Under the pieces are notes generated by a model. It saw only the letters and a list, made by a program, of their open reading frames with translations, did no database searches and had not been told where the DNA came from. From a virus (taxonomy: Duplodnaviria; Caudoviricetes): a stretch of 64,000 nucleotides of DNA. The translations under genes and the position numbers were made by a program. Shown one piece after another: positions 1 to 64,000 of the stretch (positions are counted from its first letter, which is position 1; each line of letters opens with the position of its first letter). The stretch is taken from positions 9,250-73,249 of the IMG/VR virus record IMGVR_UViG_3300013121_000054; one strand, 5' to 3'.

Positions 1-230
1 GGATCGGGTCGCTTGAACTTTATGAGGCATACTGCCGGTACATGCGCGGCATCCAATTAACACCGCTCGGGCTGCGCCGCTTCTCAGCGGATATTGAAGC
101 GCGCAAAGGCATCGAAAAGAAGCGCAGCAGCACCGGCTTCTTCTTCCAAGGAATCCGCCTCAAATCCGGCTCTGAGCAAGATATGAGCTATGACGAAGTG
201 GAGCACGAGCCCGAAATTCTCGCCGTATAG
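1..230 (+). CDS. C-terminal winged-helix end of a D5/P4-family primase-helicase (5' partial)
   Basis: The frame of ORF 42..230 is open back to base 3: IGSLELYEAYCRYMRGIQLTPLGLRRFSADIEARKGIEKKRSSTGFFFQGIRLK, the typical LY..Y..W/Y..F...L..KR...G..F.GI.L tail of phage primases. Confidence 0.7.
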   Translation, partial: IGSLELYEAYCRYMRGIQLTPLGLRRFSADIEARKGIEKKRSSTGFFFQGIRLKSGSEQDMSYDEVEHEPEILAV

Positions 231-256
231 CTACTATATAAACTAAAGGGGTAACA

Positions 257-496
257 ATGGCTCACAAACCTAACTATAAGACTATCAACTGCCAGTATCC
301 AGAGGTATCGATTCATCAAATGGACTTTATTGCAATGGTGCTGGGTATGACCCGCACCGAGCTCCTGCGTGATGCGCTGCGGGTGTATATACGCCAGTTT
401 CGGCAAGATACGGCGCCGAAACTGCGCGAAGAGATCGATCGCAAGTTGCTGATCGAAGAGCCAGAGAAGCTGGAGAAGGCTAAAAGCAAGTGCTGA
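257..496 (+). CDS. Ribbon-helix-helix (CopG/Arc-like) DNA-binding protein
   Basis: KTINCQYPEVSIHQMDFIA..LGMTRTELLRDAL..YI fits the RHH strand-helix-helix pattern; AAGGGG RBS upstream. Confidence 0.7.
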   Translation: MAHKPNYKTINCQYPEVSIHQMDFIAMVLGMTRTELLRDALRVYIRQFRQDTAPKLREEIDRKLLIEEPEKLEKAKSKC

Positions 497-702
497 GCGA
501 GGTGCTAATGCAGATAGCGATTGAATCACCGCCAATCAGGTATCCCTTCTATCGCGAGGTTTTGATCGCGGCGGCTGTCCGGAATTTTGAGCGCCTGAGA
601 TTTTGGCAGCTCGTGCTCCCTCTGCCGTGCAACCGCGCGCAATGGCGCGTAAAAAGATTGATCACTAGATCTCTGGTTTACTTGGCTGAAAATGGCCTAT
701 AA
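490..702 (+). CDS. Hypothetical protein
   Basis: ORF overlaps the stop of the RHH gene (coupled); no family recognised. Confidence 0.45.
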   Translation: MLSEVLMQIAIESPPIRYPFYREVLIAAAVRNFERLRFWQLVLPLPCNRAQWRVKRLITRSLVYLAENGL

Positions 703-942
703 TCCCGATCAGCAGAGGGTGCGGATCTTTGATCCAATGCTAATGCTGAGACACCATAGTCACAGTAGGTTGTGTTGTGCCGTGCTTGTATGAAATAGAG
801 ACAAGAATTTCAGCGGAGTTACACAATGGAACCGTTTCGGCGCCGTGTTGGTAACCATAAGCGGTGGTCATACATACTGAGCCAAGCCTGCTACGGCAGA
901 CCAAATAATATGCAGAGCCCAGGGTGAGTCACACACCTAAAA

Positions 943-968
943 GCAGCCCCGAAAGGGGCTGCCGTTTT
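943..968. terminator. Bidirectional intrinsic terminator between convergent arms
   Basis: GCAGCCCC-GAAA-GGGGCTGC hairpin flanked by AAAA and TTTT. Confidence 0.85.
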
Positions 969-1560
969 ATGCACACTTCCAGATCAGCCTGGTGCCACTC
1001 CACGCAAGATGCCCGGGTCGCAGCGACTTGCCACCAGGTGGAATCAAATCTCTATACCAGTTCAGCTTTCGTACTTCTTCCAGGGAGTTGCGATCGAAGA
1101 GGTGGCGCTCGACAGCCCGCCGCCTGACCAGACCGGTCAGAATAACGCCCTTGCGCTCCCCGTGGAACCACTCATCAGCACCATCTGCAAAGCCATGCAA
1201 ATCGCCTGCGCAAAGTTTGTGAAAGCTCTCGGCAGTATCCCAGCCCTTGCCGTTATAAGACCAGCTCAGAAAAGCTGCTTTCTGCCCGGGTGTCATCTTT
1301 GCAGCGATGGCAGCCGGCACTTTGTGCACGAAGATCTCATAGCGCCGCTGGATGCCCTCGGCAAGCCATTTGTCTGCGGTTTCGCGGGTGATGTGCATCG
1401 GATGCGCAGAAAGAGGTATTGCGGTACCCCAGCCGATGGTCGCCTGCAGGTGCTCCTCCCCCTTCACGATATAGCTGTCGAGATGGCAGTTATCACTGGC
1501 CTCGAAATGCTCGATCACTGGCAGGGTGATAGCAAGAGTAGCGGGATCTATCGCGGTCAT
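967..1560 (-). CDS. Endolysin, GH24 phage lysozyme family
   Basis: IEHFE..L.SY...TIGWG N-terminus, ALLSWSYN-like AFLSWSYNG, and C-terminal LTGLVRRRAVERHLF. Confidence 0.9.
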   Translation of the reverse strand: MTAIDPATLAITLPVIEHFEASDNCHLDSYIVKGEEHLQATIGWGTAIPLSAHPMHITRETADKWLAEGIQRRYEIFVHKVPAAIAAKMTPGQKAAFLSWSYNGKGWDTAESFHKLCAGDLHGFADGADEWFHGERKGVILTGLVRRRAVERHLFDRNSLEEVRKLNWYRDLIPPGGKSLRPGHLAWSGTRLIWKCA

Positions 1561-1829
1561 TTGGAATACTGCTCGACAAGCTGAGCAACGGCTTGGCAGA
1601 CCTGCTTCTCATGCCCGCCGAAAAGGCACCAGGCACCAAAGCCCACGGCTGCGCCGCCGCCAACATAGAGCGGAAAAACTAAGACCTTTCTCGTGTAGTG
1701 CCCGGCTTTTTGTACCAGGACTTTCACGACCCCCGGCTTTTTAACCGGCTCGGGAGGAGTCAAGTCGTCTGCATAGACGGCTTGTGTCGAGAGAATTGCT
1801 ACCGTGAGCACCTTAACGAGAGTTTTCAT
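1557..1829 (-). CDS. Small exported protein in the lysis cassette
   Basis: Signal-peptide-like MKTLVKVLTVAILSTQAVYA, Pro-rich linker, hydrophobic C-terminal stretch; overlaps the lysozyme start. Confidence 0.6.
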   Translation of the reverse strand: MKTLVKVLTVAILSTQAVYADDLTPPEPVKKPGVVKVLVQKAGHYTRKVLVFPLYVGGGAAVGFGAWCLFGGHEKQVCQAVAQLVEQYSK

Positions 1830-2133
1830 CTTTCTTCTTCTCCAGATATGCCTTCTTGCGATCTTTTGGGAAAGCGAAGGCGATGATTATTGCCAGGGCA
1901 GACAGGCTCGACCAGAGGATTCGCTCTTGATGCCAGGGCTCGTGCCGAATCAGACAGTCAATCCAAGTCAGCATCATATAGACCATCGGTGTAGCAGCGA
2001 CGGTCTGACCACAGCGGCGAACCACATCAGCCTTTGATTCCGTCAAGTGGTCTTCGCACTTAACGCAAAGGTGAGTAGTTATCTCTCCGTCGAATGGCGG
2101 CTCTTCTGATTGTGGTGCTGGCAGCTCAGCCAT
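1813..2133 (-). CDS. Putative holin-like membrane protein
   Basis: Hydrophobic segments followed by a basic C-terminus (PKDRKKAYLEKKK); upstream of the endolysin. Confidence 0.5.
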   Translation of the reverse strand: MAELPAPQSEEPPFDGEITTHLCVKCEDHLTESKADVVRRCGQTVAATPMVYMMLTWIDCLIRHEPWHQERILWSSLSALAIIIAFAFPKDRKKAYLEKKKDENSR

Positions 2134-2273
2134 CTGTGCGGATTCCTATAGTGAAGCAAGCCGCAGGCCGCACACACAAAAGCCACCGGCAATACAATGT
2201 CCTTGAGTAAAGCGATCAAATCCATTGGGTGTGTTCCTGTCTGTTTTGAGAGTCACAAGAGCCCGAGGGCTCG

Positions 2274-2690
2274 CTATTTTGTCAGCTCGTCCGCGGCTTC
2301 CTTGAGAATTGCGGGTGCTGACTGAGCCAAGAACATTGCGCGCTTTTGGATCGCGAAGAGTCTTGGCAATGCGTGGAACAGCACCAGGAGATCGGCGCCA
2401 TTCAAATACTTGTCTGCTTCGATCGTTAACACGCCGATAGCTTCAGAGAATTTTTTCTCTGCGAGATCACTTAGGACTACCGGGCCGCTTTCCACCGATG
2501 CCTTCTCCATCTTTTCGAGCACTGGATCAAGCTCGGCATTCAGAGCAGCAAAGTCATCTTTGATCTGTGCCAGATCGGCGTGACCATCATGATCACCATC
2601 GACCTTCTCAAACTTATCTCTGGCGTGATCTACCGAGACCTTAGCCTCCGCCTGTTTTTCTTGGATGAAGCTCTTGATTGGATTGAACAT
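2274..2690 (-). CDS. Hypothetical helical protein
   Basis: ORF 2274..2735; more likely start is ATG 2690 (MFNPIK) behind GGTGG. Confidence 0.55.
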   Translation of the reverse strand: MFNPIKSFIQEKQAEAKVSVDHARDKFEKVDGDHDGHADLAQIKDDFAALNAELDPVLEKMEKASVESGPVVLSDLAEKKFSEAIGVLTIEADKYLNGADLLVLFHALPRLFAIQKRAMFLAQSAPAILKEAADELTK

Positions 2691-2780
2691 TTCCACCACC
2701 GAGGAAAGGGATTTTGAATGCCGTGTATTGTGCACAAGACATAATGCTAAGCATGGTGCAGGTTTCCTGCACCGTCAAAG

Positions 2781-4253
2781 CTAATAATCGATATTTTGCT
2801 TCTCTGCGACCACAGTAGTCGCATCGAGTGGAGATGGTTGAGGATTCAGCGTGTCTATCTCGATGTAGATCTTGTCTGTCGGAAGCAAGTGCAGGCTGGC
2901 CGATGTGCCAGTCAGCACAAGAGTATTGGCTGAATCGGGAGAAAGTGTGCTGAGGTCAAGCGGTCCACCATTAATCAGGGTCGGCCCGCCATAATTCTTG
3001 GTGATAATCAGCGTACCACCAGGCGCGCCACCGACCGAAATTGTCAGTCTCGTGATATCGCACTCACGAACCGGTGGCAAATAGGTGTAATAAGCAGTGT
3101 TATCAGCGAGCGCCAAGCCACCGCCCGGCGTGAAAGTGAGCAGCTCGCGCTTCGCCGCCGGCCCAATGATTGCCTGCTGGAAAAGATTTTGAACCGCCAC
3201 CACGCCATTCAGCAGCGGATTGAGCAGTGTCTTGTGATCGAGAGTCTGCGTACCATTCACGGTGGCCATTGTGTCGGTGGCTTCAGGAACCGTTACCGTC
3301 GCCCCTGCCGCAGTCTCCAGAGAATTGCTACCGAGCTTCGGGGCTGCGGTGAAGGTCTGCTTAAGGCTGAAAGTCTGCGCCGCATCGGTCTTGGCAGTAT
3401 TGCTGCTGACACTAACGGTGGTGGCGCCACTCGCAGTGGCAATGTTTATACCAGTGCCCTGTGTAAGCACCGTGCCTTGCGGGTAGTTTGGATCGGCAGC
3501 AGTGAGCACCACATGCGCCTGCTGGAGTGAATTGCCGTTTTTGTAGATCGGTGAAAGGGCAGCCAGGCGGGTAATGGCTGTAACCGTGGAGCCATTGCTG
3601 ACCACTTTCTGGAGAGCAAGCCCGGGCTGACCAGTAGGTGCCGCCGCGCCATTTGTCACAGCCACATGATTAACCGAGCCATCGCCGAGCAGGTAATCAT
3701 AAGTATCTTTGCTGGCGGTGTAGGTATAGCTATAGCCGCTCGACACCACACGGATGCCTTGTGAATAGGCGATTCCAGAGGGAGTGGTGACTGCAAAGCC
3801 GCTACCCGGCACCGAGCCTAAGAGCCCCGAGACTACCCAATCTGCAAATACATCGCCAGTGGTCAGCTTCGGTGTCAGATCCTTGTCGGAATACTGCCGC
3901 CAGACGGCCGCGCCGACTGTCGGATCTACGCAGACATATGCCTGCTTCGCTACAGCATCGATCCAGAGCGAGCCGATGCCATAACCGTCTGCCGAGTCGT
4001 CACCCACCGCAGGTGCGACAGATGCGCTCAGATTAGTCTTCGGACCATTGAGCGACTGCCAGCTCGTGCCGTTATACATCCAAAGCACGCCATTGTTTAG
4101 CACGTAGGTCTTATTGGCGGTTGGATTCGGGATCGCGCTTGTGGACTGGTTAAAATACAATCCGACAGAAGACGCAGTAGCCCAAGCAAAGGGCATAACA
4201 CATGCCGCAATGCCGATAAGCAGAGCGATCTTCTTCTTGTTACGCAGCATCAA
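2781..4253 (-). CDS. Tail fibre-like protein with N-terminal signal peptide
   Basis: Fibre motif APAVGDDSADGYGIGSLWID..AYVCVD..GAAVW; Thr/Ala/Gly-rich beta segments; N-terminus (M)LRNKKKIALLIGIAACVMPFAWA. Confidence 0.75.
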   Translation of the reverse strand: MMLRNKKKIALLIGIAACVMPFAWATASSVGLYFNQSTSAIPNPTANKTYVLNNGVLWMYNGTSWQSLNGPKTNLSASVAPAVGDDSADGYGIGSLWIDAVAKQAYVCVDPTVGAAVWRQYSDKDLTPKLTTGDVFADWVVSGLLGSVPGSGFAVTTPSGIAYSQGIRVVSSGYSYTYTASKDTYDYLLGDGSVNHVAVTNGAAAPTGQPGLALQKVVSNGSTVTAITRLAALSPIYKNGNSLQQAHVVLTAADPNYPQGTVLTQGTGINIATASGATTVSVSSNTAKTDAAQTFSLKQTFTAAPKLGSNSLETAAGATVTVPEATDTMATVNGTQTLDHKTLLNPLLNGVVAVQNLFQQAIIGPAAKRELLTFTPGGGLALADNTAYYTYLPPVRECDITRLTISVGGAPGGTLIITKNYGGPTLINGGPLDLSTLSPDSANTLVLTGTSASLHLLPTDKIYIEIDTLNPQPSPLDATTVVAEKQNIDY

Positions 4254-5616
4254 GCCCTTTCTCCTTTACGTCGTCACCTACGCCTACTTTGACGATCTTG
4301 CCACCACCCTTGATGTCTTCGCCATGCAAGTAGTCATGGCAGAGATTCTCAAATTGCCCTTTGGGTCCAAAGGAGGCCATGAGCGAAGCGACCGATCTGT
4401 CTGTCGCATCGAATCTATTTGTGCCATGCAGCTTGGCCAGGGCAGCCATAAAGGTAGCGCGTTTCTCGACCTGCACGATTAGCGGCAAGGTCGGTCTGCC
4501 GGTGATTGTCTCGATCACACCTGCATCGCCACCATTGCCAGCATCGCCACCAGAGCCGCCACCAGCGCCGCCGCTTCCGCCGGTCAGCGTCACGGTGCCA
4601 GAGCCGCTGAAACTCGGTGCAAATCTAAGATAGATACCGCCCGAGCCACCGCCGCCGCCACCACCTTTGCCGAGCCCTGCGCCGCCCTGGCCGCCGCTGA
4701 TGATGATCTTGCCGTTGTTAACGATGGTTGTCTGGCTAAAAAAGAAAACAGATCCACCCGCGCCGCCGCCGCCACCGCCATGGCCCGTGGCAGTTGCGAC
4801 GCCGCCATCGGAGCCAAACGACGATACTTGTCCACCGCTGCTGATCGTGATGCTGCCCGCAGCCACTATGCGAAGCGAGCCAGGAGCCGCGCCTGCGTCT
4901 TGGGAATCATCAGCATTTTGATCCGGATTGGGATCGGAAGGGTGTGGGTGTGGCGCATGGGTGACTGGAGGATTCCAAAACCGCAGCAAGCCAGAGCCGC
5001 CAGAATCCCAGTGGTTGAGCACAGCAGCATAGTGATCCCAAATCAGACCGCCGTGCAGGCGCGGGCGTCCGCCCAAATACTGCCTGCCGCCCGGGGCTAG
5101 CGATTTAGCGCCGCCGCCACCACCACCACCACCATAATTGCCGGTAGCTACGCTGGCACCCTGACCACCGCCGCCCCCAATGCCGGAATCCGAGCCGAGC
5201 CCATTACCGCCATCGCCGCCGACGCCACCATTGCCGCCGCCACCACCGCCGCCATCGCCCCCGGTGCCAGTGGTGTCACCGCCACCAGAGCCGCCACCAG
5301 GACCATTGCCGCCAGCACCTGGACCGCCGCCTTTATAGTCATGGTTAACGTTGATCAAGCCCAGGATCGACACATTGCCGAGGGCATTAAGCACAGAGCC
5401 GCTCGGTAGCACCTGGGCTTGAGATGCAGCAACCGTGAAATTCTGATGATTGCGTTGGATCTGGGTATTTTCAGCCACGCTCGTGCTGATCGTGACCGAT
5501 CCGTCGCTCCCATCGCCGCCGAATCTAACCCAGCCAGGGCGCTGCGCCGTAGCATTCGCCATGGCTCCAGACGACAGAAGAAGAGCAGCCACCAAGGCTG
5601 GAATCGTAAGCTTCAT
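4240..5616 (-). CDS. Glycine-rich fibre/adhesin subunit with signal peptide
   Basis: FGGDGSDG followed by repeated GG-rich strands (polyglycine-II-sandwich-like); N-terminus MKLTIPALVAALLLSSGAMA; located in the fibre module. Confidence 0.75.
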   Translation of the reverse strand: MKLTIPALVAALLLSSGAMANATAQRPGWVRFGGDGSDGSVTISTSVAENTQIQRNHQNFTVAASQAQVLPSGSVLNALGNVSILGLINVNHDYKGGGPGAGGNGPGGGSGGGDTTGTGGDGGGGGGGNGGVGGDGGNGLGSDSGIGGGGGQGASVATGNYGGGGGGGGAKSLAPGGRQYLGGRPRLHGGLIWDHYAAVLNHWDSGGSGLLRFWNPPVTHAPHPHPSDPNPDQNADDSQDAGAAPGSLRIVAAGSITISSGGQVSSFGSDGGVATATGHGGGGGGAGGSVFFFSQTTIVNNGKIIISGGQGGAGLGKGGGGGGGSGGIYLRFAPSFSGSGTVTLTGGSGGAGGGSGGDAGNGGDAGVIETITGRPTLPLIVQVEKRATFMAALAKLHGTNRFDATDRSVASLMASFGPKGQFENLCHDYLHGEDIKGGGKIVKVGVGDDVKEKGLDAA

Positions 5617-6903
5617 TTAGCCTCCCGCGTAAGCATCGAGTATGAAATAGTTGCCCGGGGCATTGCCTCCATCCGCCTTGAGGCGCACAGAGTCGCCACC
5701 TTTGACCAGTTCATACTTGTCTGAGTGTTCAATTTGATTGCTACCGGTCGGCCAGATCGTCGCCGTATAGCCGACGTTAGTATCAATCCGCTTGAGCGTG
5801 ATATCTTTCGTATCTACCGTGTCAGGGATGTGGATATCCACCGCAGGAGTCTGTACGTTCAAGAAGTAAACGCCAGAATCAGAGATGGTGAGGGGAAATG
5901 TATCCTCGTAATTGGGCGGATCGTCGAGGCCGCCGCCACCACCGCCACCACCGACAGTGCTCATCGACTGCCAGAGCGTGCCCGAGATCCACGTCCAGAC
6001 ATTAACGAGAGAGCCGCTCACGACCTCAAAAGCGATCATCCCTTGCGCCCCAGCGGTGCCATTGGGGTCAGCCGATACTACTTTGAACAGCGGCAGCTTC
6101 CACCCCGAGCCAGGGCTGGTGCTGGCCACTAGAAGATTGGCAAAGGGGAGAATCCCTTGAACTTCGGACGTGAGATCGATCTGCGGAGCCTGACCGCCGC
6201 CGCCCAGGTGGTGCTGAGTATAAAGACCGCCAGCGAAAGGCGCGCGAGGGTAGCCGGAATACGCATCAGGGCCAGCCACTTTGATGTCAGCATCGACCAC
6301 CTGGGTCTGCCCTTGGTGCAGGTTGATCAGGTACATCGGCACATAGCCCGCAGTGGCCGCTGGTGGCACTTCGCCGCCGCCGCCTGCCGGATTGCCATAG
6401 GTGAGCTTAATGTCTGCCAATCCATGCCTTATGCTTGGCGTGGGGTCGCCGCTGTCGGCAGGGCCGTCGAGCGGATTGCCAGGATCGGACGTGTTGTAAA
6501 ACTTTTTGACGGGCTCAGGGTCGCCTTCTCGCTGATCGTCGGATTGCTTGAATCCAACTTGTATAAGAGCCCATTTGTGCTGTCCGGTGGTCAGGTCGCT
6601 GATATCGAACTCAATCACCTTGCCATCTGTGGTGCCCATCTGGTAGACCAGCGTTGAGTCTTCATCGAATGGCCCCCACGGATCGGCATCCATGACGGTC
6701 TTCTGGAGCAGGATGCCTTGCCCGATGTTGATCGACATATCTGGAGAGAGTTGCGCGGTCGCTGCGAAATATCTCAGCGCAGCATCATCGCTACCCAGCA
6801 GCAGCTCGGCAAGCTTTCCGTAACCAGTGATTACATCCTTGATGAAGGACAGAAAATCGAAGGCGCGAATCTGTTGCAGAGACTCAATATAAGGTTTTTC
6901 CAC
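5617..6903 (-). CDS. Baseplate-proximal tail fibre protein
   Basis: Directly follows the baseplate wedge gene; likely start GTG 6903 (VEKPYIE) after AGGAGA; N-terminal anchor-like region, poly-Gly hinge, C-terminal beta domain. Confidence 0.75.
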   Translation of the reverse strand: MEKPYIESLQQIRAFDFLSFIKDVITGYGKLAELLLGSDDAALRYFAATAQLSPDMSINIGQGILLQKTVMDADPWGPFDEDSTLVYQMGTTDGKVIEFDISDLTTGQHKWALIQVGFKQSDDQREGDPEPVKKFYNTSDPGNPLDGPADSGDPTPSIRHGLADIKLTYGNPAGGGGEVPPAATAGYVPMYLINLHQGQTQVVDADIKVAGPDAYSGYPRAPFAGGLYTQHHLGGGGQAPQIDLTSEVQGILPFANLLVASTSPGSGWKLPLFKVVSADPNGTAGAQGMIAFEVVSGSLVNVWTWISGTLWQSMSTVGGGGGGGGLDDPPNYEDTFPLTISDSGVYFLNVQTPAVDIHIPDTVDTKDITLKRIDTNVGYTATIWPTGSNQIEHSDKYELVKGGDSVRLKADGGNAPGNYFILDAYAGG

Positions 6904-6925
6904 ACTTTCTCTCCTGGTCTTGAGC

Positions 6926-8305
6926 CTATGGCTCAAAGATGGCCCAGTAGAGATTCTGTGTGTCGTCTGGCGGCTGCGCAAAGGTAAAAGTGAGTGTATT
7001 CGGTGTTTTGTCGATCAACACCTGAGTATTCCACTCAGCCATCGCAAATGCCTCAAACGGTCGCCGAGTCTTGATCGGTATCACGAATTGTGTGGTGCCA
7101 GGCGGAATCTCGACTTTGCCGGCCTTGCCATCCGCAGTGGGAAAGAAGCCATACGAGATGGCAGCTCCGCTCGGGGCTGGCACAGCGGAAAAGTTTATCG
7201 CTTTGTGAGTGGAGTCGGTGGCATCCACGTCGAGCCACAGTGCTGTATTCCAGTTCGGCGTCACAATCAGCACATAGCTGCTCAGGGCAGCCGGCACTCC
7301 GATTCTCTGACTGATTGCATCTTGCCTGATCCGAAGTTGCCCAAAGCCTGGAGTGAGAAGAGAAGCTGCGATCCAGTCGCATCTGGCACCCTGCGGCGCA
7401 GCAGTCGAGAAGATCAGGCGGAAGCCACCGCCCGGCAGTCTCTTTGTGCTGACCGTTGTATTCCAGTTGGCATTTGTGAGCACCGCAAATGGTGAGTTGA
7501 AAGGTGGCGAGAGCGTGACATCGCGGAAGGTATTGCCCTCTCTGATGGTATAAGAGCCGCCAGTCGGCTGTGTGCGGAAGAACTGATTATTATACTGGCG
7601 GAATACTTTGGTGCCATACGCCTTGACGCGATTTACAAGCTCATCGAGCCGCGCCGCATTCAGGAACCACGAAGCATCAAACTGTGTATAAAAACTGGCA
7701 TCCCAGAAGCCATTCGCATCAAAAGCTACAAAGCCGGTGGACTTAAGACCCTTAACGCGCGGCAGCGGTGAGATGAATGCACCCTTCCATCGGAGCGCGG
7801 GATTTGCCCAGCGCGCAGGCGCCTGCTGGTTGTCCACATCCCAGTAGCTATTCGCATCAAAGGCGCCAGTGTCTTGCAGTCGCCACGGCTCGATCACGCG
7901 CGGAGTCAGCCCGGTGAAGCGTTCGATCATCTTAATCAGGGCTGGTCTGGTGGCAGCCGGCAAGAACATATTATCGATGATCCGTTGGCGAAAGGCTTCA
8001 TCACTCTCACCCAGCACCCTGGTGACCAGCGCGGGGAAGCCATAAGCAGGGCCAAGAAAATCATTCGCGACCAGATCGAGCGCTTCGCCCTCAGCCGTCA
8101 TCAGTCGGCAGGCGTGGAAGACGTAAAGCAAATTATTATTCGTCACCTCAAGCTCAGCGCCCACTGCTTTGAACAGTGAGTAAAGCTTGCCTCCTGGGGC
8201 TCGCGCAGTCTCACCAGCCCACTCTGCTGGAAAGGTAGAGAGGAGCCTCACGGCCCAATCGTCGGCGTCAAGATCTGTTCTGATTTGGGTGGGTATATCT
8301 GGCAT
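6926..8305 (-). CDS. Baseplate wedge protein (gpI/gp48-like) with C-terminal extension
   Basis: Follows baseplate J; LMTAEGEALDLVANDFLG..RVLGESDEAFRQRI..ATRPALI motif. Confidence 0.8.
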   Translation of the reverse strand: MPDIPTQIRTDLDADDWAVRLLSTFPAEWAGETARAPGGKLYSLFKAVGAELEVTNNNLLYVFHACRLMTAEGEALDLVANDFLGPAYGFPALVTRVLGESDEAFRQRIIDNMFLPAATRPALIKMIERFTGLTPRVIEPWRLQDTGAFDANSYWDVDNQQAPARWANPALRWKGAFISPLPRVKGLKSTGFVAFDANGFWDASFYTQFDASWFLNAARLDELVNRVKAYGTKVFRQYNNQFFRTQPTGGSYTIREGNTFRDVTLSPPFNSPFAVLTNANWNTTVSTKRLPGGGFRLIFSTAAPQGARCDWIAASLLTPGFGQLRIRQDAISQRIGVPAALSSYVLIVTPNWNTALWLDVDATDSTHKAINFSAVPAPSGAAISYGFFPTADGKAGKVEIPPGTTQFVIPIKTRRPFEAFAMAEWNTQVLIDKTPNTLTFTFAQPPDDTQNLYWAIFEP

Positions 8306-9520
8306 TTAGTATGTGCTCACGATGATCGACTCTGAGCGGATGCGCAAAATGTGCTTGTAGAAAACAGGAATATCATCGAAGCGATCAGGATCATCCTGAG
8401 TGAGCAGCACGCCGCTTGCTTCGCCGACGCCGAGAATCGAATCGTCCGAATCCTGTACCGCACGCAGCACCTGGCTGAAATAGAGAGTCTCGCCAATCTT
8501 GCGCGTGTTGACATGATCCAGCACAGCATTCTTGATTGTGTTTATCAGCTTCGATGACAGCACCACGCCTGGCTTAAGGTGCACGTAGATAGCGATCTGG
8601 TAGATCCAGATTTCCAGCGGTGGGATGACATCATATTCGACTGTGAAAGCTCGATACTCCTCAATCGAATCAGAGATTTGATCGAGCAGTTTCTTCGGCG
8701 GAGCGCCCGAGCCGTCATTGATGATCGCAAGAAAGAAACCATCTTTCGGCACGCCCTGCGCGTTTAGATTTTCATAGAGGGCGAAATCTAGCCCTTGGCG
8801 CACCTTCACGATTGCATAAGTGATAGCGCCCTTGGTGGCGCGAGCAAGACTGTTTATATAGAGGATGAATTGCGCCTTTACTTCATCGTTGGTGGCTTTA
8901 TCTTTACCATTCAAGATCGGCTGATCATTCGTGACAGACAAGCCGGTCAGTGTAGTGACTGTGAGCTGATCGGCCTGCACGTTATACGCGGTGCCAGCAT
9001 TAACAGATTCCACCCTGGCCGATACAGTCGTCTGCCCTGCTGGAATGACGTAGGCTCCAAGTGCGTTATCCCAGCCAGGCAAGCTGGTATCACCAATTAC
9101 CGTGTATTGAATCAGCGTGTCTTCTGTGCCGATCGTGGCGCCTTCAGCGATCAAGATGTCGCTCGTGGTCGGTGCAGCCAGGGAGAAAGTCACGAGCCCA
9201 ATAGCCTGCTGTGACTGCTGACGCTGCAAGCCATAATCGGCGATAAAGCTGTCAACATCGGACTCTGACTTGCAGGTCGAGAGTCGCGCATAGGCATATA
9301 CCGCATTGATCTGCCGCAGTATATACATGATGTTGATCGCGATCGATTCCATGATCGCGAGGAGTGGATCGCCCGGTGTGAGATTGGGCACCAGATTCAG
9401 TGCGCCCGCCCAGGAGGCAACCAGGGAGCTTACCAACTGCTGGAAAGTCTTGATCTTAAGTGCCACTTTGCTGCTGCTCCTGATTGCCAATGCTGAATTT
9501 AATGGCAGACTTTGTGCCAT
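8306..9520 (-). CDS. Baseplate J-like protein
   Basis: TPGDPLLAI.E, A.G.VTFS, GT.YNVQA.Q, VTN....NG.D motifs typical of baseplate J. Confidence 0.9.
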   Translation of the reverse strand: MAQSLPLNSALAIRSSSKVALKIKTFQQLVSSLVASWAGALNLVPNLTPGDPLLAIMESIAINIMYILRQINAVYAYARLSTCKSESDVDSFIADYGLQRQQSQQAIGLVTFSLAAPTTSDILIAEGATIGTEDTLIQYTVIGDTSLPGWDNALGAYVIPAGQTTVSARVESVNAGTAYNVQADQLTVTTLTGLSVTNDQPILNGKDKATNDEVKAQFILYINSLARATKGAITYAIVKVRQGLDFALYENLNAQGVPKDGFFLAIINDGSGAPPKKLLDQISDSIEEYRAFTVEYDVIPPLEIWIYQIAIYVHLKPGVVLSSKLINTIKNAVLDHVNTRKIGETLYFSQVLRAVQDSDDSILGVGEASGVLLTQDDPDRFDDIPVFYKHILRIRSESIIVSTY

Positions 9521-9884
9521 CTAGCAACCAGAAGTCGGCCTGGACTTTGAGAATATCCGGCCTTGGCTGGCTGAAAGTTATCACCGGGAAGAGACTGGGA
9601 TCAACAGCCGCATCCATCTTAATGCCCTGCTCTGTAACCTGCCTGATCTTCGCTTTCTGATCATCGGTGAATTTGCCTTGCACGAATGCGCGAAAAGAGA
9701 GCCCATACTGCGGGTGGAAGATGTAATCGGGCGGGATGATCTCACCGCTCAGAATGGTCTTACTATTTGTCAAAATGCGCCGAGCGATGCGAGAGACTAC
9801 CTCATCTTCTCCATCTTCGGTGACCAGTCCACCATTCTGATTGACTACAAGATCCTCGCCCCAATTTAATTTTAGAGCCGTCAT
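9456..9884 (-). CDS. Baseplate sheath initiator (gp46/gp25-like)
   Basis: WGEDLVV...GGL...G....RI.RRILTN....Y.FHP.YG pattern; lies between spike and J. Confidence 0.8.
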   Translation of the reverse strand: MTALKLNWGEDLVVNQNGGLVTEDGEDEVVSRIARRILTNSKTILSGEIIPPDYIFHPQYGLSFRAFVQGKFTDDQKAKIRQVTEQGIKMDAAVDPSLFPVITFSQPRPDILKVQADFWLLDGTKSAIKFSIGNQEQQQSGT

Positions 9885-9893
9885 GCCGCCTCC

Positions 9894-11678
9894 TTATACC
9901 GCAGTAACGTGCAATGTTTCTTCGCCTGAGCCCATGCTTGTAGTCGGCGGGCTGCTGTTTCCACCAGTCGGTAGCGGGTGAACGTGTGCATTGAACACGC
10001 CCGCCGCCGCCTCTGTAAGCAGCTTGAGGAAGGTGCCACCTGTCGGGCCGACCTTAACATCGCCAGCAGCCACTTGCAACAGACTCGTGCTGTAATGGCT
10101 GCCCCATGATCCAATCTGCATAGTCGAACCATCGATAAAGATATTGCCACTCGCAAACATATTGATCGTAGTTAGCGCACTCAGGGCGCCGAATGTGATG
10201 TGCTGGTTGTCTACATTGAAATCCAGCCCGGTAAAATTGGTTGCCGATTGCGCATATCCAGTGAGCGTCTCTTGCATCGGCACGTTGTATGTGCCGCCTC
10301 TGCCGTCGCTCAGATTTAAGGTGGTAGTGCTATTGCCCAGGATGAGCGCAGAGCCCGACGAGATCCGCGTGACACCACCGCTCACCATATTGGCGGTGCC
10401 GGTCGCGATCTGGGTCATGGTAATGACATTTGTATTCATCAGCGCAGAACGCAGCAAAAGCTGTCCACTGGGAGTATCAGGGCTACCGATATCGCGAATA
10501 CCACTCGATATGCGCACCGTCTGACCACCGATCGATACCGTGGCAGGTGCACCGACCAGATTCGGGATTGTGATCTCATCAGAGCGCATGCCCATCTGAA
10601 TATCGTTACCCTGAAGCTTAAGCACCGAATTTGGTACCAGCCCTGAGGATGGCTGAGCGTTAATGATTATCTGCTCTGAAGTGAGATTAGTCTGTCCAAG
10701 CGGACCATCGACGCGGGTATTGATCGAGTTATATGGCCGGAAGCCTAAACTGCCTTCGTTAAGACCTCTATTGGCAATCAGGTTAATCTGCCCGGCTCGC
10801 TGCGGCACCTGTCCGTCACTGCCGATATCGACGGTGGCGCCAGTCAGTGTGGCGCGCTGCGCACCGCACGCTTGCAAGAGAGTAGCGAACATTGTCAGAT
10901 TTGTGGTGACGCCCTCATAGCCAAAGGTCTGCACCGGTTGGTGCGCTTCCAGGGCGAGCCCGTCTGTTTTGGTGAGTTGCCCCCCGATCAAATCAAGCTC
11001 TGTCTCTGCCTGGATGAAAATGTTGCGACCCGCCTGCTCAGATATGCTGTTCTGCGCATAGATAGCGATGTTGCCAACGTCTGCGCGAATGTTGATGTCA
11101 TTCTCGTGAGAGATCAGATCCATGCGTTTCTGAGCTTCGGCCTTGAACTGATTCTGAGCCTTGAAGAAGATCGAACCAGCGGCGGTGAAATTCATATCCT
11201 TCAGCGCGTTGACATCGAAATCACCCACCGCCTGCATAAAAATATCGCCATTCTCCAGCATCCTGATGATCGAGCCGCGGCTGTGTCTGATTAGCAGCTC
11301 GCCTGGCTTCAGCTTGTTATCGCCGCCGATCTGATCTATGTCTGGCAGTGCTGTAGCGGGTGCCCGCATCGGCGACAAATAAAACATAACAGCGCAAGCA
11401 TAGACCCGCTCATCTCTTTCAAGAATGCAGACAAGAACCGGCTCGCCCTTCTTTGGATAATACTGAATGCCAACCTGGTCACCGGCCCAGATCGAACCAA
11501 GGGGCATCCAGTCTGATATTTCGGCGATATCTGCTGAGTCACGCTGTGTGAGTAGCTCGACCCTGACATGATTGAGCTGCGGATCGTATTCAGCGATCAC
11601 GCCCAGGTGGAATGCGCGATAATCACCCACCGCCTGCACGGCCGCATGTTTCATCTGATGCGCGAATTCTGATGACAT
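9894..11678 (-). CDS. Baseplate central spike (gpV/gp45-like), unusually long
   Basis: N-terminal OB-fold (GVIAEYDP..VRVEL..SDWMPLGS.WAG), long beta-repeat region, C-terminal FNAHVH HxH tip motif. Confidence 0.85.
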   Translation of the reverse strand: MSSEFAHQMKHAAVQAVGDYRAFHLGVIAEYDPQLNHVRVELLTQRDSADIAEISDWMPLGSIWAGDQVGIQYYPKKGEPVLVCILERDERVYACAVMFYLSPMRAPATALPDIDQIGGDNKLKPGELLIRHSRGSIIRMLENGDIFMQAVGDFDVNALKDMNFTAAGSIFFKAQNQFKAEAQKRMDLISHENDINIRADVGNIAIYAQNSISEQAGRNIFIQAETELDLIGGQLTKTDGLALEAHQPVQTFGYEGVTTNLTMFATLLQACGAQRATLTGATVDIGSDGQVPQRAGQINLIANRGLNEGSLGFRPYNSINTRVDGPLGQTNLTSEQIIINAQPSSGLVPNSVLKLQGNDIQMGMRSDEITIPNLVGAPATVSIGGQTVRISSGIRDIGSPDTPSGQLLLRSALMNTNVITMTQIATGTANMVSGGVTRISSGSALILGNSTTTLNLSDGRGGTYNVPMQETLTGYAQSATNFTGLDFNVDNQHITFGALSALTTINMFASGNIFIDGSTMQIGSWGSHYSTSLLQVAAGDVKVGPTGGTFLKLLTEAAAGVFNAHVHPLPTGGNSSPPTTSMGSGEETLHVTAV

Positions 11679-12883
11679 TAGCTGAACAATCCTAGTAAGT
11701 TTTGCAAAGCATCGAGGGTGGCACCGGGTGGAATAGAGAGCGCCTGGAAGCGAGTGAGGAAGCCGTCGCCAGCTCCAAGCTGTGGAATGCCATAGCTGTG
11801 ATTTACGTTCACCACTGTGAAATTCCTGCCTGCCAGCTCATCGAGATCGCCCTGCACGGTCTCGATCAAGTTGATGTTATCCTGCGGTTTCAGGTCTGGG
11901 TAGCCACAGATCACACCATCGATAGTGATTTCTCGCCGAGCGATATCTCGCGCGATCGCCACTGCTTTCTGGTTGCACTGATCTTGCGACAGCCCATGCT
12001 TCTGGAATGTATAAACCGGCACGCCATTGCCAGAGCCACCGGTCGCGCCGACATAGGTACCAGCTTTTAGCGGATTAAACACATTCAGCAGCCCCGAGAC
12101 CCCCTGGTCTTCGCCGACTTGATAGAGACTTGTGCCGCTGCGCTCCAGGCTATTGGGCTTGGTGCTCTTTACCTCGACTCTGAATGTCTTGTTTCTGCGC
12201 GGTGCATACCCGCTGCGCAGATCGAGCAGCGGTATCCCGCCACTGTCTCGATTGCTGATTGTGAGCGGATTCGGCTTCCAAATCATCGATAGAGGCGAGC
12301 TATCCTGCTGCTGTTTGAATACAAGCTCTTTGGCTGGCGTGCAGAAGCACTCAAAGCCAATCTCTTTAGCGAGGCGCTGCAAAATACCCCAGGGCGGCTG
12401 AGCGGGCAGGCTCCTCTTCTGCGGTGGAAGATTCGCGGTGAGTGGATTCGGCGGAGGCATGGGGCTGGGATCGACCAGAGGCGTCATGCCATAGACTCGG
12501 GCTATCTGGCTGGCTATCTGGCTGGGGGTCTCGGTACCGCGCAGCCCCATGCCTTCAAGCGTCCGATTTTCATCCATCAAGAGTGCTGACCAGTCACGCC
12601 CAGTGAGCGTGACCTCATCTTGTAGGTATGCTGTCTCTTTGTGCTCAAAGATCCCGCCAAAGACCTTGCGGGTCGATCTGTCACCATCGGATGCAGTAAT
12701 GCCGATCTCTACCGGCTGTTGCATATCTTGCAGCCTAATGCCCGCCTTCTTGAGCATCGTGCGCGTGGTCTCGATGTTGACTTTGCCCACCGTGCCCAGA
12801 GAACCGGCTTCCACAAGCCATCGAGTAAACTGGAGCGTGATACCACCGATGGTGATCGTGCAGTCTGGCTTGAATACTATCAT
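11678..12883 (-). CDS. Baseplate hub protein (gpD/gp44-like)
   Basis: VTLTGRDWSALLMD, PSQIASQIA..YG, W.ILQ.LA...GFECF; lies before the spike. Confidence 0.85.
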   Translation of the reverse strand: MIVFKPDCTITIGGITLQFTRWLVEAGSLGTVGKVNIETTRTMLKKAGIRLQDMQQPVEIGITASDGDRSTRKVFGGIFEHKETAYLQDEVTLTGRDWSALLMDENRTLEGMGLRGTETPSQIASQIARVYGMTPLVDPSPMPPPNPLTANLPPQKRSLPAQPPWGILQRLAKEIGFECFCTPAKELVFKQQQDSSPLSMIWKPNPLTISNRDSGGIPLLDLRSGYAPRRNKTFRVEVKSTKPNSLERSGTSLYQVGEDQGVSGLLNVFNPLKAGTYVGATGGSGNGVPVYTFQKHGLSQDQCNQKAVAIARDIARREITIDGVICGYPDLKPQDNINLIETVQGDLDELAGRNFTVVNVNHSYGIPQLGAGDGFLTRFQALSIPPGATLDALQNLLGLFS

Positions 12884-13338
12884 TTGAAGAGCGTCGGATC
12901 GGGTGGAGCAGGTTGCGCAGGGTTGAGCGGTATCACAATGTCATAGTCGCCAGCAGGCGGAATGGGATCGGAAAGCCCGCTAGAATCAGCGATCACGGTC
13001 CAGAGCGTAGGGTCTTCGTATGCAATCGCAGCCTCTAAAAACAGATTCGGATCGGTGCGCTTCACCGTGCTGGAGAGCTTCACGTCATTCAGCAAAAGAT
13101 TTCTGATGATCTTGAGGAGTGAGACCATCTGGATAGTAGACTCGGCGGTCTCGGCATCGGGGCTGTAGTTGAGCGGTGTCAGCTCCACGATGATCAGCGT
13201 CGCCTCGCCAGCCAGGGTCGCGCGCGACTCGGGTGGCATCGCCTCCACCAGCCCGCCGCTCGACCTGAGCACCGCGTTATAGCTCTCTCTCAGAGCGTCG
13301 ATCTGGGCACTGATGCTAGCGTTTAGCGTGAAGACCAT
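12880..13338 (-). CDS. Tail tube initiator, LysM/gpX-like
   Basis: LF.EAA..Y.DPT.W.VIA..SGL.DP...LysM-like C-terminus. Confidence 0.7.
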   Translation of the reverse strand: MVFTLNASISAQIDALRESYNAVLRSSGGLVEAMPPESRATLAGEATLIIVELTPLNYSPDAETAESTIQMVSLLKIIRNLLLNDVKLSSTVKRTDPNLFLEAAIAYEDPTLWTVIADSSGLSDPIPPAGDYDIVIPLNPAQPAPPDPTLFK

Positions 13339-13790
13339 TACTGGAAGAGACCTAGCTGAGTGAAGGCATTGTTAATGAGTTGCGTTATACCGCCAGAGCC
13401 ATTGCTGGTGGTTGAGCCAGCGGTGCCTGGATTGTTTTGATCGATCAACGGCCTGAATTCAATCTCGTATTCTATGTAACCGCTGCGCTCGCGCGCTACG
13501 TAGTTTTGCACCACGCCAGTGAATCGATATCCCTGCCAGGTAAGATCAATCTCCTCTGCGTCGATGCGCAGTTGATCCAGGGCTTTCGATCTGTCCTGGG
13601 CATCCTGACCGGTGATAAAGCCTTTCCAGTTGATCTGCTCGGGCGCATAAGCGCCAAACTTCTGAGCGATCCTGCCGCCACCGGGCACCGGGTGGATAGC
13701 GAGACTCTGGAAGCCACCCAGCGCCAGCTCTTCTGGCGTCTCTTCTTCGGTGAGCTTTACCGACCCAATATTGACTTCAAATAGAGGCAT
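13338..13790 (-). CDS. Tail tube initiator (gpU/DNA-circulation-N-like)
   Basis: Follows the tape measure; I.WKG..G.DA.DR.KALD.LR...L.W..Y motif. Confidence 0.7.
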   Translation of the reverse strand: MPLFEVNIGSVKLTEEETPEELALGGFQSLAIHPVPGGGRIAQKFGAYAPEQINWKGFITGQDAQDRSKALDQLRIDAEEIDLTWQGYRFTGVVQNYVARERSGYIEYEIEFRPLIDQNNPGTAGSTTSNGSGGITQLINNAFTQLGLFQ

Positions 13791-15991
13791 TAGCCTGCGC
13801 CTCCTGCGGTCTGGTAGCTACTGAATGACGTGCCACCGGCATTGACCGTGCCGCCGATCGCTTGCCCCAGATGCTGGGTGAGCTTGCGCAGTACCTGATC
13901 GGCAACCTTGTGCGGATCTGCGCTCGCTGCATGAATGTGGATTCCACCCACATCGACATGCACGCTGCTTGCCTTGCTTGCATTGTTAGATGGCCTGCGA
14001 GCGATCGGAGTAACGATTGGGCGCTCTTGATTCGCCCAGCGATCGAGAGCGCTTGCAATATCAGAGCCGCCATATTTTCTCAGCTCTGAATCACCATACC
14101 GGCCATACGCTTTCTCAGCGTCACCAAGCCAATTCTCCATCCTCGGCAGCGAGAAGTGACCGACCTTGTTAATCCAATCGATCGAGTTATTTATGACACC
14201 GGCAAAGCTCGTGCCGAAGCTCATGAAAGCATTCGCGCCGACCTTGAAAGCATCAGTAAGTGAGCTCCAAATCTTGCGCACGAAATCTAATTCGTGAGCA
14301 AACAAGCCCACCGTACCCTTAATCAGATCTATGTGCTGGTGGAGGAAGCCGGTGATCTTATCCCAGTTGGCGATCGCCAAACCGACACCACCGATCGCCA
14401 GCCCGAGCGCGGCAGTCTGCGGAGTCAGGCGCAAGAAGAGTGGCCCGAGCTTCGCCAGCCAAGGCAGCGCAGTTGTAAGACCCGCTTGCAAAGGCGTCCA
14501 GATAAGATTTAGCCCCATGAAGCCCGCTCTAGTTATGAGAGCAGCGCCGCCAAGAATGAGGGCGCTCGATGCCAATGCAGTCAATGCCACCCCGGCCTGC
14601 ACCAGCCTGGGGTGCTGTTCCGCAAACTTATTGATCGCCACGACAAAGCCATCTATCTTCAGAGCCATCGCGCTAAGCATAGGGATCGCTTGAGTGCCGA
14701 TCGTTGCAAAAAGCGTCTTGGTGTCAGTCTCAAGCTGCGCAAGTCTATTGTGGAGCACCTGCATAAGCTCTTCTTGCATGGTGTTAATGCCACCGCCTGC
14801 GATGGCTTTCTTAACCTTCTCTTGATTGAACAAGAGCTGAGATTGAAACTTCGGATCTGAGAAGATCGCCGCGAACTTGTCGCCAGAGCCAAATGCGTAT
14901 CTGAAGAGCGGCATGAGCATCTCTGCGGGCGCCACATTTGAGCCACCGCTAGCAATAACTCGATTAGCAAATTCGATAGTCTCGGGCGCTTTCTTGCCGA
15001 GCATCGGCGCAAACTTCAGCATCCGCTGCGCCAGCTCCACTCTGCCTGATGCGCTATTGGCTAGCTCACTGGTACCCTCGAGTTTGCGCGCCAGCTCCGA
15101 TATGCTGAGCACCCCATCCTTGAAGACTGTGGAGCGCCCCTGATCATCCCGTATGCCCAGCGCAGAGAGTGCATAGGAAGACTTGCCGCTGAACAGCCCC
15201 GAGCCCATTACACCAGGAATGATCCGCGATAGAACGTTAGCAATATTGTTGCCAGAAAGCGCGCCTCGGGCACCAGCACCGCCACCGCCCGAGGTCTGCA
15301 TCGCGGTCGCTTGCAGGACCATCAAATCTACCGGGTCGATCTTCATGATCCGGCTGCCGAGCGTGTTGACATAGCTGCCCATGGTGGCGAATCCCTTCAT
15401 GCCACCCGGGATCGAAGTCGAAAGAGCTACCGCAGCATTCACGAGCGGTGTCATATCATCCTTCCCGCTTGTGCTAAACCGTCCAAATTGGTGCGCAAGA
15501 GCCGCCATGGTGTGCACGCTGGTCTCGGGTGACTCGCCCGTGGTCAGCTTCAGCACATCAGCACCCTTGGCAAAGAGCGGTAGCAGCTTCTTGATGTCAG
15601 CCATATTTCGGATGCCAGAAGAAGCCATGCCGGCTGCCATGCCTGCGAGGTCGGCCTTGCTGAAGATCGCAGTCTGGTGCGCTACTTCGCTAAGCATTTC
15701 GGAGAAACCAGCCATTTGCTGAGTCGATGAAAGCGTTGCGACCTGCACCCGCTTGATTGCTGTCTCAAGTTTCATGGCTTCCTTGACCGCGATCACGAGC
15801 GGCGCCGCGAGAGTCACACCAGCACCTGCCATCATGAGACCGCTTGAATAAAGCGATTGCACCTTATTGAGCTGCCCTTGCAGTTGCTTTGCAGCAGCAT
15901 CACCCTGCATCAAGCTGGTGGTTACTCCAGCCATGGCGCCAGAGACCTTATTGATCAGCTCGACAGTAATTCCAACAGTGAAGAGATTCAC
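13790..15991 (-). CDS. Tape measure protein
   Basis: 733 aa, Ala/Gly/Leu-rich and helical, with hydrophobic segments; follows the tail chaperones. Confidence 0.9.
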   Translation of the reverse strand: MNLFTVGITVELINKVSGAMAGVTTSLMQGDAAAKQLQGQLNKVQSLYSSGLMMAGAGVTLAAPLVIAVKEAMKLETAIKRVQVATLSSTQQMAGFSEMLSEVAHQTAIFSKADLAGMAAGMASSGIRNMADIKKLLPLFAKGADVLKLTTGESPETSVHTMAALAHQFGRFSTSGKDDMTPLVNAAVALSTSIPGGMKGFATMGSYVNTLGSRIMKIDPVDLMVLQATAMQTSGGGGAGARGALSGNNIANVLSRIIPGVMGSGLFSGKSSYALSALGIRDDQGRSTVFKDGVLSISELARKLEGTSELANSASGRVELAQRMLKFAPMLGKKAPETIEFANRVIASGGSNVAPAEMLMPLFRYAFGSGDKFAAIFSDPKFQSQLLFNQEKVKKAIAGGGINTMQEELMQVLHNRLAQLETDTKTLFATIGTQAIPMLSAMALKIDGFVVAINKFAEQHPRLVQAGVALTALASSALILGGAALITRAGFMGLNLIWTPLQAGLTTALPWLAKLGPLFLRLTPQTAALGLAIGGVGLAIANWDKITGFLHQHIDLIKGTVGLFAHELDFVRKIWSSLTDAFKVGANAFMSFGTSFAGVINNSIDWINKVGHFSLPRMENWLGDAEKAYGRYGDSELRKYGGSDIASALDRWANQERPIVTPIARRPSNNASKASSVHVDVGGIHIHAASADPHKVADQVLRKLTQHLGQAIGGTVNAGGTSFSSYQTAGGAG

Positions 15992-16515
15992 AGCCTAAAG
16001 CCTCCAAGACCAGCCGCATTAAAAGTGCTCTGAAAGCCGGTTATCCCAGCGACCGCAAAAATAGTGGCGCGCTGCTCAAAGCGTGGCACCACTTTCAGGG
16101 CCGCCGGTCCAAATACTGGCCGCGGCGGCATGTTTGCTGTACCCAGCTCGGTGTAAATGACATAGGGCAGCGTGGTGCCAATCTGCACGTTGAGCCGCTT
16201 CTTATCGACCGCATAACTCACATCGTCATGAAAGGCGCCAGTCGCATAGAGTGGTGAATCCGGATTGCCGTTTAGACCTTGCCCGAGTCGCGCCTTCTTC
16301 TCCACTGTCGATGGCGCGAGCGGTGCCCATGCTGGGAATAAACCCAGCGACCCGGCCGCGGGCTGATAGTACCCGATATCACTCTGCACTTGGTCTTTTA
16401 CCGCTTTGCCGACCTCATCCAGCAACTGATTCATCATCGCTGGATATGTTTTCACAGCAGCATGGGTGAGATGCTGGGCGAGGTGCGCGAAGCTGTTAAA
16501 GTGCATTGCCATCAT
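15988..16515 (-). CDS. Tail completion protein (HK97 gp10/gpG-like)
   Basis: WAPLAPST..K....PLYATG....VSY, Y..Y.ELGT.NMPPRPVFGPA. Confidence 0.8.
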   Translation of the reverse strand: MMAMHFNSFAHLAQHLTHAAVKTYPAMMNQLLDEVGKAVKDQVQSDIGYYQPAAGSLGLFPAWAPLAPSTVEKKARLGQGLNGNPDSPLYATGAFHDDVSYAVDKKRLNVQIGTTLPYVIYTELGTANMPPRPVFGPAALKVVPRFEQRATIFAVAGITGFQSTFNAAGLGGFRL

Positions 16516-16521
16516 TCAGCC

Positions 16522-16716
16522 TCAGCCTTTCGGTGGCGGATTAGGTGGCGGATCTGTGACCTCGCCAGTCTCCCAATTGATTATGCGCCCGTTTATGTCC
16601 TCGACAACATACAAGAAAGCCTTGCGCTCGATTTCATCCATCGAGCATGCACTTTTCCAATCTACGCCGCACTGAGCGACCTGCACGCACTCCCTGAAAT
16701 CAGGGTCTTCATACAT
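16522..16716 (-). CDS. Tail assembly chaperone, downstream part (T-like)
   Basis: Small ORF overlapping the chaperone stop, before the tape measure. Confidence 0.65.
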   Translation of the reverse strand: MYEDPDFRECVQVAQCGVDWKSACSMDEIERKAFLYVVEDINGRIINWETGEVTDPPPNPPPKG

Positions 16717-17188
16717 TTTTTTTTACATCGTCCAACTGGACGAAAGCAAAATTCTCTATGAACTTGTGCCCCACAATCTCGGTGCCGTCGTCGCCGAGCT
16801 GATCGGCGATCAGCATGATGTCATCTTTGCTCTGCGGTGGATACAACTGCCTGCCGTTGATCGAGCGCACATACATGAGCGCTCTGGCGATACCCATCGA
16901 GGGATCATCCTGGCACCCTCGATACATCTGCCCGAGCTTAAAATGTAGAGCGCCTTTCGGCCTCGCCATTTCGATCGCTGCGCCATTGGGCAGGCTGAAC
17001 TTGATCACCTGGTGATAATCAGCGCTCGGCTCTGCTGGCACCTGCACTACCTGCTGCGATTGGGATTCTGCACGCTTTGCCTCAATCATTCGCTCTTGTC
17101 TTTCGAGCGCCGCCTCTTGTTCATCGGCGAAGTTAGCTTGATCGCCAGTCTTAATGACTGTGCGCTGGAGTTTCTTGTCTTGCGTCAC
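16709..17188 (-). CDS. Tail assembly chaperone (G-like)
   Basis: Between tube and tape measure; ends in an A9 run. Confidence 0.7.
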   Translation of the reverse strand: MTQDKKLQRTVIKTGDQANFADEQEAALERQERMIEAKRAESQSQQVVQVPAEPSADYHQVIKFSLPNGAAIEMARPKGALHFKLGQMYRGCQDDPSMGIARALMYVRSINGRQLYPPQSKDDIMLIADQLGDDGTEIVGHKFIENFAFVQLDDVKKNV

Positions 17189-17191
17189 GGT

Positions 17192-17650
17192 TTAGCCTCG
17201 CTCTAAATATTGAGCGTCGAACATCAATTCTTGCTCGACCTCTTTATCCGTGATGAAGTGCCCGAAGTCGAAATCGCCGAGCGAGCATCCATACATCACG
17301 TAAGTGTCCTTTGTACCGTCACGATTCTGAATGTCGATCTGCAAATTGAACAGAGGCAGCTCACCCAGATTGAAGAAATCGAGCGCCAACTGAATAGCAA
17401 GATCTGTTAATCTTCCATTCCTGCGCACGAATTTGATTGTGCCGCTCCAGCCGTTCGGGATATGCCGCCTGATCGCGCGCCCGCGAGCGCTGATTGGCTT
17501 GCACTCCAGCTTGGTATTTTGAGCCTTAGCCTGGAAGGACATAACGTGTCCAAGCGTGGTAGCAGCGAAGACCTCCCCGGTATCGATCCGGCTAAAGGTG
17601 ATTGTGCAGTCTTGCCCGACGTTGATGTCATTCGGCAGAAGTGGTGGCAT
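17192..17650 (-). CDS. Tail tube protein
   Basis: 152 aa directly after the sheath; P.GWSGTI.F.R pattern. Confidence 0.85.
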   Translation of the reverse strand: MPPLLPNDINVGQDCTITFSRIDTGEVFAATTLGHVMSFQAKAQNTKLECKPISARGRAIRRHIPNGWSGTIKFVRRNGRLTDLAIQLALDFFNLGELPLFNLQIDIQNRDGTKDTYVMYGCSLGDFDFGHFITDKEVEQELMFDAQYLERG

Positions 17651-17691
17651 TGATAAAACTCCTTTGCTTAATCAGATCGCGCGTCGGAAAC

Positions 17692-19245
17692 CTAGGCCGC
17701 TTGCTGAACTTCTTGAATGGAGATCACACCCAGACCGGCATTGAGAGTGGCGATCAGGTACTTGATGATTCCCATATATTCGACCTTGATCAGCACCCGG
17801 CAGAAGCCGAGTTTCAGATCGTCGATCGTGTTATTGGTCAGGTCGCAGATCGATTGGTGTCCAGCAATCTGATCGTCTGACTTAAGAGACTCGTGGAAAG
17901 TATTGAGCACAGAAACGATCGCAGCCCTGGTGGCATCATCAGACCTGTAGGTCATACGCTCGTGCACAAACGGCCCCAGGATGCCCAGGTAGGAATGCTT
18001 GAGGTAATTTGTCATGCGAGCGAAGGGGATCAGGTTTACCGAGTCATCACTGCTCGTGGTCTGACCGTGGCGCACACCGAAGACCTGACCGCGAGGAATC
18101 GGCTTTGTCACCAGGTTGATGCCATTCGATTCAAGCTGCTCCAGATCGGATTGCCCGTAAGGCGTCGCAGCCTCAGTGGCATAAACACCCTGAACCTGCT
18201 TGTTACCAGGCGATTCACCAGGCCCAAGCGACAGCAAGCGCCCCATAAGAATCGGATCTGGCTGAATCCAGTCTTGGGTCTTATTTACGCTGTCGGCAAC
18301 TTTGCACCAGTCTTTCATGAGCACCACATTCTGAGTGTTCAAGCCGGCTGTCTTCTTCTGCGTCACCGCAGTAGATACACTCGTGCCGAAAGCGCAAGAA
18401 ACGCTGGCAAGCATCTCCTCACTGTCAGCAAGAGCCGCTATCGCCGCCCAGTTGCTATTGCCCGTCACGCCAGCCGCCCAGAAGCCCGAGCAGGGCGGAT
18501 CTTGTGCACGCAGCGCATAAAGCCCTTTGTTCGTGGTGGCATCGCCAATCACATCGGCGGCAGCTACACTGCTGCGTCCATCTGTGCCACCCGTGAGGGT
18601 GAAGGTGCCGAGAGCTGGAGCGATCGCCGAGTTATTCGGCGCGCCCGCAGTGATGTAGTCGCTTGCAGCCTGATTAATAAGACCGCCATTGATTGCCTGC
18701 GCCAAAAGATTCCAGAAGTTGCTGGCACCCGAGCCATCAGTCTTGAGATTCTTGTAAACCTCGACGGTCTGACCATCCCACCGGATGATCGTGACGGTGA
18801 CCGAATTGGTAACCGTGCCTGCTTCCAACTTCACTACAATGCTGTTACCAAGAATTCCGCTGTACTTAGCGGTAAGCGTGATGCCATCAAGCGCAGTGCC
18901 AGATGTCGTATCTTTCAGAGTCTTGCTTGCTTGCGCATCAGTACCATCGGTAACACGCGCCATATACAGTTGCAGCTCGCCCTCGGAAGCCTGCTTAAAG
19001 AACTGCTCCGCCTGCCAGCACAAATCATAGGGATCGGTGAGGCGCAAGGCGCTCACGCCACCAAATAGAGCGGCTGCATCTGCTGGACTTCCGACCAGTG
19101 CGATTGGCGGCCCCCAGGAAGCGGTACCAGCGACGCCACCAGCATTGGTAGGAGTGCGCGATTGCCGCGTGCTGAGTTTCGAGCTCAAGACATAAGCGTT
19201 TGAAGACTTCGGAATGAAAGACGAAGTACCATTGATTAAGGGCAT
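17692..19245 (-). CDS. Tail sheath protein
   Basis: 517 aa; GVAGTASWGP, ARVTDGTD..A, TA.YSG..GN, LTGGTDG, S.SNK-like SPGNK. Confidence 0.92.
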   Translation of the reverse strand: MPLINGTSSFIPKSSNAYVLSSKLSTRQSRTPTNAGGVAGTASWGPPIALVGSPADAAALFGGVSALRLTDPYDLCWQAEQFFKQASEGELQLYMARVTDGTDAQASKTLKDTTSGTALDGITLTAKYSGILGNSIVVKLEAGTVTNSVTVTIIRWDGQTVEVYKNLKTDGSGASNFWNLLAQAINGGLINQAASDYITAGAPNNSAIAPALGTFTLTGGTDGRSSVAAADVIGDATTNKGLYALRAQDPPCSGFWAAGVTGNSNWAAIAALADSEEMLASVSCAFGTSVSTAVTQKKTAGLNTQNVVLMKDWCKVADSVNKTQDWIQPDPILMGRLLSLGPGESPGNKQVQGVYATEAATPYGQSDLEQLESNGINLVTKPIPRGQVFGVRHGQTTSSDDSVNLIPFARMTNYLKHSYLGILGPFVHERMTYRSDDATRAAIVSVLNTFHESLKSDDQIAGHQSICDLTNNTIDDLKLGFCRVLIKVEYMGIIKYLIATLNAGLGVISIQEVQQAA

Positions 19246-19363
19246 TATGTGATTCTCCGAAAGTAGCTAGCTCTGTCCGAGAATCAACTTAGGTTAGGTT
19301 TTTCGCAGGCGCAAAGGTAACTTGTGCGAAAAACAACACAATCGCATCTGGTGGCGCAAAAAC

Positions 19364-20191
19364 TTACTGAAGAGTAAAAAGAGGCGCGAGAATCTCCACA
19401 AGCATCTCTTTGCCCTGGATGTTGTATTCCAGGCTTGCGCGAAAATCTCGACGATAAAGCGATCGATCCTTGTCGGCATCATTGACAGCGCTGCCCTCGT
19501 AGATCACACGCACTGCATCAAGCACATTCGGGTAGACCTCGACATTGAATCCATAGTCGTGCTGGAGTTGCGAGAGAAGAGGCTCAAGGAATTCCGTCAA
19601 GGAATCTCTATCGTCTTCTGAACCAGCCCATGCACTCACCTGGGCGACTGCATACTGGCGATGAATCTGCGGCAGCGCTACGCCAACATTACCAACATTT
19701 ACCTGGAGCCCAGGCATGGCATCGCTAAGCGTGATCACTGCACCGGCTGCTGAAGCTGTGAGGTAGTTGCTCAGGTCGGCACTGATTGCCGCTGCCAGCT
19801 TTGCAGCAAAAGATGAGAGGGTCTCGCCGCTTGCCGCTCTCACGGCCGTGGCGCGTTGCTGTCTTGGAAACAGTACGGCGATCCCATCATTCTCGATCAC
19901 GCCATTGCTGAGCGTTATAGTCATTAGGTCGTCACTGAGCGTCGCGCGCACCTCTGCCGGTGTCATTACCTGGGCGAGATCGGCGGCTTTCCACCTGGTG
20001 ACATTTCGAGAAAATCCAGTGTCAACAACACTGATCAAAGTTTCATCGCCGCCCGAAACTTGATCAAGGCATTCTTTGGGTGGCCAGCCCCGCGCTACTC
20101 CCACCTTGGTATCTTTCAGGGTATCGAACTGCGCCAGACCGGCCTTGATCTGGCTTACCAATCCATCGAGCGCTTTGTTTATGGTTGCCAT
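19364..20191 (-). CDS. Tail terminator/neck protein with an inserted beta-sandwich-like domain
   Basis: Upstream of the sheath; V.RGWP, C-terminal LYRRDF...EY. Confidence 0.7.
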   Translation of the reverse strand: MATINKALDGLVSQIKAGLAQFDTLKDTKVGVARGWPPKECLDQVSGGDETLISVVDTGFSRNVTRWKAADLAQVMTPAEVRATLSDDLMTITLSNGVIENDGIAVLFPRQQRATAVRAASGETLSSFAAKLAAAISADLSNYLTASAAGAVITLSDAMPGLQVNVGNVGVALPQIHRQYAVAQVSAWAGSEDDRDSLTEFLEPLLSQLQHDYGFNVEVYPNVLDAVRVIYEGSAVNDADKDRSLYRRDFRASLEYNIQGKEMLVEILAPLFTLQ

Positions 20192-20193
20192 AT

Positions 20194-20400
20194 TTAAGAC
20201 TGCTCGACCGGGGGATTGTAGACTTGCTCGCCCGTGTCCGAAATTTGATAATTTTGGATCGTTCTATCGCCGTTAACCGGCTGAAACAGGCAAAAGCGGG
20301 CATCACTCGGGCAATTGACGCCGGGTTGCGGTGTAGGGCCACTCCATACTGACGATGCGCACGAATCGCCCGCGAATTGGATCAGATAGTCATCATTCAT
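20194..20400 (-). CDS. Small protein, possible fibre assembly chaperone
   Basis: 68 aa, coupled (ATGA) to the long fibre gene. Confidence 0.5.
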   Translation of the reverse strand: MNDDYLIQFAGDSCASSVWSGPTPQPGVNCPSDARFCLFQPVNGDRTIQNYQISDTGEQVYNPPVEQS

Positions 20401-23400
20401 GCGGCTGGAACCTCTTTGATTGAATCACCGACATACAACAAGGTCACCTTTTCGCCCGCCAGATCTTTGCCGTGCAAAAGATCGAAACAAAGCGAATCAA
20501 ATTTTTCGGGCTGTTCCCAAGCCGCAAGTATTTCAGCCGCTTCTTTGTGTGTGAGTTGCACAATGCCGCGATCTGTTCTGCCTTGAAATTTGCGCAAATG
20601 GCAAACAAAATCAATCGCCGGTGAACGCTCAAGAAGTGCGATTGTTGGCAAATTTGGACTGCCGGTGATGCTTGTTAAAACACCCGAGCTGCCATCAGCG
20701 GCGTTGGTTGTTAGCCCGGTGCCACTGCCCTTGGTGCCGCCTGCGACGGTTGGCGCCACCGTATTTGTGATCGTCGGCGCCATCTCAATAATGCGACCAC
20801 CACCACCACCGCCGCCGACATAGCCCGATGAACCGGCCGCCGCGCCACCGTTACCACCGGTGCAATGCACCGCTGAGCCCGTGTTGCAAGTGATCGACGT
20901 TTGCGAATAAAGGCCGATAAAGCCGCCCGCACCACCGCCGCCGCCGCCAGCATTACCGGCCACGCCCGCCGAACCATTAGATCCGTCTGCTTGGATCGTG
21001 CCACCGTTAGCTATGCTGATCGCGCCAACCGCACAAAGGCGAAATGAGCCACCCTTGCTGCCACCAGCGCCGCCCCTGTTGGTCCCGTCACCGCCGCCAG
21101 CGCCACCAGAGCCTCCAGTATCCATTTCGCGCACCGAGGCAGCCTTGCCGCCTTCGCCGCCGCCATCGGATGATGAGCCGAATGGTGCGGTACCACCGCC
21201 ACCATTACCGCCAGCGCCCCCATAACCGCCACCCGCGCCGCCCGAGCCAGCTGTGCCGCTTAGCTTAACTCCACTGCCAGCCAATGAACCAAGTGCCTGT
21301 TGCATCTGGAGAGCCGTCACCACCGCGTTTGGGGCCGAGCGTCCATTGCCCAGATTGCCGACCGTGGTAGTGCCGCTAAAAGTCGCGGTGCTGTTGCAAT
21401 TAATAATAATCCCGGTGTCTGGTGTGTAAGTAGTTGAAGAGGATTGGCTAAACGTCGTCGCGTTGATCTGCTTGATCGTGTCTGAGGTTGTGCCTTTTGT
21501 GATCGCGCCATCAGATCCGTCACCACCAAATTTCACCACTGAGGTTAGCGCGGTGCCAACAAAGGCCGTTGTCGCAATTTTCGCGCTGCTATCACCCGCC
21601 GATTGCGTCGTTGTCGTTGGGCTGCCCGCGAGCGCTACGCTCGATTTGATCGCCGTCGCGCCGGTGTTATCAACTGTCACGTCGCCACTGAAAGTCGTTG
21701 GTGCATAGGCCGTGCCGCCCGAGTTGCCGATCGGGATTTGTCCGCTTGTCGGCGCGGTCGTCGTATTCAATCCGCCTTTGCTTGTTGGGATTGTCGGCAA
21801 CTGTGATGTCGTTGCGGTGCCGCTCAAATCCGTAAAGTCAGGCTGCGCGCCCGAGAACACACCCTGCGCGCTCATCGCCGTTAAAAACTGATGCGAAACC
21901 GATGATTTTGTTTGCGCCGTTGTGCTATCAGCGTCGGGAATATTGACAGTGCGATTGCCTGTCAACGTTTGCAGCAAGAAGCGCGCATAGCTTGTGCCGT
22001 TGCCGAGATAAAGATCGCGAAAGGCTTTTGTGTTTGAGCCTAAATCAATCGTACCGTTAGCATTGGGCGTTTGTGCGACGCTGTAATTGTTGGCATTGTT
22101 GACATAAGCCAAATTGCTAATGCCCGTCAAATCGCCAAGATCCGGTTGCGCCTTGGTCTGAACGCCCGCGCTCGTGATATTAGTCAAAAACTGGTGCGAT
22201 GTCGCTGTTGTTGGTTGAACGGTGTTTGAATCGGCATCGGGCAACGTGCAAACGCGCGCCGCCGTGGTTGTGGCACTTGTAACTTTGTTGTTATTGGTCG
22301 CGGCGCCACCGACATACAAATTGCCAAACGGCTTCGCGGTCGTGCCGAGATCTACGCCGCCGGCCGTGCTCGGCGTCTGGCTTGCTGAAAAGTTGTTGGC
22401 GTTGTTGACCCGCGCCAAATTGGAAGTATCCGACAAGTCAGTTGATGCGCCTTGCGCTGCCGCTGTCAATTGACCGCGTGAATTAACCGTAATGGTTGCC
22501 GCGCCATAGCTGCCGGGCGTCACCGCCGTATCGGCAATTGACAAATTTCTATCTGCGCTAAGATCGCCCCCGCCTTGAAGCCCGCCACTTGTATTGACGG
22601 CTCGCGAGGTATTAACGAGTGTTTGCGTAGTCGGCGAGCCCGCATTATCGCGCACCTTAACCGCGCCGCTATTCACCCAAATTTCGCCGGCTGATGGCGA
22701 ACCGGGATCGGTCTTCTTTGGCAATACAACCGTTTGAGTCGATGCGCCAAAATCTTGTGTGTGAGTGCCCGAATATACGTTACTCGTGGTGGTCGAAACA
22801 TCCCCGCCGCCGCCACCGCCACCAAGAGTGGTGCCGCTGCCCCAAGAGCCCGAGGCCTTTGGGCCGTAAATCGTGTAAGGGTTTGTGCCGGTGTCGAGAT
22901 AAAAATCACCATCAACACCGAGCCCGCTTGATGGCGCGCCGGAACCGTTGAGAATCGTTTTCCCGTCAGCACCAGCCGCGCCGGTCGGGCCGATCAATGA
23001 CGTGCTCGATCCCCAAACACCCGACGCTTTCGGGCCGTAAATCGCACTAGCGACGGTATCAATATAAAAATCGCCATTGGCACCAAGACCGTTTGACGGT
23101 GCGCCGCTTCCACTAAGAATCGTGCGACCATCTACGCCATTTGTACCGTTTGTGCCATTTGTTCCATTGGTGCCGTTTGTTCCATTTGTTCCCGCCGGAC
23201 CTTGGCTGCCTTGCGGGCCTACAAGATTTGTCGGCGACGGCCACACTCCCGATGCTTTCGGACCATAAAAATCGTAGTTTGATGTACGCAGATAGAAATT
23301 GCCATCTACTCCAGTACCGCTAGATGGCACGCCAGAGCCATAGAGGATTGTATTGCCCTGGATGCCTTGCAAGCCCTGGATGCCTTGTATGCCTTGGATA

Positions 23401-23693
23401 CCTTGCAATCCCTGAGCGCCTTGCGGGCCGGTCAGATCGAAGCCACTGCCCCAGGTGGTATTCTTTGGTCCATAAAATTTATGGTTCGTGTAATCGACAT
23501 AGTAATCACCATCCGCACCCAGACCGGATGAAGGTACCCCTGAGCCGCCGCGCACAGTATTACCGGCTCCAGGCGGGCCTTGTGTTCCAACCGTCAAGAC
23601 GGTGATCTGATTCTGGCTCGACGGCTGTGCTAGTGCTGCTGTCTGCATAAGCAGGAGCACGAAGAGAGTCAGAGCTGCCAGAAAGCGTTTCAT
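20397..23693 (-). CDS. Long collagen-repeat fibre (collar/whisker-like) with signal peptide
   Basis: G-X-Y runs (GPQGAQGLQGIQG.., GTNGTNG..); 4 copies of TI..GSG.PS.GLG.DGD.Y.D...YGPK; a duplicated ~95-aa module; Gly-rich distal domain; N-terminus MKRFLAALTLFVLLLMQTAALA. Confidence 0.8.
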   Translation of the reverse strand: MKRFLAALTLFVLLLMQTAALAQPSSQNQITVLTVGTQGPPGAGNTVRGGSGVPSSGLGADGDYYVDYTNHKFYGPKNTTWGSGFDLTGPQGAQGLQGIQGIQGIQGLQGIQGNTILYGSGVPSSGTGVDGNFYLRTSNYDFYGPKASGVWPSPTNLVGPQGSQGPAGTNGTNGTNGTNGTNGTNGVDGRTILSGSGAPSNGLGANGDFYIDTVASAIYGPKASGVWGSSTSLIGPTGAAGADGKTILNGSGAPSSGLGVDGDFYLDTGTNPYTIYGPKASGSWGSGTTLGGGGGGGDVSTTTSNVYSGTHTQDFGASTQTVVLPKKTDPGSPSAGEIWVNSGAVKVRDNAGSPTTQTLVNTSRAVNTSGGLQGGGDLSADRNLSIADTAVTPGSYGAATITVNSRGQLTAAAQGASTDLSDTSNLARVNNANNFSASQTPSTAGGVDLGTTAKPFGNLYVGGAATNNNKVTSATTTAARVCTLPDADSNTVQPTTATSHQFLTNITSAGVQTKAQPDLGDLTGISNLAYVNNANNYSVAQTPNANGTIDLGSNTKAFRDLYLGNGTSYARFLLQTLTGNRTVNIPDADSTTAQTKSSVSHQFLTAMSAQGVFSGAQPDFTDLSGTATTSQLPTIPTSKGGLNTTTAPTSGQIPIGNSGGTAYAPTTFSGDVTVDNTGATAIKSSVALAGSPTTTTQSAGDSSAKIATTAFVGTALTSVVKFGGDGSDGAITKGTTSDTIKQINATTFSQSSSTTYTPDTGIIINCNSTATFSGTTTVGNLGNGRSAPNAVVTALQMQQALGSLAGSGVKLSGTAGSGGAGGGYGGAGGNGGGGTAPFGSSSDGGGEGGKAASVREMDTGGSGGAGGGDGTNRGGAGGSKGGSFRLCAVGAISIANGGTIQADGSNGSAGVAGNAGGGGGGAGGFIGLYSQTSITCNTGSAVHCTGGNGGAAAGSSGYVGGGGGGGRIIEMAPTITNTVAPTVAGGTKGSGTGLTTNAADGSSGVLTSITGSPNLPTIALLERSPAIDFVCHLRKFQGRTDRGIVQLTHKEAAEILAAWEQPEKFDSLCFDLLHGKDLAGEKVTLLYVGDSIKEVPAA

Positions 23694-23696
23694 TTT

Positions 23697-24122
23697 TTAC
23701 AATCCTTGCTTAACGGTAAATGAGCCCCGCGCAAGCGGCCACTTGGTCGCTGGCGTAGTGGGAAACACGAGATAGACTTCGTAAAAGAGAGTGCCGGCTG
23801 GCAGTGCTTGCGTGACGGTGCTCGGCACCAGCACGCTGAACTTGCCATTCTGGCGATCGGTAAAAACAAAAGTTGAATTGGAATCTTCGCTGCTGATGGT
23901 CGCATATACGGTGGCTAAGTTTTTCGATGCGATCTTCAGCGCGCCAGTGCAGCCCGAGAGATTTACCGGCGTGTTATCAAGCTTGTTTTTCCACTCGAAA
24001 GTACGCCCAACAGATTCACCCTGCTCGATCACGATCGGGATGTCTGCGCCGATCGCCCATGCTGGGAAATACGAAAGGGCGAAGATTAGAAAATTGAGGG
24101 CGAAAGCTAGAAAGAACTTCAT
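23697..24122 (-). CDS. Ig-like (BppU-N-like) fibre-anchoring protein with signal peptide
   Basis: I.IEQGES...PVNLSG.T....I....G.F.V....T.T..L..G...YE pattern; N-terminus MKFFLAFALNFLIFALSYFPAWA. Confidence 0.65.
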   Translation of the reverse strand: MKFFLAFALNFLIFALSYFPAWAIGADIPIVIEQGESVGRTFEWKNKLDNTPVNLSGCTGALKIASKNLATVYATISSEDSNSTFVFTDRQNGKFSVLVPSTVTQALPAGTLFYEVYLVFPTTPATKWPLARGSFTVKQGL

Positions 24123-24904
24123 TCCCCTACACCTGCCGATTCACGCTCCAGATAGAGCTGCGACCCAACTGCACCCACATCCTGCTTGTATGCGATAAGC
24201 ACACGGTATTGCGCACCATCTGGAGTGACTATCAAATCGCTCTCCTTGAAGTTGAACCCTGGCAGTGGTGGCACATAGCAATACCACGCCGATTTTCTGC
24301 CCGCCCCGGGCACACCGTCAATTGTCTTTTCGCCATAAGTGCGCCCAGTGGACATCAAACCGATCGGTATTAGGGATGGTTCATCCACCGCCTCGGCAAG
24401 CGCCGCTTGCCCAGAGCTAATGCGCAGTGGTCGCGATGCTTCTTTTGCGCTGGCAAAAAATTTAGTATCTGTCTGCACGTCGCAAGCGGCACGGTAGATC
24501 CTTGCCAGCGTGTTAAGTCGCGCGCCAAAGCTCGCGCGCAAAGCGCCATGCTCCGCCAAGCAAAAGCCCCTAAATTCATCCGTCTCGAAAGATACCGCCA
24601 TCTTGTAATTGCTGGTATCGGTTTGGATGAAGATGTCGCCCTCTTTGTAGTCACTCAGATCAGTGACCACTCGATACCAGAACGTGCCGAGCCTGGCATC
24701 GGTTTCCAGTCCTGTCTTCGTATCCTTGGCGACAGCACCCTGCAAGAAGATCTCGATCTCTGCGGTCAGCAAGTTTGTGTCTTGGATGAGATCGCCATTC
24801 GCCTCTGGCACAAGCCTGTATGCCGCAAAGGGCTGCCCGAGCACGTCGGCAGCTTTGCCGCGTCCATCCTCGATCTTATCCATGATATCGAGGAAGTCTG
24901 CCAT
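24119..24904 (-). CDS. Head closure/neck protein
   Basis: Position after the head-tail adaptor; KI..GRGKAA.VLG.PF..YR N-terminus. Confidence 0.65.
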   Translation of the reverse strand: MADFLDIMDKIEDGRGKAADVLGQPFAAYRLVPEANGDLIQDTNLLTAEIEIFLQGAVAKDTKTGLETDARLGTFWYRVVTDLSDYKEGDIFIQTDTSNYKMAVSFETDEFRGFCLAEHGALRASFGARLNTLARIYRAACDVQTDTKFFASAKEASRPLRISSGQAALAEAVDEPSLIPIGLMSTGRTYGEKTIDGVPGAGRKSAWYCYVPPLPGFNFKESDLIVTPDGAQYRVLIAYKQDVGAVGSQLYLERESAGVGE

Positions 24905-25672
24905 TTAGAGATATGCCTGCGGACCACCAAGATTATTGGCCAGCACTTCTGGACCCAGGAAGTCTGCCATCTGATTTACATAGTAGTCATACAGATCCCT
25001 GCGCGCCTCGACCTCATCCTGCCGAAACACGGCAGACTCTGCTTTAGAAATATCGAGATTCCTGGTGGCACCACCGATGGCGCCCTCCAGGTAGTTGCAG
25101 ATAGGCACATAGCCAAACTTCTGGGTGAGCGGTCTCTTAGCGATCACGATATTGAGATCAGTGCGCTCGCCAGTATTGACCGCCACCGCGCCCACCGTGC
25201 CGGTGGTTGCCACCGTCATGGTAAATACATCGGGCGCCGTAAACTGCACTTCCGGATTGGGCACCGTATCGGCTGCAGCCGGATTGTCATTCCAGGGCGC
25301 CTGGCCTTTGAAGCCTGCGGTGATCAAATCGCTGGAAGCATTCGCTGCGCTCGCCAGACGCCCGCAAACATCAGAGGGGGTGTCACCCGCCTGCACGGTC
25401 GCAGAAATCGCGACTGGAGAGGTCAGAGCTGCCGCTGTGAAGGTCGCAGTTATCACCGCCCCCGCCACCATTGGTGCAAACACCTGGATCGAGCCATAGG
25501 CTCGACCGGTAAGCACCGACTCCTCAGAAGGGCGCAAGGTATTTAGCCTGGTCTCAAGATTCATGTTCGGCATGATCAGATATGCGGGTGCGAGAGTGCC
25601 GCGATAACCTGTCCCGAGGATGCGCTGCTTCAGGTGTCGGCGGATGTCTGTTTTTACTTGCTCGCTAAGCAT
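24905..25672 (-). CDS. Head-tail adaptor protein
   Basis: MLSEQVKTDIRRHL, LE.RL.TL...EE.VL, C-terminal DI.KAE..VFRQDEV..R..LY. Confidence 0.7.
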   Translation of the reverse strand: MLSEQVKTDIRRHLKQRILGTGYRGTLAPAYLIMPNMNLETRLNTLRPSEESVLTGRAYGSIQVFAPMVAGAVITATFTAAALTSPVAISATVQAGDTPSDVCGRLASAANASSDLITAGFKGQAPWNDNPAAADTVPNPEVQFTAPDVFTMTVATTGTVGAVAVNTGERTDLNIVIAKRPLTQKFGYVPICNYLEGAIGGATRNLDISKAESAVFRQDEVEARRDLYDYYVNQMADFLGPEVLANNLGGPQAYL

Positions 25673-26198
25673 CTCTCATACTGCTGAATGAAGAGTGGGG
25701 GAACTTGGTTTTACAGTTCGGACAATCGATCCACTCAAAGGAACCAGTGAGTGGCACGATATCGCCAGCGTGACCCTTATCGAGAAGAGCCTTGATCTGC
25801 ACGCCGTCGCTCAGGATCTCGTTGCGCTTGAATGACAAGCTCACGCCATTGATATTGGCGTTGAAATCCCTCACCACGCCATGCGGATCGGGCAAGACGA
25901 TCTCTACCTGGGGCACAGGCACCTGCACCTCATCCTGAGGGATATAGGAAGACTTTGCCAGAATCGCCTCGGCTTCCGCGTCGGCTTCATCATCGCTCAA
26001 GTCTTCATCGAGCTCAGGATCTTCTTGCTCCTCCTCCTCTTCAGGAGGATCGACAGGCTGAGGCGGTGCCTCGACCTGGGGAGCGACAGGCTCGGGCTGA
26101 GGCGGCACCTCTTGTGGTGCAGCCGGCTCCGCGATTTCCTTGGCGGTAGCTTTCGCCTGCTTATCGAGCAGCGCCTTTATCTTTGAACTATTTGTCAT
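25665..26198 (-). CDS. Acidic/Pro-rich protein with C-terminal CxxC
   Basis: Low-complexity E/P linker, CPNCK; in the head module. Confidence 0.6.
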   Translation of the reverse strand: MTNSSKIKALLDKQAKATAKEIAEPAAPQEVPPQPEPVAPQVEAPPQPVDPPEEEEEQEDPELDEDLSDDEADAEAEAILAKSSYIPQDEVQVPVPQVEIVLPDPHGVVRDFNANINGVSLSFKRNEILSDGVQIKALLDKGHAGDIVPLTGSFEWIDCPNCKTKFPHSSFSSMRDA

Positions 26199-26229
26199 TT
26201 CCTGATCCTTGTCCGTGGATTGGGGGTGA

Positions 26230-26823
26230 TTAATAGATCGGGCAGGCTTCGCTCACCAGGGTGGTAAGTTGATCGGCCTGCACAATCTCTGGGCGAAAAG
26301 CTCGGAAGCTCACGATTTGCCCGTTGTAAACATTGGAGAAATCGCTGGTAGGGATGATCGGGCCTGCGCCACCAGTCATGCCGCCGCCCACGGGGCTGCG
26401 AGTCAGGGTGACTCCGCCAGTCACAGCCACTGTGATTGTTGTCTTTGTCGCCACCGGCCCCGGATGCTTGATTGTGACCACGCCAGCCAGGGATGTTGCA
26501 TAGATCCCGAGGGCTTGCATCGCTGAATCGTTGTTGATCGCTGCTGCAAACTTTGCCGCGAGCGTGGTGGCGGTGTCGGATGCGGCGGTGAGCTGGAAGG
26601 CTTTGCTGCCATTCGGCAACAGCCCGTTTGAAATCGTGATCTGCCCCGTGTCGCCATCGGAGAAGCTGCCAGCCACCGTCACGGTCGCACTGCCTGCGGT
26701 GCGCGGATTATCCGCCATATACTCCTGCGCGCTCTGCTCCAGCATCACACCGGTAGCGCCAGCAGCGACAGCAAGGAATGTGTTATCGCGCGGTACAAAT
26801 GGTTTATCTTGCAAGTTGGACAT
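26230..26823 (-). CDS. Putative capsid decoration/auxiliary protein
   Basis: Directly after the major capsid gene; Thr/Ala-rich beta domain. Confidence 0.55.
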   Translation of the reverse strand: MSNLQDKPFVPRDNTFLAVAAGATGVMLEQSAQEYMADNPRTAGSATVTVAGSFSDGDTGQITISNGLLPNGSKAFQLTAASDTATTLAAKFAAAINNDSAMQALGIYATSLAGVVTIKHPGPVATKTTITVAVTGGVTLTRSPVGGGMTGGAGPIIPTSDFSNVYNGQIVSFRAFRPEIVQADQLTTLVSEACPIY

Positions 26824-26842
26824 CGAAAATGCTCCTTAAAAT

Positions 26843-26868
26843 TGGCGGCTCCACTCGGGAGCCGCCCA
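26843..26868 (-). terminator. GC-rich stem-loop after the capsid gene (possible partial terminator or stabiliser)
   Basis: GGCGGCTCC/GGAGCCGCC inverted repeat; weak U tract. Confidence 0.5.
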
Positions 26869-26888
26869 TTTTCCCCAAATTTGGCCTA

Positions 26889-28259
26889 TTAGGCTGCGTG
26901 CTCCATTTGCACTGCTCGCTTATAGCGATGTGCGCCAGCCGTTGGAATCGTCGAGGTTGTCGTCGTCGCATCGGTCGGGCAACAGAAGTCACCACCCCAG
27001 AGCCATGCCTGCGTGATATTCACTTGCAGTACATCGATCGGAGCGCGCACGATGTGGCAGATGTCGCCAACCATTTCCATATTGGCTACTTTGCTTCCAC
27101 CGATTTCTTCAAGCCAACTATCGTTATCAGCGAAGTTGGCCTGAATTATGCCGCCAGCCGCTACAAGAATTGGACGCAGCACGCGCTGAGCCACATTCTG
27201 AGCGCCACTGCCGCCAGTGACTGCTGGTTGATCTTGCGCTTCTGTAGTCGGGAAGAAGGTTACGCCGAGAAGCTGGAAGACTTCGCCAGCTTGCCATTCT
27301 TTTGAACTATGAGCGGTCTGGTAGATCGAAAGGAATTTAGGATCATCGAAGAGCTGGCGAATCGAATCATCAGGACCAATCCAGTGATAGGTGCCATCAG
27401 GGAATCGCGGAGCGCCTTGCTTCTTCAGGTGAGTCTTAGCGTCTTGGATTAAACCAAGAGTATTAACGTCACGAGATTGGAGCTGTGCAGTAGTCGCTCT
27501 TCCGCCTGCTCTCAATACCTTCGGAGCATCGATCGCAAGAATGCGATCGCCATCCGCGAGGGTGACTGCGCCACCTAGCGTAAGGAAACCGCTAATACCG
27601 CCGCAGGCATTGGTGCTGACATTGACGGTATCCGCAGTTGCGCCAGTCACCGAGAGCGTGGCGCTCGTGGAGCCGGTTGCATAAGCGGTAAGTGGATTGC
27701 TTGGACTCGTATCGGTGGGAACACCATTTACAAGCACTTGCTGGAAGCCGCGGATGTCATCAACGTAATACTTGGTAGTGGTATTGGTGCCATTGGCTGA
27801 TACCACGCGAGTATCGCCGCCGAGGTAAGCCTTCTGCCAGCAGTTGCGAGCGAGGTGCTCAAGGGTTTGCGCGCCTTGCGTCGAGTTGATACGACCATTA
27901 TCAAGGAACTGTCCCTTGATCTTTGTCTTATCCATACGCAGGTTTAGCGGGATACCGTCTGAATAATCACGCAGCGTAAAGGTGTAGCGCTCAGCGCCCG
28001 CAGTGCTGAGGGTCAAGCCGTTGTTTATGTCACCATTCACCGCCGATGGTACTAGCGGTGTGGTCTTTGGACCCTTGCGGCCCATTCTGGTGTTAGAAAA
28101 TGTTTCGCCGTTGTTGCGCCCGAATTCCATCTGATCGGCGTCGGCGCGAAATGCGAATTGGCCGTCGAGGCCGATCTCGTATTCCTTCCGCAGATAGCCT
28201 TCTTGCATGAGCAGAAGAAGGGCTGCGGGCAAATTTACAAAGGATTGTGGCGTAGTCAC
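26889..28259 (-). CDS. Major capsid protein
   Basis: 456 aa after the scaffold; F.NLPAAL...MQEG.L.KEY...L..FR..AD, GET...TR.G, EQY/ERY.....Y.D. Confidence 0.85.
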   Translation of the reverse strand: MTTPQSFVNLPAALLLLMQEGYLRKEYEIGLDGQFAFRADADQMEFGRNNGETFSNTRMGRKGPKTTPLVPSAVNGDINNGLTLSTAGAERYTFTLRDYSDGIPLNLRMDKTKIKGQFLDNGRINSTQGAQTLEHLARNCWQKAYLGGDTRVVSANGTNTTTKYYVDDIRGFQQVLVNGVPTDTSPSNPLTAYATGSTSATLSVTGATADTVNVSTNACGGISGFLTLGGAVTLADGDRILAIDAPKVLRAGGRATTAQLQSRDVNTLGLIQDAKTHLKKQGAPRFPDGTYHWIGPDDSIRQLFDDPKFLSIYQTAHSSKEWQAGEVFQLLGVTFFPTTEAQDQPAVTGGSGAQNVAQRVLRPILVAAGGIIQANFADNDSWLEEIGGSKVANMEMVGDICHIVRAPIDVLQVNITQAWLWGGDFCCPTDATTTTSTIPTAGAHRYKRAVQMEHAA

Positions 28260-28404
28260 TTGATGCTACCTCAATGGCTGGTGTGAATCTGGGCATCTAG
28301 CCCTGCCAGTGAGCATCAAGCTCTGCGAGTCTTTGGATTTTGCGCGCGGGTACCAGCCACGCGAAAGCATCAAGCTTTGTGCGCGCCACCATAGAAGGCG
28401 GCAA

Positions 28405-28437
28405 GATAGTATCAGAGCACTTTTGCGATTCTGTCAA
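28405..28437 (-). promoter_or_regulatory. Sigma70-like promoter upstream of the capsid gene
   Basis: Minus strand TTGACA-18 nt-GATACT just downstream of a terminator. Confidence 0.55.
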
Positions 28438-28457
28438 CACAATTTTTTCAGGCAAAG

Positions 28458-28483
28458 AAAAAGACCGCCGCTAAGCGGTCTTT
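28458..28483 (-). terminator. Intrinsic terminator between scaffold and capsid genes
   Basis: AAAGACCGC-TTAGCG-GCGGTCTTTTT on the minus strand. Confidence 0.8.
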
Positions 28484-28489
28484 CGAGCC

Positions 28490-28560
28490 CTGCTAGGCCC
28501 TGTTACGTGCCCGAGTTAGCAGCTCGGTGCTTACACTGGTGCACCAGTCAGCAGCACGCA
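28490..28560 (-). ncRNA. Orphan structured RNA element (3-way junction plus pseudoknot)
   Basis: TGCGTGC/GCACGTA closing stem; TGCT..ACTGG-TGCA-CCAGT..AGCA arm; CCGAG-CTGCTAA-CTCGG arm; loop CTGCTA complementary to downstream TAGCAG. Confidence 0.5.
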
Positions 28561-28561
28561 A

Positions 28562-29266
28562 TTATAATCTGCTGATTGCTTCTCTTCTCATGCGCTCGTA
28601 ATCCGCCCGCTTTAGATCAGGATCTAATACCGCCGCCGTAATATTACCCTTGGCGTCTGGTGATGGTGGCGTCTTGCTGGAGCCGCTCGCCACTGGTGGC
28701 GGGGTCGCTGGCGCGTCCGGTTTGAATAGATGCGGTTTAGCTGCTTTAAAAGCCTCAACTGCTTCCGCGATGCCCGTCACATTGTCGTCCTTATCAAAGA
28801 CAATCTTGTCGCGCGGCACCAGATCTGCCACATCGAGATCGAGCACACCGGCAGTAGCAAGCGCCGCTTTCAGCTCTGTGCTGATGATGCGGCTTTGGTA
28901 TTTTTGCTTGGTGGCGTCACGCTCCTGCTCTGCCAGCTCAGCCAGGCGCTTGTGCTCGCCCTGCTCTTCAAGCTTCTTCTTCTCCGCTGCCTTTGTCTCT
29001 GATTCAAGCTTTGATTTCAGCTCGTTGAGCTCTTTCTCGACCGCTGAAGCTCTCGTCTTCTCGGCGTCGAGCTTGTCGCGCCGACTCATCCCTTCGGCTC
29101 GCAGGGATTTGATGTAATCTTGCACATCGCTGGGCAGATGCGAGATGTCGCTGTCGTTATTCAGCTTGCTGGCTGACCCACCTGGGCTACCAGTCTTTGG
29201 CGGCTCCTGATTTTTAGGGTCTTCATTTGCGGGCGGCGTTGCGCCTGGATCTTGCTGTCCACTCAT
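28562..29266 (-). CDS. Capsid scaffolding protein
   Basis: Pro-rich N-terminus, coiled coil (KSLRAE..RR.K, EEQGE.K.LAE), V..F.A.KPHLF motif. Confidence 0.88.
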   Translation of the reverse strand: MSGQQDPGATPPANEDPKNQEPPKTGSPGGSASKLNNDSDISHLPSDVQDYIKSLRAEGMSRRDKLDAEKTRASAVEKELNELKSKLESETKAAEKKKLEEQGEHKRLAELAEQERDATKQKYQSRIISTELKAALATAGVLDLDVADLVPRDKIVFDKDDNVTGIAEAVEAFKAAKPHLFKPDAPATPPPVASGSSKTPPSPDAKGNITAAVLDPDLKRADYERMRREAISRL

Positions 29267-29301
29267 GATCTAGTTTTGTCCTCTTTTTTGTTGTCCGTTT
29301 T

Positions 29302-29661
29302 TTAAGGTGCTACCCCGTGGAGGTAGACAGATACTGAGCCTGGTGAGCCTGCGGCGGTCGTTTTGCGAGCTTTGATAAAGCTCCAGGGGCCGGTGATTGC
29401 AACCACGCCATCTTGCGTGATGTCTGACCCAAGCTGAATGCCGTTATAGTTATCGGCTGGATCATCACGCAGTGTCACGCAAAGCTTAACTACTTCTGTT
29501 GCAGCCATGCCTTCGACCATCAGGGAGCTGGTTTTGAACTCGTGCCATGGCACCCACTTGCCATCATCGGCGGCAGTCTGAGCATCCAAGAGCTTGGCTG
29601 TTTTGCTTACCAGACCAGCACCAGTGCCGATCTCAAATTTCTCCACATCGCCCTTAGTCAT
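29302..29661 (-). CDS. Hypothetical head-module protein
   Basis: ORF between portal and scaffold; beta-rich. Confidence 0.6.
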   Translation of the reverse strand: MTKGDVEKFEIGTGAGLVSKTAKLLDAQTAADDGKWVPWHEFKTSSLMVEGMAATEVVKLCVTLRDDPADNYNGIQLGSDITQDGVVAITGPWSFIKARKTTAAGSPGSVSVYLHGVAP

Positions 29662-29664
29662 GCT

Positions 29665-31215
29665 CTAAATGCCTCCCGCTGGTGGTAATTCTGGTGTGAC
29701 CGTAGCATCCAGATTGTCTTTCGCCAATGACTCATTTCGCTCTGGGATCTGATTTGCACTGATGCGCGGCAAATCGAGGTGATCGGTGATGTAGTCAGCA
29801 AGAGTGGGTCTAGGTATGATTTTTGCCTCATCGAGCTGCGCCACGCCCGTCGCCATCTGCTGCATTTCCTGCGGAGTAGCGGTGTACATGCGCGGCCAGT
29901 TCAGCCCGAGCCCATCAACTTCTGATTCAGATACACCCTGCATTATCGGGTGCTTCTTGCGAATAGCCAGCACAGCCATCCGTTTGACCATCCCCAGATA
30001 TGTAGTGCTGCCATACGAAGATCGCAGCTCCTGGCAAAGATCGATTGTGTCTTGATCAAGCATCTCGGCAGCTTTGCCGGTGATCAGCCCCGCCTGCTCA
30101 TCGGGATTGCGCCTCTGAGCGGCGATCTGCTCAGCCATAAACTTCTTGAGCTTGTCGCAAAACTCGAGCGCGATCTTGATACCATTGCCGGTCATTTCCA
30201 AAAGCTTGGCGTCGCCCTTCTCGCGCTCGACACCATCCGTCTTCATGCCACCCTTCATCATGAGCATGATGTGAGGCGCCCTCAACATAGTCTGAGCTGC
30301 GCCCTTGTCTTTGTTAAACTCTCCAGCCATCGAGCCGATTACAACGATCTGAGGATTGGCGTTATAGCGGCACGCCCTGCCGATCTGCGAAAAGGTGTAA
30401 TCGAACTCTATATTCATCGGGAGCGCACCAGCAAAAGTGCAGCTACCGTCTGGTGAATAGCCACCCGCCAGATTCTCAAACCACTGCGCGGGCACAAAGT
30501 TTAAATCGTGCTGCACCTCCTCTTCCGCGATCAGCCGGCTCTCGTGCCTGGGATTGGAAGGCGTGTAATCTGACTCCTTTATCGGGTAATAGGTCTTCTC
30601 TACCTGGCTCTCATAATCAATGACGCTCCAGTAAGACTGAGCGGGCACAATCGGCTTGCCTTTGTAGTCAACCGTGAAACCCTTCGCAAGAAACTCATAC
30701 CCTGCTGATGTGTACGCGACGCGCAGGCGCGCGAGATCTCCAAACTTATCAAATACCGGGTGGCACCACTTGGCTCGATGCGCCTGAGCCCTCATGCGTG
30801 CATAACCGCTCTTTTCGTCGGCCACCAGCTTGAAAGTCACAGCCACCGAGCCGACCGATCCCCAGGTGATCACCTGGGGCATGAGTTTCTCAAGCCCAGC
30901 CTCTTCGGTGAGGCGCATTATCTTATTGAGCACCGTCTCATTGTCATGCACCAGTCTTGGTGCGTTGCGCCCGGTGAAAAGCTTGCGCGAGCAGACTCTT
31001 GCTACCATGGCAGCCATATTGAAGGGCGCCGAAGGTCTGCGATTGTAGATTGGGATGTACCGCTTCAGTCCGTCTTCTTCTTGCGAAAAGTCGTAAGGCA
31101 GATGGTCGTAGAAGGTGCCATCCAAGAAGCGATCGAAGATGTCTAAGCGCTGATAGCGCGGATCGGAGCGCTGCCACGGCTGCCAAATTATCGAAGACGC
31201 AATAGTCTTAAGCAT
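29665..31215 (-). CDS. Portal protein
   Basis: 516 aa directly after the large terminase; GSVAVTF, P..F.K.G.L, SG.A..ML motifs. Confidence 0.88.
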   Translation of the reverse strand: MLKTIASSIIWQPWQRSDPRYQRLDIFDRFLDGTFYDHLPYDFSQEEDGLKRYIPIYNRRPSAPFNMAAMVARVCSRKLFTGRNAPRLVHDNETVLNKIMRLTEEAGLEKLMPQVITWGSVGSVAVTFKLVADEKSGYARMRAQAHRAKWCHPVFDKFGDLARLRVAYTSAGYEFLAKGFTVDYKGKPIVPAQSYWSVIDYESQVEKTYYPIKESDYTPSNPRHESRLIAEEEVQHDLNFVPAQWFENLAGGYSPDGSCTFAGALPMNIEFDYTFSQIGRACRYNANPQIVVIGSMAGEFNKDKGAAQTMLRAPHIMLMMKGGMKTDGVEREKGDAKLLEMTGNGIKIALEFCDKLKKFMAEQIAAQRRNPDEQAGLITGKAAEMLDQDTIDLCQELRSSYGSTTYLGMVKRMAVLAIRKKHPIMQGVSESEVDGLGLNWPRMYTATPQEMQQMATGVAQLDEAKIIPRPTLADYITDHLDLPRISANQIPERNESLAKDNLDATVTPELPPAGGI

Positions 31216-32582
31216 TACCTACCCCACATGCCTAACAATTCTTCGACGCCTTCATAATTTTCCGCAAGCTCTTCTTGCAGGTGATTGAATCGAATCATCT
31301 GCTGAAGTGCTTGGGATTGACAATCGACAATATCGTCTTTCGTGGATTCTGCGGTATAGCTGCAAAGCTCCTCGATGTAATCCTCGACCCACGGCAGGCA
31401 CTCTGGATCTGGTATCAGTACCCTGCCGGTCTCATACAAATGGCTGACAGCAGAGGCTCTGGCGAACTTATTTTGATCCGGATTGATCCCTACGATCGGC
31501 AGGCGGGTGTGCTCCTTTGCCATCTGAATGATCGAGCTGCCGCTGCTCTTATCCTCCATGTAGATAATGTCTGCGAACCACTTGTAGGCATACTTTGGCA
31601 CCAGCTTCATGAGAGTTGGAAAAGCCATCTTGCCGCGCACCATATCAAGCAAGTAATAGCCAGCATGCCCAATGCCCCAGGTAGTGCCGACCGTGTAATC
31701 GTTTTTCTCGCCAGTCTTCTGCCCCGGGTCCCACGATTGCACGATTTGCAGCAGCTCTGGGTAGCCCAGCTTCAGACCTTCGGCGCGGTGCACTACCGCA
31801 TCGTAAGGATTCCACTTGTAATACTGGAACCAGTCGCGCTTGTAGACATTGCCCTCTTCTGAGATATCCCAATCGCCCCTGATCCACGCCCGCACCAGGT
31901 GCTTCTTGCCTGTGCCCTTCAGGCGTTTGATGTAAAAGGGGTCATTCTCCGCAAGGCTCGGATTATGGATCAACAGTGCCGGAATATATACAATCCAGGT
32001 CTCAAGCTGCTTGCTGTAGAAAGGGATTCTCGGTGGTGCTGGAGTTATGTAGCGTTTCTTAACCCATTCGTGACCCACGCCACCAGGGTTGGTGGTTGCC
32101 CATATACAGCATGGTGCACCAGCGGCGGAGCGCAAAGAGCCGCGCAACTTATCGAGCTGATCAGAGTTTGGCCAGGTCGTAAGCTCCTCAAGGATGAGCA
32201 CCGAATATTCCTGCCCGAGATACTTCTCTTCATCGCCTTTGTTATCGATGTAGCCCAGGCGCAAAGTCGCACCATTGGGGTGCACCCAGGTGTGCTTGCC
32301 CACCTGGTAATGCCACCCAAGAGGCGTAAGGATCGCCTTGAGTTTCTTCTCATTGAAATCTTCCAGATCCTGGTAAGACTTACGGATCAGGAGCCCGACA
32401 GCAGCCTCGCCCCAGATCTGCGCATATGCTGCCCACTTCAGCGCTACTGCAAATGATTTGCCACCACCCCGAGCACCACCAAATAGGATCTCTTGAATCG
32501 GGCAGGTTATGAATGCGGTCTGCGGTCCTTTGTGTGGCTTGTAGATCTTCGCCACCAGAGGCTTTGGATCAGGCAAGATCAT
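31215..32582 (-). CDS. terL: Terminase large subunit
   Basis: Walker A LFGGARGGGKS; Walker B LILEELT; TTNPGGVGHEWVK; nuclease SWDP..K..DY and DDIVD. Confidence 0.96.
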   Translation of the reverse strand: MILPDPKPLVAKIYKPHKGPQTAFITCPIQEILFGGARGGGKSFAVALKWAAYAQIWGEAAVGLLIRKSYQDLEDFNEKKLKAILTPLGWHYQVGKHTWVHPNGATLRLGYIDNKGDEEKYLGQEYSVLILEELTTWPNSDQLDKLRGSLRSAAGAPCCIWATTNPGGVGHEWVKKRYITPAPPRIPFYSKQLETWIVYIPALLIHNPSLAENDPFYIKRLKGTGKKHLVRAWIRGDWDISEEGNVYKRDWFQYYKWNPYDAVVHRAEGLKLGYPELLQIVQSWDPGQKTGEKNDYTVGTTWGIGHAGYYLLDMVRGKMAFPTLMKLVPKYAYKWFADIIYMEDKSSGSSIIQMAKEHTRLPIVGINPDQNKFARASAVSHLYETGRVLIPDPECLPWVEDYIEELCSYTAESTKDDIVDCQSQALQQMIRFNHLQEELAENYEGVEELLGMWGR

Positions 32583-33099
32583 CCGATATCAGCTCCGCAT
32601 CTTCGCCAAGCATCTCGATCAGGCGCCTGTTGTTTTCCTTCTCGCTCTCGCGAGCTTCGACCTCGACAGTGGCGGCCCACTGCTGTGGATCTTTGATGAT
32701 CTCGGGCATGATGAATTCGATCTTCTTCTCGACGTTGATCGTCTGCTCTTTCGGCTTCTCCTGCCATCCAGCGACGCACTTCAGCCAGAACATGGCATCG
32801 ATCGAGGAGCCAGCGATCGCGCGCTTGTAGACAGAGCCAGCCACATTAGCGGTGGCTTTCGCGCGACCTCTCAGAATGGCCTCGGTCAGCTCGATAGAAT
32901 TCCATTTGAAAGCACCGAAGACCTGGGGGAAGTACCCCAGGTAATTCGCGATCTCGGCGTCGCGCAGCCCCATGCCAGCAAGCATCTCCGCCTGCGCCAG
33001 CTCCTCATCTGTAGGTTTCCAGACTTTCTGCTTGCGCTTGCGCTTGATGATTTTAGAGGGCGCCTGCACCTCTGCTGGTAGTTCACTCTTCTCGATCAT
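32569..33099 (-). CDS. terS: Terminase small subunit
   Basis: HTH (EMLAGMGL.D.EIA.YLG), EAI.RGRA.A...VA..VY.RA..G...AM.FWLK...GW. Confidence 0.85.
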   Translation of the reverse strand: MIEKSELPAEVQAPSKIIKRKRKQKVWKPTDEELAQAEMLAGMGLRDAEIANYLGYFPQVFGAFKWNSIELTEAILRGRAKATANVAGSVYKRAIAGSSIDAMFWLKCVAGWQEKPKEQTINVEKKIEFIMPEIIKDPQQWAATVEVEARESEKENNRRLIEMLGEDAELISDDLA

Positions 33100-33114
33100 A
33101 TCTGGGATTAACCA

Positions 33115-34440
33115 TTAACCTGCGCTGGCTGGCAAAGGTAATCTCTCGGATTTGAGCTGCTCAAACGTTCTGCCATCACCCTGGAGCGTTGCTGTTTTGC
33201 CAGTATGTTGCTGCCAGCGCGTGACGATCAAATCGACATAGCGCGGCTCAAGCTCCATCAGGCGCCCTTTCCTACCGGTGGATTCGCACGCGATCAATGT
33301 CGAGCCCGAGCCGCCGAATGGATCGAGCACGATATTATTCTGGCTCTGGGTGGAGTTGCTGATCGCCTTAACTGGCAGCGCTACAGGCTTCTGAGTTGGG
33401 TGCTCTTTCTCGCTGCGCATAGGGCGATCGATATTCCAAACCGTGCCTTGATTCTTCTCGCCATAGAACTTGTGCGCTCCGCCCGGCTTCCAGCCATAGA
33501 GAATCGATTCGTGTTGCCAGTGGTAATCTTGCCGACTAAATACAAATTGCTGCTTTGCCCACACCAGCACCTGCTTCATCAAGAGCCCCGAGTCTTTGAA
33601 GGCTTGGCGGAAAATCAAACCCTCACTATCAGCATGGCAAACATAAATCACGGCGCCTGGTTGGACCGCTTGATACATGATTGTAAAAGCATCTAGCAAG
33701 AACTGCTGAAAATCGGCATCCGGCATATCGTCGTTTTGAATCTTCGGACCCTTGCCGAATGTTCTGCCTTGCGGGTTGTGATCACCTCCACAGACCGCTA
33801 GATTGTATGGTGGATCGGTGAAGACCATATCGGCGAGCGAGCCGTCGAGCAGCTTCAACACATTGGTGAGCACCAGGGAATCGCCACACATCACGCGATG
33901 ATCGCCGCAAATCCAAATATCTCCAGGCATCGAGGCTGCCTGCGCGGGCGGCTCTGGCACTGCGTCTTCTTCGGTTTTCGGCTCCTCCTTGGTGACGTTA
34001 AACGTAAGCAGCTCTTGTAGTTCTTCCTTGTCAAAACCGGTGATACTCATGTTGAAATCATCCAGGTTAAGATCGCCAAGCTCCAGCGAAAGCAGAGACT
34101 TATCAAAGTCTGCATTAAGCGCAATTTTGTTGTGAGCGATGACTAGAGCGCGCTTTTGTGTAGTAGATAAATGTGTCAATTGAATAGTGGGCACTTCGGG
34201 CATATTGAGCTTAAAAGCCGCCTCCAGCCTGCCATGCCCGGCGATAATAGTTTTCTCTCCATCGATTAAAATCGGATCTACGAAACCGAACTCTCTTATC
34301 GATGCTGCTATTTGCGCGATCTGCTTTTCTGAGTGCACCCGCGAATTTCGTGCATACGGAATTAAATCTGACGTAGAGCGTAACTCGACTTTCAAATTCA
34401 GGTTGCTGATTTCCTGGCTTAGCTTGCTTTTAGTGTCCAT
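33115..34440 (-). CDS. ParB-like domain fused to DNA N6/N4 methyltransferase
   Basis: L.PYARNSRVHS..QI..IAASIREFGF..PILID..AGHGR; VFTDPPYN; HPTQKPV; LDPFGGSGST. Confidence 0.92.
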   Translation of the reverse strand: MDTKSKLSQEISNLNLKVELRSTSDLIPYARNSRVHSEKQIAQIAASIREFGFVDPILIDGEKTIIAGHGRLEAAFKLNMPEVPTIQLTHLSTTQKRALVIAHNKIALNADFDKSLLSLELGDLNLDDFNMSITGFDKEELQELLTFNVTKEEPKTEEDAVPEPPAQAASMPGDIWICGDHRVMCGDSLVLTNVLKLLDGSLADMVFTDPPYNLAVCGGDHNPQGRTFGKGPKIQNDDMPDADFQQFLLDAFTIMYQAVQPGAVIYVCHADSEGLIFRQAFKDSGLLMKQVLVWAKQQFVFSRQDYHWQHESILYGWKPGGAHKFYGEKNQGTVWNIDRPMRSEKEHPTQKPVALPVKAISNSTQSQNNIVLDPFGGSGSTLIACESTGRKGRLMELEPRYVDLIVTRWQQHTGKTATLQGDGRTFEQLKSERLPLPASAG

Positions 34441-35132
34441 ATATCCCTCAAAACCAAAGCCGTCATGCACTGCCTCTCCCGAAGCATTGTATTTAGTATC
34501 AATTTCATTTCCTCAGGACTGCTTCCCGAAAGCTCTATATCAACGATGAAAGACTCAACGCGCTTGTGGCATTTCTTGCATAGCGGAATGAGATTTAGCG
34601 CGGAATTATCACGAGTTAAACGATAAGGTACTATGTGGTGCACATCCAACTTCTTCATCGTGCCGCAGCAAGCGCAAAATGGTGTTACTGCGATGATCTG
34701 CTTGCTGACTTGCTTCCACCGCGATCCCCTTCCGGTCACTCGATCAGGCTTGCACAACCACTTTTGATAACACTTCCGAGAGCAAAAGTTGGCTGATGAG
34801 TTGGAATGCCCTATGCCTTTGACGCGAGATCTGCTCACGCTAAATGCACATTCACAAAACTTGCACATTCGCTCCACCCGCAGTGCAGCTTTTCTGCATA
34901 CGAGAGAGCAATATTTTCGGCAAGATTTGGTGCCGGTCGCCATCTTGATCTGCAAACAATTCAGACAAGCATAAAAGTGTGATGCTTTGCGCCGCGGCTT
35001 CGCTTTGATCGCTCTCGCTCTAACTGCTACCGCACACGCCTTGCAATACAAACGTTTTGAGTCTCTCCTGACTGTCTCGACAGAACCGCATGATACACAC
35101 TCTGCTATCTTGTCTTTTTTACTATGACTCAT
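34419..35132 (-). CDS. HNH endonuclease with Zn-ribbon repeats
   Basis: Multiple CxxC; LDVHHIVPY.....N...NL.PLCKKCHK. Confidence 0.85.
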   Translation of the reverse strand: MSHSKKDKIAECVSCGSVETVRRDSKRLYCKACAVAVRARAIKAKPRRKASHFYACLNCLQIKMATGTKSCRKYCSLVCRKAALRVERMCKFCECAFSVSRSRVKGIGHSNSSANFCSRKCYQKWLCKPDRVTGRGSRWKQVSKQIIAVTPFCACCGTMKKLDVHHIVPYRLTRDNSALNLIPLCKKCHKRVESFIVDIELSGSSPEEMKLILNTMLRERQCMTALVLRDIWTLKAS

Positions 35133-35386
35133 AGATCGGTGTAGTCCTCTGGATCGAATGTGATTTGTTTGCCGTGCTGCCTGATTCGCAGATAAGTAAA
35201 CTCGACGGTGGCGCGCTTCATGCAGCGGTGCCCTTTCAGGCGCTGCTCTGAATTTCGGAATACGGTGTGGCCGCAGACGTTCTTCTCTTCCGAGCGCAGC
35301 ATTCTGCGCTTGATAAAGTTGGTGAACTCTTCGATCCGCGGATGATCGTGATCCTCGCAGTACAGGATTTTTATTTTCTGTGCCAT
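35129..35386 (-). CDS. Hypothetical protein
   Basis: Likely start ATG 35386 (TGATG coupling; MAQKIKIL). Confidence 0.55.
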   Translation of the reverse strand: MAQKIKILYCEDHDHPRIEEFTNFIKRRMLRSEEKNVCGHTVFRNSEQRLKGHRCMKRATVEFTYLRIRQHGKQITFDPEDYTDL

Positions 35387-35928
35387 CAGGCCCTTAAAAG
35401 TGCTGGTCTCGGTTGCTGTCTCGTTTTGCTTTTGGAGTTTTGGCAGGGCCCACTCCATTTCTGGTAGCTCTGCCACATACTCGGCCACTCCTCTTTAGTC
35501 CAGCAGCATGAGCCGATCGCGCCGACAAAATGCACGACCTTTGGGTCTTTCCTCTTTTTGCAGCGCTCGCAGAATAGGGTATATGCACCCTCTTTGGTGC
35601 GCTCCACTGCAAGCAGTGGCACCTCTTCCTTCTTCGGCTGGTGCTCGTATTTTTTCTTACGCTCCTGAAGATCCGCCTTGCGCCGATAGTCTTTTATCAA
35701 AGAGCAGATCTTGCAGCGGTGCCCGAGCTCAATACAGCTCTTGCACGTCACCACCTCGACCGGCTTCACTGCCGGCTTGTCTGCTGGTCTGCCGAGCAGT
35801 TGCAGACGCTCATTTACACAGTCACAAAATAAGCAAGGCTGGCTATAACTCCCACCGGCCTTGCGGAAATAGAAATGCTTTCGTTCACAGTTGCATGAAT
35901 TACAAACCGCCAAGGCAGCCCTCCTCAT
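35386..35928 (-). CDS. Cys-rich (multi CxxC) hypothetical protein
   Basis: Several CxxC/CxC pairs, basic C-terminal half. Confidence 0.55.
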   Translation of the reverse strand: MRRAALAVCNSCNCERKHFYFRKAGGSYSQPCLFCDCVNERLQLLGRPADKPAVKPVEVVTCKSCIELGHRCKICSLIKDYRRKADLQERKKKYEHQPKKEEVPLLAVERTKEGAYTLFCERCKKRKDPKVVHFVGAIGSCCWTKEEWPSMWQSYQKWSGPCQNSKSKTRQQPRPALLRA

Positions 35929-36140
35929 CTACACACAAGGAAATCATACAGATGTGACTGTTACGCACTGCCTGTAGTGCGTAATACACACAAACTACAC
36001 ACATACTTTTCTGGATGGCGGAGCCGGTGAGCTTTTCACTCACACTCCCTTCCACCGGTGGACAAGGCCGATCGGGGAGTTTTTACGGCCCCACGCATAT
36101 GCACTATAAATGCGGCGCCGCTTGTGAGGGAAACGCAATA

Positions 36141-36938
36141 TTAGCTACTTGCCGGAATATTGGGCTTGGTAACGCGCCAGCGTTCTGCATCGCCGCGCCC
36201 TTTGACGTATGTGGCCCTGCCCAGGCGCTGCAAGCTGCGCATCAGCTTACCTGTCATATCGATACCAAAATCGCCGACTCGATTGGCTTCTGCTATGGAG
36301 AAGCTATCGCTGCCAAACTTCTCCAGCAGTACAGAGTGAAGCGAAAGAGCAATCTGTGAGCGATTGCGCTCCAGCTCAGGCGTGAGCGGTGGAGTATCAG
36401 TCATGGGCTCGGGCGCACCCTCTTCTGCCGGTGCTGGTGGAGGCGGTGCCTCTGCGAATTCCACACCGTCACACTTGAGGCAAATCGGCGGGCCTGGCTT
36501 CTTTGCAAACCAGCGCCCGGGCTTCTGCATGCAACACTTTGAGCACCGTGGATGATTTGATACTGGGTCTTCTGCTGGCTGCGGCTCTGCCTCTACTACC
36601 GGTGGCGGCCCCAGTCGGCTGCAGGCGCTGCAAACCAAGAGACGACATTCCACAACAGCGGCTGGACCCTCAACTTGCTCCTTTGGAAAAAAGTAAACCG
36701 ACTTCTGCTCATGACACCTGGAGCAGACAAACCACGGCACCACCAGCGGAAGTGGGGGTGCCTCTGGGCACTGCTCTCTGAGGTAGGCAGCAAGCGCCAA
36801 AGCATCTGCTGGCTCCAGGTGTGCAACTGTGCCACCAATTGAGAGCCTCACACCTTCTTCCAAGGGCGAGCAGCGGAGAGTCTCGCCGCCATCTGTAGTG
36901 ATTTTTATCAGCGTTTCAATCTGTATCGCCAAGGACAT
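36141..36938 (-). CDS. Zn-finger protein with C-terminal winged-helix-like domain
   Basis: Two CxxC..CxxC clusters, Pro-rich linkers, C-terminal F..AEA...TGKLMRSLQ.LG..V..RG..RW. Confidence 0.6.
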   Translation of the reverse strand: MSLAIQIETLIKITTDGGETLRCSPLEEGVRLSIGGTVAHLEPADALALAAYLREQCPEAPPLPLVVPWFVCSRCHEQKSVYFFPKEQVEGPAAVVECRLLVCSACSRLGPPPVVEAEPQPAEDPVSNHPRCSKCCMQKPGRWFAKKPGPPICLKCDGVEFAEAPPPPAPAEEGAPEPMTDTPPLTPELERNRSQIALSLHSVLLEKFGSDSFSIAEANRVGDFGIDMTGKLMRSLQRLGRATYVKGRGDAERWRVTKPNIPASS

Positions 36939-36992
36939 AAACCTCGTAAAGCGCCGCGCAGAGTGCGAAGACTAGCAGGGCGAAAAGGAATT

Positions 36993-37478
36993 TCATTCTT
37001 CTGATTCGGCGGCACAAGTATCGACGCAGACGATCTTGCCACCAGTGTTTTCATCGAGCTGCGACGCGATCGCAGCCGCATCTCTCGCATCGCATCCCGC
37101 CACCATTGCACCCATTGCAAACTCGCTGCCGGTGCCGATTGCGAATGGTGGGTGTTTGCGCACTGGTTTATTGTTGCCGTGATAGTACATGCACTTTTGA
37201 CCGGTTACTACAATCGCCGAGCATTCTTCCATATCCGGTGGCGGCCCTTCTTGCTTTTCGTACCACTTGCAAAAAAGCCGGCTCTTCCAGACAAGACCTG
37301 CATTGCCAATCCATGCATCATTCACACGCTTGATCTTGTCGCAGTCAAACCACTTCAGATCGCCAGCGGTAGATTGGCTGTCTGCCGCGAGGTGCTCGCC
37401 ATCCCACGCCACTGTAGTCGCTTCTGCTGGTGCCAGGTTGATCAACGTAACAGCAAATGCGACTAGCAGCTCTCTCAT
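36993..37478 (-). CDS. Ntn-hydrolase (proteasome-beta/HslV-like) with signal peptide
   Basis: TTVAWDG..LAADSQ, AIGTGS.FA.GAM..G..A.DAA.IA..LD..TGG.I; start ATG 37478 coupled (ATGA) to the upstream stop, RBS GAGGT. Confidence 0.8.
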   Translation of the reverse strand: MRELLVAFAVTLINLAPAEATTVAWDGEHLAADSQSTAGDLKWFDCDKIKRVNDAWIGNAGLVWKSRLFCKWYEKQEGPPPDMEECSAIVVTGQKCMYYHGNNKPVRKHPPFAIGTGSEFAMGAMVAGCDARDAAAIASQLDENTGGKIVCVDTCAAESEE

Positions 37479-37900
37479 GCAGGCGACCTCGGCACTGGTA
37501 CCACTCCACAAGTCTTCTTATTCACGAACCACTGCGCAAGGGTTAGATTACAAGTAGCGCAAAAAATCTCATTCCCATGAGGCAAATTAATGCCCTGTGG
37601 CTTGTGTCCGTCTTGCACAAATCTGATCTCTGGTGGCAGATCTCGCGTCGGCACCGATGCTGGGTTGAAATCAATCGGCTGGCGCTTCGTCTCAAAAGCT
37701 CCAGCTCCAGGCTGAAGGTATTTGGCTAACTCCTTCCGCGTCTTCTCGTGCTCGGCTTTCTCGGTGAGCCAAAAGTCGAGAAGCCTATCTTTCAGCTCGT
37801 TCGATCGCACCACCTCGTGAGCCAGCTTCATCACCATTTCTTCTTTCTGGTGAAGCGCTTGAATCAATGCCTGCTCCTGCGTCATGATCTGCTCTGCCAA
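37475..37900 (-). CDS. Hypothetical coiled-coil protein
   Basis: ORF in the minus-strand small-gene array. Confidence 0.55.
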   Translation of the reverse strand: MAEQIMTQEQALIQALHQKEEMVMKLAHEVVRSNELKDRLLDFWLTEKAEHEKTRKELAKYLQPGAGAFETKRQPIDFNPASVPTRDLPPEIRFVQDGHKPQGINLPHGNEIFCATCNLTLAQWFVNKKTCGVVPVPRSPA

Positions 37901-40421
37901 TTTTCTCTAGCTCCTCTAATTGTTCCCTCAGCCACTTTATGCGATCGAGCCTGGTCTGCTCGTTTTGCACTGCCTCTCTTTGGAGGCAGTCGGTGCAAGT
38001 GTAGTGCTCGATCTCTAAATCCACGCCAGAGGCGCCCTCAAAGCGCCAATCATCAGTCGGCTCATCCTCTCGCCAGCAGCCATCGCATCTAGTGGCACTC
38101 ATGCTGACCGCTTAAGCGTCGTCATGGCAGCAGCGAGGATCAAAGCAATTCCGAGAGCTGCCAGCAGCGGCTCGCGCGCGTCGCAGCCAAAGGCATACCG
38201 AATGATGCGGCCACCCATGAGACAAAGCGCCCAACCAATCATGAGCCTGATCATTCTTCTGGCACGCTCCAGATTCCCGCCTTGACCTTCGTGATCTCCA
38301 CGATAGTCAGCTTGTGTACCGCCTTCGTGATCGCTATCACTGACTCGGCGCCCGCTCGGTCGCGATACTTGGCCGCCTCCGTCAGCACCACTGTGTGCGG
38401 ATGATGCTTGCCCAGGAAGAAGTCTTTATCGTTCTGCAAGCCATACACCACAGTGCCTGGCTCCAGCGCCGCCTCTTCTTTGTCAGTCATCATCGAGAGA
38501 TCGGCCATTTTCACCGAGGCAGGCGCCTCAAGCCTCGACGATCCCACTGTCGCAATTCTTTCTTCCATCTAAGCTCTCTCCTCGCCTGGCAGGCTTCTTA
38601 TCCAGTTCTCGATCAACGTCAACCGCTGATCCATATCTCGCACGCGGTCTTCCACCGCTGTGAGCCTGCGCCCACGGCGCGGCGGCTCAATATCGACACC
38701 GAGGGCAGACATGAGGCCGTGCACTATGCTGCGCGCCTCGGGCTCTGTCAGCACTCGCTCGCTGCCATTTATAAACAGGCCGACATTGCCATCCAGGCGC
38801 TTCCTGACCCGCACGCACGCACCAATGATCTCTATCCAGCCGCCTTGAAAATTAGTAGCCATCTACCCACCACGCTAGAAGTTTCCACGCTAAACAGGCC
38901 AGCAGCGCGACCGATACAACCACGCCGAGCCAGATCTCAACCGCCATCACGCGCCTCACTGCGAAGTAACACCATTTTGCTGATGCCTTGTGGGGTGCCG
39001 TGGCGCTCCACAAAGGTGTCTACCAGATCAACACTGAGCACTGGCGTGGCGCCAAAATCCGGATCGCCCGGCGCCCAGTCTTCCATACAGACCTCTGCGT
39101 CTAGTGGGAGTTTGAAAAGTTTCGAGATCATCTCTGAGACCTTCATTGCATCGCCTCGCACTCACTGAACCAGTCGCGCAGCTCATTCAGTGCATCAAGT
39201 AACGTTTCGCCAGTGAATTCTTCTTCCTGATTCGGATGCTTGATGTCGATGAAATAACACTGTGAGTTTTTGCCAAAGCTGATCGAAAACCCTTCTTCGA
39301 TCAATGTCTGGAGGTTTTCAATCTTCCCTTTGAGCACTCGATAGCTGATTGTGGAATCCCAATTCTGGCACTCCTCGGCATGTCCGCGCACATAGTGGCA
39401 AAGGTCGCAACCGCTCAAGGTACACCTCCGATCTCATTTCTGCACGCGACCGAATAATCATCCTGGCAGTTATCACACGGCTTGTCGAGCTGAGCTGCTC
39501 GGGCGTGCGGGTGATCGCTGGATCGAAGTGACCTTTTAGCGACCACGCACAATCTGGGCACAGCCACAAGAGATTGGTGCCTACCCCGTACCATTGATGA
39601 TTTGACAGCTCAGGCACTAAATTTCAAACCTCTCAATGCTCGGTATAACACTCTGCGAGAGCCAGGAGAGGAAGAACAAGCCGACCCAGATCGGCCACAG
39701 CCAGAAGATGCAGAACCAGCTAAACACACTGCCCTTGCCCAAATTGAATCTCGTCACCAGGACCACCACCGCGCCGATAAGCGAGTAGATTTGAAGCGCC
39801 AGAGCCAGGTTAAACGTGATCATATGCGCTTGCGCCCCCATCGCCGTCTGCCAATCGAGGGGTTGCTCAGCACATACCGCTCAAGCTTCGGATAGAGCGG
39901 ATGGTTGCAGAGATCGATGCGGATGCCTTCTTTCCCTTCCGGCAAGTAGTCACTCCCGAGCACCACCTTCACCGCGAGCAGCCCTGGGCCGTCTTCAGTG
40001 CTGAAGTCGATGTGGTACACCTCGGCCGGTGGCAGATTCTCTTTACTCACGTCTTTATCACCTTAACTTCGGCGCCCTGCTCGACCATGCGCTCATAGCG
40101 CTCGATGCTGTCGGGCTCTGATATTGGTACACACGCCACGGGCATGCACAGCTCACCAGTATCTTGATCGCGCTCTATCGAGGCATATATTGAAAAACTG
40201 CACACCGATCTCAGACCCTCTCGACGTGCCGTTCTCTGTTCTATCCCTTCAAGCTTCACAGCCATAATGACCAGCCCAAGCTCCTCGCGCGTGAACTTCA
40301 GAAATTTCTCGGTGAAGATATCACTCGCTCGCTCAAACGACTCCCTGAGTGCAGGCTCTTTGTCCCGCACATCGCGATGATCAATCGCTCTCAGCTCGCA
40401 ATAATTTTGCTCTTCGGGCAT
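37785..40421 (-). CDS. Array of small hypothetical phage genes (37785-38102, 38099-38254, 38251-38568, 38569-38862, 38937-39146, 39143-39418, 39617-39841, 39820-40050, 40047-40421)
   Basis: Head-to-tail ORFs with 1-4 nt overlaps and RBS-like motifs; no families recognised. Confidence 0.55.
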
Positions 40422-40739
40422 TTAATAACCCACCGTGTAGCCACCACCCACCGTGTAGGTGCAGACCATGCCACCGCCGCCACCGCCCCACTCCTTGGTG
40501 ATGCTTCTCTGGTCTTCAAGCTCGCGGTAGATCTTTCGATTTGATTCAGCCAGCGATTGCGCCGTGACGTGCTCCCCGCCATACAGAGCGCCAAGCGCGG
40601 CGATTATTGCCGCCTCGACTGCACACACGACCGCCAGCCGCGCGCGATCACGCTGCTGCTTCTGCCAGTGGCTATGATCAACCGAAATGCGATCATTGCT
40701 TTGCCGTTTTGTTGTCTGCCTTCGCTTAAATGTCAGCAC
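40422..40739 (-). CDS. Hypothetical single-TM protein
   Basis: Hydrophobic LAVVCAVEAAIIAALGALYG; Gly-rich C-terminus. Confidence 0.5.
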   Translation of the reverse strand: MLTFKRRQTTKRQSNDRISVDHSHWQKQQRDRARLAVVCAVEAAIIAALGALYGGEHVTAQSLAESNRKIYRELEDQRSITKEWGGGGGGMVCTYTVGGGYTVGY

Positions 40740-40976
40740 TTATGCTATCCCCCTTACTTTCTCGCGTACCACGCGATAGAGCTGCGCACCATTCTCGCCA
40801 CGAGCGTGATTCACCTTCTCAACATAGCCCGCATATACAAGCCCCGTTAGCTTCTGCCACACCCGCGCCTGCGAGTAGTTTGTCAGCCGCCGCACGTCCG
40901 TGCTACTGAAAACATGCGGAAAGCTTTGCAAGATCGTGCATAAGAAGCCGCGATCGGTCGTGATGTTTCGATTCAT
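40740..40976 (-). CDS. Winged-helix DNA-binding protein
   Basis: FSSTDVRRLT.YSQARVWQKL..LV..GYVEKV....G..LYRV. Confidence 0.65.
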   Translation of the reverse strand: MNRNITTDRGFLCTILQSFPHVFSSTDVRRLTNYSQARVWQKLTGLVYAGYVEKVNHARGENGAQLYRVVREKVRGIA

Positions 40977-41422
40977 CCCTTCAGCCTCGCAATTACCTTG
41001 TCGGCCTGCTCGCGATCACTGTCTTTCTCGGGCTCGCTCAGCTCCGCATAGGGTGTAGTCATCTGGCGCTTCCACCGCTCGACCTTCTCAGCATGGATTG
41101 TCACTGTGCCGTCTGGATTCTGGGTCGAGCACGCGAACAACCATTGCATCCAGTGAGACCAGATATCGTGCTGGAGATCTGCCAGTGGCTCGCGTGTGCC
41201 ATCGAGCACCAAATCACGCAGCGGGCGCATGAGCATCGCCTCGACTTCTTCCACCGTCTCGGTAACTGCGAGACGATCATCTGGACCGGAAGAGAAGTAA
41301 ACATCGGCCTCTTCCGCTGGCGCCACAAGCGAAGGCTCGCGGCGGAGCACATAGGTTATGTGCCTGCTCTCGACCAAGACGACCTGATCGGGCTTGTTTC
41401 GCAGGTGTAATTTCAGAATCAC
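40973..41422 (-). CDS. Hypothetical protein with RyR-repeat-like C-terminal half
   Basis: LADLQHDIW.HW...RW..Q..TPY.ELSE.EKDSDRE resembles the RyR domain consensus. Confidence 0.55.
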   Translation of the reverse strand: MILKLHLRNKPDQVVLVESRHITYVLRREPSLVAPAEEADVYFSSGPDDRLAVTETVEEVEAMLMRPLRDLVLDGTREPLADLQHDIWSHWMQWLFACSTQNPDGTVTIHAEKVERWKRQMTTPYAELSEPEKDSDREQADKVIARLKG

Positions 41423-41525
41423 TTTTTCTCCTTTGCTCTGATCAGGAAGGGCGGCTTTGATCCCGAGCGTTTACCGCCCTTCCCTCTCAGATCTCCTTGC
41501 GCTGCTCAAGCGCATTACAGAAACC

Positions 41526-42005
41526 CTATTTCTTGCGCAGCTTCACTACTGCATCTGCCGTCTGGTTGCGCGTCTTCTGCAACTTCACAGCAAGATTACC
41601 CAGAGCCTTCGCATGCAACCGCTCGCGATGCTCAAGCTCAGTGATCCGCGCATTCAGCGTCACAAATAACGCCTGCAATGTCTTCTCATCCTGGTCTTTC
41701 GCACCATACAACCGATTGATCGCGCCCTGCATGCCGCCAACCTTGCGCTCCAGCTCAGCAATCCGCCCTGTGATCAGATCCGCGAGAAGCTTCGTTTCTG
41801 CATCCACCGAGTCAGCCGCCGACACCGAGGGTGATATCGTCAAATCGTGGTCATTTATCGTCTCGTCCGCATTGCTGCCCTGCATGACACCGGCTGGTGA
41901 CACATCTGCCGGCCCAAGCTTGATCCAATGACCCTGCGGCACTGCCAAAACTGGCGCCGCCAGCAGCAAATTCGCCGCCAAAATCGCATAAATCGCCTTT
42001 CTCAA
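41526..42005 (-). CDS. Exported coiled-coil protein
   Basis: Signal-peptide-like MRKAIYAILAANLLLAAPVLA; heptad C-terminal half; RBS GGAGGAG. Confidence 0.65.
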   Translation of the reverse strand: MRKAIYAILAANLLLAAPVLAVPQGHWIKLGPADVSPAGVMQGSNADETINDHDLTISPSVSAADSVDAETKLLADLITGRIAELERKVGGMQGAINRLYGAKDQDEKTLQALFVTLNARITELEHRERLHAKALGNLAVKLQKTRNQTADAVVKLRKK

Positions 42006-42459
42006 GACTTCTCCTCCTCAGTGTTGTGCAGCCACTCCGCAATTGCATTGCAGAGCGCCGTGTCGTTATCGTTCAAGTCGCCGCGCGACTCCAAAATCAT
42101 CAGCGAAAGCCGCATAATGCCTCGAAATTCGTCGGATGTTACGTCGTTCATTGCGTCTGCTCCGCCCTCAAATGCCAAAGTCGCCGAGCAGTCGATCGCT
42201 GCGCGCATCACCCTCAGCAATAACCGGGTGCTGATGATTGTCATGCACCGCTGCTGCCGACTCGGCGAGGATCTGCTGAAGCTCGCTAGGCTCCTGCCTA
42301 AACAGCAGCGCACGTGGCGGCGCTTCCGTCAAATCCTGAGCGGACGACAGCGCTCAGGAAGCTTTTAGAGGCGAAGGATTGTGCTGTGCGAGCCATACCA
42401 GTTCAGAAGCCACACCATGGCTGGCCTAGGCTCCCGAGGCAATGGCTCCCTCATCAGTC

Positions 42460-42660
42460 AAGCTTCCGGCGCTGGCTCACTCATGATCTCTTGCAGATCC
42501 TCAAAATCAACCGCCTCGACCATCGCAGCATTTATGCTCATGGTCTCATTAGCGCCGTCTGGCTTGCGCCCATACACCGACTTCAAAGTCAGGTTGCAGT
42601 AACCAGAACAAAATCACCAACCTTCAGCCCTACGCCAAGTCTGTCATGTGGCACACACAT
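42460..42660 (-). pseudogene. Probable frameshifted/internally deleted small phage gene
   Basis: A strong AGGAGG RBS starts MCVPHDRLGVGLKVGDFVLV, which stops early; the continuation GYCNLTLKSVYGRKPDG..SINAAMVE is in another frame. Confidence 0.4.
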
Positions 42661-42669
42661 ACCTCCTAA

Positions 42670-42840
42670 AGTCTCAAAATTTTGAAAAAATTTTTTCGCC
42701 GCTTCTCCGCACCGCGAGCCAGTATGAGGGCTGTCAAGGAGTGACCGGAAATTGGGAAATTTGTGAGTGGGGGTAACGCCCCGGCCCAGGCTGACCGTGA
42801 TTTTAGGGGCACCCCCCCCCGCCTGCCCGCCGCGCCGAGA
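42670..42840. other. Putative genome end / packaging-initiation (pac/cos-like) region
   Basis: AAAATTTTGAAAAAATTTTTT tract and GGGGCACCCCCCCCC run at the head of the late arm; assignment is inference. Confidence 0.4.
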
Positions 42841-42954
42841 GCCGCTGCCCGTGCGGGTCTTGGTCTCTGCATGCGCATCAGGCTATGCCTGTTTCGGTAG
42901 TGGCAATGGTAATCGCTCACACCCAGGTCACGCAAGTGTAAAACGTCTCACCAG

Positions 42955-42988
42955 GACTTGCCATATTCCTACAACTTTATGGCAAGTC
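42955..42988. promoter_or_regulatory. loxP-like 13+8+13 bp tyrosine-recombinase site
   Basis: GACTTGCCATATT-CCTACAAC-TTTATGGCAAGTC (arms 11/13 inverted), 38 bp before the recombinase ATG; third half-site TATGGCAAGT at 43056-43065. Confidence 0.65.
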
Positions 42989-43025
42989 GGGGTATGATTG
43001 AAACGTAGTGATGAGGGATTGAGGC

Positions 43026-43742
43026 ATGAGTAAAGACGCACCCCAGGGACAGAATTATGGCAAGTTGCCCGGCACGCTGCGCAGGCGTCCGAATGTGGAA
43101 TTGAGACCTCGCGGTGAATACCTTACACCAGCGGAGGTGAATAACATAGCCAGCGCTGCGCAGTTGAGCAGTAGATATCCACTGCGCGATTGGCTCATGG
43201 TGGTGATGGCTTACAAGCACGGGCTGCGCGCCAGCGAGCTGTGCGATATGCAGTGGGAGCAAATCATGCTGAGCGAAGCTCGCATCAAAATCAATCGAGC
43301 GAAAATGGGCAAGCCATCAATGCACCCGCTGGACGGTGATGTCTTGCGAGCCTTGCGCAAACACCAGAGATCACAGGAGCTGGGGCAGAAGTTTGTTTTC
43401 ACCACAGAGCGCGGCACTCCGATGAGCACCGACACCTTTCATAATCTGGTGCGCCGCGCTGGCAAAGCCGCCAAGATGCCCTTTGATGTCCACCCCCACA
43501 TGCTGCGCCACGCCTGTGGCTATGCCCTTGTGAATGCTGGATATGATACCCGATTGATCCAAGACTACCTGGGGCACCGCAGCATTCAAAGCGTGGTGCA
43601 ATACACCGCACTGAGTGAACAGCGATTCAAAGAATGCACCAAGATTCTGGCACTCGGCAGGAAGCACAAGGCAAAAGACGACCCATTCAAACAACTGCCA
43701 AACGCGGAAGACTTCAAGGGATTCGGAAAGCTGATCGTATAA
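43026..43742 (+). CDS. Small tyrosine recombinase (FimB/FimE-like resolvase/invertase)
   Basis: YLT..EV, RD.L...AY.HGLRASEL, K, HPHMLRHACGY.L...G.D.R.IQDYLGH.SI..V.YT; all catalytic residues present; no arm-binding domain. Confidence 0.93.
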   Translation: MSKDAPQGQNYGKLPGTLRRRPNVELRPRGEYLTPAEVNNIASAAQLSSRYPLRDWLMVVMAYKHGLRASELCDMQWEQIMLSEARIKINRAKMGKPSMHPLDGDVLRALRKHQRSQELGQKFVFTTERGTPMSTDTFHNLVRRAGKAAKMPFDVHPHMLRHACGYALVNAGYDTRLIQDYLGHRSIQSVVQYTALSEQRFKECTKILALGRKHKAKDDPFKQLPNAEDFKGFGKLIV

Positions 43743-44101
43743 GATCAGCCTACAATCAGGCTTTCGAGCGAGGGTGCCCCGGCAGGCGGGGGTGCTCTCG
43801 CGGGCGATTACGCGCGCGATTTAAAACCATGTCGAGAAAGACGGCAGTAACCCTCCTTCCCCCAATTCCGCCCCCTCGTTTCCAAGCGCGACCGATAATG
43901 CTCTCGAAACTACCATGTAGGATTTGTGCACCATTTATGCACCATTCATGCATGATTTATGTATGATATTTTTTGACTAAAACACGCATGAATAGAGGGT
44001 TTGCATAGCATAACGCATAATAATAGAGTCGCGTATGTGTGTATACGGAAAGACGCAGATTTACAGTTTATGAAAATGTATTAGATAGTAATAATGCCCA
44101 A

Positions 44102-44377
44102 ACTATCAACTACCAAGACTATCAAAATGGCTTTGGGACACTGCAAATGGCGAGGGGGGGGGACAGCGGCCCCGATAAATTCCCCGAAAGCAAAGCCCTA
44201 TCATCGCGTGGCTGTTTTTTTTTGGCTTATAGCCATGCACTGAAGCTACACTCAATCCTAATATTTCGTGGCTCTTAGTATCGATCCGGCGCGGGTCGTT
44301 TGTTGTTATTCTCAAAACTATCAAGCGAGTTGATCGAAATCGCTGGTATCGAATTCGGTGCTCAGCAGCTTGATAGT
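44102..44377. repeat. ACTATCAA iteron-like repeats
   Basis: ACTATCAA at 44102, ACTACCAA at 44109, ACTATCAA at 44118; ACTATCAAGC 44317-44326 inverted to GCTTGATAGT 44368-44377. Confidence 0.6.
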
Positions 44378-44439
44378 GTGGAAGGGATCGAGGCTTCTTG
44401 TTTAATCAAAGCCCTCGGTGAAACTCTAATAGATATGCG

Positions 44440-44988
44440 GTGAATATGACTCTGGCGGAAGCGCTTTCCTATATAAATGAAGACGGCTCCGAGTACGTTA
44501 TCTATTGCGACTGTGTGCGGTGCTCAGTAGCGCTCTTCTTGGTTGACCTGGGGGTCGAGCCATTTGAGTGGCATGGTCCGATGGTGCCGGCAGCGATCGT
44601 GCTTGATCAATATAGAGATTGGGCGGCTGACCTTGGGTTTAAGAATCTGGCGTCGGGCACAATGCTTGGTTTGCTCCTCAGGGACTGGAACTACAGCAAG
44701 CAGCGAGGCGCGAGAGCAAATAGCTACTTCGTGACCGACTTGTCGGCGCCGAAGAGGCTTGTCTATAAGCACCTCGATCAGCACCGCCGCATCGCGGCGC
44801 AAAAGCATCGCGATATGCTGAATCCGCCAGCGGTAAAACACTGTGTTGGGCGGGTGCGACGGGTGAAGCGCACCCTCAGGACATTCATGCTCTGGCTGTC
44901 AGAGCAGCAGAGTAACGATCTGGCTGTCGCCATTTCTGAGCTCTATTGGCAGTTCGACAAAGAGGCTGCTGCTGGAGGTGCGAGCTGA
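44440..44988 (+). CDS. DNA-binding protein with a primase-C-terminal-like winged helix
   Basis: VLDQYRDWA...GFK....LG.LL....Y.K.R....N.YF resembles the D5_C wHTH. Confidence 0.5.
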   Translation: MNMTLAEALSYINEDGSEYVIYCDCVRCSVALFLVDLGVEPFEWHGPMVPAAIVLDQYRDWAADLGFKNLASGTMLGLLLRDWNYSKQRGARANSYFVTDLSAPKRLVYKHLDQHRRIAAQKHRDMLNPPAVKHCVGRVRRVKRTLRTFMLWLSEQQSNDLAVAISELYWQFDKEAAAGGAS

Positions 44989-46406
44989 TGCAAGACTGGT
45001 TCGATCATAGAGATGGCCCGCCCATTTATGTGGTGACATTCAACTACACCGACCCGCCGCAGCTATCCACCTGGATCGTGATCAAGACGGGGAAGAAGTA
45101 TTACACCTGTATGTCCAGGCATGGCGCGCGGTGCCATTTCACAACGAGGCTGCTCAAGTCTGGCGGCCACGGCAACAGCAGAATAACCGGTTTACCCACG
45201 AGGGGGGAGCTGCTAATTCGTGGATTCACCGAGACAGATAGCGCTCGCGCATTCGCTAAAGAGCTGTGGGATAAGCAAGTCGCAAAGCGCGAGGCAGAAA
45301 GGCTGAGGAAGAAGCGAAGACGGATTCGACGAAAGAAGCAGCGCGAGCGTGAAGCGGCGCAAGGAGTAAAGGCAAAGTGAGTGAGATGCAATTTGTATGG
45401 CTGGTGCTGACCCTGCATGCAGCAGTGACTCTGTGGCTGTGGGTCGTGATCGATCACCAGAGCTACAGGCACAATCGCCTCATGGCTCGAGTTCTGGATA
45501 TCGATTTCCGTGTCCACTCGGATGAGGAGATTCAGGCTTACCTCAAGACCCTCGACCCCAACAGGTAATCATGACGATAACTCTAAGGAGCAAATACTGC
45601 GGAGCCCGTGCCGCCGATACCTATTTTAGGTTTGAGCTACAGCCGAATGGGGATTGGCATGTCATCACAGACCTCGGCCGATATATGTGTGCAAAGCGCG
45701 GCGGCCATACTGGTGAGCACCACATGCCCTTTCGTGATCGACGGATTCGCTATCAAACCGGTTGGCAGCGTCAGTGGGATCGTATCAAGAAGAGTAATGA
45801 GCGACGCGCAAATCGTAACCTGGCCAAATTCTGCGCCTGGCTCGAAACTATGCGCCCGAAACGGTGACACCACTCATGGCAAAGGACTGCAGCATGCTGA
45901 GCAAATTTTATAACGATAAAACAATCACATACTGGGATGCTGATCTTGAGCGCGCGGGCAAGGATGCGATCGTGCGACTATTTCAAGCCTTGGTGCTCTG
46001 TAACGGCAAGCTCCTCGATACACATCTCATGTATGAGCCAGGCAGTGTGCCGTGGCATTTGCAATCACTATTCTCGCGGGTCTCGATACCCGGCTCCGCC
46101 AAGGAAGAGTTTGAGCAAATTGCGAAGATCCCTCTGATTCCCCCGCCGACCTTCCAGGTGAATCAGCCGTCTCTACTTCCAGTAACCAGAGAGTTTGCGC
46201 GCACGAATGGCTTGGTTGGCTGGAATTTGCGGTGTAACTACTGCGGCAATTATGGCGCTACCTGGCACGACAATCAGCGCCCGGGTTGGGGCTCGCTCGC
46301 GCTCTGTGGCGAGCACTCCGCCAGACTGAAAGAAGAGCTGACTCGGCACAATAAAGTGCTCGCCGAACTAAGGACCATCAACTTTGAGAATGAGGCTATC
46401 GACTGA
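44988..46406 (+). CDS. Four small hypothetical early genes (44988-45380, 45377-45568, 45571-45867, 45864-46406)
   Basis: Coupled ORFs; 45377-45568 has a TM helix. Confidence 0.55.
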
Positions 46407-47056
46407 TGCCAGATCTTCACCCATCACTTAAGGCCGGCTGTGAGTTTAAGCGCAATATCACTACCAGCGATTTGCTGCCCGTCTCGGAGCCGAATGAAGC
46501 GGGCGAGAAGCCGTGCGCATGGTGTCGAGTGGTAATGATAAAAGGCAAGAATCGCCGCTACTGCTCAGAGGCATGCAGTAATGAGTTTCTCGTGCGTTAT
46601 AACACAGCATTTGCTGCCCAGAAGGTCTGGCAGCGCGACCAGGGCATCTGCCAGGCGTGTGGACTGAATACGCACGAAGTGCGAGACATGCTACATCCAA
46701 CACCCCCATACCTGAGCAGGTCTGCAAGCGCTCAGTATGGCAAGAACCCGTGGAACCGATTTGATTATCCTAACGATGAGGATTTCCGAAACTATTACCG
46801 CGAGCTGGCTTTGTACAAGAAGCGGCTCAAGAATCTGGAGAAGTCGCAGCAAGATTTTCCTTGGGCACTCGATCTAGTGAGTGCTGGGGTACCACTGGCG
46901 GAAGTTGATCACATAGTGCCGGTTTGTGAGGGCGGCGGAGCGTGCGGCCTCGATGGCTTACGCCTGCTCTGTGTGCCGTGCCACAAGGATGAGAGCAAGA
47001 GGCTCGCGCAGAGGCGCGCACAGCAAAAGAGGGAGCAAAATGTCGAAAGAGAGTAA
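46406..47056 (+). CDS. HNH endonuclease
   Basis: CAWC..RRYCSEACS; V.QRD.GICQACG; EVDHIVPV.EGGG.CGLD.LR.LC.PCHK. Confidence 0.88.
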   Translation: MPDLHPSLKAGCEFKRNITTSDLLPVSEPNEAGEKPCAWCRVVMIKGKNRRYCSEACSNEFLVRYNTAFAAQKVWQRDQGICQACGLNTHEVRDMLHPTPPYLSRSASAQYGKNPWNRFDYPNDEDFRNYYRELALYKKRLKNLEKSQQDFPWALDLVSAGVPLAEVDHIVPVCEGGGACGLDGLRLLCVPCHKDESKRLAQRRAQQKREQNVERE

Positions 47057-47228
47057 ATGCCGCTCATGCAGCGAGCGCATAGTCTGGATGAAAACAAAGA
47101 CCGGCAAAAATATACCGGTCGATGCAGAGACTGTGGAGAAAGGCGACGATGAGCAATTCGACGCAGAGCGCCACACGTCGCACTTTGCCACCTGCCCATA
47201 TGCGAATGAGCACCGAGGTAATCGATGA
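47040..47228 (+). CDS. Small Zn-finger phage protein
   Basis: KCRSC...I.W.KT.TGK.IPVDA...SHFATCP.A..HR; ATG 47040 after GGGAG. Confidence 0.75.
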   Translation: MSKESKCRSCSERIVWMKTKTGKNIPVDAETVEKGDDEQFDAERHTSHFATCPYANEHRGNR

Positions 47229-48004
47229 CAGCGCTCACTGAGCAAGAGCTATTTGTGCTGAAAGAGATGGCTCGCGACTACCGCACATCATGGTTCACTT
47301 CGCGCGTGTCGTTTCACCGCTCGCGCCGCGATATCAAAATCCCGCTAGAGTGCGCTGAATTTGATGCACTGATGCGTAGCATCGACGAAAAGGCACCGGG
47401 GCTGCTGTGCACTTATGACAAGGTTAATGATTGCCGAATGGGCCATCAAATCTGGCGGATCGATCGCGGGTGGCTACTGAACTACTTCACGGTGCGCAGG
47501 CACGTTGTATCTGTGGAGGTGCACTGTGAGCAAACTCAAGCATCTAAAAGCACGATGCCTCTGCCGCTGCCATGCTGGACCGATGGCGGCAGAGTGCTGC
47601 CAGACGCATTGCAAGTGCACCGCCTGCGGTGGCTGGCAGTATTATCACCCACCGAGTCGCGAGCATGCTTGCGTGGAGGCTGGGTGTCACGATTTGAAAG
47701 ACAGACTAAGCGAGGTAGCACCACAGTGAACGACATATTGGGAGTAGCGAGAAAAGAGATCGACGATTTCACGGCGCGGTGCGTGGCGCAACTGCGGAGC
47801 GATGCGATGGCTGGGCATCGGTATTGCAAGATTGACGCCACTGGAGTCAGCCCATCAGTAATCGCAGCGGTGGCGGAAGCATTTTATGCAAAGGGCTGGA
47901 AGCTGGTCTCTTACTACTGCCAAGACCAGATCCGATACATCGTGATTGGAGGTCTACCATTTGGAGGTCTACCATTTGGAGGTCTACCATGCCAGAAGAA
48001 CTGA
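47225..48004 (+). CDS. Hypothetical ORF, probably two genes fused in-frame around a nested gene
   Basis: Internal coupled GTG start at 47726; nested ORF 47526-47729 in another frame. Confidence 0.5.
   Translation: MTALTEQELFVLKEMARDYRTSWFTSRVSFHRSRRDIKIPLECAEFDALMRSIDEKAPGLLCTYDKVNDCRMGHQIWRIDRGWLLNYFTVRRHVVSVEVHCEQTQASKSTMPLPLPCWTDGGRVLPDALQVHRLRWLAVLSPTESRACLRGGWVSRFERQTKRGSTTVNDILGVARKEIDDFTARCVAQLRSDAMAGHRYCKIDATGVSPSVIAAVAEAFYAKGWKLVSYYCQDQIRYIVIGGLPFGGLPFGGLPCQKN
47526..47729 (+). CDS. Nested Cys-rich small protein
   Basis: GGAGG-6 nt-GTG; CLCRCH..CCQTHCKCTACG..C..C; ends in GTGA coupling. Confidence 0.5.
   Translation: MSKLKHLKARCLCRCHAGPMAAECCQTHCKCTACGGWQYYHPPSREHACVEAGCHDLKDRLSEVAPQ
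47947..47991 (+). repeat. Three tandem 15-bp copies of an RBS-start unit
   Basis: TGGAGGTCTACCATT x2 followed by TGGAGGTCTACCATG. Confidence 0.9.
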
Positions 48005-49023
48005 AGAAGGGCGATCTGATCTACTCAGTGGAGATCTCCACTTTCGGGCTGCGGAGCGTCTCGCTGTACACCTATCGGGTCGGCCGCGTGCAAGGCCGGT
48101 TTGCAAAATGCGCGCGCATCGACCGTGGGCTCACCAGGCTCGCTACTTTCCATAAAGAGATCGAGAATGGGCAGGTGCAGCCGCGATATGAGGGCTTCCA
48201 CAGCACCAGGGTGACGGCCTTTGTCGGCGAAGAATCAGCGCGCACCTTTTATGAGACAGAGCGCCTCATGCCGAATACCTGCGACCGCGACCGAATCGCA
48301 AGCTGGATATTAAAAGAGGCGCCCCCTGGTCTCGTGCGCGAGCTGGAGAAGACCGCAAAGGCGTGGAAAGAAGCCGAGGAGAAGAAAAAGCGTGCAGAAG
48401 GAGAAGCCAAAGAGAGAGGCGGCGCGGAAGAAAGACGCAGTAACGACTCCTGAAGATGATGCCAAATGGAAGGCACTGCGCCGCGCTTTCTTCACTTATA
48501 ACGCGCGCATCATCTGTAATGCACTCGGATACGACAACTGGGAAACCGCATCGGAAGCCACGCAAGAGAAGTACATAAAAGCATTTGAAGAGGCAAATAT
48601 CGCATGGATGACAGCAAAGTAAAGCGCAAAGGAAAGGCAAAGCCAAAAGCCAGAAAGCCGCATAAGCGCGTGAACTTCGATCCAAATCAAGTCAAAAATT
48701 GGCGCAGCGTCACCTACACAGTGAAGCTCACATTTGCTGATTGGGATTACCGGGCGCAGCGCACCGTGATGGTAGGGGGAAATATTAGGGGATTAGAAGT
48801 GATAGAGCTAGCGGTTGAGCAGCTCTATGAAGACTTGCAGAAGGAAGCCGATGATCGCGAAGGCACTGAGATGCAGCGGTGGGATCTGCCGCTTCTGATC
48901 CTGTCAAAGCCCGGCAAGCAGCTCTATTGCGAAGACGATCAAGACGATGGCGAAGACTGGCTGAAAAACATGCTGATCAAGGCCGAGATTGTAGATGTGC
49001 AGCAAGACGAAAAGGAGAAATAG
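47989..49023 (+). CDS. Three hypothetical early genes (47989-48453, ~48392-48622, 48604-49023)
   Basis: Overlapping ORFs; no family recognised. Confidence 0.55.
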
Positions 49024-49025
49024 TA

Positions 49026-49397
49026 GTGAGCAGTCTAGTAAAAGCGCACCTGACAGGGCGCGTCATGGCGTCGCCGGAGAAACGATTCACGGCGCAAAAT
49101 AACACCCCACTGTGCGACTTCCCGCTGGGTGTCATCACTCCAGCATTTGGCGATCGCCCCGAGGAGATCGACGCCATAAAGGTCATCGTGTGGCGCGATC
49201 AAGCCGATGAGGTGGTGAAGACCATCAAGAAGGGTGACACGGTGGTGGTGGTCGGAAGGCTCCAGATCAACAACTACACCACGCAAGACGGGCAGAAGAA
49301 ACGCTCGACTGAGCTGGTGGCGGATTCTGTCGAGCGCGTCGCAGGGCTCGTGGCTGCTGCCTGGCAGCAGGAGATCGATGAGGCCTTTGCTGACTAG
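49026..49397 (+). CDS. ssb: Single-stranded DNA-binding protein
   Basis: L.GRV...PE.RFT.......F.L....I.V.VWR.QA..V...KKGD.V.V.GRLQ...Y...DG.K...ELVA..V; GTG 49026 after AGGAG. Confidence 0.92.
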   Translation: MSSLVKAHLTGRVMASPEKRFTAQNNTPLCDFPLGVITPAFGDRPEEIDAIKVIVWRDQADEVVKTIKKGDTVVVVGRLQINNYTTQDGQKKRSTELVADSVERVAGLVAAAWQQEIDEAFAD

Positions 49398-51508
49398 ATG
49401 CAGATTGATGAGCTGCTCGCAGCGGTAATTGATAAGAATGAAGAGCCAGTCACTGAAGAGTGGCTATATCTCAACGGCTTCAGGAGATATGAAGGGCGAA
49501 GAGATGAGCGCTTGCCGGTGCGCCGATTGCTGATACCTGGTAGCTCTTTCGGGCTCTCGCTCGATATCGCGAGGCGCGATCGGGAATCTGGTGAGTGGCA
49601 CTCATGGCTTGCCCAGGAAGACCCCTATCGGCACATCTTTATTCGGTATGTGTCGATGCGCTGCGACGTTATTGATCTCTTTCAGGCGCTATCTGGGCAG
49701 CGGTGGAAAGAGTGCGAAGACAAAGACCTGGAGCAGTTCAAGCCCATATGGGAGCTGGAGGCAGAGTGATAATTTACACAGAAGTTGAGCGCGAGAAGCT
49801 CATTCAGCAATTTGCGGTGGCGCTGGTACCCGTGCTTTATGCTGATACGCCGAAGGGAAAGAAAGAAGAACGCATCTGGGAGGCAGCAGAAGCGCTTGTC
49901 GAGGAGCGCTACCCACGGAGTGAAATGCTGAAATGAGACTCGATGAGATCAAGGCGCGCGCAGCGGCTGCGACACCTGTATTTGAAAGACCGACCCATTC
50001 CGATCATGGTGCTGAGCCCGAATGGGGGAAGAATCGTGTCTCATATGTATTCCACCAGGATGAGGTCGGATATGAGATCGCGCGCTTCACACACCTGTCA
50101 AACCATCGCGCAGATGCCAATTTCTATGCCAGAGCAAAGACTGACATCGACTGGCTGATCGCGCGGCTGGAGCAAGCCGAGAAGGTGGTCGAATACCTTA
50201 TACGCGAAGCCTTGCGCCGATACCTGGAGAACTTCCGCCGCACTTCTGCTGAAGTTTCTTCATCTTGGGAAACGGTAGGAGCAGGCAATGGAAAGGTCAA
50301 AGCATGAAAACTTCAGAGCAGCTCGTCAAAGATATTGACGCAGGTCTTGTGGAACTAAAGGAACACCAGTTATCACTGTTTCACAGACTTTATGATGGTG
50401 ACTGGAGGTCTCTATCCACAGAGAAGCTACAGACTCTATACGACATTGTTGACAGAACCATCACCAAAAACAACAAGGAGGCAGAATGCAAATGGGTGGA
50501 GGAGTATGCCAAAACAGAAGAATGAAGACAGAGACATAGCATTTCAGCCACGCTGGGCTGAGTTGTTTAGGCTGATTAACGTGCTGGCGATGCACGACGT
50601 GATCATGACCTCGGAGGGGCAGAAAGCGGTATGAGCCTCTGTCTAAGCACATCCCCAGCACCGCCGCGCCCGGTGCGCATGTGGCGCTACCGCATACCGG
50701 GCAGCAAGCGTGACAGTGGCGGAGTGGTCGTGATTGATGAGACCGGGCTATTCACGGCAGTGACTGATTTCGGCAACTACGCTCACTGGTGGCCAGGCCA
50801 GCACAGCGGATACAGTGACTTCCGCTTATTCATTCACAACCTCTCGCGCAAATGTGCCGAGTATCCAGATTACCTGCTGGAGAAGGTGCGCAGAAAGCGC
50901 ACAGAGATCGATTTCAAAGCCCTGCGCAAGAAGCTTACTTTGCATATTTTTGAGATGCACAAAAAGCACCTGAGCCACAAGAAGAAGGGCTGCAAAAATA
51001 CCAGGTGCAGCCATGGGGAATGGTCGCCTCGAAATATTCACTGCCACTACGAGCGGTGCGACTTGGAGTGGCGAAACAAGATGCTGAAATTTGTCAAAGA
51101 GATGTCTGACAAATCAGAGCTTGATGAGCTGTATCACACTTATGCGATACCGGATCTCGATTGGTCAGAAGGGCTGGTGCATTACGAATGGGATTGCCAG
51201 GCGCTCTTCTTTGCCAGGGAGATAATGCCTAGGCTGCATGCCCAGCTCGACGCGGAGCTCAAAGCTGAGGGCCTGCTATGAGCTTGCCAGCGATAACAGA
51301 GAGCATCGACACCTGCAGGGCGTGCGGGCAGACCTTCGCACCTGGGGAGGAGTATGAATACTTCTTCAACACCGATGACAATCAGCACCTGGGGCCATGC
51401 CCCACGCGCTTTGAGCATATGGTGCGGTGCATGCTCGGTAACGGGCTGGCAGACATAAACAAGGGATTATATGGAACCGCGCAACCTGGCTGCCACAGCC
51501 GAGAATAA
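49398..51508 (+). CDS. Array of hypothetical early genes (49398-49769, 49766-49936, 49933-50307 Ead/Ea22-like, 50304-50525, 50631-51281, 51278-51508)
   Basis: Coupled ORFs; 49933 starts RLDEIKARAAAATP and contains NA.F.A.A.TDI..LIA.LE. Confidence 0.55.
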
Positions 51509-51857
51509 GATCGCGCCTCTCTGGTTCGGCCCAGGCTCACCGCTGGGTGAAGACAGCTTAGCGCCCGAGCTGCTCTGGCCTGAGCAGGCGCTCTGCTTCT
51601 TAAATCCGGAATTTGGCAATATCCCGCCATGGGCAAAGAAGTGCGCCGAGAGCGGCAGCCGGATCTTATTTCTAACTCCCGGCTCAATCGATTCAGAGTG
51701 GTATGCCAAATTTGTCGAGCCTTACGCATATGTGCTCGGGCTGAGCCCGCGGCTGAAATTCAAGGGCGCCAATGATCCCTTTCCCAAGCCTTGCATCCTG
51801 AGCTGCTATGGCTTCTATGGTTTTACCGGCTTTGATACCTGGAGGTGGAAGAAATGA
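51471..51857 (+). CDS. Phage Dam-type N6-adenine methyltransferase, N-terminally short (possibly pseudogene)
   Basis: LAATAEN, L.W, LNPEF.NI.PWAKKC, L.P.S.D..W, RL.F.G...PFP; NPEF replaces NPP(Y/F). Confidence 0.6.
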   Translation: MEPRNLAATAENKIAPLWFGPGSPLGEDSLAPELLWPEQALCFLNPEFGNIPPWAKKCAESGSRILFLTPGSIDSEWYAKFVEPYAYVLGLSPRLKFKGANDPFPKPCILSCYGFYGFTGFDTWRWKK

Positions 51858-53156
51858 TCATCAGCGAGATTTTAGCGCCCGACAGCCTGCGCAAAATCTA
51901 CAGCGTGCCCAGCGCGCGCCTTGAGTACATAGAGCAGCTCATCATGGTGGAGCTGCAAAAGCAGGCGGCGCTCTACGGCAGAAAGCCACATGCTGGATTC
52001 AGTCTGCCACTTTCGGAGAAGGATCGCGAGCACCTCGACGCAGCCTTCACGGCAGCCGGCTGGCGGACGCGGTGGTCCAAGGATATTGATAATTGGATCT
52101 TGGTTGTCTATGAGGAGTAGCACCGTGGGAGCTAATGACAAGTATGAGCGCCACACTCAGCGTGAAGGCTGGGAGGTTGGCAAATTTGCTAAGCGCGATC
52201 GCAGAAACAAGAGGCGTTTGCGCACGACTACGCAGAAAGAGGATCAAGCAGAGGTGCGCGCGAGCCACTCAGAGCAGGCAGTCGATGCTGACTTGCCGCG
52301 CCGATGCCCCGGCCCTGCATTCTGCGATGAGATCGAGTGTGACTACTGTGGCAGGCTGTGAGGGTTATCTAATGAGTGGATACGACTATGACCAGGCGCC
52401 AGAGCAGGAGGTGCCACCAACAATGATCGAGCTGGTGATCATCGGGCTGCTGATCGCGGTGGTCTTCTCGATCAGCGCAGCGCGACAAATCAAGGAGGCA
52501 TTCAGCAGAAGATGAACATCAATGTACCCGAGTCAGCAAGAGACCACTTCTGGCAGGAGCCACCGCCCGGGCATCGAGAATTCTGGAGCTTCAGCCGCTT
52601 CAAGCCGCCCTGCGCTGTCGGCGATGTGCTGATATTTCGCTTCGATGGCGAGGCAGTGGCGCGAGCGATCTGCTCGGAAATCGAGCCACCTGGGCAGTCA
52701 AAGTGTGCCAGCACTGGGCGCTTTGAGCGTGGCTGGAAAGTGTATTGGGAGCCGGAAACCTTTGAGGATCTGCGCGGCTCTATGAGACAAACCCTAAGAT
52801 CGCCATGACACCACACATAGTATTATTCTCTGCACTGCATTAAACCGAGGAATTACCGCATGCTTACGCCTGATGAGGCTAAGGGCGTGCCGCGCCCACA
52901 GCGCGAGCAGAAGCCCAAGGAAGATGAAACAAATTGGGAGCAGGAGCGCGACGCGATGATCGAGCGCGTGAATAAGTTTCTGCGCGATGGTAATTACAGA
53001 GGCCGCCCCTTCCAGCTCGAAATCGGCAAGGGCTGCCAGAAAGCTCGCAAGGGCTTTGTCCAGCACCTTGAAGCTCACGGCTGGCGGGCTGATGAAAAGA
53101 TGTTCTTTGATCGCGGCACCGAGAACTGGGTCGCGCGCATCAAGCAGGCTTTCTGA
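51854..53156 (+). CDS. Small hypothetical genes (51854-52120, ~52371-52515, 52512-52808 ASCH/PUA-like, 52860-53156)
   Basis: Coupled ORFs; 52512 has VGDVLIFRFDG..VARA. Confidence 0.5.
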
Positions 53157-53434
53157 TGAAAGTCGCACTGCATGAGCTAAAGACCGAGCAGCCTTGGTTT
53201 AGCGAAATAGCGCGCGGTATCAAGGATTTCGAGGTGCGTGAGCACGATCGGATCTTTGAGGTCGGCGACCTGCTGAATCTGCGCGAATACGACAAAAACT
53301 ATAAGTGCTATAGCGGAAGACACATTCTGGCGCGCATCAAGAAGGTGATGAGCCATGAAGAATTCCCGCTGGCAATCCGTAAAGGTTACTGCATTCTCGG
53401 CATCGAGAGGCTCTCACAAACTATCCAAACATAA
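53156..53434 (+). CDS. DUF3850/ASCH-domain protein
   Basis: HELKT..P.F..I..G.K.FE.R..DR.FEVGD.L.LREY.....YSGR.....I..V......GY.ILGI. Confidence 0.88.
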   Translation: MKVALHELKTEQPWFSEIARGIKDFEVREHDRIFEVGDLLNLREYDKNYKCYSGRHILARIKKVMSHEEFPLAIRKGYCILGIERLSQTIQT

Positions 53435-53449
53435 GGAGAATCATAGACT

Positions 53450-54190
53450 ATGGGGAAAATCTTGAGTCAGGTACTGGCTCTTCAGCAAGGCCGCAAAGAA
53501 AGCATCGACAAAGAAATCAGCCAGCTCGCAACAGCATCCACAAAACTTGATCAGCTCACTGGCTTTGTGAATCAGTACCAAGCCTTGAATGAGGAAGATC
53601 ACGAGCAGTTCAGCGATGAGGCCAAGAAGGTGCAAGCAATAGCGCCAGATATCCTTTCGCGCTTGTCGCAGCTTATTGCCGAAGAGGTGGACATCGAAGC
53701 CACCAAGGACAATACCAACTGCTTCGCCCGGGCTGATATTATCCTTTCCGGCATAGTGTGGGCAAAAGATGTGCCAGTCACTACTCTGCTCTACCTCGAA
53801 AAACGTCTGACCGCTTGGCGGGCGATCATATCGAAGATACCCATGCTTGACGCATCGGAGAACTGGACCCCAGACACCACTCAGCAAGGGCTGTGGAGGA
53901 GTGAAACGCGCAAGACCCACAGAACCAAGAAGGTGCCGAAGCCGATCACACTGGCGCCTGCTACTACGGAATTCCCCGCCCAGGTGCAAATGATCGCAGA
54001 AGACCAGGTAGTCGGCTACTATCACAAAGTGATTCTTTCTGGCGCACTGCCGGCCACTCGCTGGGCGCAGCTCATGCAGCAAGCAAACCAATTGATCGAT
54101 GCTGTGCGAATGGCGAGAGAGCAAGCAAATACTGTTCCTGCACAAGATCTAAAGATCGGACAAGCGATCTTTGATTACCTGATGCAGTAG
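53450..54190 (+). CDS. Conserved uncharacterised protein (recalled as DUF7873-like), upstream of tRNA-mimic RNAs
   Basis: K.LSQV.A....K, G....Y....E..E....E.K.VQ, D..ATKD.TN..ARAD, VPVT.LLYLEK.L, RTKK.P, A.AT...PAQV....ED...G......SGALP, A.K.ARE.AN, IF.YL; family name from memory and unverified. Confidence 0.8.
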   Translation: MGKILSQVLALQQGRKESIDKEISQLATASTKLDQLTGFVNQYQALNEEDHEQFSDEAKKVQAIAPDILSRLSQLIAEEVDIEATKDNTNCFARADIILSGIVWAKDVPVTTLLYLEKRLTAWRAIISKIPMLDASENWTPDTTQQGLWRSETRKTHRTKKVPKPITLAPATTEFPAQVQMIAEDQVVGYYHKVILSGALPATRWAQLMQQANQLIDAVRMAREQANTVPAQDLKIGQAIFDYLMQ

Positions 54191-54201
54191 AATGACAAAG
54201 C

Positions 54202-54344
54202 TGTGAGGCGAAGCTAAAGCTCAATTTCAAGTTAAGCTCGCAGAGAGGAGAGGAAGGTTCGATTCCTTCCTCGGGCACCATAAGCCCGAGTAGCCCAGAT
54301 GGTAGAGGCACTCTCGGCGAAAGAAAGTTAAGTCTATCCTCACA
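54202..54344 (+). ncRNA. Circularly permuted tRNA-like RNA module 1 (YrlA/Y-RNA-like topology)
   Basis: T-arm GAAGG-TTCGATT-CCTTC, then CTCGGGC-ACCA, TAA, GCCCGAG-TA-D arm; CTCTC/GAGAG stem; outer TGTGAGG/CCTCACA stem. Confidence 0.8.
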
Positions 54345-54379
54345 AGTTGATGCCTGGAACCAGTTGCGAAAATCCAGCA

Positions 54380-54478
54380 GCGGCAAAAATCTAGTTTATA
54401 TGTCAGTTCAAGTCTGACCGTGGGTGCCAGCCCGCGTAGCTCAATGGCAGAGCGAAACTATTCAATCTGAAACGTCGC
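54380..54478 (+). ncRNA. Circularly permuted tRNA-like RNA module 2
   Basis: T-arm GTCAG-TTCAAGT-CTGAC, CGTGGGT-GCCA, then GCCCGCG-TA-GCTC-AATGGCA-GAGC; AAACTA/TAGTTT stem; GCGGC/GTCGC outer helix. Confidence 0.78.
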
Positions 54479-54516
54479 ACTAAAATCGCTGAGAAGATTC
54501 GTTAATGAGCAGAGCA

Positions 54517-54588
54517 CTGCATGTAGCTCAAGAGTAGAGCAACAGTCACGTAAACTGTAGAGTGCGGGTGCGATTCCCGTCTTGCAAA
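54517..54588 (+). pseudogene. Degenerate tRNA, normal order, anticodon CGT (Thr-like)
   Basis: Full cloverleaf spacing; ACAGT-CACGTAA-ACTGT; acceptor 5/7 paired; T loop TGCGATT; no U33; no CCA. Confidence 0.65.
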
Positions 54589-54595
54589 TAAACCG

Positions 54596-54633
54596 CGCGC
54601 TCGCAGGAGGCTACCCTGCGGGCGTTGCTTTTC
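54596..54633 (+). terminator. Probable terminator after the RNA cluster
   Basis: CGCAGG/CCTGCG hairpin with GC extension, then GCTTTT. Confidence 0.55.
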
Positions 54634-54639
54634 GAGTCA

Positions 54640-54669
54640 TTGACATAACCGCAAATTTGCGGTTATAGT
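54640..54669 (+). promoter_or_regulatory. Sigma70 promoter with a perfect 22-bp palindromic operator in the spacer
   Basis: TTGACA (54640)-18 nt-TATAGT (54664); ATAACCGCAAATTTGCGGTTAT at 54645-54666. Confidence 0.8.
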
Positions 54670-54700
54670 AAAGAGGTCGAGAGCAAAGGAGCCGCTACCA

Positions 54701-55549
54701 ATGGATATCAACCTCGCCGATTACGACATCATCCTGATTAACAGCTCGGGCGGCAAAGACAGCCAGGCGATGCTGGATGAGGTCTTCTGGCAGGCACTGC
54801 GTGCCGGTGTGGTTGATCGCCTGGTAGTGGCTCACGCCGACCTCGGGCGCGTGGAGTGGAAGGGTACGAAAGAGCTGGCGCAGCGTCAAGCTCAGAGCTA
54901 TGGCATCCGCTTCATCGCCTGCCGCCGAGAGCTGGGCGACCTGCTGGACTACATAGAAGAGCGGGGAATGTGGCCCGACAGCCAGGCGCGCTACTGCACC
55001 AGCGACTTTAAGCGCGGCCCAATCCGCAAAGTCATGACCGCGCTGGTGGCAGAGAAGCACCTCGCTGTGCCTGCTAGCGAGCGCCGCCAGCTCAAGATCC
55101 TTAACTGCATGGGCATGCGAAAGCAAGAGAGCCCGAAGCGCGCCAAAATGCAGATGTTTACTGCGCCGAGCTGCAAAATCAGCAAGCGCCCGAAGAAAGG
55201 AGAGACCGTCTGGGAAGGCGCCAGCAATGGAAAACGCCTCGTTTATGACTACCTGCCAATCCACGATTGGACCGAGGCGCAGGTCTGGGATCGTATACGC
55301 GAATCAGGTGTCGAGTATCACCCAGCATATGACCTCGGCATGCCGCGCCTCTCCTGCGTATTTTGCGTCTTTGCGCCGAAGAGCGCTCTGATAGTCGCAG
55401 GCAGAGCCAATCCCGAGCTGCTCGACGAATATATCCGCGTCGAAGACAAGATCAAGCACCTGTTCAGAAAAGATTTCAGCCTCCACGAAGTGCGCGATGC
55501 CATCAGGCGTGGTGACAAGGTGGAAGCCGTTGAAAGCTGGGCCATGTAA
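54701..55549 (+). CDS. PAPS-reductase/PP-loop family protein (phage type)
   Basis: SSGGKDSQ PP-loop, HADLG.VEW, R.CTS..K..P, G.R..ES..RA, HPAYD.GM.RLSCVFC. Confidence 0.88.
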   Translation: MDINLADYDIILINSSGGKDSQAMLDEVFWQALRAGVVDRLVVAHADLGRVEWKGTKELAQRQAQSYGIRFIACRRELGDLLDYIEERGMWPDSQARYCTSDFKRGPIRKVMTALVAEKHLAVPASERRQLKILNCMGMRKQESPKRAKMQMFTAPSCKISKRPKKGETVWEGASNGKRLVYDYLPIHDWTEAQVWDRIRESGVEYHPAYDLGMPRLSCVFCVFAPKSALIVAGRANPELLDEYIRVEDKIKHLFRKDFSLHEVRDAIRRGDKVEAVESWAM

Positions 55550-55564
55550 AAAGGAGGAGCAACT

Positions 55565-56511
55565 TTGAACCAAGACAATCCACTAATGCTGATACCACCG
55601 GAGATCGAGGCGCTTATCCTCGACGGCCGGGCGCTGCTGCTGAATACCGCGCAGGAAGGCGCTAGGGGCGATAGCTGCGTCGGCTTGATGGATGAAGCAG
55701 GCGATCCAATTCTCTCTATTAACTGGGGGAACCTGGACTATGAGCCAGGCCAATATTGCGTGATTATCGGGATCGATGGTCGAAACGTGCACTACTTCGC
55801 GAGTGCCGCTGAAGCCGTCAAGCTTTACGAGGAGTGCAGACTGAGATGTTAGGAAAGAAGAAGCCAGAGCGAATGCTCACAATCAGATATGCAACAAACT
55901 ACCGAGAACATGGCGGTGACTTCTATTCGCTATTAGAGTTTTACTTTTCGACAAACTATGAAAAGCGCGGTCAAAGGCACCCAGTTCATCGCCCGGTGCT
56001 TAGCGTCTACTTCCATGGGGGCAAAAAATCTTGGTTTTCCCAACACGGCATGAATCAACCGTGGAAGGAAATCACGAGCAAAGAAGCCGTCGAGCTGATC
56101 CGCAAGCATTCAGCGAAGGGTCTTGATCAAATTCACAAGCACATTCCTCACAGACAGATTGGAAAGCTCACACTGCCAGAGACGACGACTAAGACAACCA
56201 AAGATAGGATTGCCGAGGACAATTGCCCTGATGATGAATATCAGCTCGGCGTGCTCATAGGGGCGCACCAAAAATATGAATCCGAACTTCAGGCAGTGCT
56301 GAAACAGATACAGCGAGTGACTTTAATCGATATCACCGATGAGAGCACCGCGGAGGTTGTGCTAGAAAGCGTTTGCAATATCGAGCGCTTGCAAGAACTT
56401 CGTGCAGCGCTCGGGCTCATGGTCGAAAGACTTGCGACTATTAATCGCAAAATGCGCAGCCAATCTAACTTCATTCGCCACAGAAAGGGATTGCCACTAA
56501 TCCAAGTATAA
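55565..56511 (+). CDS. Two hypothetical genes (55565-55852, ~55846-56511)
   Basis: Coupled ORFs with RBS; no family recognised. Confidence 0.55.
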
Positions 56512-56525
56512 GGAGCAGAAAAAAC

Positions 56526-58307
56526 ATGAAGCGCGAACCAAGACAAATGAATCTCTTTGATGAGCTGATCATCGATAACTTTGCCGGTGGAGGCGGAGCC
56601 TCGACTGGCATCGAGCTGGCGATCGGTCGGTCGGTTGACATTGCGATCAACCATGACCCTGAGGCGATCATCATGCACGAAGCTAATCACCCTTTCACAA
56701 AGCACTATTGTGAGAATATCTGGGAAGTAGACCCAGTGGAAGCCTGCGCTGGCCGCCCAGTCGGTCTCGCATGGTTCAGCCCAGACTGCAAGCACTTCAG
56801 CAAAGCCAAGGGCGGCAAGCCGCGCGAGCAGAAAATCAGAGGCCTCGCCTGGGTCGCCCTGCGCTGGGCGAAAGCAGTCAAGCCGCGCGTGATCTTTCTG
56901 GAGAACGTCGAGGAGTTTATCACCTGGGGGCCGCTCGGCCCAGACGGCACACCCTGCGCACGTCGAAAGGGGAGCACGTTTACTGCCTTTGTGCGGGCCC
57001 TGGAAAAGGAAGGGTATGCAGTAGAGTGGAAAATGTTGCGCGCGTGCGACTACGGGGCACCCACCACCCGCAAACGGCTCTTTATGGTGGCGCGGTGCGA
57101 CGGTCAGCAGATCGTCTGGCCAACACCTACGCACGGCGACCCGAAGAGCAAGGAGGTCTGGTCTTGCAAGCTCAAGCCATGGCGCACGGCCGCCGAGTGC
57201 ATAGACTGGAGCCTGCCCTGCCCATCAATCTTTGAACGCGAGAAGCCACTGGCTGAGGCGACGCTGCGCCGCATCGCCCGCGGTATCGTCAAATATGTCA
57301 TCCAGGCGAAAGAACCTTATATCGTCACCTGCAACCACAGCGGCGATAACTTCCGCGGTCAGGGCGTGAATGAGCCCATGAAGACAATCACCGCGAGCAG
57401 AGATGCGCACGGCGTGGTAGTGCCGACGCTGATCCAAACGTCTTACGGTGAGCGCAAGGGGCAAGACCCGCGTGTACCTGGTCTTGAGAAACCACTCGGC
57501 ACAGTGATGGCTCAGGGCAGTAAGCATGCGGTAGTGGCAGCCAGCCTCTTGCAAATGGGATTCGGCGAAGCCCCAGGTAGCCCGCCGAGGTGCATTGACC
57601 CTCAGAAGCCTCTCGGCACGGTGCTGGCTGGCTCAGTAAAGCATGCGCTCGCGTGCGCCACCCTGATCAAGAACTACTCAGGGCACTATCAAGGCTCAGG
57701 CACCAGCCTCGATGAGCCCATGCACACCATCACCTCGCAAGATCATCATTCGATCGCAGCAGTCAACCTGGTGCGCCAATTTGGAAACAGCGAGGGCGCA
57801 GATGCGAAGGCGCCGGTAGGCACCACCACCGCAGGCGGTGGCGGCAAGACCAGCCTGGTGGTATCGAATTTGGTGAAGCTGCGCGGCAAGAACCGCAAAG
57901 ACAGCTTTACCTCTCCAGCAGATCCGATGCCTACCATCACCGCTGGTGGCACCCACATCGGGGAAGTGCGCGCCTTCCTGCTGAAATATTTCGGCAAGAG
58001 CGAAGGGCAGGGTCTTAATGTTCCGGCCCACACACTGACAAGCAAAGACCGCCTGGGGCTCGTGACAATCAACCAGATCGACTATCAGATCGTGGATATC
58101 GGTATGCGAATGCTCCAGCCTCACGAGCTTTTCAAAGCTCAGGGATTCCCTGACGGTTACTTGATTACACCTGAGACGATCGGCAAACCATTCAGCAAGA
58201 CTGCGCAGGTCAGGATGTGTGGAAACTCTGTTAGCCCGGTGGTGGCAGAGGCTTTGGTGCGTGCAAATTATGCACCACTCAAGGTGGCGAAGCGGCGATC
58301 ATCTTAG
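56526..58307 (+). CDS. dcm: DNA (cytosine-5) methyltransferase, large phage type
   Basis: DNFAGGGGAS (motif I), FSPDCKHFS (catalytic Cys), LENVEEF, R.RL, Q...CGNSVSP. Confidence 0.95.
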   Translation: MKREPRQMNLFDELIIDNFAGGGGASTGIELAIGRSVDIAINHDPEAIIMHEANHPFTKHYCENIWEVDPVEACAGRPVGLAWFSPDCKHFSKAKGGKPREQKIRGLAWVALRWAKAVKPRVIFLENVEEFITWGPLGPDGTPCARRKGSTFTAFVRALEKEGYAVEWKMLRACDYGAPTTRKRLFMVARCDGQQIVWPTPTHGDPKSKEVWSCKLKPWRTAAECIDWSLPCPSIFEREKPLAEATLRRIARGIVKYVIQAKEPYIVTCNHSGDNFRGQGVNEPMKTITASRDAHGVVVPTLIQTSYGERKGQDPRVPGLEKPLGTVMAQGSKHAVVAASLLQMGFGEAPGSPPRCIDPQKPLGTVLAGSVKHALACATLIKNYSGHYQGSGTSLDEPMHTITSQDHHSIAAVNLVRQFGNSEGADAKAPVGTTTAGGGGKTSLVVSNLVKLRGKNRKDSFTSPADPMPTITAGGTHIGEVRAFLLKYFGKSEGQGLNVPAHTLTSKDRLGLVTINQIDYQIVDIGMRMLQPHELFKAQGFPDGYLITPETIGKPFSKTAQVRMCGNSVSPVVAEALVRANYAPLKVAKRRSS

Positions 58308-58353
58308 TCACGAAGGTGCGAAAATAGGTGGCGCATTTCACAAGAGGAACTAC

Positions 58354-58611
58354 ATGAGAACCGCCAAATACCTGGAAGAAATGCCGATTCTCACGCGCTT
58401 AATGACGGAGCAGGGCTTTGATTCAGTCAAGGCCCTCGCTTGCGCCGCTGATCTATCGGAAGACAAGCTACAGCGAGCGCTCGCGGGCAGGCACGTGTTG
58501 CCGCTGAATGATGCGCTGAAGCTGGTGAGGGTTTGCAAATGTCACCGCGATCCCGCACTAGCTCTAAAGTTGCTGCGCGAGATTGCCGACCGTTATCAAC
58601 GAAATAGTTAG
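58354..58611 (+). CDS. XRE/Cro-like helix-turn-helix regulator
   Basis: L..LM..QG..SVKALA.AADLSE.KLQR.L.G.....L..A.KL; ATG 58354 after GAGG. Confidence 0.7.
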   Translation: MRTAKYLEEMPILTRLMTEQGFDSVKALACAADLSEDKLQRALAGRHVLPLNDALKLVRVCKCHRDPALALKLLREIADRYQRNS

Positions 58612-58624
58612 TTCGTACAAACCA

Positions 58625-58665
58625 AAAAAAGACGCTTAGCCTCTTGCAAGCTCTAAGCGTCTTTG
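58625..58665 (-). terminator. Intrinsic terminator, strongest for a minus-strand transcript
   Basis: AAAGACGCTTAG/CTAAGCGTCTTT hairpin with a T7 tail on the minus strand. Confidence 0.75.
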
Positions 58666-58734
58666 TCGAGTTACTCGCGGCTCCATTCGCTGAATCAGCG
58701 ACCCACTGAGTGGCAAGGGCCACCGCTTTCTGCA

Positions 58735-58802
58735 CGATCTGCTGAGGATATGATCCTCACGTCTGGGTTATGAGCCCTCGACCCTCTGCCTCGGGACAGA
58801 CC
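58735..58802 (-). ncRNA. Degenerate tRNA-Met(CAT)-like cloverleaf at the 5' end of a probable antisense RNA
   Basis: GGTCTGT/GCAGATC acceptor; GGG-CTCATAA-CCC; TGAGG-ATCATAT-CCTCA; short D region; no CCA. Confidence 0.55.
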
Positions 58803-58963
58803 GAAATCAAATCTAGTAAGAAATTGGCGAGCGCGCAAAACAAACATTTGCGCCAACTACTGTTAGATCCTTAAATGAAAAGGTGCACCAACTTTTACAC
58901 CGCGTAAAAGCAGCGATGTCCAGCTTTTGCTGGAGCCCTTTCAAACGTTTGGAGAATTTGATA

Positions 58964-59461
58964 ATGACGACGCAAGAAGAACTGCAAGAGCAGGTAAACG
59001 AAATGACCGAAGCGATCGAAGAGCAGAGCAGAGTGATTGCAGTAGTGCCCGAGGCTCTCGCTCGCATCGAGCATGACATTACTGCTCTGAGAGACCGCAT
59101 CGAGCAGAATGGTACATTGCCGGATTTGAGTGCCGCTGCTGAAAAGATTCGCGCAAATACGAGCGTGCTGCGTGTCGCCCTGGAGCAAGCGAAAGCTATT
59201 GACGCCCAGGCTACCTCGGCACCGGTCGAAGCACCGGCACCGGCTGAAGCAGCACCGGCTGAAGCAGCACCGGCTGAAGCACCGGCTGAAGCACCGGCTG
59301 AAGCACCGGCACCGGCTGAAGCAGCACCGGCTGAAGCACCGGTCGAAGCACCGGCTGAAGCAGCACCGGCTGAAGCACCGGTCGAAGCACCGGCTGAAGC
59401 AGCACCGGCTGAAGCAGCACCGGCTGAAGCACCGGCCGAAGCACCGGCCGAAAGCCAATAA
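58964..59461 (+). CDS. Coiled-coil protein with Ala-Pro-Glu (PAEA) low-complexity tail
   Basis: ATG 58964 after GGAGA; heptad N-terminal half, then repeated APAEA. Confidence 0.75.
   Translation: MTTQEELQEQVNEMTEAIEEQSRVIAVVPEALARIEHDITALRDRIEQNGTLPDLSAAAEKIRANTSVLRVALEQAKAIDAQATSAPVEAPAPAEAAPAEAAPAEAPAEAPAEAPAPAEAAPAEAPVEAPAEAAPAEAPVEAPAEAAPAEAAPAEAPAEAPAESQ
59219..59452 (+). repeat. Coding tandem repeat (12/15-bp units GCACCGGCTGAA / GCAGCACCGGCTGAA)
   Basis: Directly visible. Confidence 0.95.
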
Positions 59462-59496
59462 CTTCGTAGGCTCTCGGACTACAAATCAATCCAAGC

Positions 59497-59520
59497 AAAA
59501 GCCGCCTGATAGCGGCTTTT
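59497..59520. terminator. Bidirectional intrinsic terminator
   Basis: AAAAGCCGC-CTGATA-GCGGCTTTT. Confidence 0.85.
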
Positions 59521-59884
59521 CATTTTAATAAAAATCCGAAAAGCCCCATACACCCATATCAGACAATGCGAATCGGAGAGTCAGGCACGGCGCAGAAAAG
59601 CTCATTCATTCGTGAAAGCTTCAGCGGCAGCTTGTTTCGAGCATTTGCCACAAATGTGCGTTTATGTAATCATAAAAACACATACGCATGCTCTATCATT
59701 CGCCATACACTATGAGCGCGTCGGAATCCGTTAACGCATAAGAAACATATTCGGCATGAAGTGCTCAAGGCTGTGCTAAATTGCGCGCGTCCAGCCAGCA
59801 TGACTACTCTGCCAGGTGCATAGCTGCCGCTGGGTCACAAAAGCTCGACCCATAGCACTTGCACGCTATAAGGGGGGGGATGAA

Positions 59885-60853
59885 ATGCAAGAATTGCGGA
59901 GCGGCGCAAGCCGTGTGATTACGCTTAGGCAGGCCTGGACCGACTTTAGAAGAGTGAGAGCAAGAACGCTCAAGCCAAAAACTCTTATAAGCTATGACTA
60001 CCTTTTAAATCGATATCTCAAAGAGTGGCTTGATAAGCCACTCCCAGAGCTGACAAAGGATCTTGTTGAGCTCAAGCACCGAGATCTCACTTTGCACAAT
60101 GGCGGCACTCAGGCAAATCTAGTATTTCGTGTGCTGGGTTCGATTCTGGGCTTTGCTCAGTATCGATATGACGATCAAGCCGGCAATCCGGTGCTCATGC
60201 AAAACCCAGTAAAGCGACTCAGCCAGATGAAGGCGTGGAACCGACAGAAGCCCCGCAAGAGCTTTATTCGCGATCACCAGCTTGCTGACTGGATGCGGGC
60301 GTGCGGTGCGCTGAGCACCTCGACGCGCCGAGACATCCTGATCTTGTTACTCCTTACGGGATTGCGTAAGAGCGAAGCGCTCGATCTGGAATGGCAGCAT
60401 ATCGACCTGGAGGGCCGCACACTCACGGTGCCAAATCCAAAAAATGGCGATTTGCACATCCTGCCTCTATCTGACCACCTCTTCAAAATGCTTCAGAGAA
60501 GACGCTCAGAGGCTCATAGAAGCGTGCGATTTGTGTTTAACGGTGAGCGCCCAGGTACTAAGCTTGGGAAGAATCTGGACTTCTGCCGGTGGGTCTCGAT
60601 CAAATCTGGCGTCCAATTCATGCCGCATGATCTGCGGCGCACATTTACGACAGCAGCAGCCTGCCTCGGGCTCTCTCCTTTCGTGATCAAGCGCCTTCTC
60701 AATCATCGAGGAGACGTTACTTATAACTACTTCGGCGAATCTGTCGAGCACCTGCGCCAGCCTATGCAGATGATCACAGATCGTCTATTGGGGCTGGCTC
60801 AATATCACATCCTCGATCCGGCGTCAAGGGAATGTAACGACTCCCGGGAATGA
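59885..60853 (+). CDS. int: Prophage tyrosine integrase
   Basis: SAM-like N-terminal domain (TL.QAW..F.....LKPKT..SY); LLLLTGLR.SEA..L.W..IDL, KNG..H..PL, HDLRRTF, LLNH, Y; likely start ATG 59885. Confidence 0.93.
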   Translation: MQELRSGASRVITLRQAWTDFRRVRARTLKPKTLISYDYLLNRYLKEWLDKPLPELTKDLVELKHRDLTLHNGGTQANLVFRVLGSILGFAQYRYDDQAGNPVLMQNPVKRLSQMKAWNRQKPRKSFIRDHQLADWMRACGALSTSTRRDILILLLLTGLRKSEALDLEWQHIDLEGRTLTVPNPKNGDLHILPLSDHLFKMLQRRRSEAHRSVRFVFNGERPGTKLGKNLDFCRWVSIKSGVQFMPHDLRRTFTTAAACLGLSPFVIKRLLNHRGDVTYNYFGESVEHLRQPMQMITDRLLGLAQYHILDPASRECNDSRE

Positions 60854-63482
60854 CGGCCAATTGTATATCCTGAACGGGGTTAGTTGTGCACCAGCTTCTA
60901 AATTCTTTGGCGCTATCTAATGAATTGACGAATTGTCTGTATTCGGGAAGGTCTTCTGCATTGCCCACCGCGTTGCCGAGCAGATCGAGATAAATGCATC
61001 CGTCTTCCGTAAACCAATCGACCAGGTTCATGCGCCGAAATATGGTCAATCCAAGAGCAACTGACATTTTGCTGGCCGCCATTGCCGCCGCCAGCTTGTC
61101 GCCGTGCACCTGACCATCGCGTTTGTTCACGGCGAAACGAATGATGCCGAAGAGTCGCTTGAGAAAGCCTGCCGGATCATCGCAATCGGATTGATCGGCG
61201 CCGACCAGGTAGACGCTTTGAGCGCTGGAGCGCGTGACGATTTCTTGAAAGACTTTGGCACTCGGCGGAAACTGCCAGAATATCAGGTGCGCCTTATCTT
61301 CAATGGAAGTGCGATCGTCGAACGTCACATTGGCAATCGTGCTTGCCGATTCGCCGAAAATCGCCACCTGCGAGCCGAATTTCTCGATAGCACGGCTAAC
61401 GACGTCTTCGGGTTGAGTATGACCTCTTAGATCTTTCCAGTTCTGGCGAGTAACACTCTTGAGCCGCTTAATATTGTCGGTGTCGCTGGCTACTTCTAAT
61501 TCGTCGGCGAATTCAGGTTTGCTGGCCACAGTCTTTGCCAGGCGATCCAGGTGTTGCGCCACTTGCTTGGACAATACTGGCGAAGGCGTATCGTGCGCGG
61601 GCGCGACCGTAGATGGACGTTCGTAAACTTCCGTGGCGTACTTGCCGTCGTCTTTGCTGGAACGCCAGTCGCTCACGACAAGTTGCAGTCGCTCGCGCCC
61701 GTTGTAGACGTTGATTTCAGGCGAGAACACCAATTCGATTTCTTGCCCGTCAAACGGAACCTTGCCTCGGCTGTTCCAAAGCACGCACTCGAATTCAGAA
61801 TCGACAGCAGGAGATTGCAACATGAGGCGGTGGTGCTTTCCTTCTTTGCCGAGCACTCTTGTGCTGTTGCATACGAGGTTCTGCATACACAGAAGCGGTT
61901 TCTTGTTACCGATGCCGAATGGCGCAAGCACGGCAAGTTCTTTGGCCAGATCGGTCGAGACTTCGGCGCCCGTCACGATTGTGTCGATTTCCACTGACGG
62001 ATTGGACGGTTTGCCCGCAAGCATTTTGTTGCAGGTGTCTGTCAGCCCACGGCACAGCGCCTGTGCTTTGGCTGCCTCTACACTGAATCCGGCTGCCATC
62101 TTGTGACCGCCCCAGCGTGAAAGAAGATGCTCATTAGCCTTCAGAACTTCGTAGAGGTCAATGCCCTCGACACCACGGGCGGAGCCTTTTACGATGCCTT
62201 CTGACTCGTCGAGCTCACCGATGAATACAGGCTTGTGAAACTTTTCGACCAGTCTTGATGCAACAATTCCCACCACGCCATGGTGCCAGCCTGCGTCGTA
62301 AATCGCAATCGCACGATCTCGCTCCAGGTCGAGCTTGTTCGTAATCATTCTGTCAGCTTCGGCAAAGATGCGCTCGCATAGCTCCTGCCGCTTGGTATTT
62401 TCGACTTGAAGCTGCTTGGCTAGATTGTCGGCGACCGAAGAATCGTCGGTAGTCATCAATTCTACTGCGGCCCTGGCGTCAGCCAGGCGTCCGACTGCGT
62501 TAATGCGCGGGGCCAGTCCGAAGCCGACCACATCGGTATCTTCGCTCTTGCGCACCTGGGCAAGCAACGCTTTGATGCCGGGGCGAACAGAGTTGAGCAG
62601 AGCTGGAAGACCAACTTTTACGAGATAACGGTTTTCGCGCACCAGGGGCACCAGGTCGGCAATCATGCCCAGGGTGACAAAATCGAGCAGAAGCGGCACT
62701 TCTGACTCAAGCCCTTTGTCGACGAGAAGAGCTTCGCACGTCTTGTAAGCGACACCTACGCCAGGCAGATGATAAAGCGGGTGGTTCTCGTCGTTGATGC
62801 GTTTGGGGTGCACGATACCGGCGGCCGGTGGCAGCAACTCCGGCATCGTGTGGTGATCGAGGATTAGAGTGTCAACTCCTAATTGCTTGGCGAAATTAAC
62901 CTCGGCAAAATTTGATACGCCGCAATCGCACGTAATGATCAGCTTGGATTTATGCTTGCTGGCAAGTATGCTCACCGCCTTCAAATTCAGACCATAGCCT
63001 TCGCTGGAGCGGCTGGGTATGTAATAGTCGACGGAAGCACCAAGGCGTTTGAGCACTGTCAAAAGAACCGAGGTGCCGGTGATGCCATCTACGTCATAGT
63101 CACCATATACGGTGATATGCTCCTTTTGCACGATGGCCTGGTTGATCCGCACGACGGCTCGATCCATGTCGGGCAATTCCATCGGACTTGTCGGCGTATA
63201 GCTCGATGTGTCCAGGAATGACTTGATTGCCTCCACCGTATCGAAACCGCGCCGCATCAAAATGCGAGCAATAATCGGGTGCCCTGTGGCTGCCTGCAGC
63301 ACCTCATTCGATATGTCTTTTTCGACCGGAAACCGCCACGACTTGCTGAAGGCGGAGAGCCTGAGCGGCTCCAGCGCTCCTGTTTCAGTAGTGGATCCTG
63401 TTGTCGATGTAGTCACACGCACCCCCGGCAAGGCGATTTCGATATCGATTGTATATTTACTGATAGTCCAACCTGGCACCAC
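60774..63482 (-). CDS. recJ: Host ssDNA exonuclease RecJ with C-terminal extension
   Basis: YGDYDVDGITG, SEGYGL, ITCDCG, DHH, GFGLAPRINAVGRL, WHHGVVGIVASRL, GGH.MAAG; true start may be ~63416. Confidence 0.97.
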   Translation of the reverse strand: MVPGWTISKYTIDIEIALPGVRVTTSTTGSTTETGALEPLRLSAFSKSWRFPVEKDISNEVLQAATGHPIIARILMRRGFDTVEAIKSFLDTSSYTPTSPMELPDMDRAVVRINQAIVQKEHITVYGDYDVDGITGTSVLLTVLKRLGASVDYYIPSRSSEGYGLNLKAVSILASKHKSKLIITCDCGVSNFAEVNFAKQLGVDTLILDHHTMPELLPPAAGIVHPKRINDENHPLYHLPGVGVAYKTCEALLVDKGLESEVPLLLDFVTLGMIADLVPLVRENRYLVKVGLPALLNSVRPGIKALLAQVRKSEDTDVVGFGLAPRINAVGRLADARAAVELMTTDDSSVADNLAKQLQVENTKRQELCERIFAEADRMITNKLDLERDRAIAIYDAGWHHGVVGIVASRLVEKFHKPVFIGELDESEGIVKGSARGVEGIDLYEVLKANEHLLSRWGGHKMAAGFSVEAAKAQALCRGLTDTCNKMLAGKPSNPSVEIDTIVTGAEVSTDLAKELAVLAPFGIGNKKPLLCMQNLVCNSTRVLGKEGKHHRLMLQSPAVDSEFECVLWNSRGKVPFDGQEIELVFSPEINVYNGRERLQLVVSDWRSSKDDGKYATEVYERPSTVAPAHDTPSPVLSKQVAQHLDRLAKTVASKPEFADELEVASDTDNIKRLKSVTRQNWKDLRGHTQPEDVVSRAIEKFGSQVAIFGESASTIANVTFDDRTSIEDKAHLIFWQFPPSAKVFQEIVTRSSAQSVYLVGADQSDCDDPAGFLKRLFGIIRFAVNKRDGQVHGDKLAAAMAASKMSVALGLTIFRRMNLVDWFTEDGCIYLDLLGNAVGNAEDLPEYRQFVNSLDSAKEFRSWCTTNPVQDIQLAVIPGSRYIPLTPDRGCDIEPAPIDDL

Positions 63483-63676
63483 CGGCGATGCTGAATGTCT
63501 CGAACATCGCTAATAGCTAGGATACTTTAGGCCCTGGCCTCGCGCGATTAAAATAAGCTTGAATACCAGGTCTGGTCGATGTTTTTGCGAGCCCGAGAAT
63601 ATAGACGTAAAATACGCGAAAAGAGTTCAATCAATCCGCGATCTACCGCCATAAAATCTCCGATCGATATAGCGAG

Positions 63677-64000
63677 CTACTTATTCAGCTCCGGATCGTT
63701 GATATCAAAAATCTTCTTAGGCTTCGGCGGAAAGGACCCGTTCTTCCAGTTCTCAAGATCATATTCAATGATCGTTGTCACTACCGGTGGTTTTGGCCAG
63801 GGCAGCGCCCAGCCAACCGACCAGATGACAGGCAGCATCACGACGTGAAGGCTCAATGCCACTAAAAATGCCTCGGCCAAAGGAATGTTCTCAACAACCA
63901 GCCGCACCATGCGGGTGCTCAGTCGATCATCTTCTCGCGCAGGCACGCTAAACCGCACCGGGTTCTTGTTCTGTTCGACTTCATCAGAACTGGTTGCCAC
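63677..64000 (-). CDS. Host single-TM hypothetical protein (TonB-N-like layout)
   Basis: AFLVALSLHVV.LP..W..GW.LP..P.VV; GTG at the window edge. Confidence 0.55.
   Translation of the reverse strand: MATSSDEVEQNKNPVRFSVPAREDDRLSTRMVRLVVENIPLAEAFLVALSLHVVMLPVIWSVGWALPWPKPPVVTTIIEYDLENWKNGSFPPKPKKIFDINDPELNK

Follow-up and report, generated by a model that had tools for sequence, protein, structure and literature searches.

Fibre-type proteins with predicted Sec signal peptides in the structural module of a contractile-tailed temperate phage, and a possible two-compartment route of fibre assembly

Four genes for fibre-type proteins with N-terminal signal peptides lie on the minus strand of the window, that is, the whole 64,000-nt stretch analysed here (positions 9,250-73,249 of IMG/VR record IMGVR_UViG_3300013121_000054). 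The first (2781..4250) encodes a 489-aa fibre-type protein with a signal peptide of 24 aa, a conserved N-terminal domain (residues 25-240) and a variable C-terminus. Its N-terminus reads MLRNKKKIALLIGIAACVMPFAWA followed by T; the signal-peptide segment covers 4179..4250 with the predicted cut between AWA and T25, and an alternative TTG start at 4253 would add one residue relative to the ATG at 4250. The second (4240..5616) encodes a 458-aa glycine-rich protein with a 20-aa signal peptide (MKLTIPALVAALLLSSGAMA, then N; segment 5557..5616, predicted cut between AMA and N21), an FGGDGSDG motif, a Gly-rich repeat body and a C-terminal module of about 90 aa. A 1098-aa fibre (20397..23693) begins with a 22-aa signal peptide (MKRFLAALTLFVLLLMQTAALA, then Q; segment 23628..23693, predicted cut between ALA and Q23) and continues with collagen-like and fibre repeats, a Gly-rich domain and the same ~90-aa C-terminal module as the 458-aa protein. 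The fourth gene (23697..24122) encodes a 141-aa beta-sandwich of the LtfC/p132-like, fibre-anchor type with an added 23-aa signal peptide (MKFFLAFALNFLIFALSYFPAWA, then I; segment 24054..24122, predicted cut between AWA and I24). The translations of all four begin exactly as quoted in an earlier note on this DNA.

The neighbouring structural genes have no such signals. The 428-aa baseplate-proximal fibre (5617..6903, minus strand; mean column identity 54% in its alignment, A3) and the baseplate wedge genes (6926..9520, minus strand; a UCP028438-like protein of 459 aa and a Baseplate_J protein of 404 aa) are without signal peptides. The lysis cassette (967..2133, minus strand) comprises a soluble lysozyme-type endolysin (967-1560) with neither a signal peptide nor a SAR segment, a two-span holin-like protein of 90 aa (1557-1829) and a 106-aa protein (1813-2133). 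Two further exported proteins had been proposed, starting at 42005 and 1829. The former passed our signal-peptide rule (score 5.67), whereas the latter, because of its second membrane span and its position in the lysis cassette, looks more like a two-span holin.

The window comes from a contractile-tailed temperate phage, which we compared with five uncultured relatives. A search of cultured phages for close DNA relatives of the window found none, and the lineage had no cultured member in the phage collection. Scans of viral contigs with the 141-, 261- and 275-aa proteins returned no relatives, and the six proteins searched against NCBIfam gave no family match. A RecJ-like gene at the right end of the window had its best relative (56%) in an unclassified MAG. 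Two 'tRNA-SeC' genes, considered as an integration site, were rejected as false calls within a tandem repeat.

Coordinates agreed with the earlier claim that the four starts abut or overlap the upstream stops. The 489-aa gene begins within the 458-aa gene, 11-14 nt from its 3' end; the start at 5616 directly adjoins the stop codon (5617-5619); the one at 23693 follows the upstream stop by 3 nt; and that at 24122 shares an ATGA overlap with the upstream gene. Shine-Dalgarno sequences (AGGAG, GGAGG, AGGA and AGGTG) precede the four first starts at usable spacing. Over the next 60 codons, no in-frame ATG, GTG or TTG was preceded by a Shine-Dalgarno sequence, the one exception being a weak GGAG ahead of codon 47 in the 1098-aa gene; dual starts yielding a signal-less isoform were rejected because ribosome-binding sites are absent at the downstream starts. 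The sole downstream start in the 141-aa gene, a GTG at codon 31, would cut into the first strand of the fold. Promoter-like and terminator-like sites around the four genes were at or below shuffle expectation, and the G+C content of the genes (54-59%) was similar to that of the remaining window. Gly-rich and 489-type proteins occupied the same operon position in each of the six related phages. The 141/1098 pair was missing from relative L012, indicating that this pair is accessory. A moron reading was rejected on the absence of regulatory signals and on the fixed synteny, the 141/1098 pair being patchy. By their arrangement the four genes lie inside the late operon and are translationally coupled.

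Signal peptides were called with a crude rule of our own, not with a trained predictor. The rule called 9 of 110 genes and 30 of 372 spurious ORFs (8%), and at a score of at least 5.5 it called 5 genes and 3 spurious ORFs. Since it is unspecific on its own, the comparison among relatives carries the weight. In the window and the five relatives, all of the genes located after the baseplate fibre gene passed the rule (17/17; four in the window, 13 in the relatives), but the 24 neighbouring proteins (baseplate, fibre and core) of the same six phages yielded no call. The relatives therefore keep the signal peptides. As the earlier note had stated, no signal is present on the fibre anchored to the baseplate (5617-6903) or on the core virion proteins.

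The type I signal peptide is about 18-30 residues long overall, with a short positive n-region, a hydrophobic h-region (about 7-15 residues) and small, uncharged residues at -3 and -1; Pro or Gly shortly before the cut is a common c-region feature. By our rule the 17 signals were 15-24 residues long, carried K or R close to the start and reached at least 1.9 in a Kyte-Doolittle window of 8 residues. The residue at -3 was small in all 17, the residue at -1 was Ala in 16 and Gly in one, and in most a helix-breaking Pro or Gly lay no more than 6 residues ahead of the cut. Ranked by N-terminal hydrophobicity among 102 ORF-genes, the four window proteins came 2nd, 3rd, 4th and 8th, and the top eight were all signal-like. 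Identity between relatives of the 489-aa family was 21.9% in the signal region versus 51.3% over the 216 residues from 25 to 240; in an alignment of this protein with six relatives (A1), invariant columns started no earlier than residue 30. Every one of the 458-aa relatives in L001, L007, L009 and L017 begins with a signal peptide. Judged by these patterns, the signals look selected rather than accidental.

Other kinds of N-terminal signal were considered. A lipoprotein (SPII) signal was rejected because Cys is missing from the cut sites of all four, and a Tat signal because the RR motif is absent in all four. A SAR domain is a weakly hydrophobic span rich in Gly, Ala, Ser and Thr that lacks a cleavage site; it was rejected because the h-regions here abound in Leu, Ile and Phe and lead into an AxA site. 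These features support the assignment of classical Sec/signal-peptidase-I signals to fibre-type proteins of the structural module. Because secretion signals occur on the outer fibre-type proteins and on no core particle protein, export of the four out of the cytoplasm is very probable. Each protein contains 1-7 cysteines without obvious pairing; disulfide-driven export was rejected because the cysteines are too few, and disulfide folding thus offers no obvious reason for export.

The 141-aa protein matched PF23926 in Pfam just above the cut-off (27.8 versus 27.0 bits) and phrog_1084 with E = 1.5e-18. Its 39 homologues are 111-127 aa long and begin at about query residue 24: the first 23 residues are absent from 39/39, the median homologue has 1 residue before the predicted cut, and signals were called in 0/39. 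An AF2 model (pLDDT 88) gave an Ig-like sandwich, whose top PDB matches were 7qg9_J and 7qg9_L, T5 tail-tip chains of 139-140 residues. Further matches were 8hqz (DT57C), 6v8i (80alpha) and 4v96 (a lactococcal phage baseplate), with TM of about 0.5-0.6; generic Ig domains scored just slightly below the phage chains. We take chains J and L of 7qg9 to be the T5 collar protein p132, and 4v96 to be TP901-1. The model suggests that the 141-aa protein folds as a virion anchor of the T5 p132/BppU type. As with the fibre anchors T5 p132/LtfC and the BppU N-domain of TP901-1, its gene adjoins a long fibre gene. For genomic context we used two cultured-phage records in place of those of the homologues. 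Known members of the p132/LtfC family assemble in the cytoplasm, whereas the window protein has 23 additional residues with signal features. A single-domain anchor family, signal-free in the 39 homologues found, thus appears to have acquired a signal exactly at its domain boundary.

The bodies of the proteins consist of ordinary virion-fibre modules. Residues 69-119 of the 489-aa protein form a 51-residue module (TAPAVxDD...GYxVGSxW...YxC.D...GAAVW) that shares 53% identity with the N-terminus of a virion protein that an N4-like roseophage encodes without a signal. The protein has tail-fibre matches in cultured phages, and its modules also occur in signal-less fibres and virion proteins of uncultured phages. 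Among the carriers are gp30 of Dinoroseobacter phage DS-1410Ws-06, a 'virion protein', and tail fibres of Rhizobium phage RHph_N3_13 and Pseudomonas phage SM1. In gp30 and the RHph_N3_13 fibre, both of which we translated, the module lies near the N-terminus, 28-75 residues in, with no signal ahead of it. Compared with gp30, the 489-aa protein has 41 additional N-terminal residues, 24 of which are the signal peptide. The earlier statement that phage fibres normally lack signal peptides was thus borne out for these families, both by these cultured-phage fibres and by the 39 homologues of the 141-aa protein. The 489-aa family combines a conserved N-domain with a variable C-terminus (A1), the pattern expected for a receptor-binding protein, whereas the 428-aa fibre is conserved over its whole length (A3). 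A C-terminal domain common to these two was rejected, as similarity is absent. With an alignment of 7 rows, the AF2 model of the 489-aa protein (pLDDT 40) was unusable outside residues 28-120. An ESM Atlas model of the 458-aa Gly-rich body aligned, vaguely, mostly with beta-strand-repeat proteins and also with viral look-alikes; the Atlas gave no match to the C-terminal module, and tblastn of the 458-aa protein against phages found none. Neither the 1098-aa protein nor profile A1 gave a match in PDB sequence searches. Secreted cellular proteins also carry these modules (P0002, P0074, P0075 and 49 of 120 collagen/fibre-repeat homologues), so the fibre modules are no proof of virion membership. 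Among them, the Gly-rich relative P0002 has both a signal peptide and a membrane anchor at the C-terminus.

Temperate phages are known to encode exported morons in or near the tail-fibre region: lambda Lom and Bor, T5 Llp and Cor carry Sec or lipoprotein signals. They differ from the window proteins in being small, accessory, often under their own promoter and unrelated to fibres; the window proteins are large, carry fibre modules, are coupled to tail genes and, apart from the accessory 141/1098 pair, are fixed in the lineage. According to Caulton et al. (2024, PMC10769870), the mosaic adhesive trimer (MAT) fibres of Bdellovibrio bacteriovorus begin with a signal peptide, continue with a beta-rich, conserved N-domain (about 130 aa) and end in mosaic tips. 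These proteins resemble phage tail fibres, act outside the cytoplasm and have swapped distal parts, to which the layout of the 489-aa family is analogous only. They are encoded by chromosomal genes of a predatory bacterium, not by a phage late operon, and many carry an S74 chaperone-protease domain; Pfam found no S74 here. For Porphyromonas gingivalis phages, Matrishin et al. (2023, PMC10367356) reported predicted Sec signals on genes for capsid and spanin proteins and on unknown genes. As in the window, tailed-phage genes bear predicted Sec signals there, which were read as use of the host's general secretion; the term 'tail fiber' is absent throughout that paper.

Sequence and comparison show the signal features and that they are conserved, as well as the fibre modules and the place of the genes in the operon; from these we propose the following course. 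A host with a two-membrane envelope is assumed. The four fibre-type proteins would be translated late, coupled to the tail genes; by established Sec biology, SecYEG would carry them over the inner membrane and the signal would be removed, leaving mature ends at T25, N21, Q23 and I24. We hypothesize that the exported proteins then fold and oligomerise in the periplasm while head, sheath, tube and baseplate, together with the 428-aa proximal fibre, take shape in the cytoplasm. Because the endolysin lacks a signal and is soluble, the holin must let it pass, which in our view implies large lesions. After the holin has breached the inner membrane, periplasm and cytoplasm would mix within the intact outer membrane, and the exported fibres could attach to the particles, the 1098-aa fibre via the p132-like 141-aa anchor and the 489-aa family via its conserved N-terminal domain. 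We regard this whole chain, docking included, as plausible if somewhat short of probable; counted against docking is that the particle already has one signal-less fibre, the 428-aa protein. The narrower proposal, in which the Sec-exported fibres and the p132-like anchor join particles only between holin triggering and outer-membrane rupture, we put forward tentatively.

The same evidence for export would apply if the proteins stayed off the particle and acted late on the producer's own envelope. A receptor or surface polysaccharide could be bound, masked or cut, preventing superinfection or the loss of progeny on debris; the T5 lipoprotein Llp acts in this way on FhuA. The particle's own signal-less fibre fits this reading, as do the further exported proteins encoded by the phage (a hydrolase at 36993-37478, the product of 41526-42005 and a protein of 143 aa encoded to the left of the window). 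Fibre modules function in secreted cellular proteins, and a variable C-terminus would also suit variable surface glycans. However, known exclusion and receptor-masking proteins are small and accessory, and the proteins here measure 370-1098 aa, two of them fixed in the six relatives. To our knowledge, the sole role of p132/BppU-type anchors is to hold fibres on the tail, and such an anchor is present. Domain searches detected no enzyme domains, and a Sec signal by itself takes a protein no further than the periplasm, whereas receptors point outwards. We therefore consider action on the envelope unlikely, though a serious contender to docking on the particle.

The earlier note had also offered the proteins as lysogen surface adhesins. 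These would be fibre-like trimers expressed from the prophage or from spontaneously induced cells, in the manner of PblA and PblB of phage SM1, which double as bacterial adhesins. The MAT-like layout of the 489-aa family (layout only) and the membrane-anchored relative P0002 speak for it. Late-operon coupling, the lack of a promoter or terminator of their own above chance, the normal G+C and the fixation of two genes weaken it, and Pfam and NCBIfam searches turned up neither an autotransporter barrel nor a T9SS C-terminal domain or a sorting signal; we regard it as improbable. Of the earlier interpretation, the classical Sec signals kept in relatives stood, and this alternative lost ground. 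Equally little credence goes to uncleaved anchors or unused starts, by which the proteins would stay cytoplasmic fibres: the high false-positive rate of our rule on random ORFs and a public 1098-aa gene call that may start elsewhere (the exact sequence is absent in one collection) favour it, but that protein occurs in the Atlas letter for letter, the small residues at -3 and -1 stand at the right distance in 17 of 17, the h-regions are unlike SAR segments, the signal features persist at 22% sequence identity, and the downstream starts lack ribosome-binding sites, that of the 141-aa gene also removing part of the first strand.

In the textbook view, tailed-phage morphogenesis is wholly cytoplasmic. 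Our literature search found no tailed phage described with virion parts or fibres crossing the inner membrane, and no paper describing export signals on outer fibre-type proteins of tailed phages. If receptor-binding fibres of a myovirus do mature in the periplasm, this would change the view of how host-range proteins fold, affect the expression of fibres for engineering and for depolymerase and receptor-binding-protein biotechnology, and cast the coupling of lysis timing to particle completion in a different light. Annotation of fibre genes in metagenomes would also change, because signal peptides at present count against a role in the virion. Should the proteins stay off the particle altogether, they would represent a class of large, fibre-built, late-expressed and lineage-conserved envelope effectors that is likewise not known to have been described. 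The 141-aa anchor with its added signal makes this lineage a clean test case.

The virus record that contains the window is 73.2 kb long, with the window at bases 9250–73249, and the window sequence was also found within a 225,577-bp JGI contig. The phage is temperate and contractile-tailed. Morphogenesis is encoded on the minus strand, beginning at about 35.9 kb of the window and ending at 1 kb: the large terminase (31215–32582), portal (29665–31215), scaffold (28562–29266), major capsid protein (26889–28259), an eight-gene block in the capsid-sheath interval that contains the genes of the 141-aa and 1098-aa proteins (19364–26823), sheath (17692–19245), tube (17192–17650), tape measure (13790–15991), spike (9894–11678), the sheath-initiator position (9456–9884; its counterpart on L001, a contig of a related phage, gave a faint Sheath_initiator match), Baseplate_J (8306–9520), a UCP028438-like wedge protein (6926–8305), a 428-aa fibre (5617–6903), the 458-aa protein (4240–5616), the 489-aa protein (2781–4250), three small genes (2274–2735, 1813–2133 and 1557–1829) and a lysozyme-type endolysin (967–1560). 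The integrase gene (59816–60853) is convergent with that of a 902-aa RecJ-like exonuclease (60774–63482), which extends about 80 nt into its end and whose best genome relative, from an unclassified MAG, is just 56% identical. No prophage border was found. Two tandem 'tRNA-SeC' reported by ARAGORN (59272–59447) were false calls in a 12-nt tandem repeat (CCGGTGCTTCAG) in which Rfam found no tRNA, and they do not mark an integration site.

An earlier note had claimed Sec/SPI signal peptides on virion fibre proteins of this phage. Translation of the window gave exactly the four N-termini it had quoted, those of the 489-aa, 458-aa, 1098-aa (20397–23693) and 141-aa (23697–24122) proteins. Each gene starts at its first in-frame start codon, with a Shine-Dalgarno motif 4–10 nt away, the start overlapping or abutting the stop of the gene upstream. 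Within the following 60 codons no other in-frame start had a Shine-Dalgarno motif, codon 47 of the 1098-aa gene excepted, which is preceded by a weak GGAG. The four N-termini ranked 2nd, 3rd, 4th and 8th in hydrophobicity among the 102 ORF-genes of the record. We scored signal peptides with a von-Heijne-style rule of our own, which considers n-region charge, an 8-residue hydrophobic core, small residues at −3/−1 and the absence of proline near the cut. Nine of 110 genes were called by the rule, yet 30 out of 372 spurious ORFs passed it too (five genes and three spurious ORFs at a score of at least 5.5). It is thus weak by itself, and the single-sequence evidence is no more than suggestive.

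The strong part of the evidence is comparative. Protein searches yielded five related uncultured phages, four on Logan contigs of 26–69 kb (L001/L013, L007/L012, L009 and L011) and a fifth in IMG/VR (L017, with the same genes in its neighbours L016 and L020). All relatives share a gene order: Baseplate_J, the UCP028438-like protein, a fibre of about 415–430 aa, at least one protein of 161–383 aa, a 496–762-aa protein, small genes and lysis genes. Across the six phages, the rule predicted a signal peptide in 17 of 17 proteins past the 415–430-aa fibre, whereas none of the 24 before it was called. The predicted cut fell after Ala in 16 of the 17 and after Gly in one, and in most of them Pro or Gly was present within 6 residues before the cut. 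Within the 489-aa family, identity among relatives was 21.9% in the signal region, where no column was invariant, and 51.3% over the following 216 residues, where more than 50 columns were; the C-terminal halves were 28.7% identical and in part unrelated. Drifting sequence with retained features, followed by a conserved predicted mature end (DVGxFVR), is the evolution pattern of real signal peptides. Judged from these sequences, the four proteins are very probably exported by Sec and cleaved by signal peptidase I.

The bodies of these proteins consist of fibre modules that normally carry no signal. Residues 69–119 of the 489-aa protein are 53% identical to residues 28–78 of an N4-like roseophage 'virion protein' that has no signal peptide, and this module also occurs in annotated Rhizobium and Pseudomonas phage tail fibres; residues 120–240 are found again in uncultured fibres whose N-termini are ordinary and signal-less. 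The 1098-aa protein has collagen-like triplets and a GxGxPxxxxGxxGDxYxD fibre repeat. Among its best 120 relatives, 49 were positive by the signal rule (mostly cellular surface proteins) and 71 negative, many of the latter with phage-fibre-like N-termini. The Gly-rich body and the C-terminal module (~90 aa) of the 458-aa protein recur C-terminally in the 1098-aa protein and in relatives of 710–719 aa; where the Gly-rich domain stands alone, a signal peptide lies 6–16 residues ahead of its FGGxGxxG start. One relative with this domain, P0002 (349 aa), resembles a cell-surface protein, with a signal peptide at one end and, at the C-terminus, a hydrophobic anchor and then basic residues; it would be an example of the domain functioning outside virions. 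The 458-aa protein also carries a His/Pro-rich insert of about 95 residues (HAPHPHPSDPNPDQ, residues ~215–310), absent from all seven relatives in its alignment.

The 141-aa protein matched PF23926 (LtfC-like) and phrog_1084, a family located among large structural genes in cultured phages. An exhaustive search returned 43 relatives, 39 of them single-domain proteins of 111–127 aa; these 39 begin a median of one residue ahead of the column aligned to I24, which is where the mature protein is predicted to begin, and none received a signal call. A virion-anchor family has gained a predicted signal here exactly at the domain boundary. The sole downstream in-frame start, a GTG at codon 31, lacks a ribosome-binding site, and its use would delete part of the first strand. 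In an AF2 model (pLDDT 88 overall), residues 1–23 scored about 50 and the fold was confident from residue 24. Its best superpositions were T5 tail-tip chains J and L (139–140 residues), DT57C, 80alpha, a mycobacteriophage baseplate and 4v96 chain AH, with generic Ig domains scoring just somewhat below the best phage matches. We take T5 chains J/L to be the collar protein p132 and the 4v96 baseplate chain AH to be TP901-1 BppU.

The signal-bearing genes form part of the late operon, their G+C is similar to that of the rest of the phage, and promoter- or terminator-like sites were no more numerous than in shuffled sequence, with none bracketing these genes. A moron reading does not fit these observations. 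The endolysin has neither a signal nor a SAR segment, so it needs a holin whose lesions pass a folded enzyme. The 90-aa product of 1557–1829, counted as exported in the earlier note, does have a signal-like first span; its second membrane span (VLVFPLYVGGGAAVGFGAWCLFGG) and its position between the 106-aa gene and the endolysin make it look like a two-span holin instead. No spanin pair was recognised in the lysis cassette. The small signal-less protein of 2274–2735 contains an Asp/Gly-rich motif, DGDHDGHAD, resembling an EF-hand loop; its gene comes after the last signal-bearing fibre gene in the window as well as in L001 (13325–13765), L009 (12173–12580) and L017 (10186–10518, with DENHDGIPD), and the product may be a fibre chaperone or calcium-binding partner. 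Outside the tail module, signal-like N-termini were found on three more proteins, at 4039–4470 of the genome record (left of the window) and at 41526–42005 and 36993–37478 of the window; the C-terminal half of one of them (159 aa) is long and resembles a coiled coil. The phage is therefore predicted to export an unusually high proportion of its proteins.

The reading we favour, tentatively, is that the putative exported fibres and p132-like anchor would mature in the periplasm and meet cytoplasmic particles in the interval between opening of the inner membrane by the holin and loss of the outer one. Several points count against it: we found no description in the literature of a tailed phage with exported fibres, the particle already carries its own fibre, the proteins have few cysteines and show no obvious pairing, which leaves the need for a periplasmic stage unexplained, and the 141/1098 pair is missing in L012 (3039–6063), where the sheath gene directly follows the capsid gene and the 19364–26823 block has no counterpart. 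Scans also found no viral relatives of that block's 261-aa and 275-aa proteins. A further point against the favoured reading is that a host envelope with two membranes is suggested solely by the short signals (20–24 residues) and the small single-domain endolysins of the lineage. The main rival, that the proteins stay off the particle and target the envelope of the producing cell, is somewhat less likely than the favoured reading.

The nearest published parallels are the MAT fibres of Bdellovibrio, bacterial proteins in which a conserved beta-rich domain comes after a signal peptide (PMC10769870), and Porphyromonas phages with signal peptides on non-tail genes (PMC10367356). Lysogen adhesins of the MAT type are improbable, less likely than envelope action. 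Non-functional signals are equally improbable and again less likely than envelope action.

Assembly from the periplasm after holin action, the favoured reading, would explain why the modules are of virion type, why there is an anchor, why the operon position is fixed and why conservation follows the pattern of receptor-binding proteins. The signal-less 428-aa fibre could be aligned over its full length across the six phages; therefore, the variable, host-range-like parts lie on the proteins predicted to be exported.

Follow-up and report, generated by a model that had tools for sequence, protein, structure and literature searches.

Phage P1 provides the precedent for Cre/loxP circularization of terminally redundant DNA, Cre being a protein of 343 aa, and the recombinase TnpI, at 284 aa, is long enough to hold an N-terminal core-binding domain. 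At the IRS of Tn4430, accessory motifs bind extra TnpI subunits and restrict the reaction to the resolution of sites in direct repeat (PMC2847244), while binding of TnpI to the res site of Tn5401 modulates the expression of both tnpI and tnpA (PMC7157771). XerS and difSL form another gene-adjacent module, composed of a 356-aa recombinase and a site with an 11-bp center (PMC5357621). According to the classification of tyrosine recombinases, these enzymes consist of a core-binding and a catalytic domain or carry an added arm-binding domain (PMC8138268). Within an incomplete coverage of the literature, we found no published description of a catalytic-domain-only family or of a three-part site of the kind described below.

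Here, we analyzed a 64,000-nt window, corresponding to bases 9250 to 73249 of a 73,249-bp IMG/VR provirus record (all coordinates are those of the window), with a focus on a small tyrosine recombinase gene and the palindromic site directly upstream of it. On balance, sequence comparison and analogy favor, with somewhat better than even confidence, a reading in which positions 42955 to 43066 would constitute a three-part docking and recombination site of this recombinase, of the resolution type and probably serving as an operator as well.

The recombinase gene and the candidate site upstream of it

The core of the site (42955 to 42988, 34 bp) consists of a perfect 11-nt inverted repeat around a 12-nt center and ends 37 nt before the ATG of the recombinase gene at 43026 (Table 1). 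A first-pass annotation had described this core as a 13+8+13 site; the site itself is real, and its symmetry is 11-12-11, with only 11 of 13 positions per arm being symmetric when it is read as 13-8-13. The third half-site, which the same annotation had noticed inside the gene, matches the right arm at 10 of 11 positions in the same orientation, starts 78 nt past the right-arm start and 67 nt from the core, and occupies codons 11 to 14 of the recombinase gene. The 12-nt center presumably holds the crossover region, with cleavage positions that we infer, and gives the site its direction; related TTC-type centers were found at three homologue loci (L054, L071, and L099). No sigma-70-type promoter was detected at the site by a simple scan.

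Table 1. Positions of the recombinase cassette and of the packaging genes in the window
Feature	Position	Strand	Remarks
Portal	29665-31215	minus	
Large terminase	31215-32582	minus	
Small terminase	32569-33099	minus	
ParB-like nuclease / DNA methyltransferase fusion	33115-34470	minus	
HNH endonuclease	34419-35132	minus	
Left arm, core site	42955-42965		GACTTGCCATA; perfect reverse complement of 42978-42988; in register with the left arms of 57 homologue loci
Asymmetric 12-nt center	42966-42977		TTCCTACAACTT; the 12-nt gap is the family rule
Right arm, core site	42978-42988		TATGGCAAGTC
Third (accessory) half-site	43056-43066	plus	TATGGCAAGTT; direct repeat of the right arm
Tyrosine recombinase gene, 238 aa	43026-43742	plus	intact open frame; catalytic domain only; FimB-sized
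GC-rich hairpin	43768-43801	plus	13-bp stem, 25 nt past the stop codon

Considering the record by itself, three distinct perfect inverted repeats that are 11 nt or longer and separated by no more than 20 nt occur in its 73 kb, compared with a mean of 0.3 in 30 shuffles, and three half-site matches were counted against 1.05 expected, a number reached in 12 of 100 shuffles and thus only modestly unusual alone. What is decisive for an origin beyond chance is the comparative evidence, that is, the family-wide conservation of geometry and register and the co-variation of the motifs (described below). Scans for a second site with exact and one-mismatch half-sites and with a degenerate full site, covering the window and the whole 73-kb record, returned candidates at chance level only. 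Thus, the second copy that the first-pass annotation had suggested looking for is absent from the 73-kb record, and the prophage is unlikely to undergo internal inversion or excision. The half-site variant of the prophage, ATGGCAAG, was unique in the collections searched, with no occurrence in 185,579 species genomes or in IMG/VR, which agrees with the earlier suggestion of a new recombinase/site pair; two matches in metagenomes turned out to be unrelated palindromes.

The sole Pfam domain of the recombinase is PF00589 ("Phage_integrase"; residues 32 to 199, E 9e-40), and the catalytic residues (R68, K93, H158, R161, H184, and Y193) are all in place and do not vary among 33 family members. Solved recombinases could be aligned with residues 32 to 207 only, and with their C-terminal domains only. 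An AlphaFold model based on 33 sequences (mean pLDDT 81.5) comprises one confident domain (about residues 31 to 195), a disordered N terminus, and a low-confidence tail; pLDDT stays below 50 for residues 1 to 20 and averages 57 for residues 21 to 30, with no helical bundle ahead of the catalytic domain. In superposition, the model came closest to XerA and to isolated integrase catalytic domains, with TM-scores (relative to the target) of 0.72 for isolated catalytic domains versus 0.4 to 0.55 for two-domain enzymes, and Cre ranked 39th or lower at 14 to 17% identity. Neither an arm-binding domain nor the usual core-binding domain is present in the enzyme. Since the sequence alignment and the confident part of the model both cover the catalytic domain only, it is FimB-sized rather than Cre-sized, so that the earlier description of an intact, FimB/Cre-sized recombinase lacking an arm-binding domain stands except for the likeness to Cre. 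A 33-residue C-terminal tail of the prophage enzyme is absent from the aligned relatives.

The first-pass annotation had further proposed a lox/Cre-like module for circularization or dimer resolution next to a probable genome end at 42670 to 42840. In its circularization form, the proposal holds that the recombinase joins terminally redundant virion DNA beside that end, and a palindromic site adjoining a recombinase gene in a phage fits it. However, the enzyme is not Cre-like, the HNH and terminase genes lie 8 to 11 kb away and occupy, together with the portal gene, 29.6 to 35.1 kb, and nothing marks 42670 to 42840 as an end, so that the proposed end finds no support and Cre-like circularization appears very unlikely. 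Placement of an HNH gene next to those for terminase is typical of cos-type phages; here, this layout points to genome ends near 33 to 35 kb, and packaging may be of the cos type. A Cre-like step would not be needed by such a phage, because it circularizes by end annealing. The part of the proposal that fits best is dimer or cointegrate resolution, given the res position of relatives in Tn3-family transposons and their occurrence on plasmids (see below).

Phage relatives that might delimit the cassette were sought by comparing 24 kb with phage records (megablast) and among viral contigs carrying both flanking genes, which gave nothing useful. The separate integrase pointed out in the first-pass annotation was located at 59816 to 60853 as a 345-aa ORF, about 16.8 kb from the recombinase. 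Just left of it on the minus strand, ARAGORN predicted two adjacent tRNA-SeC-like genes (anticodon TCA; 59272 to 59354 and 59368 to 59447), which overlap long ORFs and could be phage opal-suppressor or selenocysteine tRNAs or part of an attachment site. In addition, a RecJ-like gene of 902 aa (60774 to 63482, minus strand) abuts the integrase. Its best match in the 185,579 species genomes, from an unclassified MAG, shared only 56% identity, and the next ones, from Clostridia, were no more than 40% identical, suggesting that the host lineage is poorly represented.

The recombinase cassette sits where leftward and rightward genes diverge, at the head of the early region. The hairpin after the stop codon resembles a terminator without a U tract and folds within an 88-nt stretch at -39.1 kcal/mol (z -2.8). 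With its own site, gene, and hairpin, the unit looks like a self-contained cassette.

The top curated models for the recombinase were those of the FimB/FimE "tyrosine-type DNA invertase" (NF007370 and NF007371, E about 1e-40), and a FimB-type switch would flip a segment between inverted sites, for example, between the copies of the 12-nt sequence CCCCCGCCTGCC at 42816 to 42827 and 43781 to 43792. This inverted pair (CCCCCGCCTGCC and GGCAGGCGGGGG, within 42806 to 42827 and 43772 to 43792) is unique in the record and brackets the gene where the transcription arms diverge, and a 12-nt match arose in only 3 of 1,000 shuffles of the downstream flank. However, the scores of 140.8 and 136.8 bits fall far under the NCBIfam cutoffs of 221 and 222, and the half-site co-varying with the enzyme has no relation to the 12-nt repeat. 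The right copy of this repeat belongs to the hairpin past the stop codon, in whose loop and 3' stem it lies, and the left one falls within a poly-C tract, where it follows a run of nine C at 42812 to 42820. Moreover, flanking repeats are not a family feature, as five of the homologue loci tested reach E < 0.01 with sequences that all differ and the window's own pair misses that threshold, and the true site has no inverted second copy in the 73-kb record. The 12-nt pair is probably incidental, although it may mark a cassette boundary, and an inversion switch seems very unlikely.

Relatives of the recombinase and their sites

No close relative of the recombinase protein was found among 5.8 billion clusters, and its identity to thousands of ∼205-aa proteins from Alphaproteobacteria, Betaproteobacteria, cyanobacteria, and viral contigs is 48 to 59%. 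Among 111 loci fetched, a homologue could be placed in 109, and 57 of these (proteins 48 to 57% identical) carry an 11-12-11 palindrome in a shared register, located -46 to -74 nt from the position aligned with the first codon of the query (-109 in L014 and L015; -71 in the window). The family consensus is nACTGTtCGtA, a 12-nt center, and TnCGgACAGTc. A third half-site in right-arm orientation starts at +100 or +101 from the site start in 53 of 58 sites (the window counted among them), and no other half-site position was conserved across the 58 sites; the offset noticed in the prophage is thus a conserved one. The distance from core end to start codon ranges from 24 to 37 nt across loci, with the third motif in the first codons, where codons 11 to 14 read N-Y-G-K in the phage and N-R-T in most relatives.

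The three motifs vary in concert. Variants found in all three included CGAACAG, CGGACAG, GGGACAG, CGGAAAG, GCGCACAG, and GAGAACAG, and the ATGGCAAG of the phage copy, as opposed to CGAACAG, represents the most divergent specificity observed. The third motif differed from the arms of its own locus by 0.58 mismatches per nine core positions, compared with 1.92 (sd 0.11) when loci were permuted and 1.54 as the lowest value among 2,000 permutations, a test that is inflated by the relatedness of the loci, yet several distinct variants each change in concert. In the coding half-site, synonymous Arg codons (CGA, CGG, AGA, and CGC) track the arms, indicating that the constraint acts on the DNA; with a half-site inside the coding sequence, the N-terminal residues of the enzyme would be partly dictated by its own DNA target. 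This family-wide co-variation argues that the motifs are docking sites of the enzyme itself, and the conservation of the arms together with recombinase homologues, which the first-pass annotation had named as a check, was borne out by the 57 loci in register.

The same complementarity could in principle act in RNA: in the mRNA leader, the left arm would switch between two partners, the right arm and the third half-site, and translation would be controlled in this way. Three-way complementarity permits two alternative helices, and a local hairpin forms in the predicted fold. However, the fold of 42945 to 43070 is not unusual (z -1.2), and there is no G-U enrichment: among 109 non-complementary arm positions, which are located at the outermost and innermost positions of the arms, 29 (27%) are G-U compatible and 80 are true mismatches. 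In addition, the outer ACTGT is conserved in sequence and not just in pairing. Such mismatches, together with the conserved ACTGT, argue for protein recognition rather than an RNA stem, and an RNA element is the least probable of the explanations considered. Within 42000 to 44500, no Rfam family reached its gathering score, the only weak match being at 44206 to 44312 (E 0.75).

Between genomes, the homologous DNA is typically bounded by the outer edge of the left arm on one side and the stop codon on the other. A conserved partner gene did not emerge from all-against-all clustering of neighbor ORFs or from a Pfam search of 150 neighbors; the apparent neighbor clusters consisted of antisense ORFs lying within the recombinase gene, and the neighboring genes are of scattered mobile-element types (ArdC, other integrases, Tn3 transposase, and HsdM). 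Some genomes hold several family copies of the recombinase gene. Extra core sites in L083 and L108 have centers patterned like that of the gene-proximal site and were read as direct repeats by inspection of the spacers. A self-mobile cassette of site plus gene was considered and rejected, given that a hybrid site after the gene occurs in no locus. Inverted repeats flank the recombinase unit in L097 (60 nt, 85% identity, about -318 to -260 upstream and +53 to +112 past the stop) and in L106 (18 nt, perfect); they differ from each other, are unrelated to the half-sites, and may be host repeat elements.

These boundaries also bear on integration or capture, in which the core would act as a simple attP or attI and fuse the phage with a replicon or circular DNA carrying a matching core, as an alternative route beside the main integrase. 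Arm-less simple integrases do exist in phages, and the Brujita integrase gave a weak sequence match to the recombinase (5vfz, E 1e-6) and ranked 38th among structural matches. Moreover, the outer edge of the left arm is precisely where homology between family loci stops, the DNA upstream being unrelated, and several replicons of one strain carry the recombinase-plus-site unit. However, the downstream boundary at the stop codon is equally sharp, so that both breaks simply reflect a compact unit; no locus has a hybrid second site after the gene, and no matching site was found in the species genomes or IMG/VR, the two metagenome palindromes being unrelated. We consider integration or capture quite unlikely.

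A proposed resolution role and its alternatives

Homologues were found on 120 plasmid records, including several replicons of one strain. At three loci, on Skermanella pTT6-5 (L115), on a Legionella plasmid (L113), and in Pantanalinema (L107), the recombinase gene and a Tn3-family tnpA are transcribed divergently and enclose the site, an arrangement that puts it in the classical position of a resolution site. The Skermanella element is present on three replicons, and its site keeps the 0/+23/+101 geometry with all three motifs upstream of the annotated start. The divergent tnpA of the Legionella pneumophila plasmid (NZ_CP021280.1) is missing from the PLSDB gene table and was detected by tblastn as a full-length Tn3-family transposase frame (locus positions 813 to 3845, minus strand), 50% identical to the Skermanella one; downstream on this plasmid lie a second small tyrosine recombinase and a second Tn3 transposase. 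No tnpA homologue was found in the prophage window.

The combination of an inverted-motif core, a motif in direct repeat, and a position upstream of the gene, as in the TnpI/IRS build, is the reason why we read the site as resolution type. Accordingly built, the complex would have two subunits on the inverted 11-nt arms, with strand exchange taking place within the asymmetric 12-nt center, and a further subunit on the third half-site 78 nt downstream. This accessory subunit would give the site a direction and probably favor recombination between two direct-repeat copies on one molecule, and the outcome would be the resolution of dimers or cointegrates, much as the accessory motifs act for TnpI at the IRS of Tn4430. 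Since the site reaches from about 70 nt ahead of the start codon into the first codons, its occupancy would probably also repress the recombinase gene. With a single site in the prophage, the possible substrates would be only two copies of the phage genome or another replicon with a matching site. From these comparisons we infer that the protein binds the motifs, at which positions it cleaves, that resolution is preferred, that the enzyme represses its own gene, and that the phage may benefit; candidate roles in the phage are the monomerization of replicating circles, the undoing of cointegrates, and simple hitchhiking.

Several observations count against the resolution-type reading. The prophage site is single copy in the 73-kb record, where no product of recombination was observed, and a phage with its own integrase and probable cos packaging has no obvious need for a resolvase. 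Tn3-family transposase genes are neighbors at only 3 of about 115 loci examined. In addition, one accessory motif 67 nt off, as opposed to the two adjacent ones in the IRS, means that the analogy with a topological filter may fail, and placement over the 5' end of the gene would suit a purely regulatory role equally well.

In such a regulatory role, the three motifs would solely mediate self-repression, by promoter occlusion together with a roadblock or loop at the first codons, and there would be no recombination of consequence in the phage. The position of the site, always directly over the 5' end of the gene, and its single copy in the record are in line with this, and resolution sites can double as operators (PMC7157771). 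However, the catalytic residues are invariant family-wide, which argues for selection on catalysis and against an operator only, and relatives occupy the res position of Tn3-family transposons. Moreover, the Skermanella motifs all lie upstream of the annotated start, indicating that motif placement does not depend on the coding region. We regard a role as an operator only as unlikely, although with some real chance of being right.

If the resolution-type reading is extended beyond the phage, the unit would represent a very large class of catalytic-domain-only tyrosine resolvases, each with a palindromic core, an accessory half-site 78 nt away, usually in the first codons, and a site that co-evolves with its enzyme; this broader proposal is tentative and falls a little short of an even chance. 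Should the reading hold, genes currently labeled "integrase" or "FimB/FimE" on thousands of plasmids, transposons, and phages could be annotated with their exact 112-bp target, and the concerted change of three motifs and enzyme would offer a data set on how DNA specificity changes in tyrosine recombinases. The broader proposal, if true, would mean that Tn3-family transposons, plasmids, and phages have resolution modules of a fourth type and that nature supplies, as a library, hundreds of mutually orthogonal pairs of a compact (about 200-aa) recombinase and its site; at about two-thirds the size of Cre and with naturally orthogonal sites, such enzymes would be of practical interest to genome engineers. 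In phage biology, the question arises why an integrating and probably cos-type phage should maintain a resolvase cassette at the start of its early region.

Comparison with described recombination modules

With FimB and FimE of Enterobacteriaceae, to which it is related, the prophage enzyme shares the size class (about 200 aa), the catalytic-domain-only build, and the best-scoring curated models, although it stays below the cutoffs of these families. The substrate of FimB and FimE is an invertible promoter with an inverted repeat on either side, whereas the prophage has one three-part site without an inverted partner.

The Cre/loxP system of P1 resembles the prophage unit in its phage-borne tyrosine recombinase, a 34-bp palindromic site near the gene, and the lack of an arm-binding domain. 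However, Cre clamps its DNA with two domains, whereas the prophage enzyme has a single one, and loxP is a 13-8-13 site without an accessory motif, in contrast to the 11-12-11 site with its conserved third half-site. The two phages differ as well, as P1 is a plasmid prophage with headful packaging, and the prophage described here integrates and has an HNH-terminase layout.

XerS/difSL, and likewise XerH/difH, combine gene and site in one module in which one recombinase binds both arms, and the long 11-bp center of difSL is comparable to the 12 nt of the prophage site. In contrast to the two-domain, FtsK-dependent Xer type, which acts at the chromosome terminus, the prophage enzyme is a single-domain mini-enzyme on mobile elements (a prophage and, for its relatives, plasmids and transposons).

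The closest resemblance is to TnpI/IRS. In both, the site lies directly upstream of the recombinase gene and consists of an inverted-motif core and one or more accessory motifs in direct repeat that share one recognition sequence; moreover, an IRS-type site carries promoters and its binding regulates expression, and relatives of the prophage enzyme adjoin Tn3-family transposase genes. The differences lie in the protein, with the prophage enzyme (238 aa; relatives about 205 aa) comprising the catalytic domain only, and in the site, with 14-nt arms, a 4-nt spacer, and two adjacent accessory motifs in the IRS as opposed to 11-nt arms, a 12-nt center, and one accessory motif 67 nt away, usually in coding sequence. 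The Tn3-family transposase partner is absent from the window and present only at the Skermanella, Legionella, and Pantanalinema loci. By analogy, the prophage unit would work most like TnpI/IRS, while its protein build, the number and spacing of its motifs, and its context place it outside that system.

What the first reader, a model, noticed from the sequence alone, without database searches (positions are those of the whole stretch)
53450..54588. Uncharacterised protein followed by tandem circularly permuted tRNA mimics: candidate Ro60-independent Y-RNA-like RNP system
Seen in the sequence: about 10 nt after the stop of a 246-aa conserved unknown protein, two modules each give the tRNA 3' half BEFORE the 5' half. 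Module 1: GAGAG (54243-47), 5-nt variable loop, T-arm GAAGG-TTCGATT-CCTTC (54253-69), acceptor 3' strand CTCGGGC plus ACCA (54270-80), linker TAA, acceptor 5' strand GCCCGAG (54284-90; 7/7 WC with the preceding strand), TA, D-arm with GG, then CTCTC (54311-15) pairing back to GAGAG. Module 2 has the same order: TAGTTT, T-arm 54402-18, CGTGGGT+GCCA 54419-29, GCCCGCG 54430-36, D-arm, AAACTA 54455-60. Neither has an anticodon loop; the anticodon-stem position continues into outer helices (TCGC/GCGA and TGTGAGG/CCTCACA in module 1). Module 1 also has GGCGAAG next to its closing stem and three AAG(C/T)T(A)AAG repeats (54211, 54229, 54325). Established knowledge: this topology (T-arm, loop-closed acceptor, D-arm on a terminal stem with a GNCGAAN0-1G motif) is that of bacterial YrlA Y RNAs, normally encoded beside Ro60/Rsr. 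No Ro60 gene is in this window. Inference: the upstream protein may be an alternative partner, making a phage RNP of unknown function. Because CCA is encoded, RNase P/3' processing could give a two-piece, chargeable but non-decoding tRNA mimic, for example a decoy against tRNA-targeting defence or a tether for RNA decay or repair enzymes.
Basis: partly seen in the sequence, partly recalled or inferred. Interest (0 to 1): 0.92.

Follow-up and report, generated by a model that had tools for sequence, protein, structure and literature searches.

The report
Double tRNA-mimic RNA beside DUF7873
A prophage gene of unknown function (DUF7873) is followed by a folded RNA of about 430 bases carrying two back-to-front tRNA look-alikes. 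This gene-plus-RNA pair recurs in many bacteria and phages, mostly without Ro60, the only known partner of such RNAs. I found no paper or RNA family entry describing it.

Summary
The two "modules" are not separate genes. They are the cores of one structured RNA (about 54197-54635), transcribed with the DUF7873 gene (53450-54190).

**Layout of the RNA**
- Domain I
- Domain II
- an embedded tRNA-Thr
- a terminal hairpin whose loop, AGGCUAC, is conserved across phyla

**How widely the pair recurs**
- A strict pattern finds the permuted modules downstream of 85 of 90 DUF7873 loci and 66 of 77 viral loci. Controls gave 1-5 hits per set.
- In 151 Streptomycetaceae genomes, all 96 with the gene have the RNA next to it.
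- 39 of those 96 genomes, and 8 of 9 phage records, have no Ro60 (TROVE) match.
- Every helix tested shows compensatory base changes.

- The GNCGAA Ro-binding motif is not conserved.
- The encoded CCA is present in only about a third of relatives.

**New here**
- Module 1 carries D-arm signatures found only in tRNA-Leu, plus a near-invariant discriminator A.

**Untested**
- Binding, processing and function.
- No RNA-seq run holds this DNA.

The scan has noted this same pair many times before on other DNA. I found no paper or Rfam family describing it.

The parts
53450..54190 (+). DUF7873 protein gene (246 aa). It has a good Shine-Dalgarno site and no predicted promoter of its own, so it probably sits in an operon with the small genes upstream.
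   Evidence: Pfam PF25283, E 5e-77. The AlphaFold model has pLDDT 92 and matches no known fold. Homologues occur in 74 phage records and in at least 578 cellular loci.
54197..54355 (+). RNA domain I. Helices and arms: P1 54202-08/54338-44; P2 AGCUAA 54212-17 with UUAAGUCU 54328-35; extension 54238-41/54317-20; anticodon-stem-like helix 54243-47/54311-15; T arm 54253-69; acceptor stem 54270-76/54284-90, closed by loop ACCAUAA; D arm 54293-54309 of the tRNA-Leu type.
   Evidence: Sequence; YrlA hit at 30.4 bits; aligned with relatives. Model R2 gives full-length hits of 60-130 bits after the DUF7873 gene in viral loci that were not in its seed. In that alignment 91.8% of cells pair, against 42-49% when partners are slid, and 32 of 33 pairs show compensatory changes. 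tRNA-Leu signature.
54356..54516 (+). RNA domain II. Core permuted tRNA-like module 54392-54460, with its acceptor stem closed by GCCA. Tentative outer helices: 54380-84/54474-78 and 54366-69/54486-89.
   Evidence: YrlA hit at 31.1 bits. Model R1 matches the core only: 54400-54470, 34.5 bits, model positions 49-124. Across the family the domain II helices covary: 96.8% paired against 40-49% slid, and 35 of 35 pairs show compensatory changes. The window's outer helices were read by eye and are short.
54517..54588 (+). Normal-order tRNA-Thr(CGT), lying between domain II and the terminal hairpin. It has an unusual T loop (UGCGAUU) and a C1-A72 mismatch.
   Evidence: ARAGORN and Rfam tRNA at 49.7 bits. 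Relatives have a canonical tRNA in the same slot: L164 Thr, L138 Arg, L149 Tyr, L160 Lys, L125 Asn.
54597..54635 (+). Terminal hairpin: 11-bp stem, loop AGGCUAC, then a U-rich tail. It is the conserved 3' element of the RNA and a probable intrinsic terminator.
   Evidence: Terminator scan. A hairpin with an NGGNUAY loop lies downstream of 124 of 166 DUF7873 loci, against 4 on the reverse complement and 5 upstream. Its median position is 383 nt after the stop codon, and AGGCTAC is the commonest loop.
54640..54669 (+). Near-consensus sigma-70 promoter (TTGACA-18-TATAGT) of the next gene, a PAPS-reductase-like gene. It marks the end of the unit.

Best explanation
The window holds one member of a widespread two-part genetic unit that I could not find described. 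It consists of the DUF7873 protein gene and, in the same transcript, a structured non-coding RNA of about 430 nt.

**What the RNA contains**
- Two circularly permuted, anticodon-less tRNA-like heads of the YrlA type.
- Each head sits on a long closing helix that carries conserved internal-loop motifs.
- The RNA ends in a hairpin with a conserved NGGNUAY loop.
- Here a normal tRNA-Thr is embedded before that hairpin.

**Most likely mechanism (inferred, not shown)**
- DUF7873 and the RNA work together as a ribonucleoprotein that does not need Ro60.
- The protein recognises the conserved non-tRNA parts: the closing helices and/or the terminal hairpin.
- The two tRNA-shaped heads present intact tRNA elbows and acceptor ends to tRNA-recognising machinery.
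- Head 1 specifically imitates tRNA-Leu: it has a tRNA-Leu-only D arm and a discriminator A. It is therefore the likely contact for LeuRS or another tRNA-Leu-specific factor.
- The unit is transcribed inside tRNA operons, so RNase P probably opens the acceptor loops, as shown for M. smegmatis YrlA (PMC4201824).

**Shown versus inferred**
- Shown: structure, conservation, covariation, gene linkage, lack of a Ro60 requirement, and tRNA-Leu likeness.
- Inferred: binding, processing and biological role.
For: - **Anatomy:**
- **Gene-RNA linkage by pattern:** 85 of 90 and 66 of 77 loci, against 1-5 in each control set.
- **Linkage by covariance models:** R1 and R2 hit nearly all loci.
- **Streptomycetaceae sample:** 96 of 96 genomes with the gene have a full-length R1 hit of 68-172 bits next to it. 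Only 1 of 55 genomes without the gene has such a hit.
- **Covariation:** 35 of 35 and 32 of 33 pairs have compensatory changes. Pairing is 92-97%, against 40-49% when partners are slid.
- **Ro60 independence:**
- **Distinct from Ro60-linked RNAs:** those score only 21-37 bits with R2.
- **Conserved terminal loop:**
- **Self-contained unit:** no conserved protein neighbour and no fused forms.
- **Sits in tRNA clusters, with tRNAs inside the unit:**
- **tRNA-Leu likeness:** the D-arm signatures occur in 21 of 45 tRNA-Leu and 0 of 223 other tRNAs. 81 of 92 module 1 copies carry one, and 81 of 92 have a discriminator A.
- **Possible RNA contact:** a conserved basic strand, RKTHRTKKVPKP, lies on a long beta-hairpin.
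Against: - There is no transcript, end-mapping, binding or processing datum for any member. No RNA run holds this DNA.
- DUF7873 has no recognisable RNA-binding fold or motif, and it is not basic overall (pI 5.7; family median 6.7).
- Tight adjacency is also what a purely cis-acting 3' element would show.
- In this window the domain II closing helices are short, and the family model did not detect them.
- CCA is not conserved, which weakens any general charging model.
- TROVE and DUF7873 co-occur slightly more often than chance (odds ratio 2.0, p 0.04). In one Rhizobium phage and one Streptomycetaceae genome they are neighbours.
Confidence: 0.5

Rival explanations
1. Cis-acting 3' element. The tRNA-like structures are processing and stability signals of the DUF7873 mRNA: tRNA-type punctuation and protection against exonucleases. 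They are not a trans-acting partner RNA.
For: - The RNA lies directly after the stop codon on the same strand.
- No promoter is predicted between gene and RNA in the window.
- The unit ends at one terminator.
- tRNA genes share the transcript.
Against: - About 370-430 nt with conserved single-stranded motifs, two differently specialised heads and a conserved terminal loop is far more than a processing signal needs.
- The RNA can be on the opposite strand (L021, L155) or upstream of the gene (L171).
- One genome keeps the RNA without a detectable gene (G046).
- The depositors of phage Kp24 annotate a promoter between the gene and the RNA.
Confidence: 0.12
2. Anti-toxin or decoy unit. One version: the RNA neutralises DUF7873 in a type III-like toxin-antitoxin pair. 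Another: it soaks up host or phage factors that attack tRNA acceptor ends or tRNA-Leu, protecting real tRNAs during infection.
For: - The unit is enriched in phages and lies inside phage tRNA arrays.
- It has intact tRNA elbows and acceptor ends but no anticodon loop.
- Head 1 has tRNA-Leu identity.
- It is a self-contained two-part unit.
Against: - It is present as a single chromosomal copy in 64% of the Streptomycetaceae sampled, with no defence-island context.
- The PHROGs and NCBIfam scans returned nothing; the defence library (PADLOC) was not run.
- Gene-then-RNA is the reverse of the known type III order (my own knowledge).
- Known anticodon nucleases could not be decoyed by an RNA that lacks an anticodon loop.
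Confidence: 0.15
3. It is an ordinary Ro60-dependent Y RNA pair (YrlA/YrlB) that uses the host's Ro60. DUF7873 is an unrelated neighbour.
For: - The topology is YrlA-like, and its Rfam YrlA scores (30-31 bits) are close to those of genuine Ro60-adjacent RNAs in a Rhizobium phage (36-37 bits). In Streptomycetaceae those score 34-46 bits.
- Ro60-adjacent RNAs also come as tandem pairs.
- The host genome of this provirus cannot be searched.
Against: - 39 of 96 carrier genomes and 8 of 9 phage records have no TROVE match.
- Where TROVE is present it is usually far away and has its own YrlA-like RNAs.
- The Ro-binding motif is not conserved.
- Ro60-linked RNAs score only 21-37 bits with the domain I model, against 60-130 bits for DUF7873-linked ones.
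Confidence: 0.06
4. Decayed, rearranged or split tRNA genes: either algal-type permuted tRNA genes that mature into decoding tRNAs, or a two-piece tmRNA.
For: - The gene order, 3' half before 5' half, is the same as in permuted tRNA and two-piece tmRNA genes.
- Relatives give partial beta-tmRNA hits.
Against: - There is no anticodon loop and no tag reading frame. ARAGORN finds no tmRNA.
- The anticodon-stem position continues into conserved, covarying long-range helices.
- The architecture is conserved across at least seven phyla and phages, which is incompatible with decay.
Confidence: 0.02

Closest known systems
YrlA (Y RNA-like A; Rfam RF02553), the Ro60/Rsr-bound Y RNA of bacteria and mycobacteriophages (Chen et al. 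2014, PMC4201824; Wang et al. 2018, bioRxiv 10.1101/312249)
   Same: - A circularly permuted tRNA-like domain: T arm, loop-closed acceptor stem and D arm.
- No anticodon loop.
- It sits on a long stem formed by the 5' and 3' flanks.
- It often occurs in tandem with a second such RNA.
- It is found in bacteria and phages.
- Both window modules are recognised by the Rfam model at E about 1e-4.
   Different: - Its scores are below the gathering threshold (30-31 bits against 69).
- It is encoded after DUF7873, not beside Ro60.
- Many carriers have no TROVE match.
- The two heads are fused in one RNA of about 400 nt, with its own conserved closing-helix motifs (AAGCUGA, CAGACUC) and a conserved NGGNUAY terminal hairpin.
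- The GNCGAAN0-1G motif is not conserved.
- Ro60-linked RNAs score poorly with the domain I model.
[quoted passage not shown] I could not read the paper; I know it only as summarised in bioRxiv 10.1101/312249.
   Same: - The idea of a tRNA-like non-coding RNA partnered with a protein other than Ro60.
- One relative, Rhodococcus phage NiceHouse, has a band-7 gene about 0.6 kb downstream, after one tRNA.
   Different: - b7a-tRNA is described as strongly resembling an authentic tRNA, encoded with Band-7 and RtcB.
- Here the RNA is permuted, double-headed and linked to DUF7873.
- No Band-7 or RtcB gene is a conserved neighbour.
Short (74-78 nt) tRNA-Leu genes of actinophages, and bacterial tRNA-Leu
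   Same: - Module 1 shares their D arm (URNCCCAA..GGNAGAGGC, or URGCGRAA..GGNAGACGC), a 5-nt variable loop, the T loop and the discriminator A.
   Different: - Module 1 is circularly permuted.
- Its acceptor end is closed by a loop.
- It has no anticodon loop, so it cannot decode.
Two-piece (permuted) tmRNA genes of alpha- and beta-proteobacteria and cyanobacteria
   Same: - The gene order is T arm, acceptor 3' strand with CCA, linker, acceptor 5' strand.
- Relatives give partial beta-tmRNA model hits.
   Different: - There is no tag reading frame, no pseudoknots and no ARAGORN tmRNA call.
- There are two heads instead of one.

Membership tests
YrlA / bacterial Y RNA (Rfam RF02553; Chen et al. 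2014) | A permuted tRNA-like domain (T arm, loop-closed acceptor stem, D arm) on a terminal stem | tested here: met
   Sequence; cmscan alignments of both modules to the YrlA consensus; strict pattern.
YrlA / bacterial Y RNA (Rfam RF02553; Chen et al. 2014) | Score at or above Rfam's gathering threshold (69 bits) | tested here: not met
   30.4 and 31.1 bits. Caveat: Ro60-adjacent RNAs of Streptomycetaceae and a Rhizobium phage also fall below it, at 34-46 bits.
YrlA / bacterial Y RNA (Rfam RF02553; Chen et al. 2014) | Encoded within about 4 kb of a Ro60/TROVE gene on the same strand (criterion of PMC4201824) | tested here: not met
   There is no TROVE match in the 73-kb provirus record. None in 8 of 9 phage records with the same unit or in 39 of 96 carrier genomes. 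The host chromosome of this provirus could not be searched.
YrlA / bacterial Y RNA (Rfam RF02553; Chen et al. 2014) | A conserved GNCGAAN0-1G motif near the 5' end (the proposed Ro60 contact) | tested here: inconclusive
   The window has GGCGAAG at 54207 and GGCGAAAG at 54316. Across relatives the motif occurs in 38 of 167 loci, against 50 of 167 on the control strand, at scattered positions. It is present here but is not a family feature.
YrlA / bacterial Y RNA (Rfam RF02553; Chen et al. 2014) | Bound by Ro60/Rsr | not testable with these tools
   Needs immunoprecipitation.
   The RNA starts about 7 nt after the stop codon.
   Aligns over its full length with relatives. P1 is 7 bp and P2 pairs at 5 of 6 positions. 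The D arm is of the CCCA(A/G) tRNA-Leu type and the discriminator is A. The window was in the seed of R2, so its 100-bit score is by construction.
   R1, built without the window, matches only the core: 54400-54470, 34.5 bits. Short candidate outer helices are visible by eye only.
   54597-54625, loop AGGCUAC, the commonest variant.
Pfam DUF7873 (PF25283) | Profile match above the curated cut-off over the full length | tested here: met
   259 bits against a cut-off of 27; residues 5-245 match profile positions 4-242.
Permuted tRNA genes (algal type) / two-piece tmRNA | An anticodon loop (tRNA), or a tag reading frame with a resume codon (tmRNA) | tested here: not met
   The anticodon-stem position continues into long-range helices. 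ARAGORN finds no tmRNA.

The most novel reading that the evidence does not exclude
The DUF7873 RNA would be a new class of non-decoding, chargeable tRNA surrogate.
- RNase P cuts both acceptor loops of the operon transcript.
- That leaves a multi-piece RNA held together by its closing helices, with two free acceptor ends.
- Head 1, a tRNA-Leu mimic with A73, is leucylated by LeuRS, which does not read the anticodon.
- DUF7873 then uses or senses that aminoacyl end. It could act as a non-ribosomal leucyl donor, or as a gauge of LeuRS and tRNA-Leu status that phages carry along with their tRNA sets.
Probability: 0.1. Interest if true: 0.92.

Novelty: new variant of a known kind. Interest (0 to 1): 0.8.

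Why it matters
**Why the pair stands out**
- Y RNAs and their tRNA-like YrlA relatives are known only as partners of Ro60.
- Here the same RNA design is doubled, given its own conserved scaffolding, and coupled to a different protein of unknown fold.
- That pair is common: about two thirds of the Streptomycetaceae sampled, several other phyla, and many cultured and uncultured phages. In phages it sits among tRNA genes.

**What it offers**
- A tractable entry to a long-open question: what tRNA mimicry by bacterial non-coding RNAs is for.
- Cultured carriers in which to test it, such as Streptomyces species and Gordonia, Arthrobacter, Klebsiella and Ralstonia phages.

**Practical consequence**
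- The RNA is missing from Rfam, and annotators mislabel parts of it. In phage Kp24, for example, part of it is called a suppressor tRNA.

Tried and rejected
**Searches that found nothing or could not run**
- Nucleotide search of phage records with the window: no match.
- The search for related loci with the single window protein in viral contigs, and with P0035 in genomes: no confirmed loci. The first alignment was too diverse to give search patterns.
- Relatives cannot be drawn for a virus record.
- Sequencing runs: no RNA holder is listed. The only holders are DNA runs of one activated-sludge study.

**Annotation of DUF7873**
- Fold and annotation searches gave nothing above background: PDB by Foldseek, VIA wide (helical bundles only, Z at most 8.9), BFVD, a PDB sequence profile, PHROGs, NCBIfam and the ESM Atlas.
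- Searches for fused or longer forms found none, apart from one 457-aa entry.
- Conserved protein neighbours in 80 cellular loci: only unrelated genes (aminotransferase, chaplin, DUF2293, a short-chain dehydrogenase).

**Literature**
- Burroughs and Aravind 2016, and the 2020 review of Ro60 and Y RNAs, are not held.
- No paper in the library contains 'DUF7873'.

**Leads rejected**
- The third, weak YrlA-like hit at window 51873-51976 (18 bits) lies in coding sequence and has no T-loop motif.
- I considered pairing between the terminal loop GGCUAC and the GUAGCC of module 1. I dropped it because the loop varies (GGAUA, GGGUA) while GUAGCC stays constant.
- MFE folding of the window RNA alone is not distinctive (z = -1.25). 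The support for the structure comes from comparison with relatives.
Full report
**1. The observation**

- Module 1 reads GAGAG (54243-47), a 5-nt variable loop, T arm GAAGG-TTCGATT-CCTTC (54253-69), acceptor 3' strand CTCGGGC (54270-76), ACCA, TAA, acceptor 5' strand GCCCGAG (54284-90), TA, D arm (54293-54309), A, CTCTC (54311-15).
- Module 2 has the same order (54392-54460), with GCCA closing the acceptor stem.
- ARAGORN and Rfam at gathering thresholds see only the normal tRNA-Thr(CGT) at 54517-54588.
- At a relaxed threshold the Rfam YrlA model aligns to both modules: 30.4 bits over the whole model and 31.1 bits, with E about 1e-4. Both are far below the gathering score of 69.
- The upstream ORF is a full-length member of Pfam DUF7873.
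- A terminator-like hairpin at 54597-54625, followed by a near-consensus promoter for the next gene, bounds the unit.

**2. The source**

- The window is an IMG/VR provirus record of 73 kb. An integrase gene and a host recJ gene lie at the right end.
- The DNA is held only by DNA runs of one activated-sludge study.
- The closest recJ is 56% identical, in an unnamed MAG. The host is therefore uncultured, and its genome could not be searched.

**3. The gene-RNA pair recurs**

*Where DUF7873 is found*
- tblastn finds it in 74 cultured-phage records, with Vibrio, Gordonia, Rhizobium, Klebsiella jumbo, Arthrobacter, cyanobacterial and Ralstonia hosts.
- In nine records that I opened, the gene lies in or beside tRNA clusters. 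It is followed by an unannotated or sparsely annotated stretch of 250-1100 nt.
- Seven of those nine stretches give sub-threshold YrlA hits.
- A pattern scan of one genome per species found at least 578 cellular loci. They include Streptomyces, Kitasatospora, Actinomadura, Acidobacteriota, Myxococcota, Abditibacteriota, Planctomycetota and Deinococcus.
- A scan of IMG/VR gave 80 more viral loci.

*How often the modules follow the gene*
- I used a strict pattern: a 5-bp T stem, an NTCRANN loop, 7 nt pairing with 7 nt that lie 3-70 nt downstream, then a D arm.
- It hits within 700 nt downstream in 85 of 90 loci, with two modules in 58 of them, and in 66 of 77 viral loci.
- Controls: 3 and 5 hits upstream, and 2 and 1 on the reverse complement.
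- Covariance models built here, R1 for domain II and R2 for domain I, recover the remaining loci, including those the pattern missed.

*Streptomycetaceae sample*
- In an even sample of 151 Streptomycetaceae genomes, 96 have DUF7873.
- All 96 have a full-length R1 hit of 68-172 bits a few hundred bases after the gene, on the same strand.
- Only one of the 55 genomes without the gene has such a hit.

**4. One RNA, not two genes**

Alignment of relatives shows a common plan.

- *Domain I.* A closing helix P1 (window 54202-08 with 54338-44). A second helix P2 between the repeated AAGCUGA-type motif and a CAGACU-type motif (window 54212-17 with 54328-35). Then an anticodon-stem-like helix and head 1.
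- *Domain II.* Three nested closing helices, an anticodon-stem-like helix and head 2.
- *Terminal hairpin.* Its loop reads NGGNUAY.

*Covariation*
- For domain II, RNAalifold on 18 sequences finds compensatory changes in 25 of 35 pairs.
- On the model-fitted alignment of 134 matches, 96.8% of cells pair, against 40-49% when partners are slid. All 35 pairs show double changes.
- For domain I, across 108 distinct, mostly viral sequences, 91.8% of cells pair, against 42-49% when slid. 32 of 33 pairs show double changes.
- These alignments are fitted to the structure, so the percentages lean towards it. The slid controls and the RNAalifold result on a plain MAFFT alignment point the same way.

*Terminal hairpin*
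- A hairpin with an NGGNUAY loop is found downstream of 124 of 166 loci, at a median of 383 nt after the stop codon. Controls: 4 on the reverse complement and 5 upstream.
- The window's loop, AGGCUAC, is the commonest variant.
- A loop sequence kept across phyla suggests the hairpin is more than a terminator.

*How the window compares*
- The window is a somewhat divergent member. Its domain I fits over the full length.
- R1, which was built without the window, matches only the core of domain II (54400-54470, 34.5 bits). The outer domain II helices I propose are short and were read by eye.

**5. tRNAs inside the unit**

- In the window a normal tRNA-Thr lies between domain II and the terminal hairpin.
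- The viral relative L164 has the same layout, with tRNA-Thr(UGU).
- Others have Arg, Tyr, Lys or Asn tRNAs in that slot.
- The unit is therefore transcribed and processed together with tRNAs. That makes RNase P access to the acceptor loops plausible. This is an inference, by analogy with M. smegmatis YrlA, which RNase P cleaves (PMC4201824).

**6. Relation to Ro60 and YrlA**

*TROVE is often absent*
- No TROVE match in the provirus record.
- None in 8 of 9 phage records.
- None in 2 of 5 complete carrier genomes.
- None in 39 of 96 Streptomycetaceae carriers.
- The 2x2 table is 57/39/23/32, with odds ratio 2.0 and p 0.04.

*Where TROVE is present*
- It is usually far from DUF7873, and it has its own tandem YrlA-like RNAs next to it.
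- Rhizobium phage TM21B carries both systems about 5 kb apart.
- Ro60-adjacent RNAs score 21-37 bits with the domain I model, against 60-130 bits for DUF7873-linked RNAs.

*The Ro-binding motif*

The RNA therefore shares the YrlA-type tRNA-like core but forms a separate family with a different partner gene.

**7. The encoded CCA**

- Both window modules encode NCCA.
- Across two-module loci, only 21 of 58 module 1 copies and about 15 of 58 module 2 copies do.
- The base at the discriminator position is far better kept than the CCA. In module 1 it is A in 57 of 58 copies and in 81 of 92 in the larger set. In module 2 it is U or G.

**8. Head 1 is a tRNA-Leu mimic (new here)**

- The D arm of module 1 comes in two lineage-specific forms: URNCCCAA..GGNAGAGGC and URGCGRAA..GGNAGACGC.
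- Among 268 canonical tRNAs that ARAGORN predicts in all these loci, these two signatures occur only in tRNA-Leu: 21 of 45 tRNA-Leu, and 0 of 223 others.
- 81 of 92 module 1 copies carry one of them, including all 47 cellular ones.
- Actinophage short tRNA-Leu genes of 74-78 nt, with anticodons UAG, CAA, GAG and UAA, share the D arm, variable loop, T loop and discriminator A with module 1.
- From my own knowledge of tRNA identity rules: bacterial LeuRS does not read the anticodon. It relies on A73 and on the tertiary structure of the D and T arms. I did not test this here.
- Head 1 is therefore the kind of RNA that LeuRS, or another tRNA-Leu-specific factor, could still recognise.

**9. The protein**

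- The AlphaFold model is confident (pLDDT 92). It shows long helices packed against a sheet with a long beta-hairpin.
- It matches nothing above background in the PDB, BFVD or the ESM Atlas.
- No PHROG, NCBIfam or PDB sequence match exists. The PADLOC defence library was not scanned.
- No fused forms were found.
- No protein neighbour is conserved.
- The protein is not basic overall (pI 5.7). It does carry a conserved basic stretch, RKTHRTKKVPKP, on the hairpin.

**10. Reading**

*What is shown*
- A conserved, covarying structured RNA.
- Genetic coupling to DUF7873.
- Independence from Ro60.
- tRNA-Leu likeness of head 1.

*What I infer (confidence about 0.5)*
- The protein and RNA form a ribonucleoprotein.
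- The tRNA-shaped heads engage tRNA-recognising machinery.
- The protein reads the conserved non-tRNA parts.

*Rivals*
- A cis-acting 3' element of the mRNA.
- An antitoxin or decoy.
- A host-Ro60-dependent Y RNA.
- Rearranged tRNA or tmRNA genes. The last is effectively excluded.

**11. Novelty**

- No paper in the library mentions DUF7873.
- The papers that mention YrlA together with phages describe only Ro60-linked RNAs or Rfam hits.
- The nearest idea in print that I could trace is the predicted Band-7-associated tRNA of Burroughs and Aravind 2016. I could not read that paper and know it only through bioRxiv 10.1101/312249.
- Earlier agents of this scan reached the same core conclusion on other genomes.
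- My tests here were independent of theirs. They add the co-occurrence counts, the terminal-loop statistics, the embedded tRNAs and the tRNA-Leu identity.

Noticed in passing
window 59272-59447 (-): ARAGORN calls two adjacent 'tRNA-SeC(tca)' genes just upstream of the integrase gene. Rfam finds no tRNA or tRNA-Sec there, even at E up to 1. They are probably false calls in a repeat or att-like region.
   Followed up: partly
window 53156-53434 (+): The gene immediately upstream of DUF7873 is a DUF3850/ASCH-like protein of 92 aa. As I recall, ASCH domains are often RNA-binding. I did not check whether this neighbour recurs.
   Followed up: no
window 54701-58307 (+): Downstream of the unit lie a PAPS-reductase-like PP-loop protein, an unknown 225-aa protein and a 593-aa C5 cytosine DNA methylase. 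This may be a DNA-modification module of the prophage.
   Followed up: no
L010 (Microcoleus phage My-WqHQDG) 3831-5908: A HEARO RNA (IS200/605-type guide RNA, 129 bits) and a 425-aa ORF sit between the DUF7873 gene and its full-length RNA. Domain I is at 5542-5683 and domain II at 5815-5908. A lone T arm and acceptor stem remain at 3831-3943. It looks as if a transposon has inserted into the RNA gene.
   Followed up: partly
L011 (Klebsiella phage vB_KpM_FBKp24) 3793-4088: The deposited annotation places a promoter right after the DUF7873 stop codon and labels 4009-4088 'tRNA-Sup-TTA'. That stretch overlaps domain II of the RNA (YrlA hit 4053-4146), so the suppressor-tRNA call is probably wrong.
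   Followed up: partly
L008, L009, L115, L158, L167, L170, L171 (actinophage and viral loci): These loci hold a class of short tRNA-Leu genes, 74-78 nt, with no long variable arm and with anticodons UAG, CAA, GAG or UAA. All have the D arm GCCCAA..GGCAGAGGC that module 1 of the RNA also carries.
   Followed up: partly
L100, L102, L103 (Streptomycetaceae) and L014 (Rhizobium phage TM21B): Ro60/TROVE genes here are preceded by YrlA-like RNAs, in tandem pairs in L100, L102 and L014. They score only 34-46 bits, below Rfam's gathering score of 69. Rfam's YrlA model therefore misses genuine Ro60-adjacent RNAs in these lineages.
   Followed up: partly
G068:C4:4561415-4564681; G046:C11:242848-243002; G045:C62:58725-59049: Three exceptions among the Streptomycetaceae genomes. 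In one, a TROVE gene lies 2.4 kb upstream of DUF7873. One has the RNA (74 bits) without a detectable DUF7873. One has a truncated DUF7873 remnant abutting the RNA.
   Followed up: no
L009 (Gordonia phage Phendrix) 1066-1594: A phage tmRNA (89 bits) lies in the same tRNA array as the DUF7873 unit.
   Followed up: no
window 54517-54588: The embedded tRNA-Thr(CGT) has G in place of U55 in its T loop (UGCGAUU), and C1-A72 and U6-U67 mismatches in the acceptor stem. It may be a poor or specialised tRNA.
   Followed up: no
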